Shown one piece after another: positions 1 to 64,000 of a DNA stretch of 64,000 nt (within the stretch, counting starts at the first letter, position 1; the number at the start of each line of letters is the position of its first letter). The position numbers were made by a program, and so were the translations under genes. Origin of the DNA: Aplysia californica (Eukaryota). Location of the stretch: NCBI RefSeq assembly GCF_000002075.1, contig NW_004797441.1, positions 733,047 to 797,046 of the forward strand, written 5' to 3'. Under the pieces are notes generated by a model. That model had not been told where the DNA came from, searched no databases, and saw only the letters and a program-made list of their open reading frames with translations.

Positions 1-2297
1 TGGTGCAGATACTCAGAAAAGATGGTATCTGTGCATATAATAGAAAGCTGTAATTTTGCAACTTTAGCCATCGGGCACACAATTCGCTATGAAGTAATTC
101 CTCCAAATACAACTTTATGTGTCTAATATAATCTTGAATATTCGCATATTTTCTCGAAAGTTTATAAAAGTCACCATGAAGATTCTCTATGAAAAGTACA
201 AATCGATTTTAGTGCTAGAATACATCTTCAATGTAGATCTAATACACGAACAGCATCTGTTACACTCCAAAAATTCCTTACTTTTCTTAAAACGCTAAGT
301 CTAGGTTTTGTAAGTTGACTGAATAATAGGGATGACTTCTCGTAATTGGGTTATAAGAATAATTTCTAGCTTTCCAGGGACACTGAATCAGCACCAGACT
401 TTTCCAGTTTTATTTTTCGTTTCTATGACCATTTGCAATAACTGACAATGTGACTGATTTCTTTACATTCATAATTGTGTCCGTGCATATTTCCGACACA
501 AAAAAATAAGAATGAATGTGTTAGCTGTCATTATTTTTATTCCATACAAGAAGTTTATCTCTACCCATGTATTTACACGGTTTTTGTGTTTTTTAATCGC
601 TTAGATTCTATATTATATCTTTTTAGTTGTATGCATGCTGCCATAGACACAGCATGATTCATGAACAAACGCAGAGTAACTTTCTCTTGTTTAAGAGTAA
701 AATAATGTATAGTATAAGGTTTTACGGCGCTCGCAACTGCTAAGGTCATATGAGTGCGCGAAACACAAGTTGTTCACCTCTGCGCAAGTTCACTTCACGA
801 CTGGCTAACTAATTTACTTTAAAATGCTAAAAAGTTAAAATATTCAAATTTGGTGTAAATACATTTGTGATCTAAAACAACTTTTAAGTAACAATAAAAA
901 TTTTTAATAATATCAAATTCACTCTACAACTCGCCATAAAGGCCAATGGCCTTTATAAAATTTAAAATTCTGCTGGGAACAACGACGGAGAAAATATCCT
1001 GCAATTTCTTGCATTTATAATATTTCCTTCGGATCTCTCCAAAGTCTAGACATTCTGTTAAAATGTGTCTAATGGTAAAATCTGTGTCGCATCCGACACA
1101 GAACGGCTTCTCCTCTCCCTGTAGGAGGTATTTGTGGGTCAGGGCTGTGTGTCCGATGCGCAATCGAGTAAAAATGACTTCGTCTCTTCTGGAGAGATCC
1201 GAAGGATTTCGCTGTTCTAGTTTGGGTTTAATTTAATATAATTTATTATTTTTCTGGTTTTCCCAGTGGCTCTCCCACAGACTGGAGGTGTACTTTTTGA
1301 CTTTATTTCTAAAGTCAGTCTGTGGGAGAGTGTTTGTCGTTGATCCCAGCAGAAGGGATGAAGCTTTCTTGGCCAGGTCGTCTACCTGCTCGTTTCCTCG
1401 GATGCCCACATGGCTGGTATCCATGCGAACATGATGTTTTTTCCTGTTTCGGATAGTGTATGGATTTTCTGTTGTAGCCTAACTATTTTTGGGTGTATGA
1501 GTGTGTGGTTTGTGAGTGAGGTGATGCAAGACAGAGAGTCAGAAAGGATAAGGAAAGATTTGTTAGGAGAATTTTCTACAGAGTCCAGTGCCATGTCAAT
1601 GGCAGTGGCCTCCGCAGTGAAAATGGAGGCTTCAGGATGGAGTCTCCTCTGGTGTGTATTGTTGGGAGATAGGGCTGCGGCGCCCACTTCATTGTCTTTT
1701 TTGGAGCCATCCGTGAAGATGAGCTCCGCACCGGGGTATTTATCTATTAGTTTTTTGTATTCTGCTTGAAAAGTTTTGGTGTTTGTGCTTTCTTTGTTGT
1801 GTGTGGTCAGCTGTAAATCTACTTTTGCCTTGGTGAGGTGCCACGGAGGGAGGTCGGGGAAAAGAATTTGTTGGATGTTTTGTTTGGGAAAGTGTAAGTT
1901 TTTGAGGTCCTCAAGGATTCTGAGGCCGAAAGGTTTGATGAGTTTTTTGTTGTTTTGGAATTTGTTTCTGGTTTCTGGATTTGTTTGAAAAATGCTGTTG
2001 TGCGCTGGATTTTCCGGTGTTGAGCTCTGTTTAACTGCGTATTGTAGTGAGAGTTGTGTGCGTCTGAGTGAGAGTGGTGGTATGTTGGCCACGGCCTGGA
2101 GGCTCTCCACCGGAGAAGTGCGGAAAGCCCCCAGAGCGAAGCGGAGTCCTTGGTTTTGTATTGGATCTAGTATTTTTAAGACGTGTGGTTTTGCCGATCC
2201 GTAGACTTGACAGCCGTAGTCAAGCCTGGACCGGACAAGGGAGATGTACAAGTGGAGAAGGTGTTTTGAGTCCCTGCCCCACTCCGTATTTGATAGA
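1..2297. repeat. Near-identical duplicate of 4756-7052 (host repeat plus LINE 3' part), ending at a 100-N gap
   Basis: Base-for-base match at offset 4755. About 8 substitutions were spotted by eye, all in the LINE portion (e.g. TAA vs GAA at ~1235). The copy stops at the gap 2298-2397. Confidence 0.9.
706..2297 (-). mobile_element. LINE (I/Nimb-type, RNase H-containing) 3' fragment, duplicate copy, truncated by gap
   Basis: ORFs 1382-2251, 1233-1424 and 924-1163 give RT C-terminus (RSRLDYG), RNase H (FTDGSK, IFTAE, SDS) and CCHC finger. It has one extra stop compared with the 5461-7226 copy. Confidence 0.88.
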
Positions 2298-2397
2298 NNN
2301 NNNNNNNNNNNNNNNNNNNNNNNNNNNNNNNNNNNNNNNNNNNNNNNNNNNNNNNNNNNNNNNNNNNNNNNNNNNNNNNNNNNNNNNNNNNNNNNNN

Positions 2398-2470
2398 GGG
2401 GAAATGGAAAGTGGCCGTTTGTACAGGTGACCGTCTTATAGAGGTGGCCATCAGGGCAGGTTTGACTGTA
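2398..2470. mobile_element. Right end of a Tc1/mariner-pogo-type MITE emerging from the gap
   Basis: Ends ...GGCAGGTTTGACTG followed by TA, i.e. a CAGTCAAACC-type TIR. Confidence 0.5.
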
Positions 2471-3194
2471 TTAAAAAAATAAGAACACTTCTATTTTAGT
2501 AGGGAAAGTGTAGCAGGGTGCACTGACAAGGAAGCTGCCATTCATAAGTGGTGGCCAGCTCTGAGTTAATTAATTTAGACAGTGAAGAGGTCTCCATTTC
2601 ATTTTTTATGTCAAAGATGTAATACAAACAAATTCAATGGTTTTTATTGTAGAGTATGGTAGTTTGAGGGAAATAGAAAAAGAATAAGCGAAATGGCAAT
2701 CACTGAAAAAGTGTGCATAAAGAATTGTAAGTGAAGGAAACCCCCAGGGAATCTAGGCTTACCACTGACCTCAACAAAAGCAATAATGGTCTTGGGGTGT
2801 AAAATAAAAAGGTCCACACAGGGTTTTGATCCTCTTAAAGCGGCCCAGCCTTTTGTGAACCACCACAGGAGCCGTGCTACCAAGACAATGCATGGGTCAT
2901 GCTTCAGTGATCACTGTCACTTTCCACTACATGAACATTCCATACAAGTGGTTCTATCCATGACACTATGACTGATGAAAGAAGATTGCTCTTGTATCAA
3001 TCAATATCTAGATATTAAGTTTACATGTGTTTGACAAAGAAAATGGTAATAAGACCCTTTCATATTCTGAAGCCACACATTGGCTGAGCAACTGTTAAAT
3101 CAGAAAAATTTTGAAATAAAATAAGTTCAATACAGCAACAGAAGTTAATGCTTTGATTATATTCACTACAAACTTGATTATATTCACTACCCTG

Positions 3195-3932
3195 AAGTCT
3201 CTTATGAAAAAGTAAAACCGATTTTAGTGCCAGAATACATCTACAATGTAATACACAAACAGATTCCGTTACACTCCGTAAATTCCTTATTTTTCTTAAA
3301 ACGCCAAGTCTAGGTTTTGTAAGTTGACTGAATAACAGGGATGACTTCTTGTAATTGTGTTATAAGAATAATTTCTAGCTTTCCAGTGACACTGAATCAG
3401 CACCAGTCTTTTCCAGCTTTTATTTTCGTTGCTATGACCATTTGCAATAACTGATAGTGTTCTGACTTCTTTACATCATAAGTGTCCTTGCATACTTCCG
3501 ACACAAAAACTAAAAATGAAAGTGTTAGCTGTCATTATCTTTATTCCATACAAGAAGTGCATCTCTACCCATGTATTAACACAGTTTTGTGTTTTAAAAA
3601 AATCGCATAATATATCTTTCTTAGTTGTATGCAGGCTGCCGCAGGCCGCAGATACAGCATGATTCATGAACAAACGTAGAGTAACTTTCTCTTGTGTAAT
3701 GGAAGAACAAGAGCTAACGCTGAGTGTCTTTAGTTAAAAAATGCAGATGTGTACCTTTCTTCTCTTATAACGTGACTATTACTACTTGCGCAGATTTAAG
3801 ATTTCTCATGGTAAAAGATCTGTCGTGCTGTTTTTAAATAAAAAATCATTTATTCATAAGTTTGTAGCTAAAATAGGCACAGAAATTAACCATTCAAACG
3901 AAGAATAAATCTAAAGACATTAAGCTTTTAGT
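3195..3932. repeat. ~740-bp interspersed repeat, uninterrupted paralogue of 4933-5460 + 7227-7547
   Basis: Diverged direct copy. It carries the empty site (GTAACTTTCTCTTG...GAGCTAACGCTGA, ~3680-3725) of the LINE insertion. Confidence 0.8.
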
Positions 3933-4094
3933 CACGGCGCACGGGCAGTGGAATTTTAGTTGTCGCAGGGGGTTCCCCGCCGGGCGCCTTATCACGTCGG
4001 GGTCACGGGGGTCAGCTCCCTGTCGCCGCTCTGTCTGGGCCGACTTAATTTTTGGTACTTTTCAACGTACAATTTAAGGTGTATCCTTGTATAT

Positions 4095-4537
4095 ATATGT
4101 GAGGCAGCGTGGTGGAATCAGGCTCTGGTAAATTTTTGGGCATGTAGAGTTATTGGTATCATCTTAAAGCTGTTTCACTTGTGTTTATTTGGATGAAAAA
4201 AATATCCATTTATCTTGAATACAAGTCAAAATATTTGCGAATGAAGGAGGTGGGGGTCGCCTGTTTTCAGAGGTAAAACTAGTGAGAAAATGGCTGCTAA
4301 AGATTAGTTATTTCCTTAGCTTAAGAGTCCGTGGTAACTGAAAAGTTACATTTTTTGTGCCTTTAATCAACGTTTCTCAGAAAAATCCACACAGAAATGA
4401 GTTCTTTAATGGGCATGAAAGGTGTTGAGCCAAAAAGCAAAAATTTGATAAAAATTCACAAACCAGCAGAATAATGCAAGTTTCTTCAATTTGATTATTT
4501 TGACGAGAGCCTGATTCCACCACACTGCCTCACATAT
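4095..4537. mobile_element. MITE family A (TIR ATATGTGAGGCAGCGTGGTGGAATCAGGCTCTCGTCAAA); further copies at 18298-18741 and a diverged one at 19861-20280
   Basis: ~38-bp terminal inverted repeats, non-coding interior, three copies in the window. Superfamily unassigned. Confidence 0.8.
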
Positions 4538-5460
4538 GGTAATTCTCATTTAGTGCACCCAAAGCATGCATTTCTGCTCTTGAGATTAAAAAAAGAACAG
4601 ATGTTGTAAATTGTCTGGTTATTTCGTTAGACGCGCTGGAGTCGGCAATGCTAAATTGTAATTTCTTTTGGACGAGCGTGAATGAAAAAAAATCAATATA
4701 AAAAAAAGGCCTCGTCAAAATCTGTCGAACTTTTGGAACATGAATGACATAGCATTGGTGCAGATACTCAGAAAAGATGGTATCTGTGCATATAATAGAA
4801 AGCTGTAATTTTGCAACTTTAGCCATCGGGCACACAATTCGCTATGAAGTAATTCCTCCAAATACAACTTTATGTGTCTAATATAATCTTGAATATTCGC
4901 ATATTTTCTCGAAAGTTTATAAAAGTCACCATGAAGATTCTCTATGAAAAGTACAAATCGATTTTAGTGCTAGAATACATCTTCAATGTAGATCTAATAC
5001 ACGAACAGCATCTGTTACACTCCAAAAATTCCTTACTTTTCTTAAAACGCTAAGTCTAGGTTTTGTAAGTTGACTGAATAATAGGGATGACTTCTCGTAA
5101 TTGGGTTATAAGAATAATTTCTAGCTTTCCAGGGACACTGAATCAGCACCAGACTTTTCCAGTTTTATTTTTCGTTTCTATGACCATTTGCAATAACTGA
5201 CAATGTGACTGATTTCTTTACATTCATAATTGTGTCCGTGCATATTTCCGACACAAAAAAATAAGAATGAATGTGTTAGCTGTCATTATTTTTATTCCAT
5301 ACAAGAAGTTTATCTCTACCCATGTATTTACACGGTTTTTGTGTTTTTTAATCGCTTAGATTCTATATTATATCTTTTTAGTTGTATGCATGCTGCCATA
5401 GACACAGCATGATTCATGAACAAACGCAGAGTAACTTTCTCTTGTTTAAGAGTAAAATAA

Positions 5461-7226
5461 TGTATAGTATAAGGTTTTACGGCGCTCGCAACTGCTAAGG
5501 TCATATGAGCGCGCGAAACACAAGTTGTTCACCTCTGCGCAAGTTCACTTCACGACTGGCTAACTAATTTACTTTAAAATGCTAAAAAGTTAAAATATTC
5601 AAATTTGGTGTAAATACATTTGTGATCTAAAACAACTTTTAAGTAACAATAAAAATTTTTAATAATATCAAATTCACTCTACAACTCGCCATAAAGGCCA
5701 ATGGCCTTTATAAAATTTAAAATTCTGCTGGGAACAACGACGGAGAAAATATCCTGCAATTTCTTGCATTTATAATATTTCCTTCGGATCTCTCCAAAGT
5801 CTAGACATTCTGTTAAAATGTGTCTAATGGTAAAATCTGTGTCGCATCCGACACAGAACGGCTTCTCCTCTCCCTGTAGGAGGTATTTGTGGGTCAGGGC
5901 CGTGTGTCCGATGCGCAATCGAGTAAAAATGACTTCGTCTCTTCTGGAGAGATCCGAAGGATTTCGCTGTTCTAGTTTGGGTTTAATTTCATATAATTTA
6001 TTATTTTTCTGGTTTTCCCAGTGGCTCTCCCACAGACTGGAGGTGTACTTTTTGACTTTATTTCTAAAGTCAGTCTGTGGGAGAGTGTTTGTCGTTGATC
6101 CCAGCAGAAGGGATGAAGCTTTCTTGGCCAGGTCGTCTACCTGCTCGTTTCCTCGGATGCCCACATGGCTGGTATCCATGCGAACATGATGTTTTTTCCT
6201 GTTTCGGATAGTGTATGGATTTTCTGTTGTAGCCTAACTATTTTTGGGTGTATGAGTGTGTGGTTTGTGAGTGAGGTGATGCAAGACAGAGAGTCAGAAA
6301 GGATAAGGAAAGATTTGTTAGGAGAATTTTCTACAGAGTCCAGTGCCATGTCAATGGCAGTGGCCTCCGCAGTGAAAATGGAGGCTTCAGGATGGAGTCT
6401 CCTCTGGTGTGTATTGTTGGGAGATAGGGCTGCGGCGCCCACTTCATTGTCTTTTTTGGAGCCATCCGTGAAGATGAGCTCCGCACCGGGGTATTTATCT
6501 ATTAGTTTTTTGTATTCTGCTTGAAAAGTTTTGGTGTTTGTGCTTTCTTTGTTGTGTGTGGTCAGCTGTAAATCTACTTTTGCCTTGGTGAGGTGCCACG
6601 GAGGGAGGTCGGGGAAAAGAATTTGTTGGATGTCTTGTTTGGAAAAGTGTAAGTTTTTGAGGTCCTCAAGGATTCTGAGGCCGAAAGGTTTGATGAGTTT
6701 TTCGTTGTTTTGGAATTTGTTTCTGGTTTCTGGATTTGTTTGAAAAATGCTGTTGTGCGCTGGATTTTCCGGTGTTGAGCTCTGTTTAACTGCGTATTGT
6801 AGTGAGAGTTGTGTGCGTCTGAGTGAGAGTGGTGGTATGTTGGCCTCGGCCTGGAGGCTCTCCACCGGAGAAGTGCGGAAAGCCCCCAGAGCGAGGCGGA
6901 GTCCTTGGTTTTGTATTGGATCTAGTATTTTTAAGACGTGTGGTTTTGCCGATCCGTAGACTTGACAGCCGTAGTCAAGCCTGGACCGGACAAGGGAGAT
7001 GTACAAGTGGAGAAGGTGTTTTGAGTCCCTGCCCCACTCCGTATTTGATAGAATTTTCAAAGCGTTTAACGCTTTCTGGCACCTCATACGAAGGTCTTTG
7101 ATGTGTGGTATGAATGTAAGTTTTTTGTCGAAAATGACGCCGAGGAAACGAGCTTGGTCCTGGACGGGAATCCTTTCCCCGTATAGTGTCAAATCCGGCT
7201 GCAGCACACGTCTGCCTGTTCGGCAG
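5461..7226 (-). mobile_element. 5'-truncated LINE (I/Nimb-type non-LTR retrotransposon): RT C-terminus, RNase H, CCHC zinc finger, 3' UTR
   Basis: ORFs 6137-7207 and 5679-6179 are joined by a 1-nt deletion (WIP/[S]HVGIRGNE). Motifs FLGVIFDKKL, FTDGSK and C-x2-C-x8-H-x4-C (CVGCDTDFTIRHILTEC). 12-bp TSD AGAGTAAAATAA at 5449-5460 and 7227-7238. Short (TATAC)-type tail. Confidence 0.92.
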
Positions 7227-7868
7227 AGAGTAAAATAAAAGCTAACGCTGATCGTCTTTAGTTAAAAAATGCAGATGTGAATCTTTCTTCTCTTATAACT
7301 TGACTATTTCTACTCGCACAGATTTCAGATTTCTCGTGGTAAAAGACATGATATTCGTAGTCAGTTTAACATAGATTTTGGAGAGACCTGTCATGCCTTT
7401 TTGTAAATTAACAATCATTTATTCATAAGTTTGTAACTTAAATTGGACAAATTGGGTACTCAACAAACACTTGTCTAGAACAAAATCTAAGGCACAGAAA
7501 TTAACCATTCTAACGCAGAATAAATTTCAAGACATTGAGCTTTTAGTACATCCGCGTAATGGTTTGCTATGTGGGATGGGGAAGAAGTTATATTGTTTTA
7601 AACTTAGTCAAAAATGCGAACTTCCTAACCGACACCGGCAAAGCCGCTTCTGGGCTCATTAACCCCGTGACCCCGAGCCGGGGAGCTCCGACGGGCTGCT
7701 GAGTCATGCGAACTAAAAGTAACACAATCGGGCGAAAGAAAAAAGACGCCGTGTAGTACATCCGTGCAATGGTTTGCTGTGTGGAATGGGGAAGAAGTCA
7801 TATAGTTTCAAACGTAGACAAAAATGTGAACTTTTTTACCGACAGGCAAAGTCGCTTCAGGGTTCATT

Positions 7869-10800
7869 TGTAGTGTCCTAGATACGGTTATCCCACCAAG
7901 TACGGTATTAGTATTTCAAGTCGGTGTTACCCGCCTGTGTGTTATGCAATGTAGGTCAATTAAACAAAGAAAGTCTCAGAACACCCGTTCATGGATGTCG
8001 CATGTGTTTTTCTTATTGTGCTAGCCCCTTCAACATAACAAGTGGCGACGAGGGTAAAACAAACATAACTTACACCTTACAATAGTGCAAAATTGTTTGG
8101 AGGTAAGTGACAACAATTGACAATTATCAAAATGACCTCAGTGGCAATTAGCCTGCCTTCCTTCGATCGTTTCGTCGTACACAGTGGTGAAAGTACCACA
8201 GGCACGAGGTGGCAGAAATGGCTCTCCCAGTTCAAGTTATTGCTGACAGCAATTGGCGTCAGCGACGCCGTGAGAAAGAAAGCTTTACTACTGCATTACG
8301 CTGGTGAAGAAGTTTTCGATATATACGAAACATTCTCAGCTGCACAAAAAGGATCTAACACTGAAGCAGGATACAACATACTCTGCCAGTCCCTCACAAT
8401 GCATTTTGCCCCTCAGAAAAATATTGATTACGAAACATTCAAGTTCCGACAGGCGAGACAAGAAGCTGGCGAGAACATAGATTCTTTCTGCACCAGACTA
8501 AGAAAGCTAGCCGCCACATGTGATTTTCAAGACTCAGAGAACTAAAATCTCAAATATTACAGGGCTGTACATCGCAACGCCTGCGCAGACGTGCTCTGTG
8601 AGATGACCTCGATTTACAAAACCTGCTCAAAGCAACAAGGGCTCTCGAGATATCAGATGAACAAGCACAGGAAATTGAAGCGGATAGAAAGCCTGCCACT
8701 ACTGTCTATAATATCAGCAAGCAGCACGCAGCAAAAGGGAAAGCTTCAAGATTCCCATCCACCACACATCGCCTGTACCCCCCATTTCAGCCATCACATC
8801 GTCGCTATCATCAAACGCATGAGAACAGACCTTGTGGATGGTGCGGAGGATTACGACATCCTCGTGATAGATGTCCTGCAAAGGACAAGACCTGCAAGAT
8901 GTGTTCTAAACTTGGTCATTTCTCTAAAGTTTGTAGATCAGGTAACAAACCTTCTACACACCGTCGACACAGCACAGCACATGTGAAACATGTCACCAGC
9001 AACCTAAATGAAAGCAGTGACACCTCAGAGGAAGACTACGTTTTCGGTGTCAAAACCAACCAGAAGACTCCCCAAGTGAACTTAGATCTCTCAGGAGAGA
9101 GCATCCCTTTTTTAATTGACACTGGAGCATCTGTAAACATTCTAAATGAGCAATCCTACAAGAGCCTTAGCCATACACACAAGTTGACCCCCTCATCTAC
9201 ACGTCTCTTTGCATACGGCAGTAACAAACCACTGCAAGTCATTGGACAATTCGAGTCCACCTTAAAATACAAGAAACACCGCGTGCAAGCAACCTTCCAT
9301 GTGGTTCGTTCACAAAAATCAACGAAATGTGGCAATCTTTTAAGTGCAAAAACAGCAGAAGACATGAAATTGTAAATTTCGCATTCAGTGCGACAACCAC
9401 ACCTACTCATTCTTTAACAAACAGTCTCTGCAGTGAATCCCCAGAGCTATTTAAAGGTCTCGGCAAATTAAAGGGCATCAAGGTCACACTGCATCTGGAC
9501 CTGTCAGTCCAACCTGTCGCCCAACCACATCGCCGAATACCCTTTCACCTCAGAAAGAGAGTGGAGGAAGAGATCCAACGCCTAGAGCAGCTCGACATTA
9601 TCAAGAAAGTGGATGGTCCGACACCATGGATTTCTCCCATTGTCATGGTGCCCAAACCCAAAAAACCTGGTGAAATTCGACTCTGTGTGGACATGCATGC
9701 TCCCAACAAGGCAATCAAGAGAACACGCCATATCATGCCCACACTAGATGACATTCTGATGCGTTTAAATCAAGCCAAATGGTTCACCAAGCTTGACCTC
9801 AACCAAGGCTATCATCAACTGGAGCTTGATCAAGAATCAAGAAACATAACTACATTTTCAACGCATATTGGCCTTCGTCGATACAAGCGACTGAATTTCG
9901 GTGTCACAAGCGCTGCAGAAATATTTCAGAACCACATTTCAGAAGTTCTCTCCGACATCAACAACTGCCTCAACACCAGTGACGACATCCTGGTCTACGG
10001 TAAAACGTAACAAGAACACGACGACTCTTTGAAGAAAGTCTTTGAGCGCCTGAAGGAGAAAAACCTCACACTGAACAAACAAAAATGGGAGTTCAATAAA
10101 AACTCCATTGAATTTTATGGATTTATCTTTGGAGGAGACGGTGTCTCTCCAGATCCCAAGAAAATCAAAGCGATCCACGAAATGCCGGCACCAACGAATC
10201 AAAAGGAAGTTTGCAGCTTCCTAGGCATGACTAACTACGTCTCTCGGTTCATCAAGGACTATGCTGACCTCACAAAGCCACTCAGAGACCCAACACGCAA
10301 AAATACACCCTGGTCGTGGTCCGAGGAACACCAGAAATCCTTCAACACACTCAAAGACATGATCACCAGTGACAAAGTCATGACCTACTTTGACCCTAAT
10401 CTCCTCACTGAGGTCACCATTGATGCAAGTCCATTTGGACTTGGCTGCCTTCTCTCACAGCGTGACAACAACAACGTTCACATAGTGGCATACGCAAGTC
10501 ATGCTTTGACTGATGTCGAGTCACGATACTCTCAAACCGAGCGAGAAGCTCTTGCCGTCGTCTGGGCGTGTGAACATTTCAACCTGTACTTACTTGGTGA
10601 ACACTTCACAGTAATCTCTGACCACAAACCCCTTGAAGGAATCTTCAACAGCACAACATCCAGAACCTCAGCAAGAATTGAACGATGGAATCTCAGACTC
10701 CAACCTTACGACTTCACCCTACGCTACCAGCCAGGAGAGAATAATCCAGCTGACTTCCTCAGCAGACACCCTTTTGAGAAAAACAACGTGACCTCCAGTC

Positions 10801-12971
10801 ATATGGCTAAAATCGCAGACGACTACGTCAACTTCATGGCCGGTCATTCAGTCCCTAAAGCCATGACTCTGGAAGAAATTGCCAGCGCATCAGAAAGCGA
10901 TCCAACACTCCAAGCAGTCATCAAATCTGTTCAAACAGATCATTGGCACACGCCGCCTGAAATCACTGTAGATGCTGCCAGTTACCAAGTCTTCAAAACT
11001 GTTAGTGAAGAACTCTCTGTTCACAAAGATGGAACAATTTTACTGCTGGCACACAAATCGTTATCCCTAGATCATTGCAACAGCATGTTATCAACATTGC
11101 TCACGAAGGACATCAAGGCATCGTTAAGACTAAACAACTCCTGTGTGAAAAAGTTTGGTTTCCCCACATTGATCGTCAAGTGGAGAACACTGCCAAATCA
11201 TGTCTAGCATACCTGTCAACAATTCCAGAACACCATTCTGAACTGCAAAGAATGACTCCTTTGCCAACGAAACTTTGGTCTGAAGTTAGTATCGACTTCT
11301 GTGGACCATTCCCTTCTGGTGACTATCTACTAGTTGTCATAGATGACTACTCACGCTTTCCAGAAGTAGAAATCCTGTCATCTACCAGTGCAAGAGCCAC
11401 AATCCCAAAACTTGACTCCATCTTCGCTTGTCATGGTGTCCCACACACCGTCAAGTCTGGCAATGGTCCACCCTTCTCCAGCTACGAATTCAAACAGTTT
11501 GCTTCGCAGCTAGGATGTAAACACCGCAGAATAACTCCTCTCTGGCCCCAAGCCAATGGTGGTGTTGAAAGATGCATGCGAATGCTCAAGAAAACAGTGC
11601 AGTCTGCACACATTGAAGGCAAGCCATGGAAACAAGAACTATATCACTTTTTGAGGAATTACCAAGCTACCCCCCACATCAGCACTGGTGTGAGCCCAGC
11701 AGAAGCTCTGTTCAAACACAACATCAGAGTGAAACTACCTCAGATAGATTCACTCATGAAACCACCAACGACTGACAATGACATTCGTCAACATGACACC
11801 AACAAAAAGGAAGCAGCAAAACGGTACGCTGACGATCGTCGACATGCCCGAAATTCCGACATACAAGTAGGAGACACTGTCCTCGCTCGTCAACCCTACA
11901 AAAACAAACTGTCATCGTTCTATGACCATGATCCATACCAAGTAACCTCTAAGAAAGGTCCAATGGTCACCGCCAGTCGCAATGGCAAAAACATGACTAG
12001 AAACACTTCATTCTTCAAAAGAGTGCCTGATACTCTGAAATCATCCAACCCTACAAACTCAACAGAGGAAGAAGAGGAGGATGAGGACAATGAAGCTTCG
12101 AATGAAACAGCAGACAATCAAAACCCAACTACTACCAATGAACCAATCGCGACTGAACGTCCCCAACGTCACCGTAAGCGTCCTGGATACCTAAAAGACT
12201 ATGTGACTTACTCAAATGAACATTCGTCAAGCTGAAATTGAAACATGAACATTGTAATCGTGTCAAACAAATTTTCTACTCATTAACTCAGTGCATTCTG
12301 TTTTGTCTCGTGTCCAGTGTACTCTGATTCTTCGCACAGTTTCGTATCTGTAGTGTAAGCAGAGAAATCTTGGTGTATATTATGTATCCGTTCCACGTTC
12401 ACTCTATTAAGTTATTCACTTTTAATTTCAGACTAGCCGTCTAGATGTTTTTTTGTTGTCAATCTCATCGTAAGTAAAATAATCAAGAACTATACACCTA
12501 AATTAGCATAAGATCAAGAGCTCGCTGAAATTCGTTATCGTGATGTTCCTTTATTATTTTTCATCACATGTACATCTACCTCTTGTTAAAGTTAAAACTA
12601 ATATTAAAAAAAAACCAACAACAACAACAAAAACCCACTCTATGTTCATCGACTAACAAACGTTTTATTTTGCCTCTTTGATGTCCATCCCCTTCAATCA
12701 ACTACTAAATAAATAGCTAAAGAAGTTGCTGTACATCAGTTCTTCCACACTAAGGAAAAGATGATTTTAAACGAAGTAACCATTCAAGGCTAGGAGGGAT
12801 GTAGTGTCCTAGATACGGTTATCCCACCAAGTACGGTATTAGTATTTCAAGTCGGTGTTACCCGCCTGTGTGTTATGCAATGTAGGTCAATTAAACAAAG
12901 AAAGTCTCAGAATACCCGTTCATGGATGTCGCATGTGTTTTTCTTATTGCGCTAGCCCCTTCAACATAACA
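7869..12971 (+). mobile_element. Full-length, decayed Ty3/Gypsy LTR retrotransposon, Mag-like lineage
   Basis: 172-bp LTRs (7869-8040 and 12800-12971, TG...CA, 2 mismatches). 5-bp TSD TCATT (7864-7868 / 12972-12976). PBS TGGCGACGAGGGT at 8043-8055, complementary to the tRNA-Ser(GCU) 3' end. PPT AAGGCTAGGAGGGA at 12786-12799. Confidence 0.96.
8132..12235 (+). pseudogene. Disrupted gag-pol of the Gypsy element (gag with two CCHC knuckles, protease, RT, RNase H, integrase)
   Basis: CGWCGGLRHPRDRC and CKMCSKLGHFSKVC; FLIDTGAS; KLDLNQGYHQL and NTSDDILV; TIDAS, SQTEREALA; HEGHQG, SIDFCGPF, VVIDDYSRFP. Frameshifts near 8545, 9370 and 11046; stops at 8599 and 10008. Confidence 0.93.
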
Positions 12972-14039
12972 TCATTAACCCCGTAACCCTGAGCCGGGGA
13001 GCTCCGTCGGGCTGCTGAGTCACGCTAACTAAAGGTAACAGAATCGGGCGAAAAGTGACGCCATGTACGGTGCTCGCCGCTCGCAACTGCATGAGGTCAC
13101 ATATGAAAGCGCGGGACATTTGTCTGTCTGCATTTATGAAAGAGATGATGTGGAAATATTTATTGCCCTCAGCTGAAACCCGGTTCTTGTGGATTTTTAT
13201 TTCAGAATGGGTTCTTAGGCATGCAAATTATAGAGAAAAGATTACGCTGCAAAAGTTGCAAAAGGTCGGGTAACTTTGTGCCCTGGACTACCCCGAAGAG
13301 TGATTTAATTATAGTATGAATCTGAAATTGAATCTGAAGCCTTCAACATACAGTAATTTTCGGTGATTTTGTAGTTTTGTTAATTAAACGTCCAAAGCTG
13401 AATGCCAGAGATCCTGAATTGCCAGGTAATTGTTGAGGAGTGAACTAAGCGTCAGACAGGAAGGAAACACTAGAGTAAAGCCAGAAAAATTAATTCAAGC
13501 AAAGAATGGCGCTTTATCGGCAGTCCACCTCCCAATTATTATTCGCCCGTTTAGGTCCCATGAGGCAAGAGTGGGGGGGGGGGGGCGGGGGGGGGGGGTT
13601 CAGGGGCATTTTTTGACCTAATCAAAATATGGAGGGGGGTTTAAGGGGGGCCTGAATTTTACCATAATTTGATGGTTTGTAAAGGTTACATCCCTGTTTT
13701 TTGTGTTGCCTATTTGGTCATCAAGACTTCAGGATTTCTTCTCTGGATGTAAACAAATGGATTGTGGACTTTAACGAACGGAACTACAAGATCACCTAAT
13801 TTTCATGTATACTATAGGGGTAATTTTTAAGCTGCACCTTTTTTTAGCAATGACCACGAAAAACCCTTTTTTTGCCAGAAAGTGTTTGCAAATAGGTGCA
13901 TTTTGTAGCTGTATCTTCACAGAGCATGGAACTTTTTGAATTTTTGAAATCCATCAATAAACAAAAAAGTTACTAATTTTTTGATAAATTAATTTTTGGT
14001 ACACTTTTAATGAAAAACCCCCAAAATATGGGACGTTCT

Positions 14040-14390
14040 TTGGTGAGTTTTGAGACAATATTTGTCTTAACTCGCTCATTTCTCGGAGTATTTAAAAGAA
14101 ACTTGGCAACCCAGTACATTTTCTAGTGCAGAATCTAGTCCTGCTTTCAGATTTTTCATAGCTATCCTACTTTTTGAGATATGAAGATGTTTATAGGTAA
14201 AAATGTGGCGGTTTTCGGTGCGTTTTGAGACAATATTTGTCATAGCTCGCCTATTTCTTAGAATATGTAAATGAAACTTGGCAGTCTAGTACATTTTTTA
14301 ATGCAAAATCTAGTCATGCTGTCAGATTTTTAATATCTTTAATACTTTTTGAGTTTAAAGACATTAACAGGTAAAAAAGTGGCGTTCTTT
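14040..14390. repeat. Two tandem ~175-bp units (GAAACTTGGCA motif), followed by a 33-bp hairpin (14527-14559) and CTAG at 14564-14567; candidate rolling-circle (Helitron/Helentron-type) non-autonomous element
   Basis: Units start GGTG(A/C)GTTTTGAGACAATATTTGTC at ~14042 and ~14217. Hairpin GAGCTGGATTTATTAG/CTAACAAATCCAGTTC. The tandem repeat is directly seen; the class is inferred. Confidence 0.55.
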
Positions 14391-14740
14391 ACAGATTTAC
14401 AAAGATAAATCAGTCATATCATACGTTCTCCCAAAGTCATGATATTTGAATGAAACTTTGCAACATAAAAGGTTCCTCCTTGTCAAGCAATGCTCTGGAT
14501 CAATTTGTCACAAAAATGTAAGTAGAGAGCTGGATTTATTAGTCTAACAAATCCAGTTCTGTACTAGTAAAAGCATGCATACTTTGTTATAGAAAATAAG
14601 ATCGTCTCAGTGTATATTGTTGGACAGTGTCCTATTGTGTGGTAGATTAAGATACGTTCAGATAATATAGTTTACAAGTCATGGGAATATTTCGCATGTG
14701 TAGGCTACAACTCATACAATAAATGTAACATTATTTACAA

Positions 14741-14850
14741 CCCCCCCCCCCCCACCCCTCTCTCGATCTCTCTCTCTCTCTCTCTCTCTCTCACGCACAC
14801 ACACATATACACACACACATGCATGCGCACGCACTCACGCACGCACGCGT
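14741..14850. repeat. Compound microsatellite poly-C/(CT)n/(CA)n/(CACG)n
   Basis: Direct inspection. Confidence 0.9.
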
Positions 14851-16280
14851 GAATGATAACAATGTATAGACGGGATTATCTTCCCAGACTGGACTAAATA
14901 AGTACCATACTCTCTAATAACAATCTTAATGCCTCACTTTTCCAAACAGAGCACACAGGACGAGTCCAAGTGTGTGCTTTCCCAAGAGGGGGGAATAGGC
15001 TTTCATAACGCAAACAAAAATGCCATACCACTTCTCAAGATGTTTGCTTTTCTGTTTCTATTCTTCTGTCATGCAATCAAGCAAATAAAAATGACTACAT
15101 CTATTGTATTGTGACTAAAATGCTACAAAAACGCAAATTATCAAGGCCCCCGTTTAGTTTTCAAGTGTCCTTCCCCCTCCTCTCCGGTTCACATAAGCGT
15201 GGCCTCGATTGTAGCGCCCAAGGCGACCGATGGCTGATGACGTCACTCAGTGGAAATTTCCCAGCCGCCGGTCATTCACCAAGCACGCGCAAATGGCAAT
15301 GTCGCTTTTTCCCTTAGTTACTCCCACATTTTTAAATATTACGCAAAAACCGCTAAACACAGAAGCATGAAATTTTAAGGGAATAAAGAAAAATGGTGTA
15401 CAACGTATCAGTCAGTTTGACAAATCACAGCTCTGAAAAATCTTCAAAGCGCACCACATCAACCACTTTCGCTAACGTTTTCGACTACTTCTTGGATGGG
15501 TACAAAGTTGTCAAACTGCATACTACAAGATTGACCTCTTTTCTGATTGGCTGCCAAGTTTCATTCATATTCATTCACGAGAAGCGGCGTGAGAGCGGGT
15601 TGAAGACAACAACCTTTGCGTTAGTGCGTCCCACGAAACGGGGGCCAAAAATCGGCAGAACAAAACGCGCTCGGTGGGCATTGCTATTTTTTTATCTGGT
15701 ATACTAGGGAACCGCTTGAGCTACCGTCTCTAGTGACCCCACCATGACCCTTTGACTGTGCTATCGGGACGGACCGAGTTGTTACTACAATAATATAACT
15801 ACACGCATGCACGTACGATATGTGTGTCCCCAGGAACGCATGCATGTTTTTTAATGGACCAGATGGAATTATCAGCCCGCTCGAAAGGCTCTGCCTGTCT
15901 CTCTCTCTCTTTAATCTCTCTCCCTCTCTGTCTCTCTCTTTAATCTCTCTGTCTCTCTCTTTGAACTTCCAGGCCTACTGCGGAAAGGGTTCCTGCATCA
16001 TAGCAAGCAAAGGTAGGGCCTGAAATCAAAGTCGACAAAGTTGTGAAACTAGTTACATCAGTTGTTTAGATCTAGATCTACATCTAGTTACAAATTAAAA
16101 GTTCAACTGGATATTACTGACAGTTCTGATAGTATATGAAATCCACACCGGCAGGTCTTGTTATTTAGATTCTAGATTCTAGATCTATTTTCTGTTCGGA
16201 TGGAGTCGCCCTTTTCGGCTTTCACTTTACACTACTTACTACTACAGTTACAGTTCACACACACTTTACGAAAGCCCCAC

Positions 16281-16331
16281 CTTAACGAGGATCTGTCCCA
16301 CATCCTCAGGACGAGGTTCAATTTCCGTCAT
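16281..16331 (-). CDS. IQCH: Probable first coding exon of IQ motif-containing protein H (MTEIEPRPEDVGQILVK); remaining exons not found in window
   Basis: ATG in good context (AAAATGA), 17 codons, phase-0 GT donor (AAG|GTGGGG). Resembles the human IQCH N-terminus MAQNTENHDPVGSILIQ (recalled). Divergent from AAGAB with 176 bp between start codons, as in the human head-to-head pair. Confidence 0.6.
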
Positions 16332-16507
16332 TTTGTCCCCACTATTTTGCAACTGATATTATATCTACATCAACTGTAGGGGTATCACAACCACTGAAGA
16401 CCAAGAAAGTTTTAAATGTGTAGCCTCCGCAGGGAGGCCGCCATCAGGTTCCTCAGCAACAATGTACACATCAAAATTTGATGACGTAGTTAGCAGTCAA
16501 ATCCAAT
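16332..16507. promoter_or_regulatory. Putative compact bidirectional promoter/5' UTRs between IQCH-like and AAGAB
   Basis: 176 bp between divergent ATGs. CRE-like TGACGT at ~16482 and YY1-like AATATGGCG overlapping the AAGAB start. Confidence 0.5.
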
Positions 16508-19500
16508 ATGGCGCTGCCCTGTGTTTTGTTTTCTTCCTCAGTGGCTGATTACGATCCGAAAGAATTTGTGAAAAGTAAGTTTAAATCTTCTATTTTGTGT
16601 ATGTTTTCGAAATGTTATTGCAAGAACTCGCTGTTTACTTTAAAGATAGATCTTTAAGGTATTCTGTTAGACCCAGGTCTAAGTGCATCAGATCAGTCAT
16701 CAGTGTCTGAGTCTGTTGTTACTGTAGTTGTAGTACTGTAGTGTAGTCTGTAGTAGTGTTTAGTGTTAGGACTTTGTATGTCAACTGACTCAACTGTGTG
16801 TGCGATGCCGGCTGATCACGATGGTAGAGCTAGATTCTACTATCTAATCTAGATCTAGATCTAGATCTAAATTCTATAGATCTAGATCCGCCCGCAGATG
16901 CATTGTTTTGACGGCTAAACTGCCTCAGTTTTTGCTCACACTCACAGAACACACAAATGACCACTAAAACTTAGGTCTACAGTAAAACCTTTGCAAATCC
17001 CCCTTTTCATTTCTTTGTAAACTCAATTACCTGTGCTCGGGTTTAATGGGGCAAGGAAAGGCACAAACTTAGATACGCTGGAGACATCGAGCGAGCTAAA
17101 TTGCTGGGGGGAAGGGGGTTGCGGGGCTGTAGGTGGGGTCCAAACAGGCAGTCTGCGGTGGGGCGTTGTGATTGGCCAATCCAGTGATGAGTGAGGTGGG
17201 GCAGGCTGCGGAGAGAGATGATGTAGAGAGACTCGTTACGTAAGCTACTATAAAAGTGATGTGCCATAGTCTTAGCCAAGACACTCAGTATGAGAGCGTG
17301 TACTGTATAGGCCATCGGGAGGACTTCCGTAACAAGTGACCACTATGAGACAGAGCAGAATTGAGAGCTTGGGGTCGGGGTAGGGGTAAGGTTAGGGGTT
17401 GGGTAGGGTTAGGGTTAGGTCTAGGCCTCTTCTTTATTGTGTTTGATGGGGTGGTCGCTCGTTACGGAAGTCCTTCCTGGCCATCCCTAGGCGTGGGCTA
17501 GGCCAAAAAGTAAAGGAAGAGGAGAGCGTGTATAGATCTAGTGTGTAATTCCTGATTCATTGAATTGGGATCGTTGATGCTCAGGCATATATATGCCCCC
17601 GTCCACTTCACCAGTTCTACAGTTGGCCTGCCGATACGATAGACTGCACAAAAGCAACAAGACCAAGGAAAAGATGGCTTCAAACAGAGACAAAGAAATG
17701 CTTCTCACTTGAATTAAAGACTGAGCTAATCAACGAAGTTGACAAGAAAAGGAAGACTAATCTAAAGCGCAAATTTTATTGTATCAATATGGAAAGGAGC
17801 TAATCATGTGGATTAAAAAAATTTTTCCGGTAATTTCCCCTTTGCATTCCTACTGCGGGAACTTGCCTACAGCGGAATTTTTCTTCTGGAACCAAAAGTC
17901 CCGCTATATTGACAAGTGCCTGATTCCACTGCATCTTGACACATTTGACTGCTCCAGTTCAGGACAAATTCGAGTCGTGTGGAATCCGCCATTAGTCTAC
18001 CTTTTTCTGTCGACTATTGAGAATATTGGACTTCCTTTTTGGAAGGAGAGGAGGGGGGTGCAAAAAAAAAAAATGCCGACCCCCCCCACCCCACTGAATA
18101 AAGCCACAAACATTTTCCAAAATACTGAACTCAACTTTTTTGTATTCCCCGCTCAAAATATCCCCTCTTTTGTGTGTTGTTGGTCAGCCGGCCTTCTGCG
18201 GAACTCCTTCCATAAAAACAAGTCTAATAAATATTACTACACCAAGCATTGGTCCAAGTCCTTTTGTAATATAGTCTGTATAAAAATATCCTTAATTATA
18301 TGTGAGGCAGCGTGGTGGAATCAGGCTCTCGTCAAATTTTGGGCATGTAGAGTTATTGGTATCATCTTAAAGCTTGTTCACTTGTCTTTATTTGGATGAA
18401 AAAAATATCCATTTATCTTGAATGAATACAAGTCGAGATATTTGCGAAAGAAGGAGGTGGGGGTCACCTGTTATCAGAGACAAAATTAGTGAGAAAATGG
18501 CCACCAAAGATTCGTTAATTCCTTAGCTTAAGAGTCCATGGTAGCTGAAAATTTAAATTTTTTGTGTACCTTTAATCAACGTTTTTCAGAAAAAGCCACA
18601 CAGAAATTAGTTTTTAAATTGGCATGAAAGGTGTTGAACCGAAAAACAAAAATTTGATACAAATTCACAAACCTGCAGAAAAATGCAAGTTTTTTCACTT
18701 TCATTATTTTGACGAGAGCCTGATTCCACCACGCTGCCTCAATAAGCTCATGAACTAATGATTTGCAGTGGGTATAAAGTCAAAATTTGTTTAAAGCAGA
18801 TAAAAATGAACAAATAATAAATCCAGCCTCTATGGTATAGACCAGAGGAGAGGTCTAGATCTATCCTTTTATTGTCACTATTGACCAAGACTAGTTCTAA
18901 TGTCTCATGAAAATTTCAGATTTGCCACAGTTTGTACATTTTCTAATTACGTGGATGCAACTTTAAAAAATACTTTCGAACTGTACCAAATTTTCGTTCT
19001 ATGATTATTAGGACCAAATTTATGGCGTTTTTTTAAAGGTAAAAACCATTTTTAACATTACTAAGGTTAATTACTATTTTTAGTAGTCTTAATAGTGTGT
19101 GTATGTTTTAGTGTTGTGAAGTTAACTAGGTCACGATTGAGTTTATCACTTATTGTGTCTTTTTAAATGAATTAAATCATACACATAAGTTTCTCAATAT
19201 GATTCAGACTAGTTTAGGGCCAAGATGATAAAGGTCAGTGTATAGTGTTCAAACCATGGCTTAGAAAAGAAAGTTGGTTTGTCCTACTAAATCTTTTTTC
19301 TCACCCAGTCTTGTCAATAGTCTGTTGGGCTTTGTGAGATTGAGAACTAAGAACTTCGGTTGCGATTGGCTGGAGTGCAGTACAAACTAAAGCCAGTGAT
19401 ATGTTCCAGTTAAGTTCAAGCTATCAGTACTCAACTGTTTAGAAGGTATGACAGGAATTATTTTTAATAGTATTATAATCATACCGGTTCCCGTGCTCAT

Positions 19501-22500
19501 TTTGTGTTTCTGGCTGTCTTTTTTGTTCCAGGAATTTTGAATGTTGCCGTACTTCCTACACCTCAGATTCTCACAGATAATGTTGAGAGCTATGAGTGGG
19601 CCTTTGAAAACAAGTATTATAGCACAAGTGTTCACTTGTGTACCACTGACAGTAGGACCATTGGGGACCAAGATTTTGCAGAATCTGTTGAAGCTTTTGT
19701 CCACTACTTTGACCCTAACCAGGTAGTCTATTGCTTTTTTTATGAGCCTGATGTATATCATGGTGTGCACAATAGGTCTGCTTTTACAGTGTTTGTTAAG
19801 TATACATTTCGTGATTGTGTATCCTAGTGTGTCTGTGTCAACTAAATTACCAGTAAGCATACTTGTCATGACGCGATTGAAACAGGCGCTCGTCAATATT
19901 TGGGCATATTGATTTATTGGTATCATCTTAAAGCGTGTTTGCTTGTCTTGCTTTCAGTGAAAAAAGTAACCATCTATATTCAATAGAAGTCGAGATATTT
20001 GCTTTTGAAGGATGTGGGGGTTGCCTGGTTTCAGGGGTAAAAATAAAGAGAAAATTGCTGTCAAAGTTTGATGAATTCCATAGCTGGAGAGCCCTGGGAA
20101 ACTGAAACTTTACTTTTTTTGCGCCTTTAATCAACGTTTTTCAGTAGAATCCACACAATAATGTGATTATAAATGGACATAAAAGATGTTTAAAAATTGC
20201 CAAACCAACAGAAAATCGCCTGTTTTTTTAAATTTCATTATTTTGACGAGCGCCTCATTTCACCACACTGTGTCACATATGTTGTGATTTGTTTTAAGTT
20301 GGTGGGGGGAGGGGGGGGGGATACTTTTTGTTCTATGCTGCATCATTTCATTACCTTTTCTTTCTTATCTCATTGCTTTATAAAATTATACTTAAAGTTT
20401 AGTTGTATGTAGCTACTGAATTTATTCCACAAAGAGCTTTGAAAGTTGAAAGGGCTTTTACTTTTTGCCTTGAGTTGGACTGGAGTGTGCTCTGTTTCAT
20501 ACTTCTGATGACTTTGACACCGCGTGTTTGAAAAAAAAATGTTTTGTTTTCCCTCTATACATATTTTTTTTTGTCTACTTTTTTCTACAGCTTAATTCTT
20601 TTGAACTTGCAAAGGCATGGCTTCCCTACCTCAAGCATATTGAGCCAGAAATTCAAATCTTGGTCTGTGAATGTAGCAGATATACAGATGGTAAGAGTCT
20701 GTCTTTCCATGAAATCAACTGAATTCTTCATTTTGTTTTTAATGAAAGGGAAGCATGGACAGCTAAATTTTGTTGTAGCAATTTATGATACAATTATCAA
20801 TACCATTTTGTTTTTTAGTACTTTTGAAAGAAGGTCTTTCATAAATTTAAGTTACTTATTTTGAAAGAGTGTTTTAATTACCAGACTGTAAATTTGTAAT
20901 CCTGGCATAAAGTTCAGTCTGCTCATGTTTAGGTAGAAAGGAGCAACTGTACCCATGACCTATAAATGATTGCATGTTTGTTTAAATTACTCAACTTAGT
21001 TTTGATCGCATTTGTATTTATCAAATTGTATTAATATATATTTCCCTAACCTTTTTACAGGTTCTGTTGTTAACTACTTTTTTTTTCTTCATTTCAGTTG
21101 TATGTAGGAAGGAAACACTTGAATGGTGCATTCAGAATGGATTTGAGTTGGTTGAACTATCACCTGAAAACGATGAAGATGAGGGTAATTAATGCACACT
21201 CAAACCCTATTATACCGTCAAACTTTAGACAAGCATGAAGCTGGCAGTTTGATGGGGCTGTTGGTATATTTATTAACAAGTTTTAAATAGCAAAAACTGC
21301 CAAACATCAGGGGAAATAATTCTGCCATCAGAGCAATTTGCTGTTGTGACTTTGAGGGCTTTGTTTTAAAATATTGCAAACTTCTTACTTTTTCTGAGCA
21401 GTCAAGCATGAACGTTTTCCAGCCATCTTGACAAATGGTGGGGTAGACTGGTAGAGACAAAGTGTGGACAGTTTTGCCGTACCTAGGTCTGTCTTGCGTA
21501 GTTGCTGTGCTCAGAGGAAAAACAATAAGAAATCAGTAACGGCTACACCAAAGCGTTAGGTCATGACCATGTAAATTCAAATTGAAAATTACAGCCAGAT
21601 TGGAGGCTAGGGCCTACTTTTCAAATTCAAATGCTTTCCGTCTGAAATCTGCAAGATGAGAGTTGGGAGGTGAGGTAGGAGGGGAGAGAGCAACTAGTAC
21701 TAGCTCACAGTCATGTGTGGGAGAAAGGAGATTATTTATTCCTGCACAGTTGTTGAGTGGGTACTTTGAGTGATGTGTACTGTGTATCTTTGCCTGCCAA
21801 TTTCATTGTCGGTGCTGTAGCACATATTTACATTAATTTAGTAAGGACCATATGACTTGGGAAGATGGCAGTTTAAGGGGACAAACCGTATGTTTATACA
21901 GGTAATGCTTTTCATACGTTTGCAAAACCTGGTGGTAAGCGGGACTGGCGGCATAACAGGGTTTGATTGTACTCATTATTATGTTATTTTTCTATTAATA
22001 TATTGGGTAAATTTATAGAAACCCTCCTGTCTCATAAAGGGTATTATTTTGTAGCTTTTTATGGGTCTTTTAGGGCCCTGAACACGATTTATCATATATT
22101 GTATTAAATATTAGATTTTGAAGGCAGAAACCCATCAGATCAGAATGTCTCGGCTTCCATTGTGATTATTGCAATGTGTCAAACTTGTTTATTATGAAAA
22201 CCTGTGCAATGCCGAGAAGAAAATAGAAACTGACTCTCTCCCTTGATACAATTTTATCTAAAGTGGAAGGTATTGTTAAAGTATAGGCTCAGTGTAATTA
22301 ACACATATGGGACCGGCCTCACACTTGACTTTCAGTTCCCCAGGACCGTAGCTGTCGCCCATTTTCTGACTATGCGAGATGCATGTTACTCTAGTATGGA
22401 TAACTCAGCCACTAGTAAATTTGTAAACATGGAACTTCACTAAACTGTTAAGAATATTTGTTTCCCAATGCTAAAACACCTGTTTAAAAAAAATGTATTT

Positions 22501-25500
22501 TGGTTTGAGTCATTAAGATGTAATCAATTATGTAACAGTGAACTTTTATCCAGAGTAGAACAATGTATGATGATTTAGGAGATGGCCCAAGACCCCAGCC
22601 ACCTTTCAATGTTTCATCATCATCTGCCTCTTTCACCCTGGTATTGGATGTAGGCTGCCAAGAAGCTATTGTGGGCAATCTTCTCTACCTTCAGCCACAT
22701 GTGGCTCCGTTTGCCTGATTGTTATTTCAATGTTTGGTCCAGTAAAGTTTCAAGCAAAAATGCATTTTTTCTATTTGACCTTGATCATTGCTACTGACAT
22801 TAACGTGAGACATATTCTTTGACTTTGTGACTTGATTAGTAATCTTGTAAAACTGACCTCATCTTTCATTTGTCTCTACCCCTCCCCTTTTGTTTTCTTG
22901 TTCCCTTGCAAATAGTCTTTCTTTCACCAATTATTGAGAGCAATATTTTTATCAATTTAGGTCTGTAGAGTAACTATTTTCCCTATATATGATGCAGATT
23001 TTCACAAATAGTTTAGTAGAAGCAGAATGATTTGCAGTTTGTTTGCCAAATAAGAATACGCTACTGAAGGCTGGTACTCAATGTCTAAGCATCACTGTAA
23101 AGGCACTGTAAATGTATTGTTTATGTTCTAAGTTACTGCGAATGTTATGTGAATTTATCGATATATTTTTCCAAAAGTTGTAGAGGTTTGTTCTTTTTTG
23201 GAGGGGGGGGGGGGGTGGGGACCGCCTGGTAAAGATATTACTGCATTATTACGTTACAGAATCATATTTGTGTGTGTGTTTTGTGTTTGTTCATAATGGT
23301 ATTTTGTGCTTTGAGAGACAGTTTATTCTTTAGATGATGTCTCATGAATATTTGTAGCAGCAAACATGAATTGAAATTTGTTTTTTCTTTTTCAGATGAT
23401 GACTTCCCAGAAACAACAGGAATGGCACGAATTATTCAAGCACTCAATGCTCATACCTGGCCAAATATGGAAATGAAAGGTATGTGTGTCCCTTGTGCAC
23501 AAAGTTTTCTTTTGAAATTTAAGTAACTTATAATTTTATGAACTACTTACTTTTTATGAAACAATTGTCCAGCCTGAAGGAATTTGGCATGTTACAAGTA
23601 CTCTTTTTGTCTGCCAATGTGATATATAAGGGCAAAGTGTAGTAAATTGCCGTTACTCAGACTTTGAATTGATGAGATTGTTCTCTACACTGTGGGAGTA
23701 ATACAGTTTAAGATGTCTCTTATGTACATGTATAGAATTGTGTGAGAGGCAAAATCCATGAAATAATCAGAATTTTTTATTCTATCTCGTTGCAGACAGT
23801 CCTCCAGTGCAGAGCCCGTATTTGCGCCAAATGATGAAAGAGCAGCATTTGATTAACCAGCAAAATGCGAATGCTGTGCTTAATTCTGGTTCTGAAACCA
23901 GTGCCTGTGAAAATAATGAAGATTCCTTAACCGAAGGTGTCACTTGCAATTCTGAAAACCAAGACACAGATACAGACTTATCTTCACATGATGCAGGCTC
24001 AGAAACTGACAATGTAAAGAAGACCGACATGAGCAGTAATAAGGAATCAGTGTGCAATAATTCTACTGGTGCTGTAACAGGGAATGAAGAGAACGTACAG
24101 CAGTCCAGCAATGCTTCCACATCCAACAAGTCGGCAGACAGCGGAGACAGTGGAGGGGGATCAAGTGCTAATGAACAAATGCCTCTTGATGACATCAACT
24201 GGAAAGCTCTTCTGGCAGACAGTGCACAAACAGGTACCATGCTTTATTTATGATCTCGTATTGGTTGTTGTTAGAGTCACAGAAAATCACATGAACAAAA
24301 TGATTACATGGGGAAGGCTGGGGGGGGGGGGGGGGGGGGGGGGAGAGACTAGCAAAATGTCAGTCAGGAATATCAAAGTGACCAAGGAGTTTGTCCCGCC
24401 TGCAACACACTTTTACTGTTAATGTGGAGATGCATTTACCATTGATTTTTAATTGTTTCACTTGGTATATACTGTAAAGTCTGCTTAAGCTGAACATGGT
24501 TAATCCCAAAACAGTGGTAAACGGAACTGACATTTTGATGTTCTTAATGAGGATGAGTTTTCACTGTTTTTAGTCTTCTGTTAGATAAGTCTGTGACTTT
24601 GAAACTAACAATTTACAGTCCTTACTTTATGAAAAGTTTGTTTATTGCAGGGTAATCCTTGCATTTTTGCTTCCATGTTTTTGATTTGGACTGTTGATCA
24701 CTTTAAATATCGAGAAATGTAGTGCGTTGGAACATTTTCGAGTTTCCTGTTTGTTATTTCTCTCTGATTGACCACTGCAGTTCTTCCTTATCCATCCCAT
24801 CTTCACACATTTTCTCAAATATCTGCCTTTGTTCCTCTGTGCCTTAGATTTAAACAACTATTTTGTGTGATGGATGTGGTAGAAAATGAGAAAATTCAAA
24901 TGAAATCTTGATGATTTGTTTTGTTGATTTTGGGTTGCAATATCACCTAAGAAAATCATGAACAGGAACTTGGAAAGTCTTTATTCCAATTTAACAAATA
25001 ATCATCATTGTCTTTAAAATTGTTTTTACAGATGCTCCTCTTTCTGAAGACGACATTGGGGTGGAAGAATTTGAGCAACTGTTTATGAAGTTGAAAGTCA
25101 TGAAAGGTAACTATTCTTGTCTTTTCTGTGGATTGTCATGCCTGTCTTTCTTTGCACCGATAATGAGGCTATATAATCTGACAATGATTTTTTCATACAA
25201 CTCACAATAAAACAGTCTTTTTTTCCTAAATCAAGACTTGTACCTCTCAAGCAGTCTTGATTCTTCTTGCAAGCTATGTTACTCGTTTGGAGAATGTGAC
25301 CATAAATGTAAAGATCGATATTATATACTCCTCACTGATGATGGTTACTATTATCAACTTAATCAAACCTTACTTCTTCTGACAGTTTTCTCAACCATTT
25401 CATTAGGAAATGGCCTGATTCTAAGTTATTATCTGGTTTGCTCCTTCTTTCCTATTCCTATCAAGCATCGATCGTCCTAATCTCTCCTCCTTTTCTTTGT

Positions 25501-26526
25501 GTGTTATACTTTAGTAACACCTCTAATCTTGGCACTTATATAACTTATTTGTGTTTCAAGTGTCGTAAATGTAATACTCATACTAAAACTAAAACAAGTT
25601 ATTGTACAATTCGGTTGGTCAGTGACAGTGAGTATGATTTCATTTTATGAATGTCATTTGGGATTGAAGAATATAAAGGTAAAGTGCTTACCCGAAGTGG
25701 CAGGAGATGATGATGTAGCTCTTACAAGATGCAGTCTCAGCCATGAGTCATCTATTCACAATTTTCTGGGTTTATTGTACTGGGTGTCCTTTTGGAAAGA
25801 GAAATGTGGCCACTCTTTCATGTTTGAAGAATTTGATAACTCTTTTGTTCCTTGCAGACAAGGCAGATACAATGCCAGTCGATGAACGGAAGAAATATGC
25901 AGAAAAGGTGAGATGTCTTCATAAACGATTTGCTTTTGTATAGATGTTTGTAAATATTTTTCACTTAGGCTAAAAATTTTTTCACTGCAACTGCTGTGAA
26001 TGTCAAGCAGCTTTTTTGCAAACTGCTGATGTACTGGACAATGGAATGTGCAAATTTTACGGAAAACTAATAGCTTTATCATCTTTAAATTGTTGATAAT
26101 TTCGACAAAAGTTAAAGTGCTCCTCCATCCTGATTTTACATTCAAGGTCTTGTCTGTGCTCAAGTCATGTTCAAAGGAGAAGACTAGATATCTTTAAAAA
26201 ACCTTTAATAAATGCATGCCCTCCAGATGTCCTTGTTTACACTTTCATAATGGATAGAAGTACAGATCTATAGAAACTTTCATGTATCTAGTTTTGTTTG
26301 ATGTGTGTATTTTTCCTTACAGTAAGTTACAGTAGAATGTATATGTTCGTAATCTACATGATTATGTTGTAGATGAATCTGGTGATTAAGTTGGAAAGAT
26401 AGTCTTACTAAATAAAACCCTGTTTTGTTTTATCCTTTCCTGTTTAAGGTTGCTGTTTCATTTTGGAAAGCCATTGGTGGAGATGAAGATGAAATTTTGG
26501 GTCTGGATGATTCGGATGCTGACTGA
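16508..26526 (+). CDS. AAGAB: Alpha- and gamma-adaptin-binding protein p34; join(16508-16574,19532-19722,20591-20690,21098-21184,23396-23479,23796-24233,25032-25106,25858-25907,26449-26526), 389 aa
   Basis: All introns GT-AG, phases consistent, total 1170 nt. Hallmark peptides [67 protein letters not shown] and [19 protein letters not shown] match the AAGAB family. Confidence 0.95.
17317..17477. mobile_element. 161-bp MITE with GG termini, ~26-bp TIRs, 8-bp TSD and a TTAGGG-like G-rich core (possibly Merlin-type)
   Basis: TIR GG(G/A)AGGACTTCCGTAAC(A/G)AG(T/C)GACCAC. Flanks AGGCCATC (17309-17316) and TGGCCATC (17478-17485). Confidence 0.7.
17675..17790 (+). pseudogene. Remnant of a pogo/Tigger (CENP-B-like HTH-psq) transposase N-terminus
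   Basis: Translates [21 protein letters not shown], resembling the psq-type HTH start of Tigger transposases. Short and frameshifted. Confidence 0.4.
21197..21969. mobile_element. Pogo/Tigger-type MITE family C, uninterrupted copy in AAGAB intron 4
   Basis: Degenerate TIRs CA(C/A)TCAAACCCT(A/G)TTAT. Homologous in inverse orientation to 32782-35122. Confidence 0.7.
25431..25595 (+). mobile_element. Short retroposon family R, slightly 5'-truncated, old copy
   Basis: TSD AAGTTATT (25423-25430 / 25596-25603), (CTAAAA) tail, body homologous to 31678-31854. Confidence 0.7.
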
Positions 26527-26916
26527 CTGTAGGGTCTAGCACTATGACGTAAAGTGCCGATTACTCTACTCTGTACCATCGCAGTACATTTTATACCCGC
26601 AATAGTGGTGGAAATGATAACAAAGTCTTTCAGATATGGTCCTGTCCTCATTTTAGCTGTGAACTGATAGTCAACAAAGTTTTTGTAAATTGTAAAGTAG
26701 GCCTATTTCACATTCAAGACAGGCTTAGTGAATTTGCAATTGTGTCAGAATGTCTTAATGAAAGCATTTTTCTTGAAAATGTTTTATTCTTACTTTTCTC
26801 TTTGTTTTAATCATGGAAGAGCTGTGGTACCTAGTTAATGCCTACAGGAAAAATTCTAGTTTAATGAAACTCAAATACTTGAAATGATTTGAGATACAGG
26901 TACTCTATTAGTATTA

Positions 26917-27719
26917 CAGTGGAACTCGGATTCAACAAGATGAGATAGATTCCCCATTTTTTTTCTTCTTTAAAATCAATAATAATAACCCGGATTCAAC
27001 AAGCACTTAAATCAGCGAGCTCGGATTCAACGAGTGCTTTCCAGGGTGAACAGCCCCCGCAGATGTGGCTTCGCTCATTTTACTCTCAGAATGAACTTTA
27101 TCTGTTTCCGGAAACCATCCATTGCACCTGCATCATGAACCATTATTCACTTAGCCGATTGCATGCGACCAATCTGCGGTCTTTTTTTCATACCAACACA
27201 TGCGTTGTTGGCCCGCACGCGTGTCTACTCTAGCGTGTGTCGGGCTCGGATGGGCGGCCTGCACACGTGTGATTGTGTGTGCGTGTCGGGGAGGGGGGGC
27301 ACTAGCGGTCCGGGCGTTGAACGTCGCAGATACAAACGCGTCGGTCTCCCCCCCCCCCCCCGGCAACTGATCATTATTACAATGATAAGCTAGTCTTGGC
27401 GTACATCTATGTAATGAATTGTGCGCTGGTCTATGGAATCAAAATTTGCCGTATGCTAGGCTCTACACATCAACACTACTTTTTGGTAAACAATCGAGAT
27501 GACACAGGCGTGTGCATTTGAACGAATCGGCCTTTTTTTTTGTTTACACACCTCATAATATGCAGACATTTCAGGCACTACTTGTGACTTCTCTTTATAC
27601 ATTAAAGTTACAGTGCCTGTAATTACCTACACAAAACCTCGTGTTTGCTATAACGAAGACTCAGATTCAACGAGATTTTAGGTCAGGCCCGGCGACCTCG
27701 TTGAATCTGAGTTCCACTG
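26917..27719. mobile_element. Tc1/mariner-pogo-type MITE family B in the probable AAGAB 3' UTR
   Basis: TA + CAGTGGAACTCGGATTCAAC ... GTTGAATCTGAGTTCCACTG. Other copies at 31889-32250 (partial, inverted), ~44420-45703 and 52349-53140. Confidence 0.85.
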
Positions 27720-30700
27720 TTGTAGAACTACTATAATTTTTTAGTAAAAGTAACATAGAACGGTGTACTTTAGGACTGAGGAAAAAATTAAAGAGTGTTG
27801 TTTCTGTATGATCCATTAGAATTTAATGATTGCATCGATACAAAAATAAATGCTGTATCTTCATTGTTATTTTTCCATGGTTTCAGACGAACAATGTATA
27901 CATTTTATTAAACAGGACATTTCATTTTTATGAGGATTATTATAGATTAGAAATATTAAGAGCCAGGATCAGCATTTGACTAGTATGTATATCTTTTTGT
28001 TTTCTGGGTTCAACATTTATATGCATATATATTTATATCAGTAATAGCATCATAAGGGTTCCTTCTGAAACTTTTTCTCTTTTCTTATCAAGAGGTTCTT
28101 ACCCAGTAAGTGTTCAGTTCAAGGAATTCAATACTACACTTAACTGACAGTTTCTTCAGAGAAACAGTCTATGATCCTTGATTTATGAAAAGTTGTTTCA
28201 TATCAGTGCATGTGATCATGGTAAGCAATATGTTAGTCTTAATTTCTTAACTTCTTGGATGTTAGATTAAGGTATTAACTTAAGAGTAATAGGTTAGGTA
28301 TAACACTTCATAAATTATGATGATACATTTATTTTGGCAATGGGATGGAGGCAGTTGAACTTGGATACAATGAAGTTGTCAGGCCTGACCTCCACTTCCA
28401 CAATGATTCCAATAGTTCTTTGAAAGTAATGTGAGCTTTATGATCAATAATTGCAGGTGCCAGCATCGTCTGTTTTAAGTAGGCCAATTCCCTCTAACAT
28501 ACACACCGTTGTCATATATGACTTCTGATGAATCAAACAAGTTGCAGTGTAGCCTAGAGACTTGCGTACGACAATGTTTGGTTCCACAGACCAGCGCACA
28601 GTTCAAATGTAGATCTATGTTGGTCACTGTTCAGAAGCTAAAGACCAAGGAAAAAATTTATGACTATGTCACTACTCACATTATATCTCTGCTGACGTTC
28701 TACCCCCCCCCCCCCCCCATATACACACACACTGGTACTGGCCGCTTGTCCAACCTTTCCTGACCCCAGTTCATGTTAAGACACACATCTTATGTTCGTA
28801 TCAACAATGCATGTGGTGATTAATAAATAGGTCACATAAGTTTGTTGATTAATCTAAGCATATGATATTCATGTTGCAGGGCAATCAACAGTCCCTTGGA
28901 ATAGAGTAGTCTATTAATACAATTATTCCAATGCTGCGTTGGTTATGGGAGAAACTTTGTGAGGCTTTCTATTCTATCTATACTAAATCGGGACATTTGA
29001 AGAAAATTCACGTGTATGAATAAGCTTTTTCGTCTTATATTTAATCATGCTCTGTAACATTAGTGGAAATGAACTTTTGTGACAGTATTTTGTGTGACTG
29101 GTGGAAGAGGTTTACAATGGAAGAACATTCCAGAAATATGGTGTATTAAAATTATGAAAATATCAGCATTTTTCCGTGTTTCAGTACATTTGAGCTGTTG
29201 TCTGCTGTTCTTCAAATAATTAATTCATGTGTTAATATTCTTTTTTCTTCTATTATTACTATTCGTTAGTATTGTTTTTTTCTTGTTTCTGAGTCCCATG
29301 TAGACACCAATGTCAGGCTCAGCTCTTCTACAGCTAAGATGAATCAGTTTCACCCGTGAGCTGTTAATTGTTTTAGGGGTCTTCATCATCAAAATTCACA
29401 CTTCTGAGCTAATATAATGTTTGTGGCAGGGATGACATGAAATATTTATTTTCACCCATAAGTACCTACGGTTTAAGTTTAAACAAGGCTGACAGTGAAC
29501 TGTCTACAGTATGTACCAGGAATTTAATAAAGCTACCAACGAAATAAGTTCAGGACAAAAAGCTCCTACAGATCTGAATAGGCCCTACCTACAAACAACA
29601 AGAAACAAACTTATGATGTCAACAATTTTTATTTTATTGTTATCTGACAATTAAGTAATTTGCATTGCAAGCACAATTCACTCTTGCCTTGTGGATTTCA
29701 CAAGCAGCATGCATATATATGACAAAGAGCTTCTAATTTGGCAGTACATGTTATTTTTAATTTGAATTTGTGCACACACAAACACAGAAAGAAAGAGTAG
29801 AGAGAGAGAGAGAGAGAGACAGAATACTCGGCTATGCAACTGGCTGACAAAAAGACGACTTTTCTAACACAGATGACACAGCAAAATCATTTCCCTTGAC
29901 GTTGGACAGTCAGGGCTATTAAACAGATGACAGCATTAGAACCCTATTATATACAACCAACCCCATTATAACTCAAACTTCATGCTTATCCAATGTTGGC
30001 AGTACACTGAAGTTTGATTGTATGCACTAATTGGAAAAAAAAATTAATGCTTTTATATCACTGATTCAATACATAGAGGCATTCTGAAGGGAAGTCTCCA
30101 AGGGCAATTATAAAGAGGAGAAAAGGTTCCGACGGAAAATCATTATTCAGAACAGGCTTTATTGGGAAATTAATCCTTTTTTAAACTTTCCCCAATTTTC
30201 CACCCACTCTTTTCACCCCAGGAAAGAAAAATGTCAACTTCCATCAAAGCCATTAAACTCCTTATCTCTGGCATGCAGCTCACAGCAGCTTGCAGTCTGA
30301 ACCGCTGTGCCGGTGATCTACTGGCATTAGTTCGCTCACATTCCTTTACGACAACTACGTAATATTCATTTTTAGCAATTGCCGGAAACAGATTTCTTTT
30401 ACTGGAAGTTCTTGCATTAGATAAAAATAACTATCAAAATAGGTTCATTTCTTTTGATTTAAGGACCAATTTAGTGACATGTAGGCCTATGTCACTTTCA
30501 GGTTTCATACCAAAAGAGATCTTGGGCATAGTGGGGGAAAAACCCCTCCGGAGATAAAGAGCTAAGATCAAAGAACCAGAGCCCAGCCCAATATGCATAA
30601 CACAAAATGGGACAGGAGTTATTACTGGCTTATGTCAAAGGACATGAGGAGGTGACACAGTCACCTGATGCAGACACAGAGAGTCCAGTCTGAACGAAGG

Positions 30701-30889
30701 TGAAATTAGTTCAGAGTCATAATCATTAGGTCACTAAAGCCAATTCACCCAGCGCTCACCTACTCCCGATCACATGAAGGGCACTTTTCCAAAACACAGT
30801 TGTTTCCCTCTGAGACTGTCAATGTAACTAATGGTGCTCTTCCAAAAGCACTAGTAAAAGATTACTGGCAACTCTGAAGGTCAAGAACA

Positions 30890-33800
30890 TCACGCTACAG
30901 CAATACTATCATTCTCATCCTGTACACTCTGATCTGTCTGTTTCTCAAGTTCTCTTCCCTCTGATTGCAATTCGGTTTCAGAAGTATCTTGCACTCGTTC
31001 ACTGTGTTCCCTTTCTAAATTATCAACATCATTATCACACAGTGAATTATCTTGTTCATCCACTTTCTCAGCTTTCTTTGAGGAAGTATCTCCAACCACA
31101 AGATCCATGTTGCTTGGTTCTTCATTTAATGACAGCTGACCATTTTGTTGAGGCTGTGTTCCTGAACTGCTACTGTGATCAGACACAACCCCTGTGGTGA
31201 TGCTTGTACCTGAAAAAATTAAAGTGAGAGTTTACCTTAATTTATAGTAGTTAGTAGTAGTTACAGTCTCATGCCCCTTTTGATCAAAACCTCAACTAAC
31301 TTAACAATACCTCCATTGCTGGCATGTACACTCTTTGTTTTGTTTTAGTAAGCATTTTACAGCACTTGCAATAGCAACACAATTTGGTCATATAATAAGT
31401 GCCAAAGATTACAGGTGTGACAAGATTAGAGAGTAACAAACACAAAAAAGAAGGAAGAAAGATAAGGACGATAGATGTTTAATAAGAAAGGACAACGGAG
31501 CATCCGTCAACCACCCACTATGTACGCTCAAAAGCTTTATCTCAGTTCCCTGTGGTAAATGATATGATAGCCTGTTAAATACTTCAGTTCTCACTCATTT
31601 GTTCATGTTCCGAACAGAATAAACATGCATGTAGAGGGAAAAATATTCAAACATTAGGACAAATGTAACAGAAGACTTTTTTTTAGTTGAGGTTCTATGG
31701 CACTCGTAACTGCATAAGGTCATATGAGCGCCAGAAGATTAGAGGTGTTACAAGAGAGTAACAAACATAAAAAAGAAGAAGGGGAGATAAGGACGATAGA
31801 TGTTTGATAGGAAAGAAGGAGCAAACCACACCAGAGCAGCCGCCAACCACCCACAACAGAAGACTACAATGACAGCTAGTCAATAGTACAGTGGAACTCG
31901 GATTCAACGAGGTCGCCGGGCCTGACCTAAAATCTCGTTGAATCCCAGTTTTCGTTATAGCAAACACAAGGTTTTATGTAGATAATTACAGGCTCTGAGC
32001 AAGTAATGTATAAAGAGAAGTCACAAGTAGTGCCTGAAATGACTGCATATTATGAGCTGTGTAAAAAAAAGACTGATTCGTTCAAATGCACATGCATGTG
32101 TCATCTCGATCGTTTACCAAAAAGTTGTGTTGCTGTGTAGAGCCAAGCATACGGCAACTTTAGATTCCATAGACCAGGGCACAATTCATTACGTAGATCT
32201 ACGTCAAGACTAGCTTATCATTGTAATAGTGATCAGTTGCCGAGGGGAAAAAATTACTAAAGTACTCATTGTAATAAACTAAATAAACAATATTTTTATT
32301 TTTAGATCCCAAAACTGATCACAATGGTAGAGAAGTTAAAGTATTTGTTCATTATTAACGTAGTACTGAACAGGCTCAGAAAGACAACCTGTTAAAGGTT
32401 TTCAAACTTGGAAATAAAGTGATATTTTCTATGACTTGGTAACATTTTTTTCTGTTTAAAAGGAAAAAAAAAACAGGAAAGGAGAACAAAAATGTCATAA
32501 AAGTAACGGCTGAAAACCAATAATGACAAAATAATGGTCAGCTGTTAACTGCTAGGAAAGGTATATGTGGTAGAAAAAAATAACAGCTAACACAAAATGT
32601 CAATGCCTACTACCAGTAAAAAAAATCTATTAAAAAAATCAAACAGGCAACTTAAGAGATCAGATCCCAAAAATGACAAAAACTATATAAGAAAACAAGT
32701 ATATCCCAGCTCACTTGACCAAACTATGTATTTCTAAAAGGTTGAAATGATGTTCCCATTTTATCCTGTCATTAAAACGTACAGTCAAACCCAGGTATAC
32801 AGCAGTCCAGTTTACCACCAGGTTTTGCCATGGCACAAAAGAAACATGTATATAAACACATTATTTGTCTCTTAAACCCTTGAGTCCTGACCTGCTGAGG
32901 ATACCATGCCCCACTGCCTGAGCTCTGGAGCGATTTATTACTAACATTCATAAGAATGTCAGAATCACATTCCACATCCCACTCAGGGTGTTGTCCTTGT
33001 CATTGCCAACATCTAATTCAGTACAATCTTCAAAATAATCAGTAAAGTCTTGTGTAGTAAACGCTGTTTTCTGTACACGTTTTTTCTCAGGCAGGCCGGG
33101 TTGGGGATAGGGTACCGGTGGCTAGGCATACAGGCAATTTTACCGGCCACCAGTGTCAAGGGCTTAAAGGGTTAAATCGCCATCCACCAACTGCCTGAAC
33201 AGTACGGTCCTTTCTAAACTAATGTAAATTTGCCCTGTAACACTGCCAGCAAACTGGCTGCAAGAGGTACACACTACACATGGTGCACAGCACCCACTGA
33301 GCATTGATAAGTAATAATCTTCCTTTCCACTCTGCAAGGCAGTAATCGTCCCATGCAGGAAGACCAAAGTCCATCTCATCTACTTTTGGACAAAGAGAAC
33401 TAAATCCAGTGCTTCCACCAGCTGAAGCTGAAAAGTAAGGAAAATTCTGCCGCATAGGCCCCCAGCAGCGTCCAGGGACAGCGTCCCGTGGGGGTTCACC
33501 CGAAGAATTCAAAATTTAGTACTTTTAGAGGGTTGAAAATGGCATTTGGGAGCCTGTTTGAAGAGATTGCCAACAACCCATACTACCTATTTTTTCACCA
33601 AGATTTTGTCTTGTTTGAATTCTTCACACATATCTTTCTATTGCTGGCAATGTTTAAAAGCAGGTTTCCCTTCCATTGCTACTATAATTCAATTAATTTG
33701 TCATCGCACCATTGATAGAAGAAAAACCTGGGAATAATGAATAGAAATATGTACCTTCACAATTATACAGTTACCTAGCATATACCTTAATTTTCCTCAA

Positions 33801-36800
33801 TTTTCACGTCTGAATGTCGCATGTCACAACCTCGGAACACCACTTCGAATTATTCTTGATTTTAGTAGTTTTAGCACAAATTTCTATCATCGCAGCCCTT
33901 ATCGCATTCCCGTGCCGTAGAATCTTCGAACTGATAATTTCTCTAGATCTAGACAATAAATTTGCGAAAAAGTTTCTTTTTGACAGTAATTTTCTAAGAT
34001 CACAAGTCAATATATACTTGATCAACGCGCAGATTTTCCCGCCGCGGCAACAATCCGAAGATAGACAGAAGGAATGAGTGAATGATAGAAAGGAGGAAAG
34101 TGGCACAAAGAGTTCGCCAGATTTTGATCAATCTGCAGGTAAAAAATGTACTGCCGACCAACCCGCAATGAATGCATGGGGCATAGCGGATTAATGGCCG
34201 ATGGCTGGAAATGCGCAATCTCGCAGGTTTCTATACCGTAACAAACTATTGCTGAGAGAATTACCGTAAATATCAGTAACTTATACTTACAAGACGGTAC
34301 GAAGCCGAGTACGGGTCTTTTGCTACGGAATTTCGGTAGCCCTACGCTGTTGCAAATTTTTACAGAGGGAGTTGATACTGATGGAGGAACAAGTACAAAA
34401 CTAGCAGAAAGTAATTTCGGTAGAAATACCGAAGAATGGAAGCACTGTAAACTAATGTAGATTTGCCCTGTAACACCGCCAGCGAACTGGCTGCAAGAGG
34501 TACACAGTACACATGGTGCACAGAACCCACTGAGCAGCTGAGCATTGATAAGTAATAATCTTCTTTTCCACTCTACAAGGCAGTAATCGTCCCATGCAGG
34601 AAGACCAAAGTTATCTCATCTACATTTGGACAAAGAGAACTAAATCAGAATATTGTCCTTCGTCTTGTCATTGCAGAATCATTTCCTTTGACTTTGGGCA
34701 GTCTGTGCTTTTAATTTAACAGAGGGCAGCATTAACGATCGGCGATGTTTTCCACCCAGTTTCTTTGGATTTTCCCCCAAATGCCTTTTTTGTCTTAAGT
34801 TTTAGTTTAGTTTTAGTAGAGGTTTTACGGCGCTCGTAACTGCATAAGGTCATATGAGCGCCAGAAGATTAGAGGTGTTACAAGAGAGTAACAAACATAA
34901 AAAAGAAGAAGGGGAGAAAAGGACGATAGATGTTTGATAGGACAGAAAAAGCAAACCACACCAGAGCACCAGCCAACCACCCACCCTTTGTCTTTGATGG
35001 CAAGGATTTTTACTATATGAGCCTTGTGATGGCAAAGTGTTAAAACCACTTTACACCACAGCCCCATTGTTCTGCCAACTTCATGCTCGTCCCAAGGTTG
35101 GCGGTATTACTGGGTTTGACTGTTCGTGGATAGCCACGGACCACATTGAGCCTCCACCCTCGCCAGGCACAAGTAATAAAGTATAAAGGGGTACAAAAAA
35201 GCATACCATCTGTAGTCTTTGCAAGCCTTGCCGCTCTTCTTTCCATTGCTAGTTGCTTGTTTCTTTCAATTCTTGCTTTCACATCATCAGAGATCACTGT
35301 TTTTTCCTGAATAAGAACAAAAAATGACGAAAATATTATTAATTACTTAAACTAGGAATGGTTGGGAGTTTCCCAGTGCCTCATCTCCTGGTCCAGTGAA
35401 ACAAACCCACTCTCTCACCACCTTCTGCACACAGGAAGTGGGAAAGAAAACTAAAAGTAGGGTCTTAGCCATAGAGCACCTCCTCTTGAAAGAATGTTGT
35501 GTTAAGTGTACTGACAACGGTAGGCTACTGAGGGTTAAATAAAAGCTAGGCAGAGGAATGATGAAATGGCCCAAAATTTCTTCAATTAATCAGATATGCT
35601 GGAATTTTTTGGCCATAATATTGGAAGTTGCAATGCATACAATCAAGAGGGAATATAACGGGGATTCAAAATCCTTGTACGTTAACATGAATTTCGAGTT
35701 AAACTGCTCTGTGTTACACAGAGTCCACCGTACTTCTAAAATTTCAAACGATTTTATCACAATTCATTAGCAATGATGTTAACATGAAATAACAATTGGA
35801 ACACATTCTAAGAAAATGACAAAGCTATCCACCTACAATGGTGTAAAAAGTATACAGTTGATAAGATACATCCTTCTTGTTCAGATATTTCTACATCAGC
35901 ATCATTCATCCTTTCACTGCTTTTTTTTCTGCTTAAGATCACCATTGAACTGATCAAGTACCAAAGACAGGATGAACCATATGCTAAATCTCAAATTGCA
36001 CTGGAGGAATTCAACAAATTTCCATTGAGTTGTTATGTGACAGAGTTATTATGAAATATACAACAGCTAAAACCTTTTTCTAAAATGTGAACTTGTAAAC
36101 CACACAAGTACTAAGAAAATCAGAAAGACATGTCTTCAAATGCAAAAGATTGGTTTCCACTTTCAGATAGCATTCTGAGATTTATATATTTTTTTTGGTA
36201 AGTGTTTTACGGCGCTTGCAACTGCATGATGTCAAATGAATGCGAGGATACATTAGACTTTTTCAGTTGGTAGGAAATTTTGAATTTAGCCCAGGTGGCG
36301 GCTGAAGCTTACTCTTATTGATTTTGGACCATCAAGGGATCTTTAACGCCTGCAATTCGCACATGGGTGTTCCGAGATTTTTTGCCTTTGTCCGAGAAGG
36401 CTAGGTGTAGATCCTTCCAACCAAAAGATCAGGGATGTGGCAGGAAGACAGCAGTAAGAAGGAGCCAAGGAGTAGGTACCAGAAACTAAATTTTCAAAGT
36501 AGCTGTATGCCAAATTTATCTGTTCCATTTGAAAGGCCTATATCCACTGAGCATTTTGGTGTCATTCTTTAACCTCTCAGTCAATTTTTAAGAAAATGGG
36601 AGTTGTTTAAAATTTGATCAAATTTGTTAAAGTCAATCACTGTCAAATCAAACCCCAAGTTTGACAGACAATAAAAGAGTACACTAAGCATCTTCACATT
36701 AACAGAGTACAATCACTATAACAAATATATGGAGCCTAATTTTTTTCAAGACTGAGATCATTACAAATCAGTATTTTATCGCATGAAACAAAAACGTTGA

Positions 36801-39800
36801 CCCGCCCGGCGCCTGCGGCGAGCGAGTCGGCTCTATACTGTAGTGTACCCCGCATGCGGGGTCACATGCTTTCTGAGTCTCGCGGAAGGATTGATAAAAA
36901 AAATTCCAAGCTTATTACTTTATTCTAATAGAAAATAAACTGATCTTTTGATGGATACATTTTTTAAGCCGGTATTTTACATATTTTGTGTAAAAAGTGA
37001 TCTTTAAACGTTTTGACAGTATTTTTAAAAGCTTTCTATTTCTATTTAAACGCCAAAGGCAAAATATATACTACGGGAAAGCTCGTTCAAAGCTCTGCAG
37101 TTCTCCGCCAATGAAAAGAAGGTCTTTAATCATCCCTCGTTCCGCGAAGCATTTCAATGCACGCGTGTCAATTTTTTAACCGGCCGACCACGCATTCCGA
37201 CCGCGAGGGGCTTCGCTTTCGTCGGCGATTCTCCAGCTCCTAATAATCGGACATATAAACAACTTACACCATTGTAACGAGGAAAAGCTGAACTTTTACA
37301 GGGTGTACGGCATTTGGTGTTTTATAGCGAAAGAGCAAAGAAACAGCAATCGGAATTACCCCGATTTCACCGATACCACGTGGTCGGAAGGCCGCGAGTG
37401 CCCACGAGGCTGTGTTTACGCTACCTACAAGGTAGCAATAGAAAGCAGGGTTGGTGATTTTTTTTATAAAAATCAAAAAAATCGATTTTTTAAATTTAAA
37501 TAAGATTTTTTAAATTTAAATCGGATTTAAAAAAAAATTTTTATTTTAAAAAAAATGCCGACTCAGTTTGGGATTTTTGGTGGCTAAAAGTAAGTTCTTT
37601 TAGTGCAAAATGCATTGTCTTTATTTTAACTAATGATTAATTTAAGCAACTGCAATTTTAGAAAGCCTTAATCTGCTATATCCAGTGAATTATGCCTACA
37701 GACAAAAAATGAAGAAAATGTCAGTCTAAAAGGAAGGGGGGGGGAGGGTAATTATGCATAGATAAACTTGCATTTTATTACAGTGTGTGTGTGTGTGTGT
37801 GCGCGCTTGTGTTTGTATAAAAAGAAAAAGCTCATTTCAATTATGAAAAAAAAGTAAATTGAATACAGTAATTATTTTACTACTTACAGTGACAGGGGTG
37901 AAAGCAGACTTTTCAGCATGATTATTTTAGTCTACTAAACCTTATATCTGTTTTATAAAACCAAGGAAAGGAATTCTGAATGTTTAAAGATATAAAAACA
38001 GAATACATTTTTTAAAAGAAATAAATTGATTTAAATCACTGAGTTTTATTTAAATAATCAACTGATTTAAATCGACCTGATTTAAATCAACCCAACCCTG
38101 GTTTTCAATTATGAAAAAAAAGTAAATTGAGAACTGTATTATTTTACAGTGACAGGGGGGAAAGCAGACTTTTAAGCATGATTATATTAGTCTACTAAAC
38201 CTTATATCTGTTTAATAAAACCAAGGAAAGGAATTCTGAATGTTTAAATATATGTAAAAGCTGAATACATTTTTTGAAAAGTGATTTAAATCACTGATTT
38301 TTATTTTAAAAATCAAGTTGATTAAAATTTAAAAAATCAACTGATTTAAATCAAACCAGCTCTGATTTCAATTATGAAAAAAAAAGTAAATTGAATACTG
38401 TATTATTTTACAGTGAAAGGGGGGAAAGCAGACTTTTAAGCATGATTATATTAGTCTACTAAACCTTATATCTGTTTTATGAAACCAAGGAAAGGAATTC
38501 TGAATGTTGAAATGTGTAAAAACTGAATAAAAATAAATTTAAAAAAAATTGATTTAAATCACTGATTTTTATTTAAAAAATCAAGTTGATTTAAATTTAA
38601 AAAATCAACTGATTTAAATCAACCCAACCCTGATAGAAAGGCTGCTGAAAGAGTCAGAAGCCAAGAGGAAGGGGCAAAGGAGGTTAGGGGGTGGGGGCAG
38701 AAAGAGGACACGAAAGCAGTTGACAGAACATTACTAGAGAGCAGGAAAGGAGGTGAAAGGAGACAGTTTTAGAGAGGAAAATTTTTCGGTCGCTACCCGG
38801 ATTCGAACTTGGGACCTTTGAATGAGAGGCCAACACCTTAACCTCTAGGCCACGAGAGCCTCCATTCTGAGATCAAGTATGTGTATGCTTCAAAAAATGG
38901 AAAACATTGTACCTGTTCATTTGATTCAGACTTTGCAGACTGCTCTGTTTGAAACGTCGTGTGGAATGGGTCATCATCATCAGAATGGCCATGTTGTCTG
39001 TCATAAGTCTCTTGTTCACGCAATAAATCCTCAATTTCATCTTCATCAACCTGCAGAGAAGAATACACTTGAACATTTCTACAGAAGTTTTCCCAATATT
39101 TTGCATCAAAGGACATACACACCATACATCAAGACATATAAACATAAACTACAAAAGGGCAAGACTAAAAAGCTTAAAGCACTCTGCAGAATTCGCACCA
39201 AAAACAAACAAACCAATAAACGATAAGCCAACAATCAACACAATAAAAACATGAAGGATGTGAAAGAGTTTTTTTGAAAAAATCTTAATTTTTGTGAAAT
39301 CATTTAGGATGATCATTACCGTTGTCTCTAGAAGCCTTTTTCTCAAAATGTCTAAATCTAGAGAGTTATATCATCTCTCACTAGACAACGGGGAGATCCT
39401 TTATCCCTATAAAAACAGGATTTCAAAAGCCATGCTGTGAATTAGCTTCAGACACCTCATTTCAATTTCTTGTTCATAACTTGTATAAAAGAATCGTGCA
39501 CATTAACTGATGATGACTTTAGTCAGTACCTGAACTTCTTGTTGAGTATCGCCTGCTCTCTGCACATCATCTTCATCCTCACGGTCCTCTGGCATCTCTA
39601 GCATGTCAAGACGGATCTTCTTTACACAGGTCTAAGGAAATGAAAGAGAGTCCATGCTTGATTGTGTAACAATAAAACAAATTACAAAGTGAAACAAAAA
39701 CTCGATTTACTATATCATTCTCTTAATAAAGCTGGGAACAACGAGCTTATTAAAGCTACCCTGAAGCACTTAATCCATACCTTTCTTTCTGGGCAGTGAG

Positions 39801-42800
39801 GACACCTTTATGTCAGAAATACATGTGGGTCTACGATTGTGCCCCCCCCCCCCCCCCCACTTATAGAGAAAGAAAAAGATACATTCTGTAAGAGCAATTT
39901 TGGCAGCATGAAAAGTTTTCTCTATACTTTAAAAAAATCTGCTCTCTGGGCTAAGCACATTTGAAAAGCATGCCAACAATTCAATAAGCAGAAAATAAAA
40001 ATGAGAAAACATTTAGGTACTCCTCTAGGTACAAATACATTTTTGTTTTAATCATAATTTAACACCAGCAAAAACACTCCCGACCTCTATGGTGGCTGAA
40101 ATTGTCACTAAAATATATGCTGTGGAAAAGTTTTCTGTAACGTCAAGGCATAGTTGAGAATACTGTTGAGTAGTTTATGCTGAATCAGCATTACAACAGC
40201 CATATTTTTGCCAGAAACATAAAGAGAAAAATTTTGCTAACAGTGAAAAGAAGCAGAAGGAGGAGACTCATCAGATTGCCCCGAAAAAAAACCCCAACAA
40301 ACCCAACCACACTTTGGGGAGAAGTAAAATTATTCTAGAGTAAAAAACAAAACAAAAATAATTTATGAATCCTACAGTCCCACTACACACAAACATGCAC
40401 AAATTTCGGTTTCAATAAACTTTTATAAACAGGCACAGCAGCATGTATAATTCATATATTTTTACTGATTGTGCCAGTGCAGAAAGAGGATGAATTTAAC
40501 TGCAAACCTGGACAGCTTTCTTGGCCCCAAGTCTCTCTACCCTCTCCAGCACTTCAGCAAAAGGCATCTTAGGAAAGAGACGATGACCCCAGTGCTCTAG
40601 TCGTCGCACTATGGCTTTGAGATCCTCCACCTATTTTTCAGCACACAAAAAGAAAAGAGAAAAAAAATATAATAACTTTAAAGTGAACTGTAGACGTGTG
40701 TTGAAAATGTCTCATGGGTAAAAAAAGGAGTTTACTTGAAATGTGACAACTAATGAACTCACAAAATCTTTTTTTTAAAAGGGCAACATAAAGAATGAAA
40801 ATGATAAAATGCAATGGCAAATATAAAGCGTTAAAAAAAAGGATTTCCCAAGGGCATTCGCTTGGCATTTATACCAATTTTCATACAGATGTGGACAAGG
40901 ACAGTATGACTTCTTCTGTGACAAAACACAAGGAAAGCCACTATACTGTATCTATTGTTTTCTCAAGAACCTCTTCATAACAATGACTACAGAGACACAA
41001 AGTCTAAAAAAGGATAAATTTGGCTATCTCTCTCTACCATTATGGAGTAACAAAAGGTAAGACTAGCTTAAATATTTGACAAAATATATTAAGAGACCAA
41101 ACTGAACTGATTATATAATCATATACATGACAATATTTCCATTTCCAGAATATTAGAGCTGCACAATTTTTCGACTTTCAAAAGTCTCTTGAGTCCCAGG
41201 CTGACTTTATAAAAATAAACCACCATACTCTATTAATTTTTATCTGAAAAATCTAAACTGAAAAGAAAATAGAGACAACAGCTCAAACAATTTAGGTTGT
41301 ACTGTACAAAACAGTACAAAAACATAAAAGTGTATAATTTACTTTTTGAGCACCTGGTAGAATTTGAAACAATTGGAAAGGAAATATGTAATAATTCACC
41401 ACATGGTAGGTGTGAAGATACAAGACATTTAAGTCAGATGTATGTGGGCAGTAGAGCAGCTGCAATTGCCTGACTACGCAGTAAGTCAAAACTTTCATTA
41501 AAGAAATTTGACAGAACAGCAGAGAGAACATTTTCATGTTGAATGCCTACAGAACAGAAGAGAACCCGGACCCAACATCACACAAGATCAAGAGTGACTC
41601 AAGACCTTTACAACTCTCTTAATATCATATTAATATGCTACCCAAAATGTCACATTTTTCAGCTGTGCAAATAGTCTGAACTCTTGTCCTGTGTCTGTGC
41701 TGAGATGCGAATCTTATCAACAACCGATTACGTCGGACATTCCGGGCAGGCCGCCGGGGTCACTCAGTGTGTACTGTTGGTGTACAGCGCTTGCACCGGG
41801 AAATGTGTGTTTTCGCCATGAATACCGTGGGAGTGTGTTAATCGATGATGAAAATAACGCTCTATCTTTCATAGCTTTCTATTTATAAAGTGTTACAAAC
41901 ACATGAATAACCCCCTCTCACAAGCTGATAAGACATTACGAGTAGTTACGCCAATTTGAATAAAAACCGTTCTAGACGCTCTTGTTGTTATGAATGACCT
42001 GAGGTTCAAAAGGGGATAGTATAGGTCAATTTCCTAATGTTTTGCACTCAAATTGTTCTTTGTACCTGCACAATGGTATTCAAAACTATCAAACAAACTT
42101 ATTTTTTATCAGATAGTATCATTTCATACAAAATCAAGCTCATTTGAAAGATTTTTTATAGAAAAACGGAAGTCTTATTTCCTGACTATCCTTTCGAGCT
42201 CCTCATGTTTAAGTGGGTCAATTTCTTCTATAATTTCATTGGACGAAGATCAAGAGCTACCAACTTGGCATGTTTTGAATGAGACTAAGCCTTGATTACA
42301 AACCAACGCAGGCGGTTCTAGAAGAAGGCCACAAACGCACACAAACTAAAGCAGACTGACGCATACACACACTTGACCTGCCCGAATGGGGATCCGACGC
42401 GGGACCCGAATTTCACGTGAGATGACGCTCGGCGCGCGTGCGGTGAGCCAGGGACCAGAACGAAGGCGAAGTGCCGAAATAGGCTTATCGGGCGACATAA
42501 ACCCGGCCCCCGCAGGACGAGGGTTAAAACAGCAAACATAAAAATTTTTAACTGGTAAAGAAAATGAAGCATGTGTACCAAAGATAAGAATGATATACTG
42601 GACTCCTGAGAAGATTCATGCAAATTGAAAAAAAATAAAGTGACTGAGACTAACCTACCTATATGATGATGCTAACTAAACTTACTTCGTGATTTTTCCC
42701 TTTGAGATGGATGTCTTGAAAAACTTTAGGAAGGACAGGAATTCCACGCTCACCAGTCAATCTGCAGAGAAGTACAATAATAAAAATAAAGTAATTATAC

Positions 42801-43985
42801 ATTTATTACATTGCTTGAATGCTGGCATCAGTTTGGCAGATATTATTGCTTTTCTCTCTAGAATAAGGATGGAACTAGTTTTTCTCAATGATATTCTAAT
42901 TACAATGTACAGGCGACACTGGTACTAGAGCAATGGAAAAGTTAGGTCTCCAGGCAGATAAAAATATAAACACTCCATAAAATACAATTTATAAAACCCA
43001 AGCAAAGGAAAAAATCACCCACCGTGTTTCATCTAATTTGGGCATTGTCCTTTTAGCTGTGAGCTTTGAGGCTCCTTTCATACTCTTCAACTTTGCTAAT
43101 AACTCTGGATCATCTGAAATGTAATCAAAACAACCTTGTATTGAACTGGCATTAAATTACACAAAAATAGCTTCATGGTGCTTTTCACAAATTCCTTACC
43201 AGCAGCTTAAAAATTAAGAAAAATGAACCGGAAATCTCAACATCTATTCTGTCATGTTCATTAGTCGTAAATATTGAGAGAAGAGAATGTTGAGGCAATG
43301 AAAAGTCAAAATTCTGAAAACTGGAAAATCCACCTGTTAGCAGTGTTAAATTATTCTATCTTGAATTGTTATTGAACGAAGAACTTCCCATTAAGATGAA
43401 TTTAGAATGCCATAGGATACACAGTATACGGATTCCACAACCTGAATTACTTTTATTATTGATAAAAATTGATATCAAACATACACTCCCAAAAAGAGCT
43501 AGCTAACCAGACTCTAGTGAAAACAAAAGTGTCTACTGTTCTACTGCTAGCTATGAAGACATTTTTTTCCAAGACTTCAATTATTTAAGTTCTGCTCCTG
43601 CAACTTCAAAGAATACAAAAATCAATAAGCAAGAACAAACAGCCAGACCTCAAATATAAATGTCATAAAAAGATGTAACGCCAAGAGCAAAAGTACAATA
43701 ATTAAATTTCCTTTTACTTACAGATCTAGTCAAAAAGTTTATTACAACCCTTTTCTGTCGGGAATCAAAATCAATGAACACTTTTTCACAAACTGCTGAA
43801 CATATAAAAATAGGCCTACCTGTTGCAGGTTGTTCACCATCTTCATCCCCTTCATCATTATCAGAAGCATGCATCATGTTTCTCATTGGCTCAAGCTCAT
43901 CCTCCAAATCAGGAAGTCTTGCAGGATTGAAGTCTTGGCCATCTTCATCAAAAATATCATCCATCTCAAGAGGAATACTATCCAT
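30890..43985 (-). CDS. TIPIN: TIMELESS-interacting protein (Swi3/Csm3 family); complement join(43985-43820,43113-43023,42761-42686,40630-40508,39631-39530,39050-38913,35306-35207,31209-30890), 371 aa
   Basis: GT-AG introns, phases consistent, 1116 nt. Swi3-domain peptides MPKLDETRLTGERGIP, KGKNHEVEDLK, LEHWGHRLFPKMPF, LGAKKAVQTCVKKIRLD, and the RPA-binding motif RIERNKQLAMERR. Confidence 0.94.
31334..31519 (-). mobile_element. Short retroposon family R, diverged full-length copy
   Basis: TSD ATGTAC(A/G)CTC (31324-31333 / 31520-31529), 5' end AGTGGGTGGTT, degenerate LINE-type tail. Confidence 0.7.
31678..31854 (-). mobile_element. Short retroposon family R, full-length copy (177 bp)
   Basis: Perfect 11-bp TSD AACAGAAGACT (31667-31677 / 31855-31865). 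3' end GCGCTCATATGACCTTATGCAGTTACGAG shared with the LINE. Confidence 0.85.
31889..32250. mobile_element. Partial MITE family B (one TIR, inverted)
   Basis: TA-CAGTGGAACTCGGATTCAACGAGGTCGCCGGGCCTGACC, reverse complement of the right half of 26917-27719. Confidence 0.8.
32877..33171 (-). mobile_element. piggyBac-type non-autonomous element
   Basis: TTAA at 32872-32875 and 33172-33175, CCCT...AGGG termini with imperfect TIRs, acidic ORF remnant (FTTQDFTDYFEDCTELDVGND). The empty TTAA site is seen in the family C paralogue (~21873). Confidence 0.65.
33407..34447. mobile_element. hAT-like non-autonomous DNA transposon (TIR CAGTGCTTCCA) flanked by a 192-bp direct duplication
   Basis: Perfect 11-bp TIRs. 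Flanks 33215-33406 and 34448-34646 are direct copies abutting the TIRs. Confidence 0.8.
34797..34986 (-). mobile_element. Short retroposon family R, full-length copy
   Basis: TSD TTTGTCTT (34789-34796 / 34987-34994), (CTAAA)n tail, near-identical to 31678-31854. Confidence 0.85.
36200..36410 (-). mobile_element. Degenerate SINE with Deu/Nin-domain-like core and the same LINE-type tail
   Basis: Tail GTTTTACGGCGCTTGCAACTGCA. Core GAATTTAGCCCAGG...TACTCTT...GGGATCTTTAA...TCCGAGAAGG resembles the reverse complement of the Deu/Nin domain as I recall it. Confidence 0.45.
37446..38632. mobile_element. hAT-type MITE (TIR CAGGGTTGG, 8-bp TSD) with tandemly triplicated right end
   Basis: TSD ATAGAAAG at 37438-37445 and 38633-38640. 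Three ~265-bp units end at 38100, ~38364 and 38632. Many GATTTAAATC subterminal palindromes. Confidence 0.88.
38788..38860 (-). pseudogene. tRNA-derived sequence (SINE head or tRNA pseudogene, Glu-CTC-like loop)
   Basis: A box TGGCCTAGAGG and B-box-like AGTTCGAATCC at tRNA spacing, but acceptor and T stems do not pair. Confidence 0.6.
41681..42523. mobile_element. piggyBac-type MITE family P in TIPIN intron 3 (coding numbering)
   Basis: Flanks TGAA/TTAA, imperfect TIRs CTCTTGTCCTG/CAGGACGAGGG. Highly similar copy at 60864-61719. Confidence 0.8.
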
Positions 43986-44419
43986 GACTGAAATGCTATC
44001 ACAGCAGGGAGGTCAGAATTAGCACAAAACCTGTGAACAGAAAAGTGAGAAGTTGTTGTAGTTGTACAGGCATAGGAGTTTTCGAGGGTTGGTAATTCTT
44101 TTCCTTTCACTACCGTCTCATGCTCAGGTTTTGTAAAGCCCTTCTCTTTTTATCCGGTTTACACTAATACTGACTCAATATATATATTTAAAAATTTTAT
44201 TCGTTGCAAATTAGATCTAGATCTAATAGTAATTGAAATATTTGATGGTTTTTATTAGAAAAAAAAAATCACACAAATGAGCCTGGCCCTCCTGTGGTAA
44301 AAACAAATTCTGGGGGGTTACAGGGGGCTAACCCCCCCCCCCCCCCCGTTTTTCCCCATGATAATTTGAAGTTTTGCAATTTAGTCCATAATAAGGTTTG
44401 AAATTTTATTGAAAGGTGA

Positions 44420-45703
44420 GGGGCACCAGCGATCCGGGGGTTGAACGTCGCAGATACAAATGCGTAACAGTCTCCCCCCCCCCGGTGACTGATCACTATT
44501 ACAATGATAAGCTAGTCTTGACGTAGATCTACGTAATAAATTGTGCGCTGGTCCTCGGAATCAAAAGTTGCCGTATGCTAGGCTCTACACAGCAACACAA
44601 ATTTATGGTAAACAATCGAGATGACACAGGCGTGCATTTGAACGAATCGGTCTTTTTTTTAAACAGCTCATAATATTACAGTAGTCTCCGCCTAAACGCA
44701 CGTCATACAAAAGCACGCTCCGCTCAAACGCATGCTTTCGTCATCGGACGGGTTTTTTACTATATAATTTAGACGTACAAACGCACGGTCACTTCCTCTA
44801 AACGCACGCTCCGATCTGCGAAACATGCTGACAGGTAAAGCTTGAAAAAGGGTAATTTTCACTACGACAAGCCTAGAAAACCTGATATTTGGTGAGACTG
44901 CCCCTTACGCAGAACAAAGAGAGTGATGGACAGCGTTTTCACACCAAACTTTCCACTGACACATAGGTCTAGGACTAGTCGGTAAAATGTTGGGGGGGGT
45001 TGGGGGACGGAAACGTTATTTGATTGGTCACTGGAAATGCATCTCTTTGAGAGAAGGTTTCTGACTGGTGTTTGAGTGACTGCGTGTTGGCTAATGTTTA
45101 GTTGTTTAGTTAGACCTAAGCCTATGATGATGCGCAACACGCGTGAATACTCGTTCATGAATTTATGGTTGGGGGTGGTCGCTTGGAAAGCCACGTGGCT
45201 GGGCCGTCATCTCTATGACTATCACCAACAATTTCTGTTCAGGCTATTGGTTCCCGACATTTTATGGTTCATTCATTACATCAAGTCTGTCTTTCTGCCC
45301 CCCCCCCCATTCAACGCCTTTGCAGTCTTAACCGCAGTCGGGGAATCTTTTACCAAGCAGTCACGTGCCGTCACATTATTGGCCTAAGTGACACCCATCC
45401 CAAAGGGAGGTAACTAGTATATCAAGGCAATGAGAAGACTGCGTCCCCTCCTCCCTTTGCTAAGGTTCATGTAAACGCACGCTCCGTATAAACACACGCT
45501 GAGGAGCCCTCCAGAGCACCGTGCGTTTAGACGGAGACTACTGTATGCAGGCATTTCAGGCACTATTTGTTACTTCTCTTTACACATTACCTGCTCAGTG
45601 CCTGTGATTATCTACACAAAACCTCATGTTTTCTATAACGAACACTCGGATTCAACAAGATTTTAGGCCAGGCCCGGCGACCTCGTTGAAACCAAGTTCC
45701 ACA
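44420..45703. mobile_element. 5'-truncated MITE family B copy interrupted by a second MITE
   Basis: Aligns with 27295-27719 on both sides of the insert. Confidence 0.8.
44679..45543. mobile_element. Tc1/pogo-type MITE family D nested in family B
   Basis: TA-flanked 24-bp TIR CAGTAGTCTCCG(C/T)CTAAACGCACG, with repeated subterminal AAACGCACG motifs. Confidence 0.85.
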
Positions 45704-47863
45704 GCATCATTTTTGGCCCACAGCAGCACTACCATAGATTTTGTACTACCAAGATGTTTCAATTGCAATATCTCGCATCCGGGCGAGATGCCCAGCGGAT
45801 ACGAGAGTAAACAAACTTTCCAGCGCTCTTGAGTTGAAAGCATNNNNNNNNNNNNNNNNNNNNNNNNNNNNNNNNNNNNNNNNNNNNNNNNNNNNNNNNN
45901 NNNNNNNNNNNNNNNNNNNNNNNNNNNNNNNNNNNNNNNNNNNNNNNNNNNNNNNNNNNNNNNNNNNNNNNNNNNNNNNNNNNNNNNNNNNNNNNNNNNN
46001 NNNNNNNNNNNNNNNNNNNNNNNNNNNNNNNNNNNNNNNNTTCGGTTCACAGGCTGACCCAGTGCAATACAGTCATTATGGTACACACATAATATATGAC
46101 CAGCCCAATCTTCCGAATCCCACCTTCTGTGTCCTATCTCTCACCTCTTGTTTCCCATATATACAGTATCCAATTTTCCATCCCATTCCTGACTTGAATT
46201 CGGTGAACGCGCTTCGCTTTCCTTCATCTTATGGGATGGAATGCTTGAAGCCAGCCAAAATATCAAATATACAACACGGTTGTCAAATCAGTGCGGTACA
46301 AGCACATGTTTTCAACAGCTTGATTCAATACTTTGGAATCTAGGCTGAAGTAAACAAAAATCTGGGGGTCTGTTTTAATCCATAATATTGTGCAGCTGGT
46401 TTGAAATTTTCTTGAAAATAATTGATTTGCGATAGTTTTAGGGATGAATAACGTACATTGTGGGTCTTTTTCTTTTTGAGAATGACATGCTTCTTTCTTT
46501 TTGGACCAATGAATTCTTGCAGTTTGCATAAAATTGCTGTGACTGGGAAGTGTGTGATCGGTATTGGAGGATATTGAAAACCAATCTCTACCGGAAATGG
46601 CCCTGGGGAGAGAACAGGATTGTGTCTGTGTCCGAAAAGTCACACTGATCTTTAAACAATCTCAGTCTCATTCAATGAATTTAGTCTGTACCATGTTCAT
46701 TCTGTACCTCCTCTTCTACTCTCAAAACAAAGTTGTAGGCTACAGACACACCAAGACCAAGCAGTCGGCAATGAAACCAACCTCGAGTCGCCTAGTGATG
46801 TAGCCCATCAAGGACTAAGGCTAAGCAGCAACGGCAAAACGGGCCCGCCACGGCGTGGGCCTGTGGGATTAAAGCCCATACAATAAAATTGCATCTTGGA
46901 AGGACACTCCTAGGATATAGATCTATATATCTAGGTCCCGACTTTTGATGACATCGAAGAGCCGGAAATGTAAAAAACCGCCCGATATGCCAGAATCTAA
47001 TGGAAATGGGACTCAAACTGGAGTCAAGGAAAAAAGAAAAGGAATATAAACGTACCTTAGGGCAAGGGGGGTATTTTTTTACTTTCCCTCCCATCTCACA
47101 CTTAGCTACCAGTTGTCCATTTTCTACTAGATCTAAATATTGATACGCTGAACATGAATAATAAAAATCATTTCCGTCGCAAATTAATAATTTTTTAAAT
47201 ATCTGATTGTTCTTATAATGTCTTATTAGAGATAGATATGCTTTGGACTTGAACAAATCTGGGGGGGTTACTGGGGGGGCAAGCCCCCTTTTTGAACCCT
47301 TAATTTGATATACAGTTTTAGATTTGAAATTTTCTTGAAAATAATTGATTTGCAACAGTTTTACTGGCTTTATGTGGGACCTGCAGCAAACAGTACTGCA
47401 GTTTGACCCCCAAAGCAGAGCATCTGCGTGCGGGAGTGAAAGTAAAAATTTACCGGATGGGGTACCATTGGGGCAGGTGGAGGAGAAGGTTGTTGAGGGC
47501 TTGCTTGTTGTCCCCATGGATCTCCCTCCACAAAAACTCATCCAGGTGGGAATCTAAAGTTGTCCCCTGTACTCCAGCCTATAATCATTTCTTGCAATTT
47601 TTAACAAAAACATTCGGCCCTGTTAGTGTTAGTGCAAGCTCCAGTGACAGGGTCGACGAAATTACCTGTCTCCGTGATATTATGCACCCCGCATAATTTA
47701 GCAAAATTTGATAATTTTTAGCATACTTTCTGATTATTTTCCTATCATTCTTTGTTGAAATCAACAGAATTGCATAACTTCACATTTTGGGGCTCAGTTT
47801 GCATAATTTCAGAATTTTTCTTGCATAAAATGACGGGGACAGAATTTCTCTCGTGAACAACTG

Positions 47864-48170
47864 GTGACAGTGTTGGTTAAGGTGGCTTTACTTTACTGGC
47901 AAATTTCAGCCAACATAAGCCTGCCAGCTGTCAGAGTAGATGATTGTCCCAGGTGCTATACAGCGAAGGATGATGGGCAGCAGGGTTGCTGCTGTGCGGT
48001 CTGGAACAAGTACCAAGAACCCCCGTTTCGTGTTTCTATCAACACCCCCAAATACCCACCGCTCAGGCACAGAGTGTACAACGTATTTCCGCTTGGCCAC
48101 AAGGCTTATCTATTTCTACAGTGTGTCCGGGGTCCCCTATCACATACTACGGGTTGTTACCTAGCCAGTT
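47864..48170 (-). pseudogene. Merlin (IS1016/IS1595-related ISXO2-like DDE) transposase fragment
   Basis: VIGDPGHTVEID / (frameshift) SLVAKRKY...WVFGGVDRNTKRGFLVLVPDRTAATLLPIILRCIAPGTIIYSDSWQAY contains the first two catalytic Asp motifs (VEID, SD.W.AY). Confidence 0.85.
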
Positions 48171-48253
48171 GGGCTCATTTTCAGGTTATTTCCCGGTCTC
48201 CGATATCAACAAATATCGGGACCACCATATCCGAGGGAGGAGTCTCCTCCTTG

Positions 48254-48482
48254 ATCTAGACTCTAGAATCTAGATCTAGATTAGATCTAAATCTAAATCT
48301 AGAATCTAGATTCTAGATCTAGATCTAGATATTAGACTTAGTATTCTGAGAATCTTTGGTGCTAGAATCTAGACTAGATCTAGATTTAAATCTAGATCTA
48401 GATCTAGATCTAGATCTTAGATGTAGATGTATAGATCTAGATCTAGATCTAGATCTAGAATCTAGATCTAGATTCTAGATCT
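48254..48482. repeat. Degenerate self-complementary (TAGATC)n/(TCTAGA)n array
   Basis: Direct inspection. Smaller arrays at 16067-16186, 16829-16887, 44211-44225, 49157-49172 and 50667-50740. Confidence 0.9.
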
Positions 48483-48555
48483 CCTCCAGAAACTCCCCTC
48501 TACTCTTGACTTTAACAAACGAAACTACAAAATCGCTACACTATAAATAAAGAAA

Positions 48556-48999
48556 GTGGCTATTCTCACCCGCCCGGAAGTTCTCGCAAGATCAACTCTT
48601 CCTCTCTTCTTTCTCTCTCTGTCTCTTTCTGAATACTGTCTATTGGTGTGGACGATCAAATTGACCAAAACAAAGTTAAAAATTAAAAATGATGTTAAAA
48701 CACAAAAGTAAATTAATTTGGTTGTCTACAAAGATGCTACGGCTATTTAACTTTTCGAATCGAGCCGAACTACGCGGGTCGCCATTTTGTTTTGCCCGGA
48801 AATTCTCGCGCTACTCCTCTCTCTCTTTCCACTGCCCACAGACAAAATTGTATGCTTGCTTTTAGTAGGCTACAACTACAGTTGAAATGGAACGTTTGTT
48901 CACTGCACAGAATTCTACAATTTTTCCTCACAGTGTAGAATTCTATGGTTTAGGGTGAACGCAAAATTTGGTGAACGCGCACCGGGTGAGAATAGCCAC
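48556..48999. mobile_element. MITE-like element with 17-bp TIR GTGGCTATTCTCACCCG
   Basis: Perfect inverted termini. No TSD identified. A fused-TIR palindrome follows at 49014-49038. Confidence 0.6.
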
Positions 49000-49067
49000 A
49001 AGACTCGCCTGCCCTATTCTCACTCCGGGTGAGAATAGAGGTGGCCATAGATCTAAATAAAACTTAC

Positions 49068-49330
49068 CCGAACAAAAAAGTAACCAAGCAATCCAGTAAA
49101 AATGAAAGGGTAGAAATGTATCAGAGTTGATTGTTTATTATACTAACGAGGTAAAGCAGATCTAGATCTAGTCTATATATTTTTGAAGACGCACGGTACG
49201 TAGGCAAGGTTTGAAATCATAAGAATTCAATCTAAATCTAGCTAAGTCTATTGACTATGATTGCTTGGCCTATCCGCCTGCCTTCTCATTTTCCGGATTT
49301 TCCGCGGCTTTTCCCGAAGTTCCTGTTTAC
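49068..49330 (-). promoter_or_regulatory. Candidate TIPIN promoter and non-coding first exon, divergent from ADPGK
   Basis: TIPIN's ATG exon has an acceptor at 44031-44032, so an upstream exon is needed. Strong donor CGG|GTAAGT at 49067, and ETS-like CCGGAA/GGAA and CpG-rich motifs at 49290-49325. Confidence 0.35.
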
Positions 49331-50315
49331 TACTCACTACAGACAATAATATATCACAAGAGTAGCCGGCCCTGCCTCAAACTCTTCGCTCTGTATCTCC
49401 TTCGCATTTCGCATTCTAGTAGATCTACCACTATTTTTTTCTTCATCTTTGGCCGAAGACAGTAAATCTTCGCTGTTCTGTGCCAGTTAAAAGTCAGTTA
49501 AGTTCTGTGTCTTGGCCTCGTCCAAGGCAAGGAATCTTTTTTTGCCTAGTCTATATGATTGCTCTTGTGGCTTTAAAGTGAACCCCTTATTGGCCTCAAC
49601 TTCAATCTCTTCCTAACAACTTCGAAACACTCGCACCAGTCTGGGTTTTTTAAGGCTTTTTTTGGGTAAAGCCCAAGCCCATGATCAAATTAACTTTCCT
49701 TTCCTTCTTTTTCCGTTTTCCTCTTCTCATGTCTTCTTGATCTTGATGCCAGATAAGGTGACAATAAGCCAATTTAATGCCAAATGTAGATCTAAAATGA
49801 CTCCCTTGCTCTTGTTTTTTTAATTCTTTAATATTGGTTCTAATTGAATCCTCCGTCCACACTATAAAGACAATTTCAAAACTTTGATTATTATGGACAG
49901 ACACGGCTTCGCTTTTATCTGCAATTTGTATGCGAATGTACAGCTCCCAGGCCAATGACCATGAACTGGGCTAGCACCAAGGCCTTGGCCAGGCTAGGCT
50001 AGCACTATTCTTTTGTAGGCTAATGTGAGGGTTAACGCTGCTGTGTGCCAAGGGGGATAAGTTTGTTTACACGTTGAGTGATCGCTTTCTTGTTTGTATC
50101 GTCACGTCGACTGCTACGACGTGCTCAGGGGGCCACGGAGCGGCTCAGCGGTCAATGAGTAGCCAAATAAATTGCATTAGGAAATCGATGTGCTTATTGA
50201 CAGATTATATTAGATCTATCTATTGTTGCGTAGCATCGCTTTTACATTGCAACCATCGGATCAATTCCGTGCATTTTAACTCTTTAAAGTTGACGAGTGT
50301 TCATTCAGCTTCCAA

Positions 50316-50853
50316 ATGGAAATCCAGTTTTCGAAAGGGACTGTCATTCTGTCGATCTGCTTCATCTGTGTCTCCTATTTGTTTTACACGTATTCCGAAG
50401 ATCAAGATTTGCCTGATGAAAGATATGTGATCGATTCATGGACAAAACTGGTTAATCTGCCCCCTAATCAGTTCAAGCGGCTTGCTGTTGGGTAGGCTAA
50501 GTAATTATAGATTCTAAGTAATACGTTGGTCCTTGGCTTGTTTGGGAGTGTATATCAGACCGGGTAACGGGAACAAAGTCACAAAGTATACAGACCCGGT
50601 AGGGGAACTCTTTTGTGATTTCGGAGCGTTTCAGCGCCCTCTTGGCTCAGGGTAGACCTAGGTTCTTCTAGATCTAGGCAGACAGACATAAATCTTTCAT
50701 CTAGTTTCGCGGGTAACCTAGATTCTAGATTCTAGATCTAAATGAAGATTGCGGATGTCGTTTCGATGGACGATGGTTTGTCCTCCGTTTCGGAATTGGA
50801 GGAATCACAATCCGAAGAAAAGAACAAGTTACAATGTCATAATTTCAATCGAG

Positions 50854-50931
<78 letters not shown>

Positions 50932-53900
50932 ACTTTTTTTTTTTTTCCCACCCCTGTGACCGGCCGCCTCGCATTCTCTTTTTCTTTGTTTGTCTCTGTA
51001 TTTCTTTGTCCCCACCTATTTCCCACTCTATCTTTCTCTCGTTCCCTCCTGCCAACTGGGGCATGTCATANNNNNNNNNNNNNNNNNNNNNNNNNNNNNN
51101 NNNNNNNNNNNNNNNNNNNNNNNNNNNNNNNNNNNNNNNNNNNNNNNNNNNNNNNNNNNNNNNNNNNNNNNNNNNNNNNNNNNNNNNNNNNNNNNNNNNN
51201 NNNNNNNNNNNNNNNNNNNNNNNNNNNNNNNNNNNNNNNNCTGAAACTTCCCGAAATCACAAAAGAGTTCCCCTACCGGGTCTGTATACTTCGTGACTTT
51301 GTTGCCGGTTACCGGGTCAAACACTTCGTTTAATAATATACACTACTATTTTTATAATTATAAATTTACCTAGAGTCCAGCACACAAAGGAAACGGTTCT
51401 CCATGTCATCTGATTCTGCAGTTTTTTGGCGTCAGTGTCTTGTGTTTTAGGCTATGTCGGCCCTTGAGATCTGACTCGTTAAGTCACGCGCTCGATTCCC
51501 ATCAGGACCAGACATTCATTATCATTGTCCTTTGGAAAGGCACTGAACAAATTTTCCTCACTTCACCCAGGTGGGAATGGGCATCCAGCAATGGATTTTG
51601 AATGAAAAATCTTGCAAGTTTAGAGCTGCAACCTCTCATAGAGCTTTTGATACTTTTACTGCTCCACAAACCCTTAAGTCTGAGTAATCTCTCAACTGGA
51701 AGTCACAACACTGAAGGCTCGTGGGTGTAGAGTTGGAATTCACGGTTGAATGCAGCTCTGTAACTCCTTGCTCCAAACAAAAGATTATATTTTCAACTCT
51801 TATATAATCATATGTGCAGCTGTATGTTTTAGTTTTCAAATTGTTACTGTAAACCTGTAATCACTAGATATTACTGTATTAATGAGAGAGTAATTACCAG
51901 AGGTGCTAATAATGATACATACATGATGTACCTAAAATACCTTTTTATAATGTCCTGGCTGCCCATATAAGTATTGGGCGCTATCTGTCGATTTGTGCGA
52001 TCCATCGATCGCGCAGCGATTTTGGTTGATCGAGGAAACGCGTGACAATCCATTAATTGTTGTGCATTCTGTTGATCAGCGGATCGCACAGTATAGTGCT
52101 TTTTGTTGATCCATGAAATATATACTTACTGCGCATTCTGTCGATAAACTATGATGATGAAGTGAATAAAAAAAAAGAAAATTGGTTTACTGAGCAACTG
52201 TTAGTCTTGCAGCGTCCTGTTGTTTTGCTTCCAAGAAGAATTGTGTGTTGAATTTAAAGTGTTGACAGTTGAGTGAGGCAGTTAAATTGACACGATGTTA
52301 AATCAAGCACCTGCACGCAGTATTTGGACGGATGTTATTGGCTGAGTACAGTGGAACTCAAATTTAACGAGCTCGGATTCAAAGAGATAGACAGATTCCC
52401 CGGGTTTTATTTCTTCTTTAAAATCAATAAAATTTTAAGTAACCTGATTCAACGAGCACTTAAATCAGCGAGCTCGGATTCAACAAGGTTGCTTCCAGGG
52501 TGAACAGCCCCCGCAGACGTGGCTTCGCTAATTTTTCTCCCAGAACCATTATTCACTTAGCCGATTGCATGCGACCAATCAGCGGCTTTTTAAAATACCA
52601 ACACATGTGTTGTTGGCATGCGCACATGTCTACTCTGGCGTGTGTCGGGGTCAGATGGGCGGCCTGCACACGTGTGGCTGTTTGCGTGTCGGGGAAGGGG
52701 GGGGGGGGTCACTAGCGGTCCGGGCGTTGAACGTCTCATATATATATGTATACAAACGCGTCACAGTCTTTTTTTCCCCTTGGCAACTGATCATTATTAC
52801 AATAATAAGCTAGTTTTGACGTAGATCTACGTTAAGAATTGTGCGCTGGTCTATGGAATCAAAAGTTGTCGTATGCTAGGCTCTACACAGCAACATAACT
52901 TTTTGGTAAACAATCGAGATGACACAGAGGCGTGTGTATTTGAATGAATCGGCCTTTTTTTATTTTTACACAGCTCAAAATATGCAGGCATTTCAGGCAC
53001 TACTTGTGACTTCTCTTGTACATTACTTGTTCAGTGCTTGTAATTATCTACACAAAACCTCGTGTTTGCTATAACGAACACTCGGATTCAACGAGATTTT
53101 AGGTCAGGCCCGGCGACTTCGTTGAATCCGAGTTCCGCTGTACTTCACGTGCTATTCCAAATACGGTCAAGATTTAATGGCTTGTGATAAATTGTTGTTG
53201 ATCAACAGAATGCGCAACAATCATGTCAAACTTTTCTTTTGTCAGTTACACAGACGCTGGATTTTTAGACAATATCTGCGCTTCTTTCTCCATTATCACC
53301 GTGAACTGCTCCATATTGAATAAGTGTTCGGGTGATACTCACCGACCTATAACCCTGATTTCAACTTCCGTTATTGCGATGTAGTAAGGTATTGTAACCC
53401 TGATTTCCTGTTACTTCCATTCAGTTTCGGTTTGACTTTAGAGAGTGAAACTAAATTACATTCTGGACGACAACAAAACATAACAATACTCAGGGGTAAG
53501 ATCTATAGAATGCGCAACAAAATGGATCGACAAAAAGCGCTGCGCGATCCGCTGATCAACAGAATGCACAACAATCAATGGATTGTCGCGCGTTTCCTCG
53601 ATCAACCAAATGGGCTGCGCCATCAATGGATCTCGCAAATCAACAGATCGCCCCCAACCGAAGCATCACTCAAAATTGGTCAAAATCAAACAAAAATTGG
53701 TTGCTGAGAAAACTTGCCTCAAACTTGTTCATAATTTAGTGGACAGACTATAGATGTTTCTTTTTTGTCTCGTGTTCTTTGAAGGGTTTCATTTGATTTT
53801 GTAGTCCTGTTAATGTTTGTGGCAAAGAGTGCAGTGTCATCTGCAACTTGAGTCTATAATATGTATTCCCTGTTTTTGCTCATTTGTCATCTGTTTATCC

Positions 53901-56900
53901 AATGTCCCATGATGCCTTTTGTAAAGTAAACTGTAATTAGGAAACATTCTGGTTTTCCCGATTCAAGCTATCCAATTGTTGTCCACTAATAGGTCCTAAA
54001 GAGATTTACTCAGATGAATTAGTCTTGGATGAAAGTTCATTTCTTGCAGTTTGCCATCATCATTTGATGGTTTACCCAAGAATCAAATCTGGACTCCAGA
54101 AAAATATCACTGATTTAAATTGATGCTTCATTCTGTTTATGCTGAGCTTTCATTTGAATTTGTAAGGCTTTGCTTGTGAGTTCTTTTTTGCCTACCTTCT
54201 CATAAAAGGTCCTTCTGAAGACTCTGTTGCCTTTTATAGCCAACTTGCGAACTTGCTATGCACTGCTCATAGCTAGCTTGCTTTGCACTGCTCATAGCTA
54301 GCTAGATAACTGAGACTTAGTCTTCTCATATTTCTGCTGAAGTGCAGGGGTGTCCCTGCTGCATTGCACAAGCAGCTCTTGTTTACCCTCTTGTGAAGTA
54401 GGAATACTTACGCTGCTAAAAAGTTTTCAACTTTTTCAGGATGTTTCATGTAAATGAACAATTATTAATGAAAGACAATAAAGTTTAGTAGAGGTGGGTA
54501 GAGATGAAAGTTCTGTTTGTGTACAAATGCTTTATGACCGATATCTGAAGTGTGAAATAGTGGTTGAGGAAGTATGTGCATGCATTGAATATGTTCATAC
54601 GATCATAGACCTATTTGACCCTTTACGCATATGTGTGTTTAAAGAGCAAACAGAAATATCTTTTAAAAATGTTTATAGAGGAAGCCGTTTTTGTTATGAC
54701 ATGCACAGTCAATAGACTTGACAATAGGAAGCATTCCTTTTTAAAATATTATAAGGTCATTTTTGTAATTACATTATATGTGAAGTATGTCTCCCGGCTA
54801 CTTGAGGGTAGTTTTTGGAAAACATGCACAATGAAAAATACTAGTCTTAACCGGTTTAAAGGAATACTTTTTTTCTGCGTTCGTGTAACTAATGAAGGTT
54901 TTTAGAGTTTGCTTATAGTGAGCTTTGTTGATAGGGTTTTGCTCCCCTCTAAACATTGTTATAATAAATTAAGGGTATGCTTTAAAACATTCTCCTGAAC
55001 TCCATCTATTGCAACTGACACACAAAAGATGTTTCACTGCTTGAAATAAGTCCTGAATATTTTTTGATAACTTTTTCACTTCCACAGCATCAACTCTAAC
55101 ATCGATGTCATTGTCTCGGGCACAGAGCTTTTAAATACTCTTCATATCTCTCCTGCTAAGCGAAAAGATCATGCCACCATCAACAACATCGGGCAGCTGC
55201 AAGAAGCGTTTGCCTACTTCTTTGCTAAAGGTGGTGCTGCTGAACGTCCATTTACAGATAAGGCGGAGTATCAAAGGATCATTCAAGCAGCCGAAACTTT
55301 AGGTCATGTTGAGGTGAAGTATGAATTGCAATGCTTGAATATATATAGCCTGGAATAATTTTTGCTTGACCTTACATAAAATTGTTTATTGTATTATATT
55401 GTTGTAGGGTTTTTTTTCTCCTTTTATTTCTGACAAAAAATTGTTCTAGGTTTTGTGAGTAAGACAAGATACCCCCCGGGGCAGTGCCACTGACTGTCTT
55501 TAAGGCTATTCCCAAAGGGGGGACATTTCTCATTCAAGCACAGTAAATTTGTAAATGGGCTGATTCATCATGTCACACTCATAACTGTGCCTGATCTACA
55601 ACAGGGAACTGCTGCTTTTTCTTTCTTAATCCTTACTTTTGTCATTTCCTCTACTTCTTTTGTATGTTTGTCACACTCTTGTGACCCGCTTTTTCCGGGG
55701 TGCCTTAATAGTCAAAGCAGACCTTGTGCTGTCGAAGCTAGAGAGGTGAGCAGAGTAAGTCTGATTCCCTGTAAAGACTTCTCTGTTGAAACCCACCCCT
55801 TGGCGCTCATATGACCTTATGCAGTTGCGAGCGCCCTCTACTAAGACTAAGAGTAAGACAAGAAGCTAGTTTGTAGATCAATGGTATTGGTGCTCTGGGC
55901 TTCGAGAATGCTTCTGGGATGAGGTTACTCAGACTGCAAGAACAACATCGCAATGTGGTTTTGTGACTTCAAATAAATAGATGCAGTGGCTCTGTGGAGA
56001 AAGGTCCTTTATCTAATTATTAACAAAAACTTGATGGACAGAACAAGCTATTTATGACTGTCCCCTCATTTGATACTCAAATATATGTCCTTTGACACTG
56101 ACCACCTATTTTGTCTTTTGGCTTTAGATTTTTCCTAGTAATTTTCATCCACTTTTTAAAAAAATGAAGATGTTTAAAGATCTATTGTTCCTTCCAATGC
56201 TGTCTACCTGTCATATTTTGTATTTGTTATTTCTACATTTGTATGTATGGTCATACAGTCGAACTTCGTTATGGCAAAGTTGATGTTTCAGGTTCCTGAA
56301 TATTTATTTCTTTACGTTAAAATCAATTTTTAATGTTGTTTCAGCACTACATTGGAGGGAATGCTGGTCTTATGGCATATACAGCGTCTAACCTTTTTCC
56401 AGACTTGAAAGTAAGTGGATCGAATACGTTTTTTAGTTTTTGTAGTTTTCTTTGACTTTTGTAGGTTTTCATAACACTTTAATTGCTCTATGATTGGGTT
56501 CAAAGTTGTTCTGTGTCACCAGGCACCATCCCATCTTGACATAATCTGTTATTATGATATTAAATAGTTTGTTGTGCAAGCCTAGTTAACTTCAAAGACA
56601 CAAATCCCCTTAGTGTGGCAGTGCGAGGTGTAGATGGATAGGTTCTGCCGTTGAAAATGTAGAACTATAAAATTGTGCTCAATTGTTTATGTTTTCTCGA
56701 AGTGTCTTTATGTGTCTGTATTTTTCAAAATCAGTCTTCAAATATCAGAATGAAGAGGTCATAATTCTTCTTCTTTCTCTTGGAAGATCCTGTTTGCTGG
56801 ACCTGTGGGCCCCTTACTGGAGAGCTTGATGCCCAAGACCCTTGAGATCCCATCTTCATGCAAAATTGCCAGAGATGAAGTCCACCTAATCATGGAGTAT

Positions 56901-59900
56901 AAAGTTGGAGAGAAATGGGGGGATGCTGAAGCATCTGTTGCTACCAGATTCATAGCCACCTATGATGAATCTAATTCGAAAAGTTTGATGTTGGAGCCTT
57001 TTTTTGAAAGCCTGAAAGCTTTCAAGCCAGATTTAATTCTTTTATCAGGTACTTAGTATTTTAATGAACTCTTAGATTTGATCTAAGGTAATAACATTTT
57101 TGTAAAGCATTAAAGGTCAATTAACTCTTTTGGCAGTAAACATGGCATATGGCGTGCCAACGCAGCTGGTCCCCGAGCGGAAAACACAGTTTATGCCGTG
57201 CTCACACCTGACACACTGATAGTCTTAATTTTGAGCTACTCTGACGCTGTTAAAGAGGGAGAATGACACTATAAATTATTCCTAGAGAGTTTCGTTTTCA
57301 TTTTTCACATAGTTTGCAAACATAAGCCATGTTCAAATGAACCCCTACCTAATTTCTGATGTTCAGTTGTTTCTTTTTATAAAAAAAAAACAGAACAGCA
57401 CGGACACCTAATACAAATACGCAGTATATTCTCTACGAATTACAAGAACAGGAAGACTGAGGGAAAAAAATAGACAGAAGAGATAGATACCATTAACTGA
57501 GATCCACTTTGATTGACTTGACTGATTCAAACAATGTCACTGAAGATGAAGCTGCTGGGTGACTTGTTGAGGAGGCACCTCAATTTGATGACAAGTTGTT
57601 ACCTCCACTCACAGGAGAATCGAGTTGTGAAAACAGATCTGATATGATTCATTGATTGTAATCAAATTATTCTGACACCTTATTCACTTTTGAGTATTTT
57701 GGTGCTTAATACATATTTGCATGTGTTATGGGTTTTTATAAAGTAATTTTTAGTCACATGACCACTATTTGTTAAAGAAATGGCCAAGTAGTCTCTCACT
57801 CAGAGGAAGTTCCGTGGGGAAACTAACTGCTGCCCAAAGAATTGAGTCTAATCTTTATATCTGGCATGAGAAATATTTTACTTCTTTCTTGTGATTTGCA
57901 CGGTACAATGAGAGTGGAAGAAATGTTGGTTTTGTTGTCAAACATTTTAAGGGAATGTAATTTTGTTTTAAAATGTATGAAATGTATGAATTGTTTGTTT
58001 TCTCAATGGCTGATATATTTGTAATTTATCAATAGATCAGACCTGATGAATCATTTTGGAAGACATGCTTGTAGTATGCTGCCCTCAAATCTTGATTTTC
58101 TCTATTGTCTCATGAATTTTTATTTTACCAAGAATTTAGAAAGATTTGAAATATTTGCATGCTCTAAAAACTTTTATTTTTGTATCTCAGGTTTGAATAT
58201 TTTGGATGGTCAGACTCCAGAGTTCTTTCAGCAACGTTTAGAGAAATTAATCACTTTGTCTAAAGAAGTTCCTTCAACGACACCTATTCACCTTGAGCTT
58301 GCCAGCATGGCGAACAAGAACTTTGTGAAAGAAATTGTCGAAAAGGTATTTATATGTTTGTGTGAAGCTTCTTTACAACATTATATGAATTTGTACTCTT
58401 CGCATAGGTCTTGCTGTAAAATTTGAAGTATAGAGAAGTTAAGTATTGATTTATTTAAGAATTCCTCTTTATGTTACAAAGGGATTTGCAAATTAGCTTC
58501 AAAATCACGTTAGTCTGTGAACAGAACCTGTCAACAAATTTGGCGAAGCAAGTTAATTGAATGTACATGTACTTTTTTTTCTTGCTTTGTTCTCAATATT
58601 TTTAGTCGAAGTTCTGTTGTATATGTGAAATTTTTTAATATACTTTCAAGATTCTTATTTTTATTCTTTTATACGAAGGGCCAGTCTTAAGACAAATGTG
58701 TATTGTGTGTGCTTTGATTTGATGTTTCTATTTATGTCTTTTATCTCTGATTGGTTGTTTTCTTCAATGTATTTATTTTCATAATCTAACAGCTGTCTGA
58801 GCTTTTGTCCGTTGTTCCAGTTTCATGGTAAAGGTTCTGATGGTGTTTGATAGTGCATCAAATGAAGGATTTTTTTTGCATGTCTGGTATTGGTTTTTGG
58901 TAGATATTTATTAGGTCGCTATTAGGTGCGTTGCAGTCAGCATGCAAGGAGATGATGTATTAGTGGGGCATTGATAATGGCAGTGTGGATTGGGTGAGTT
59001 TGTTTTCAGGTTTTGTGCTGACTTTATGAGCCGTATGATTTTTTTACTATTGTGTAGTTGACTCTTCAAAATATTTTCTTATAGCTTGGAAATGCTGAGA
59101 CTTTTGTTTTTGCAGAATATTGTCTGTTAAAATGTGCAATACCTTACACCACAATTTGGTTTCTGTAGACATTTATCTATAAATGTATTCCAACTGCTTT
59201 TCTGGAAAATGGTGACCAGTCTCATCTCTCAAATGTCTTTATCTGTCCTTATTGTTGATAGTTCTAGTGTGGGGGAAGCATGTTGTGGTGTAGACTGACT
59301 CCCTGTTTTGCTGTGTCCTCTCATGTGTTTGTTTGTCTCATCAGTATAGCTGTCTGTTCAGCAAGGATTGTGATGGGCTGTTTGTAAGGCCTACTTCTCC
59401 AATTTTGCCAATTTGTGTTGTACATACAGCTTTGCAATGTGTGGGCATTGGCATGCACAGGAATAAAAAGTGTGACAGCTTGAACTTGAAGAGTGTGAAA
59501 ATTTTTAATTTGAATATACAATTATAAATAAAGACATGCTACTGGGGGGGGGGGGGGAGGGTTTAGCTCAATGTTTTTTACAGCAGGTGGTTGGATGTGC
59601 CACTGGCAGGTCCTACTTCTTTACTTTCCCCTGTTGCTTCTGTCTGTTTTTCCCCTTTACTCAAACAAATGAATGATTTCTTACACTATGTGTGTTATTT
59701 GCTATGAGTTTTAAAAGTTTTTCTTTAAACTACAAAAATGGAAAGCAGACAGTCTGTTTCATTCATAAGGAAGGCTATACAAGACTGCTCTCACTATGAG
59801 AATGAATGATTCATCACTGTACCAAAAGAGGGATACACTTAATCTATTGGGATGTAATTAGGTCCAGTATTGACTGTTGTTTCAAGCTGCCCAAGAATTT

Positions 59901-62900
59901 ATCTTGAACATTTTTCCTTTATACTTATGTGGTATCTATCACTTAATTTTTGGGGTAAAAATATTATATTACTAAAAAAAATTTAACCACATTCGTAATA
60001 TTTTGGCCAATTTACTTTATTTTTGAGTGCAGTACTTCAAAAAAGCAACTTTGTTCTAATCAAAATTAAAATCATAACAGGCATCTCAAGACTGAAAGAC
60101 TTCTAGACTTGAGACGGTTGTAGCACACAGTGAATGAAAGATCTCACAAATAATTTAGCGTGGAGCATCTGTAAAGACATTAGTGCATAGAGCTGGGTCT
60201 TATAGCAAAACTGGCCTTGATATCTATCTGGAATTTGTCTTTTCTTGTTTATCAGGGTTTTTTTCTGGGTTTTTTATCAGGAGGGTTGAGGGGAGAGGGT
60301 GACATTTTTCATGTGCTAATAGGCTCACAGCTATGAAAATGTACTGTAGTTGTCATTGTTGAGTTTTATATATACATTTTTCATATGCTTATTTGTTTAT
60401 GGATTCATATCAGAAAGATTTCACTATTTGTCAATCTGATGGTCCTTAAGAGGAAGATTTCACTCCATCCATGTGACCCGAGAGAGTACAGCTTAGTTGT
60501 GTCTCTGAATATGATAATGATTCTGTCTCTGAATATGATAATGAAAGAAATATTTGTGAGAAGAAACGTCAAAGATTATAACAAGTTTAAATTTGGGTCC
60601 CCTTGCCTCCCTTCTTTATGGGTCTGTAGTCCCTATGTTTACCTAGTGAGATCAGGAGATTGGTAATGGTGTTGTCCACCCATTACAGTAATATACCAAA
60701 ACATAAAAACAACAAGAAAAAAACTTGTTCTAGAGAAAATGTTTCTTAGAATGATTGACATATTTCGATTGTGAAAATAATCCACTTATCATTGTATATT
60801 ACTGTAATTCAAATTGAATCATGAATGTCAAAAAAAATCTTTTCACTTGCATGACTGTCTTAACTCTTATCCTGCGTCTGTGCTGAGATGCGAATCTTAT
60901 CAGCAACCATTTACGTCAGATGTTCTGGGCAGGCCGCCGGGGTCACTCAGTGTGTACTGTTGGTGTACAGCGCGCGCGCCAGGAAATGTGTGTTTTCGCC
61001 CTGGATACTGCGGGAGTGTGTTAATCGATTATGAAAATAACGCTCTATCTTTCATAGCTTTCTATTTATAAAGTGTTACAAACACTTGAATAACCCCCTC
61101 TTATAAGCTGATAAGACATTACGAGTAGTTATGCCAATTCAAATAACCTTTCTAGATGCTCTTGTTGTTATGAATGACCTGAGATTCGAAAGAGGATAAT
61201 ATAGGTCAATTTCCTAATGTTTTGCGCACAAATTGTTCTTTGTACCTGCACAATGGTATTCAAAACTATCAAACAAACTTATTTTTTATCAGATAGTATC
61301 ATTTCATACAAAATCAAGCTCATTTGAAAGATTTTTTATGGAAAAATGGAAGTCTTGTTTCCTGACTATCCTTTCGAGCTTCTCATGTCTAAGTGGGTCA
61401 ATTTCTTCTATAACTTCATTGGACGAACATCTAGAGCTACCAACTTGGCGTTGTTTTGAATGAGACGTATGCCTCGATTACAAACCAACGCAGGTGGTTC
61501 TAGAAGAAGGCCACAAATGCACACAAACTCAAGCAGACTGACGCACACACACTTGACCTGTGTGAATGGGGATCCGACGCGGGACCCGAATTTCACTTGA
61601 GATGATGCTCGGCGCACGTACGCTGAGCCAGGGGCCAGACTTACGCGGGACCGGAACGCAGGCGAGGTGGCGAAATAGGCTTATCGGCCGACGTAAACCC
61701 GTCCCTCGAAGGACGAGAGTTAATGTACAGCAAGATAATGAAGCTGCGTAGTTTGAACAGTTATAGGACTTTGGTTTATATTGTTTAAGGATTCAAAATG
61801 TGTTTTGCTGTTAACTTTGTTACAATCTAAGCCTGGTGTATTTTTTCTTTTCTCGCTTTTATGATACTTTCCTGAGCCTTTTCCAAGTTTAGTGCACTTA
61901 GATGTTTGAAGTGTGGTGTGGGTTACATTTTCTTGGTATGATAACGAATGCAGGGGAAGCTTTGTTGTTGTTGACGATGCCAAGGAGCAGTGATAAGTGG
62001 ATTATTTTCACAATCGAAATATTTCAATCATTTTAAGAAACATTTTCTCAAGAACAAGTTTTTTTCTTGTTGTTTTTATGTTTTGCGTATTACTGTAATG
62101 GGGGGGGACAAGTTTTCAAATTGAATCATGAATGTCAAAATAATCTTTTCTCTTGCATGACTGTCTTAATGTACAGCAAGTGTCCTCGATGTGTGTTGCT
62201 GTTAAATTGTTACAATTACCTTTAATTTTAATTCAAAAATTGAATGTGCAGTGATTGAAGACTTTCTTTATTATATTGTTGTTGGTCTGAAAAGTTTCAG
62301 CTTTTGCCCCTTGGTTGAATGCCATGAGGTGGTTTGTGTAGGTCTTCTCCACTTGTTGTGTTCTTGCCATCTTGACTCACTGGAAGAAAAGTTTTGATTT
62401 TGTCGAGCGCTGGGCAACAGGAGAATTATGATTTTTTTACTGTCTCATATGGGTAGTCACACAACAAATACTTATGGCAATTTTCTTGTGGTTGAAGCTG
62501 TGCTCATTGCCTGCTCTGTTCTGTTCTTTAGAGATGGATTTTATTGTGACAACTTTGTTTTAAGATATTGATAAGAGAACCCACCCCACCCCCGGAACCA
62601 GTGTGATACTGTGTTAGGACCCTCAAATTGCTTTGTCATGATCTTGAGTTTTCTCCTGGCATAATCCTACTTGAATAGGCAACAAATTTTATTTTGTGAA
62701 TGACTGGGAAATGGCAGGGTCCCTTCATGTGAGATATGTTCACTAATTTAATGCCCAGAGAAGTAAAAATGGTGAAAAATTATTCTCTTTTAATATTGCT
62801 GTGTGCACGACTTTCCCTTTTTTCCTTTGTGCTAATAAATTATACAATGCTTTGAGCCTGTTGAGACCATCGTGATACATCAATAGAATAAATGGATGTA

Positions 62901-63904
62901 TTTCTTGATGTCAACAATAGGTACATTGAATAATGGTTAAGACATGCACTGTTATGAGTTCCTCTGTCCCTACAGATTATTTCTCAGATTAATAGTTGTT
63001 TCTTTTGTTTTTCTTAGAGAATGAAAGACTTAATGGTATTTCTCTAATCTAAGGATTTTCGTATGCTCAGAGCCAATGTGCAATGGGTACAGTGTAATTT
63101 TTCAGACTCTCTGGATCTCTTTGTGCTTGAAATTTTACTTTTGAAACAGTGAGTTCTTTGATTGATTAATAAGGAGTGGGTGAAAGATTCTCAGAAGTGT
63201 GTTTGTCATGTATAAAGATGGTCATTTCTGTAATGTTCAGGATTGAAAGAAAAAGTCAGTTGTTTTGTTGACTTCTAAAGCTGCACAGTTCATCAATTTT
63301 TATGTTCTCCTGTTATTTAACCCCAATTTTATTTTTCTCTTTTTTTCAAACTTTTCAGGTTGTCCCAAATGTGGACTCCCTGGGCCTCAATGAGCAAGAA
63401 CTGGTGTTCTCTTCAAAAGCTTTGAATGGGCCTCACTCAGACCACCTGGATGGAGACAGTGGTCAACCAGACATCCACAAGATATCAGATATTATGTTAT
63501 GGATGCTGAAAAGTTACGGTCGTTCACCTAAGTCTCCTACAGCCAGGCTGACAAGAGTACATTTTCATTCCCTCACCTTCCACATAGTGGCGGTAGCAGA
63601 GGGTACATGGTCCAATGTGGATGAGGCAGCTGCTGCTGGTGCACAGGTAGCTGGGCTCCAGGCCTGCGATGTAGCTCAACTCCAAAGTGATATTGTTGAG
63701 CTAAAGATACCTCGCAAATTCCACCTGTACTCTGGTGATGTGGAAAGAGAGTTGGATCCTCGCAGTCCTGTCATGCAGTGGCAGAAAGATGGGTACATGT
63801 TTGTGTTTAGTCCTGTGTTAGTGTGTAAAAGACCTGTGAAAACTGTTGGTTTGGGAGATGCGATATCTGCCACTGGCCTGGTGTACTCTCAGTTCTCAAA
63901 ATGA
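50316..63904 (+). CDS. ADPGK: ADP-dependent glucokinase; join(50316-50491,55088-55313,56345-56410,56787-57048,58191-58345,63359-63904), 476 aa
   Basis: GT-AG introns, consistent phases, 1431 nt. N-terminal hydrophobic anchor (TVILSICFICVSYLFY), LAVGINSNIDV, KGGAAER, YIGGNAG, DEVHLIMEY, IHLELASM, SLGLNEQE, TRVHFHSL and catalytic TVGLGDAISA. Confidence 0.96.
50544..51328. mobile_element. Long-TIR (~85 bp) non-autonomous DNA element in ADPGK intron 1, spanning an N gap and a (CT)n tract (50857-50930)
   Basis: 50558-50634 is the reverse complement of 51241-51318. Confidence 0.75.
51974..53657. mobile_element. Foldback-like element with ~140-170-bp TIRs, hosting a family B MITE
   Basis: 51974-~52145 is the reverse complement of ~53500-53657 (GATC-rich). 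Confidence 0.8.
52349..53140. mobile_element. MITE family B, full copy with TA TSD
   Basis: TA-CAGTGGAACTC...GAGTTCCGCTG-TA. Confidence 0.85.
55470..55850 (+). mobile_element. 381-bp retroposed fragment with the shared LINE 3' hairpin and a different body
   Basis: 13-bp TSD GAGTAAGACAAGA (55457-55469 / 55851-55863). Ends GCGCTCATATGACCTTATGCAGTTGCGAGCGCC + (CTAAGA) tail. Confidence 0.8.
57125..57841 (+). mobile_element. Old piggyBac-type non-autonomous element
   Basis: TTAA-CTCTTTTGGCAG ... CTGCCCAAAGAA-TTGA, with an acidic ORF-like remnant inside. Confidence 0.55.
60864..61719. mobile_element. piggyBac-type MITE family P in ADPGK intron 5
   Basis: Perfect TTAA TSD (60860-60863 / 61720-61723). 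The empty site is visible in the local duplicate at 62166-62169. Confidence 0.88.
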
Positions 63905-64000
63905 GTGGCAGTCTCCCGTGCTTGATGCTGATATTATTCAACTGTTTCCCTTTTGAGCCAGCCGGTATTGAATTAACAAAGTAGCATTGTAGAGTGAAAA

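What the first reader, a model, noticed from the sequence alone, without database searches (positions are those of the whole stretch)
16281..63904. IQCH-AAGAB-TIPIN-ADPGK cluster: four neighbours whose human orthologues all lie on 15q22-q24
Seen: the genes are consecutive within ~48 kb, arranged as two divergent pairs joined tail-to-tail. Recalled knowledge: human TIPIN is at 15q22.31, AAGAB/IQCH at 15q23 and ADPGK at 15q24.1. Inference: this may be the compact ancestral state of a bilaterian microsynteny block that has been spread over several Mb in vertebrates. Shared ancestral linkage group alone could partly explain it.
Basis: partly seen in the sequence, partly recalled or inferred. Interest (0 to 1): 0.7.

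Follow-up and report, generated by a model that had tools for sequence, protein, structure and literature searches.

The report
Ancient gene pair inside snail triplet
In the sea hare Aplysia four genes that humans carry on chromosome 15q sit side by side, but only the head-to-head pair IQCH-AAGAB is adjacent in humans too, a third gene (TIPIN) is shown beside them only in other snails, and the fourth (ADPGK) is likely a recent neighbour from the same old chromosome.

Summary
The window is Aplysia californica. IQCH, AAGAB, TIPIN and ADPGK are intact, orthologous and consecutive, with small gaps: 176 bp between IQCH and AAGAB start codons, at most 321 bp between TIPIN and ADPGK transcript contigs. 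Conservation comes in three layers. (1) IQCH-AAGAB is head-to-head in human (95 bp, published list) and in 4 of 63 metagenome loci (3 independent; 86-215 bp), and has adjacent locus tags in a bivalve: ancient. (2) TIPIN joins the pair in Bulinus (tags 311/310/309) and Lottia (accessions two apart), so the triplet spans gastropods; beyond them it is unshown, though TIPIN is seven genes away in pig. (3) ADPGK is on another scaffold than TIPIN in 6 of 8 other gastropods and 48-711 or more gene models from the pair in 4 of 4 chromosome-scale assemblies with ordered identifiers: shared chromosome only. Likely mechanism: a shared bidirectional promoter plus small breakpoint targets. This is a new member of a known class (conserved ancient microsyntenic pairs). 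No earlier scan finding bore on it.

The parts
16281..16331 (-). IQCH first coding exon (17 codons); the gene continues left of the window to about C171:702,071
   Evidence: Matches residues 1-17 of P0273; GT donor follows; ATP-grasp_IQCH exons at C171:705,873-709,714
16332..16507 (.). 176-bp gap between the IQCH and AAGAB start codons; inferred bidirectional promoter
   Evidence: promoter activity not tested
16448..16460 (.). Palindromic RFX X-box-like 13-mer inside the gap (consensus recalled)
   Evidence: Reached by 9 of 1000 dinucleotide shuffles; 2.5% of 2356 background windows have a one-strand match; post-hoc motif
16508..26526 (+). AAGAB coding region, 9 exons, 389 aa
   Evidence: PF10199 match on exon 5; contig offsets fit exons 3-5 and 7-8 exactly; single locus
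26527..30889 (.). Tail-to-tail region, mostly 3' UTR: AAGAB contigs reach 26959, the spliced TIPIN contig reaches 29830, further transcript-like pieces cover 27501-29506
   Evidence: table 8; which gene the middle pieces belong to is not shown
30890..43985 (-). TIPIN coding region, 8 exons, 371 aa (Swi3 domain)
   Evidence: single locus
49069..49704 (-). TIPIN 5' UTR exon, spliced to 44030 over a 5,038-bp intron
   Evidence: Joint seen in 3 of 4 runs laid; the joined contig reaches 49704 in run X10
49705..50025 (.). At most 321 bp between TIPIN and ADPGK transcript contigs; inferred second bidirectional promoter
   Evidence: contigs bound the gap but cannot show start sites
50026..63904 (+). 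ADPGK: 5' UTR from 50026 or earlier, coding 50316-63904, 6 exons, 476 aa
   Evidence: orthology against the C549 paralogue

Best explanation
The four genes are real neighbours in Aplysia, but the cluster is layered: IQCH-AAGAB is an ancient head-to-head pair likely held together by a shared short promoter, TIPIN has likely sat tail-to-tail with AAGAB since the common ancestor of gastropods, and ADPGK likely arrived later by rearrangement within the same ancestral chromosome. How it would work: two start sites within about 90-220 bp share one promoter, so a break between them is rare (tiny target) and harmful (each gene loses its promoter). An RFX-type site there would tune the IQCH side. The AAGAB-TIPIN junction is mostly 3' UTR, so it too offers little free DNA to break, but it carries no promoter and has been lost more often. 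All four genes descend from one old chromosome, so 'human 15q22-24' is partly expected for any neighbour. Shown: order, spacing, orthology, the comparative pattern. Inferred: promoter sharing, RFX role, selection, timing.
For: Pair: human divergent pair, start sites 95 bp apart (PMC3815023 supplement row), consecutive chr15 indices 306/307 (PMC7530604 supplement); Potamilus tags 036731/036732 and Bulinus 048310/048311; direct DNA in L049, L095, L103, L104 with ATG gaps of 146, 86, 215, 215 bp and the same IQCH first-intron position. L049 falls outside bivalves plus gastropods in an IQCH tree. Triplet: Bulinus 048311/048310/048309; Lottia ESO87612 and ESO87610; IQCH and TIPIN on equal-length contigs in 5 of 7 other species with both, including 768-kb and 596-kb scaffolds. 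ADPGK: different scaffold from TIPIN in 6 of 8 other gastropods, same chromosome in 1, undecidable in 1; 48 tags (Mactra), 445 tags (Patella caerulea), 711 accessions (Owenia) and 11,439 tags (Pinctada) from IQCH or AAGAB; same chromosome as IQCH in 7 of 16 species with both, 8 different, 1 undecidable. Background: 5'-5' pairs with short gaps are the best conserved class (PMC3514665 section 7); order within linkage groups is otherwise scrambled (PMC8809688 passages). X-box palindrome in 2 of 4 independent gaps, 0 of 6 control stretches.
Against: Most cross-species order comes from contig lengths and identifier spacing, not from DNA read here; orientation in Bulinus, Lottia and Potamilus is unseen, and the Lottia record between IQCH and TIPIN was not looked up. 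The pair is breakable: no IQCH upstream in 6 of 6 loci with about 8-10 kb upstream that lacked it (L073, L080, L089, L090, L098, L099). The triplet fails in Nucella (different scaffolds) and Dreissena (different chromosomes). L049 has no X-box match; L103/L104 have only a relaxed match at chance level. Co-expression and start sites were not measured. ADPGK on another scaffold could in single cases be fragmentation. Mactra at 48 tags is closer than typical. L095 and L103/L104 could not be placed reliably.
Confidence: 0.75

Rival explanations
1. The triplet TIPIN-AAGAB-IQCH is itself ancestral to bilaterians; one inversion on the vertebrate stem put MAP2K1 to SMAD3 between TIPIN and AAGAB. ADPGK is still incidental.
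For: In pig TIPIN lies seven protein-coding genes from AAGAB, on the side away from IQCH, as in Aplysia (PMC9593086 passage). With recalled human strands (TIPIN minus, AAGAB minus, IQCH plus) a single inversion of TIPIN to SMAD3 gives the Aplysia layout. Rough chance of being within 8 genes: 0.6-2% under assumed numbers. The triplet has lasted across gastropods.
Against: 0 of 63 metagenome AAGAB loci show TIPIN, though most are too short. L095 keeps the IQCH pair but has a phosphomevalonate kinase gene 3' of AAGAB. Dreissena has TIPIN and IQCH on different chromosomes. Among thousands of neighbour pairs, 1-2% events are common. Human strands come from no call.
Confidence: 0.3
2. One reading: all four genes are the compact ancestral bilaterian block, later spread over megabases in vertebrates.
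For: All four are orthologues and tightly packed in Aplysia, with two divergent pairs; ADPGK is 48 tags from IQCH in Mactra.
Against: ADPGK adjacent in no other species examined; Lymnaea, Physella and Lottia keep IQCH and TIPIN on one scaffold with ADPGK on another; 445 tags in Patella caerulea and 711 accessions in Owenia. ADPGK is absent from the pig 2.9-Mb gene list. Chance of lying within about 50 genes in human is 4-13% under assumed numbers.
Confidence: 0.04
3. Neutral persistence: no shared regulation; the junctions survive only because sub-kilobase gaps are rarely hit by breakpoints.
For: Unrelated functions (adaptor-complex chaperone, spermatogenesis-linked IQ protein, fork protection, glucokinase; passages and recalled). 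All three junctions are short. The pair is absent in several lineages.
Against: The IQCH-AAGAB gap stays at 86-215 bp in five lineages of very different genome size, while the tail-to-tail junction has been replaced (L095, L090). X-box palindromes in two distant gaps.
Confidence: 0.2
4. Chance within one linkage group explains everything, including IQCH-AAGAB.
For: The four genes do share a chromosome in many species, and the window was picked from a genome-wide read.
Against: Adjacent and head-to-head by chance is 0.02-0.06% per comparison under assumed numbers, yet it recurs in human, a bivalve and three independent metagenome lineages.
Confidence: 0.01

Closest known systems
Conserved ancient microsyntenic pairs (CAMPs), co-regulated 5'-5' class, e.g. 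HSPD1-HSPE1 (Irimia et al. 2012, PMC3514665; abstract, sections 7 and 12 read)
   Same: Unrelated genes, adjacent, divergent, gap under 1 kb, orientation kept across phyla
   Different: No shared pathway is known for IQCH and AAGAB; co-expression untested; whether the pair is already in that paper's list is unknown (supplement not readable)
Human divergently paired genes (PMC3815023; one supplement row seen)
   Same: AAGAB-IQCH is listed there with start sites 95 bp apart
   Different: That row concerns human only; the invertebrate evidence is added here
Ancestral linkage groups / macrosynteny (Simakov 2020 PMC7269912, 2022 PMC8809688; passages read)
   Same: All four genes stay on one chromosome in many bilaterians while order is scrambled; this covers ADPGK
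   Different: The pair and the gastropod triplet keep adjacency, beyond macrosynteny. Assignment to chordate linkage group C is recalled, not tested
Genomic regulatory blocks (developmental regulator plus bystander; PMC3514665, PMC7530604 supplement rows)
   Same: Long-lived linkage of unrelated genes
   Different: No developmental regulator among the four; PMC7530604 files AAGAB and IQCH under its 'noTD' set, and no SMAD was found in the Aplysia flank ORFs tested

Membership tests
CAMP, 5'-5' class (IQCH-AAGAB) | Two unrelated, non-paralogous genes | tested here: met
   PF24923/PF00612 against PF10199
CAMP, 5'-5' class (IQCH-AAGAB) | Linked with at most four intervening genes in four or more lineages | tested here: met
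   Vertebrates, gastropods, a bivalve, L049 outside bivalves and gastropods, and L095 and L103/L104, unplaced; my species set differs from the paper's
CAMP, 5'-5' class (IQCH-AAGAB) | Divergent orientation kept, gap under 1 kb | tested here: met
   176, 146, 86, 215, 215 bp; human 95 bp; orientation unseen in Bulinus and Potamilus
CAMP, 5'-5' class (IQCH-AAGAB) | Correlated expression from shared elements | not testable with these tools
   Only contigs were available; X-box hint in 2 of 4 independent gaps
CAMP (AAGAB-TIPIN) | Linked in four or more lineages across phyla | tested here: inconclusive
   Gastropods only; seven intervening genes in pig exceed the four-gene limit; not linked in Dreissena or L095
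CAMP (TIPIN-ADPGK) | Linked in four or more lineages | tested here: not met
   Adjacent in Aplysia only; 6 of 8 other gastropods on different scaffolds
Ancestral four-gene bilaterian block | All four adjacent in outgroups on both sides of the bilaterian root | tested here: not met
   amphioxus and hemichordate order not available
Ancestral linkage group (macrosynteny) | Same chromosome in distant bilaterians | tested here: met
   IQCH and ADPGK share a chromosome-length contig in Argopecten, Mya, Mactra, Pinctada, Gigantopelta, Owenia, Antedon; exceptions Amphiura and, for AAGAB-ADPGK, Lineus
Ancestral linkage group (macrosynteny) | Named group (C1 or C2) | not tested
   Data file S1 of PMC8809688 carries no gene names I could match; group C is recalled from 15q/18q21/19p13 paralogy
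Genomic regulatory block | A developmental regulator with enhancers in a bystander gene | tested here: not met
   None of the four is such a regulator

The most novel reading that the evidence does not exclude
TIPIN-AAGAB-IQCH is a three-gene relic of the last bilaterian ancestor, intact in gastropods and one inversion away in jawed vertebrates, which would date the arrival of MAP2K1-SMAD6-SMAD3 next to AAGAB; its core IQCH-AAGAB promoter with an RFX site may be older than bilaterians if L095 is a non-bilaterian.
Probability: 0.3. Interest if true: 0.45.

Novelty: new member of a known kind. Interest (0 to 1): 0.3.

Why it matters
It gives a worked case of how one apparent cluster mixes three ages of linkage, and warns that 'all on human 15q' is weak evidence by itself. 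The IQCH-AAGAB gap, kept at 86-215 bp from sea hare to human, is a small testable promoter shared by a skin-disease gene (AAGAB) and a spermatogenesis-linked gene (IQCH) (passages); variants there could affect both. If the triplet proves bilaterian, it marks a rearrangement that built the vertebrate SMAD6-SMAD3 neighbourhood. About 600 such pairs are already known, so the general gain is modest.

Tried and rejected
Assembly artefact: rejected; no N in the junctions, and spliced contigs bridge the N at 45844-46040. Wrong orthology: rejected for ADPGK by the paralogue test; this is not a reciprocal best hit against the human proteome, and the reference set was gathered with the window copy as query. 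RefSeq XP numbers for Antedon and Babylonia were not used, since their order is not known to follow position. Candidula AAGAB and IQCH differ in scaffold, but that IQCH record is only residues 628-1097: uninformative. A TIPIN tblastn hit in L070 lies inside AAGAB, matches a non-conserved tail and was not recovered by profile: dropped. Placing L095 and L103/L104 by AAGAB and IQCH trees gave conflicting long-branch positions; the atlas did not help. Whole records behind five metagenome loci were not held. No listed run was on record as RNA; the contigs used skip introns, and run X4 looks like DNA. Supplements: PMC3514665 unreadable; none of the four names in those of PMC13508932 and PMC10719294 (one scanned file unsearched); bioRxiv supplements closed. 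Literature searches listed no paper on invertebrate conservation of these neighbours or on RFX at IQCH; only listings were seen for most. A permutation test on real gene orders could not be run; one search is arithmetic on assumed numbers (400-800 genes, 30-50% retention). Earlier scan findings: none relevant.
Full report
Source and anatomy. The window is G000:C171:733,047-797,046. Its ADPGK is named Aplysia californica in the protein collection, on a contig of the same length, 1,287,649 bp. I built AAGAB (+, 16508-26526, 9 exons, 389 aa), TIPIN (-, 43985-30890, 8 exons, 371 aa) and ADPGK (+, 50316-63904, 6 exons, 476 aa) with GT-AG introns and no internal stop. TIPIN and ADPGK equal P0121 and P0001. 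Only 17 codons of IQCH lie in the window (16331-16281); they are the start of the 1,097-aa P0273, whose other exons run to C171:702,071. The cluster therefore spans about 95 kb.

Orthology. IQCH, TIPIN and AAGAB gave one locus each. ADPGK has a paralogue on C549. Over 383 shared columns six vertebrate ADPGKs are 41-43% identical to the window copy and 31-34% to the paralogue; the same solved structure scores 178 bits against 65 for the last exons, of 181 and 127 aa.

Junctions. The IQCH and AAGAB start codons are 176 bp apart. Spliced contigs in 3 of 4 runs join 44030 to a TIPIN 5' UTR exon that reaches 49704, and ADPGK contigs begin at 50026, so that gap is at most 321 bp. Between the stops of AAGAB and TIPIN (4.4 kb) contigs cover most of the stretch: AAGAB to 26959, TIPIN down to 29830, loose pieces between. 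Contigs cannot show start sites or strand, and no run is on record as RNA. No N lies in any junction.

Method for other species. No annotated animal genome could be browsed. I used three proxies: the length of the contig on which a protein was seen, locus tags or accession numbers, and DNA of metagenome contigs. Listings were partial: 120 of 283 ADPGK hits, 15 TIPIN, 47 IQCH; 18 of 136 AAGAB representatives were looked up by name.

Layer 1, IQCH-AAGAB. Human AAGAB and IQCH are a listed divergent pair, 95 bp apart (PMC3815023, one supplement row), at chr15 indices 306 and 307 after SMAD6 and SMAD3 (PMC7530604, supplement rows). Tags are adjacent in Bulinus and in the bivalve Potamilus. Of 63 metagenome AAGAB loci, 4 show IQCH head-to-head: L049 (whole gene), L095, L103, L104, with gaps of 146, 86, 215 and 215 bp. 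L103 and L104 are near-identical, so three are independent. L049 lies outside bivalves and gastropods by 922 IQCH residues and has a lophotrochozoan-type AAGAB linker. L095 and L103/L104 could not be placed. Against: six loci with about 8-10 kb upstream have no IQCH (L073, L080, L089, L090, L098, L099); most others are too short. The pair is old but not unbreakable.

Layer 2, TIPIN. Bulinus has IQCH, AAGAB and TIPIN as tags 048311, 048310, 048309. Lottia IQCH and TIPIN are ESO87612 and ESO87610; the record between was not looked up. IQCH and TIPIN share contig length in 5 of 7 other species: Lymnaea (768 kb), Physella (596 kb), Bulinus, Lottia, Biomphalaria. They differ in Nucella and Dreissena. 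Limpets and heterobranchs span the deep gastropod split (recalled), so the triplet is likely ancestral to gastropods. Beyond them, no TIPIN profile hit in 63 loci, and L095 and L090 have other genes 3' of AAGAB. In pig, TIPIN is seven protein-coding genes from AAGAB on the expected side (PMC9593086 passage). With recalled human strands one inversion restores the Aplysia layout. Under assumed numbers such nearness arises by chance at 0.6-2% per pair, which a genome-wide read would meet often. I give a bilaterian triplet 0.3.

Layer 3, ADPGK. In 8 other gastropods with both genes, ADPGK and TIPIN are on different scaffolds in 6, the same chromosome in Babylonia, and undecidable in Biomphalaria. 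Lymnaea, Physella and Lottia keep IQCH with TIPIN and have ADPGK elsewhere. Where ordered identifiers exist on one chromosome, ADPGK is 48, 445, 711 and 11,439 records from IQCH or AAGAB (Mactra, Patella caerulea, Owenia, Pinctada); the Pinctada tags may not follow position. It shares a chromosome with IQCH in 7 of 16 species. This is macrosynteny with scrambled order, as described for ancestral linkage groups (PMC8809688 and PMC7269912, passages). Flanking Aplysia genes have human counterparts recalled as off 15q.

Mechanism. Shown: a gap of 86-215 bp in five lineages. Inferred: it is one promoter serving both genes, so breaks are rare and costly. Head-to-head pairs with short gaps are the most conserved class among about 600 ancient pairs (PMC3514665, abstract and sections 7 and 12). 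A palindromic X-box-like site occurs in the Aplysia and L095 gaps (9 and 5 of 1000 shuffles), not in L049, only loosely in L103/L104, and in none of six control stretches. The consensus is recalled and the test was post hoc, so RFX control of IQCH is a lead. AAGAB-TIPIN is better read as a small breakpoint target. TIPIN-ADPGK has promoter-sharing geometry too but is found only in Aplysia.

Novelty. Six literature searches listed no study of these neighbours in invertebrates. The supplement of PMC3514665, the likeliest place for the pair, could not be read, so it may already be listed; two other supplements gave no hit. Other papers: PMC10009479 and PMC3101357, passages only. The scan's earlier findings held nothing relevant.

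Verdict. Observation confirmed; interpretation partly supported. An ancient head-to-head pair inside a gastropod-wide triplet, with a fourth gene that shares only the chromosome. New member of a known kind; interest 0.3.

Noticed in passing
window 7869-12971 (+), inside IQCH intron 1: LTR retrotransposon with 172-bp terminal repeats 98.8% alike, protease and integrase matches, in several frames; no envelope gene was seen.
   Followed up: partly
window 1-7052 and L001:7643-10000: A 4,655-bp stretch occurs twice, 99.7-100% alike, on either side of the 100-N run at 2298-2397; likely an assembly overlap, which would shorten IQCH intron 1 from about 21.7 to about 17 kb.
   Followed up: partly
L108-L109 (G000:C549:52,577-66,393, minus): A second, divergent ADP-dependent kinase gene, 35% alike to the window ADPGK and outside all 22 reference ADPGKs, including one with a sponge-type label (recalled): an old paralogue.
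   Followed up: partly
L021-L029 (C171 about 805-877 kb): Two related multi-exon genes in mirror orientation just right of ADPGK; no Pfam match; weak MACPF lead from the atlas, score 0.86.
   Followed up: partly
L006-L011 and L030-L035: Further neighbours: single-exon Trm1-type methyltransferase, RNF145-like RING gene, DZF-domain (ZFR/ILF3-like) gene on the left; mitochondrial HSP70 and an acyltransferase on the right. Their human counterparts are recalled as lying off 15q, so the 15q run stops at the four genes.
   Followed up: partly
L095:1964-2729 (minus): Phosphomevalonate kinase gene directly 3' of AAGAB in a very compact locus that keeps the IQCH pair.
   Followed up: no
P0280, P0287, P0292, P0294, P0296, P0303, P0304: Seven bivalve IQCH records begin with unrelated N-termini in place of the conserved first exon, hinting at a second promoter away from AAGAB.
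   Followed up: no
window 48550-49050: A repeat inside TIPIN intron 1 with Ets-like and CpG-rich motifs and very high contig depth in all four runs.
   Followed up: no

What the first reader, a model, noticed from the sequence alone, without database searches (positions are those of the whole stretch)
16281..16574. Hidden IQCH-like exon head-to-head with AAGAB: a bidirectional gene pair apparently shared between this invertebrate and human
Seen: a 51-nt minus-strand exon (MTEIEPRPEDVGQILVK, phase-0 donor) starts 176 bp from the AAGAB ATG and is too short for the ORF track. Recalled knowledge: human IQCH begins MAQNTENHDPVGSILIQ, has a first coding exon of about this length, and is head-to-head with AAGAB at 15q23. 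Inference: a very compact divergent promoter coupling a ubiquitous adaptor-complex chaperone to a testis/cilia-associated gene has survived since the protostome-deuterostome split. All of 1-16280 would then be IQCH intron 1.
Basis: partly seen in the sequence, partly recalled or inferred. Interest (0 to 1): 0.8.

Follow-up and report, generated by a model that had tools for sequence, protein, structure and literature searches.

The report
IQCH first exon facing AAGAB
A 51-base first coding exon of the sperm/cilia gene IQCH sits back-to-back with the start of the housekeeping gene AAGAB, 176 bases away, in this sea-hare genome as in frog and human; the exon is already in the public annotation, so this is a correct but fairly ordinary case of an old conserved gene pair.

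Summary
On the minus strand, ATG 16331 to AAG 16281 (17 codons) is followed by a GT donor. It lies 176 bp from the AAGAB ATG at 16508.

A public protein named IQ domain-containing protein H isoform X2 [Aplysia californica] begins with exactly these 17 residues. Its next 36 residues are encoded 21.7 kb to the left on the same strand, and the rest of IQCH follows further left. RNA-derived contigs from two studies cover 16464-16281 and leave the genome at the donor. Among 138,819 six-frame 9-mers in 114 kb, this exon is by far the best match to the conserved IQCH N-terminus.

Xenopus tropicalis has the same layout: AAGAB and IQCH are head-to-head with 213 bp between the ATGs, and IQCH exon 1 also codes 51 nt. 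Human IQCH-AAGAB is a catalogued divergent pair.

The pair is not adjacent in a flatworm, a rotifer or a sponge, and no AAGAB lies within 10 kb of IQCH in Hydra or lamprey. Deep ancestry therefore rests on two phyla.

The exon is hidden only from an ORF track, not from annotation. Verdict: a real, already annotated exon and a further example of conserved head-to-head microsynteny. Interest is modest.

The parts
16281..16331 (-). IQCH first coding exon: 17 codons, ATG at 16331, with a phase-0 GT donor at 16280-16279
   Evidence: Sequence. Identical to residues 1-17 of the public Aplysia IQCH protein P0201. Best N-terminal motif match in 114 kb.
16332..16464 (-). IQCH 5' untranslated part of exon 1, minimum extent as covered by RNA contigs. 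It holds two short upstream ORFs (ATG 16444 with 10 codons, and an ATG-TAG pair).
   Evidence: An X4 contig lies on 16279-16464 and an X5 contig on 16279-16442. The upstream ORFs were read.
16465..16507 (.). Core of the divergent promoter, lying between the outermost RNA contig ends of the two genes. It contains a TGACGTAG (CRE-like) motif and a CCAAT abutting the AAGAB ATG.
   Evidence: Contig ends are at 16464 (IQCH) and 16513/16519 (AAGAB). Motifs were read. True start sites were not measured.
16448..16460 (.). X-box-like (RFX-type) imperfect palindrome GTTCCTCAGCAAC, 117 bp upstream of the IQCH ATG
   Evidence: Pattern scan. A better palindrome sits 47 bp upstream of the Xenopus IQCH ATG and another 199 bp upstream in lamprey. 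This is a lead only.
16508..16574 (+). AAGAB first coding exon (MALPCVLF...), phase-1 donor GTAAGT
   Evidence: The GT..AG joint 16574->19532 is seen in RNA contigs of two studies. The Xenopus AAGAB N-terminus is similar.
19532..19722 (+). AAGAB exon 2
   Evidence: Joint and loose end. tblastn hit to the Xenopus AAGAB locus at E=1e-9. Single copy in the genome.
1..16280 (-). Right-hand 16.3 kb of IQCH intron 1 (21,706 bp in all). It is filled with retrotransposon remains.
   Evidence: Exon 2 lies at window -5427..-5534 (L006 4573-4466). Transposon ORFs are listed.

Best explanation
Window 16331-16281 (minus strand) is the genuine first coding exon of the single-copy Aplysia IQCH gene. It is spliced across a 21.7-kb, transposon-filled intron to exon 2, which begins VQDDLRQL.

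Its transcript starts at or beyond 16464. That is at most about 50 bp from the observed 5' end of the oppositely transcribed AAGAB mRNA, whose ATG is at 16508. The two genes therefore share one very compact divergent promoter without a CpG island.

The same head-to-head pair exists in Xenopus, with the same 51-nt IQCH coding exon 1 and the same phase-0 intron position, and the pair exists in human. The linkage is thus most simply inherited from the bilaterian ancestor and lost by rearrangement in several lineages.

Shown: the exon, its splicing, the gene identities, the head-to-head layout, and the Xenopus and human layouts. Inferred: shared regulatory elements, possible asymmetric control of the IQCH side by an RFX-type X-box, and ancestral rather than convergent origin.
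For: - Sequence.
- The IQCH ATP-grasp domain (PF24923) is found only on the minus strand of the same contig, 40 kb to the left.
- tblastn with full-length orthologues maps IQCH exons across contig 703,464-725,783.
- Exon 2 has an AG acceptor and phase 0.
- The motif score of this exon is an outlier among all sites in 114 kb.
- Public protein P0201, named IQ domain-containing protein H isoform X2 [Aplysia californica], comes from a contig of 1,287,649 bp, the same length as this contig.
- P0201 residues 1-17 and 18-53 equal the two exons exactly. The other exons match at 95-100%.
- P0201 scores 5e-128 against PF24923.
- An X4 contig (1196 nt) and an X5 contig (327 nt) both match only down to 16279, then continue for 997 and 163 letters that are not on the genome there.
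- The 2-nt overhang is what is expected, because exon 2 starts with GT.
- The AAGAB joint 16574->19532 in the same runs shows that they are spliced RNA.
- Xenopus: AAGAB (PF10199) lies on the opposite strand with its ATG at L016 9787. The IQCH ATG is at 10001, and exon 1 is 17 codons followed by GTAAGG.
- The intron position after ...LL[VE][KQE] is also kept in Hydra.
- Human: IQCH TSS 67,254,786 (+) and AAGAB TSS 67,255,195 (-), listed as a divergent pair in PMC12672016 Table S1. PMC3101357 Table 2 also lists it.
Against: - The letters of the RNA contigs beyond 16279 were not shown to me. The junction to exon 2 is therefore inferred from the break point, the 2-nt overlap and the public protein, not read directly.
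- Contigs cannot give true transcript starts, so the 50-bp spacing is an upper-bound estimate, not a measurement.
- One poly(A) RNA run (X21) has AAGAB exon-1 reads but none on the IQCH exon. The two sides are therefore not tightly co-expressed.
- The pair is not adjacent in Macrostomum, Adineta or Sycon. No AAGAB lies within 10 kb of IQCH in Hydra or Lampetra.
- No other mollusc, annelid, echinoderm or amphioxus locus could be read: the look-ups were exhausted and the amphioxus contig is truncated.
Confidence: 0.88

Rival explanations
1. The exon and the head-to-head layout are real, but the adjacency arose independently in gastropods and in jawed vertebrates. It would then not be a retained ancestral pair.
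For: Five of the seven other lineages examined lack the adjacency. Flatworm, rotifer and sponge have other upstream neighbours, and Hydra and lamprey have no AAGAB within 10 kb. The vertebrate neighbour C15orf61/DUF4528 lies on another contig in Aplysia.
Against: Independent juxtaposition of the same two single-copy genes is very improbable when it involves the same orientation, under 250 bp between ATGs, and an identical 51-nt exon 1 with the same intron position. Flatworms and rotifers are known for scrambled gene order (general knowledge). TIPIN and ADPGK, which also lie on human chromosome 15q, sit next to the pair here.
Confidence: 0.07
2. The exon is only one of several alternative first exons. 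The main (germ-line) IQCH promoter would lie elsewhere, for example inside the 21.7-kb intron, and the AAGAB-proximal start would be a minor by-product of divergent transcription.
For: P0201 is labelled isoform X2, so other isoforms exist. IQCH contig depth is lower than that of AAGAB in the same runs, and X21 shows no IQCH reads.
Against: No other site in 114 kb encodes the conserved N-terminus, and orthologues from sponge to mammals begin with it. Contigs from two studies use this exon. Frog uses the homologous AAGAB-proximal exon.
Confidence: 0.04
3. This is a chance short ORF with a chance GT beside the AAGAB promoter.
For: It is only 17 codons long, and short ORFs are frequent.
Against: The motif score is an outlier. 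It is exactly identical to the start of the public IQCH protein. RNA contigs break at the donor.
Confidence: 0.01

Closest known systems
Human IQCH-AAGAB divergently paired genes on 15q23
   Same: The same two orthologous genes in head-to-head orientation. Their 5' ends nearly touch or overlap: the human start sites overlap by 409 bp (PMC12672016 Table S1). In PMC3101357 Table 2, IQCH is among the genes 'head-head linked' with a list that includes AAGAB.
   Different: The Aplysia promoter has no CpG island (CpG observed/expected 0.40). Intron 1 is 21.7 kb. The next gene beyond IQCH is not C15orf61. I did not read any human DNA; the human layout is cited from papers only.
Xenopus tropicalis aagab-iqch pair (locus L016)
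   Same: Head-to-head, with 213 bp between ATGs against 176 bp here. IQCH coding exon 1 is exactly 17 codons, ending at the same homologous residue with a phase-0 donor. The AAGAB N-termini are similar (MA(S)LPCVL). An X-box-like palindrome lies upstream of the IQCH ATG.
   Different: The promoter sequences are not alignable by eye. The frog X-box match is near-perfect and lies 47 bp from the ATG, whereas the Aplysia one is weaker and lies 117 bp away.
Conserved ancient microsyntenic pairs sharing bidirectional promoters (for example HSPD1-HSPE1; Irimia et al. 2012, PMC3514665)
   Same: A 5'-5' orientation, a very short intergenic distance, and retention across phyla. These are the signature that paper describes for co-regulated conserved pairs.
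   Different: Co-expression is not evident here: one gene is broadly expressed and the other is testis/cilia-associated in mammals (PMC10112910, PMC11259432). I could not check whether this pair is in that paper's list, because its supplements are not held.
PACRG-PRKN type pairs: an axonemal gene sharing a promoter with a broadly expressed gene
   Same: A flagellar/ciliary gene is coupled head-to-head to a gene with an unrelated cellular function (bioRxiv 10.1101/783373 abstract).
   Different: The genes are unrelated, and no functional data exist for the Aplysia promoter.

Membership tests
IQCH (IQ motif-containing H) | IQCH-like ATP-grasp domain (PF24923) in the same transcription unit | tested here: met
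   Five exon hits on the minus strand of the same contig, E down to 1.8e-38. The public protein that starts with this exon scores 5.2e-128.
IQCH (IQ motif-containing H) | Conserved N-terminus ...[DE]x[VI]Gx[IL]L[VI][KQ] followed by VQxDL, split by a phase-0 intron | tested here: met
   Exon 1 ends ...EDVGQILVK and exon 2 starts VQDDL. The motif is present from a sponge and an ichthyosporean to mammals. The intron is at the same place in Xenopus and Hydra.
IQCH (IQ motif-containing H) | IQ calmodulin-binding motif (PF00612) | tested here: inconclusive
   P0201 residues 454-472 score 18.3 bits, below the 20.3-bit cut-off.
IQCH (IQ motif-containing H) | The exon is spliced to the downstream IQCH exons in RNA | tested here: met
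   Two RNA contigs leave the genome at 16279, with the 2-nt overlap expected for exon 2. The public protein joins the exons. The contig letters beyond the break were not shown.
AAGAB (alpha/gamma-adaptin-binding protein p34) | Adaptin_binding domain (PF10199) | tested here: inconclusive
   A single exon gives 25 bits at E=3.4e-5, below the 32-bit whole-protein cut-off. The whole-genome six-frame search found nothing, as expected for a domain split across exons.
AAGAB (alpha/gamma-adaptin-binding protein p34) | Similarity to an annotated AAGAB gene of another animal | tested here: met
   Aplysia exons hit the Xenopus gene that carries PF10199 at E=1.4e-12 and 1.4e-9. The N-termini are alike.
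Bidirectional (divergent) promoter pair | Two genes on opposite strands, 5' ends facing, less than 1 kb apart | tested here: met
   176 bp separate the two ATGs. RNA contigs reach 16464 on one side and 16513 on the other.
Bidirectional (divergent) promoter pair | Shared regulatory elements or co-regulation | not testable with these tools
   There are no start-site, chromatin or reporter data. One poly(A) run shows AAGAB exon-1 reads without IQCH reads.
Conserved ancient microsyntenic pair | The same orthologous pair adjacent in the same orientation in distant phyla | tested here: met
   Mollusca (this window) and Chordata: Xenopus and human from PMC12672016.
Conserved ancient microsyntenic pair | Retention across most sampled animal lineages | tested here: not met
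   The upstream neighbour is different in Macrostomum, Adineta and Sycon. No AAGAB lies within 10 kb in Hydra or Lampetra.
RFX (X-box) regulated ciliary/flagellar gene | X-box palindrome close upstream of the start | tested here: inconclusive
   Degenerate X-box matches occur in 5 of 9 IQCH upstream regions, against about 0.24 hits expected per 660 bp. The Aplysia site has only one good half-site. No binding data exist.

The most novel reading that the evidence does not exclude
The IQCH-AAGAB promoter is an asymmetric divergent promoter kept for more than 500 million years. A constitutive core would drive AAGAB, while an RFX-type X-box on the IQCH side would add germ-line/ciliated-cell expression. 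The pair would stay linked because the two start sites are too close, or overlap, for a breakpoint to separate them without damaging one gene.
Probability: 0.25. Interest if true: 0.45.

Novelty: new member of a known kind. Interest (0 to 1): 0.3.

Why it matters
For annotation it changes nothing, because the public Aplysia gene model already starts with this exon.

For evolution it adds a clean example of a head-to-head pair kept between a mollusc and vertebrates. The two genes have unrelated functions: an adaptor-complex assembly factor and a sperm-flagellum/cilia protein. Conservation extends to the length of the first coding exon and the intron position.

Such pairs are the natural material for asking whether very short divergent promoters are kept by shared regulation or simply because they cannot be split. 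This one is small enough (under 200 bp) for direct reporter dissection.

Tried and rejected
- The whole-genome six-frame search with PF10199 (AAGAB) found nothing. The domain is split over short exons, so this says nothing about absence.
- Exact-protein look-ups for the Macrostomum UniRef entry, Chromosphaera and octopus IQCH were not on record.
- The amphioxus contig starts inside the gene, so its upstream side is unknown.
- The two closest full-length relatives from metagenomes (P0020, P0099) are intronless copies. One lies beside Tmem26-like exons and the other beside a non-LTR retroelement. They are uninformative for synteny.
- Pfam found nothing in three ORFs of the gene downstream of AAGAB. 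That gene was identified instead through a Swi3 exon.
- There is no CpG island at the promoter.
- Supplements of Irimia et al. 2012 are not held.
- The invertebrates in PMC12672016 Table S3 are only yeast, fly and worm, so that table does not bear on spiralians.
- A chance ORF was rejected.
- I sent no joined exon model to any search tool. The exons were handled by reference, and the public protein P0201 served as the joined form.
- No human DNA was fetched. Human positions are quoted from papers.
Full report
**What is at the coordinates.** On the minus strand, an ATG at 16331 opens 17 codons (MTEIEPRPEDVGQILVK) ending with AAG at 16281. These are followed at once by GTGGGG, a phase-0 GT donor. 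On the plus strand, an ATG at 16508 opens [23 protein letters not shown] and runs to a GTAAGT donor after 16574. An in-frame stop lies 10 codons upstream of the minus-strand ATG, and no in-frame ATG lies between them.

**Where the window comes from.** The window is contig C171:733047-797046 of a 927,310,431-bp assembly in 4,332 contigs. A public protein from a contig of the same length is labelled Aplysia californica.

**Is there an IQCH gene to which the exon could belong?**
- A six-frame search of the whole assembly with the IQCH ATP-grasp model PF24923 gave five exon hits. All lie on the minus strand of the same contig at 705,873-709,714, about 40 kb left of the candidate exon, and none lie elsewhere.
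- One of these exons, searched against 1.8 billion representative proteins, returned IQCH proteins. They come from stingray, frog, lamprey, octopus, Hydra, a jellyfish, a sponge, a flatworm and the ichthyosporean Chromosphaera.
- tblastn with the full-length proteins placed IQCH exons across contig 703,464-725,783 on the minus strand. It left the first roughly 115 residues unplaced.

**The conserved N-terminus.**
- The orthologues share an N-terminus of the form ...[DE]x[VI]Gx[IL]L[VI][KQ] followed by VQxDLxxL[KR].
- A search of the minus strand for the second half found one site, at window -5427 (L006 4573). There...ttcaAG is followed by GTT CAA GAT GAT, encoding VQDDLRQLREKM... for 36 codons up to a GT donor.
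- Exon 1 plus exon 2 therefore reads ...EDVGQILVK|VQDDLRQL..., exactly the family pattern.

**Is it more than chance?** I scored every six-frame 9-mer in 114 kb around the locus against the nine residues that precede VQxDL in 14 orthologues.
- The candidate scores 21.4.
- The next best of 138,819 sites scores 14.4, and the next best followed by GT scores 12.6.
- The background mean is -8.8 with sd 5.3.
- No competing first exon exists in the intron or elsewhere nearby.

**Public annotation.**
- A word search with the closest full-length relative returned P0201, 'IQ domain-containing protein H isoform X2 [Aplysia californica]'. It is 1,097 aa and comes from a contig of 1,287,649 bp, the length of C171.
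- Its first 17 residues equal the translation of window 16331-16281. Residues 18-53 equal L006 4573-4466. Further exons match this contig at 95-100%.
- P0201 hits PF24923 at 5e-128 and has a sub-threshold IQ motif.
- The exon is therefore already the annotated first coding exon. It is hidden only from a naive ORF list.
- N-termini of other gastropods are nearly identical (Nucella, Littorina, Physella, Lymnaea). Those of bivalves, a brachiopod, echinoderms and hemichordates are closely similar.

**RNA evidence.**
- In run X4, a 1,196-letter contig lies on 16279-16464 in the minus sense. Its remaining 997 letters do not lie on the 318 bases of genome available to the left.
- In run X5, from another study, a 327-letter contig lies on 16279-16442, with 163 letters off the genome on the same side.
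- Both contigs therefore leave the genome at the same base.
- The two extra matched bases (16280-16279, GT) are expected, because exon 2 begins with GT followed by T where the intron has G.
- The same runs hold a GT..AG joint 16574->19532, and a loose end at 19722 that reads into the next AAGAB exon. The runs are therefore spliced RNA, and AAGAB exon 1 is confirmed.
The link to exon 2 thus rests on the break point, the overlap and the public protein.
- A poly(A) run kept as raw reads (X21) has reads on AAGAB exon 1 and none on the IQCH exon.

**The promoter.**
- IQCH RNA reaches at least 16464, giving a 5' leader of at least 133 nt. The leader holds two tiny upstream ORFs.
- AAGAB contigs reach 16513-16519. 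Contig ends are not RNA ends, so the true start sites are at most about 50 bp apart and may overlap.
- The segment is not a CpG island: CpG observed/expected is 0.40, against 0.59 for the whole window.
- It contains a CRE-like TGACGTAG, a CCAAT abutting the AAGAB ATG, and an imperfect X-box-like palindrome at 16448-16460.
- Degenerate X-box matches occur upstream of IQCH in 5 of 9 loci examined. These include a near-perfect palindrome 47 bp from the Xenopus ATG and one 199 bp upstream in lamprey. The background is about 0.24 hits per 660 bp.
- This fits a flagellar/ciliary gene, since IQCH loss causes sperm flagellar defects (PMC11259432, PMC10382937, PMC10112910). It is a post-hoc, weak lead only.

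**Identity of the plus-strand gene.**
- One exon matches the start of Pfam Adaptin_binding below the whole-protein threshold.
- Aplysia exons hit the Xenopus gene that carries PF10199 at E=1e-12 and 1e-9.
- Exon 2 is single-copy in the genome.

**Is the pair shared with other animals?**

| Lineage | Layout near IQCH |
|---|---|
| Xenopus tropicalis | AAGAB on the opposite strand with ATG at L016 9787; IQCH ATG at 10001; 213 bp between them; IQCH exon 1 is 17 codons then GTAAGG, the same length and intron position as in Aplysia |
| Human | IQCH start site 67,254,786 (+) and AAGAB 67,255,195 (-) on chromosome 15, listed as a divergent pair overlapping by 409 bp (PMC12672016 Table S1); PMC3101357 Table 2 lists IQCH among genes head-head linked with a list containing AAGAB |
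| Macrostomum (flatworm) | An afadin-like gene on the same strand lies upstream of IQCH |
| Adineta (rotifer) | A RhoGEF gene lies upstream |
| Sycon (sponge) | TMEM17 lies upstream |
| Hydra, Lampetra | No AAGAB exon within the fetched loci, which include 10 kb upstream of IQCH |
| Amphioxus | The contig is truncated |

By parsimony the pair predates the mollusc-chordate split. However, this rests on two phyla, and I could not read other spiralian or ambulacrarian loci. Such 5'-5' pairs with very short spacers are the typical class of conserved ancient microsynteny (PMC3514665).

**Wider neighbourhood.**
- Downstream of AAGAB lies a minus-strand gene with a Swi3/TIPIN domain exon at window 40502-40636.
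- After it comes ADP-dependent glucokinase on the plus strand at 56.8-63.9 kb.
- Human TIPIN is on chromosome 15 at 66.39 Mb, 0.9 Mb from AAGAB (PMC12672016 Table S1). From my own recollection, unverified, human ADPGK is also on 15q.
- The vertebrate neighbour C15orf61 (DUF4528), seen next to IQCH in frog and lamprey, is on another contig in Aplysia.

**Verdict.** Novelty is low, because the exon and both genes are in the public annotation and the human pair is catalogued. What is new is only the explicit mollusc-vertebrate comparison, a further member of a well-known class. I fetched no human DNA and sent no joined exon model to a search tool.

Noticed in passing
window -2376..7071 (L006 7625-10000 plus window 1-7071): Two tandem copies of a 4,755-bp unit at 99% identity, carrying non-LTR retrotransposon ORFs (reverse transcriptase/RNase H-like, minus strand). 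A run of N sits at the junction near 2,320-2,420. This may be an assembly duplication around a gap or a true tandem duplication.
   Followed up: partly
window 8117-12235 (+): A gypsy-like LTR retrotransposon inside IQCH intron 1, with gag-, protease-, reverse transcriptase- and integrase-like ORFs in three overlapping frames. It was read from the ORF translations only.
   Followed up: no
window 16065-16082, 16848-16886; also 48269-48472, 49161, 50667-50742: (TCTAGA)n palindromic microsatellite fields. There are 24 matches against 0.13 expected in the window, and they cluster on both sides of the IQCH/AAGAB promoter. They cluster again in the gap between the TIPIN-like gene and ADPGK. A first-stage note reports the same pattern at another bidirectional promoter of this genome.
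   Followed up: partly
window 30890-43985 (-), Swi3 exon at 40502-40636: A TIPIN-like gene lies tail-to-tail with AAGAB. It has a Swi3 domain exon (E=8e-10) and a C-terminal ...RIERNKQLAMERR... motif. Human TIPIN lies 0.9 Mb from AAGAB on chromosome 15.
   Followed up: partly
window 56805-63904 (+): ADP-dependent glucokinase exons, matching PF04587 at E down to 6e-47.
   Followed up: partly
L011 10001-13168 and L012 10001-13333: Two full-length intronless IQCH genes on metagenome contigs. One lies next to a non-LTR retroelement and the other next to Tmem26-like exons. They are possible retrocopies, or come from intron-poor eukaryotes.
   Followed up: no
L014 1-7155: In the sponge Sycon, the gene upstream of IQCH on the same strand is TMEM17-like (PF09799), another cilium-associated gene.
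   Followed up: no
window 18222-18753: Extremely high RNA/contig depth and many variant letters over a repeat inside AAGAB intron 1. This is an abundantly transcribed interspersed repeat family, with a poly(A) loose end at 18336.
   Followed up: no
window 16442-16444 and 16370s (-): Two upstream AUGs in the IQCH leader: a 10-codon ORF (MAASLRRLHI) and an ATG-TAG pair. Both precede the main ATG.
   Followed up: no
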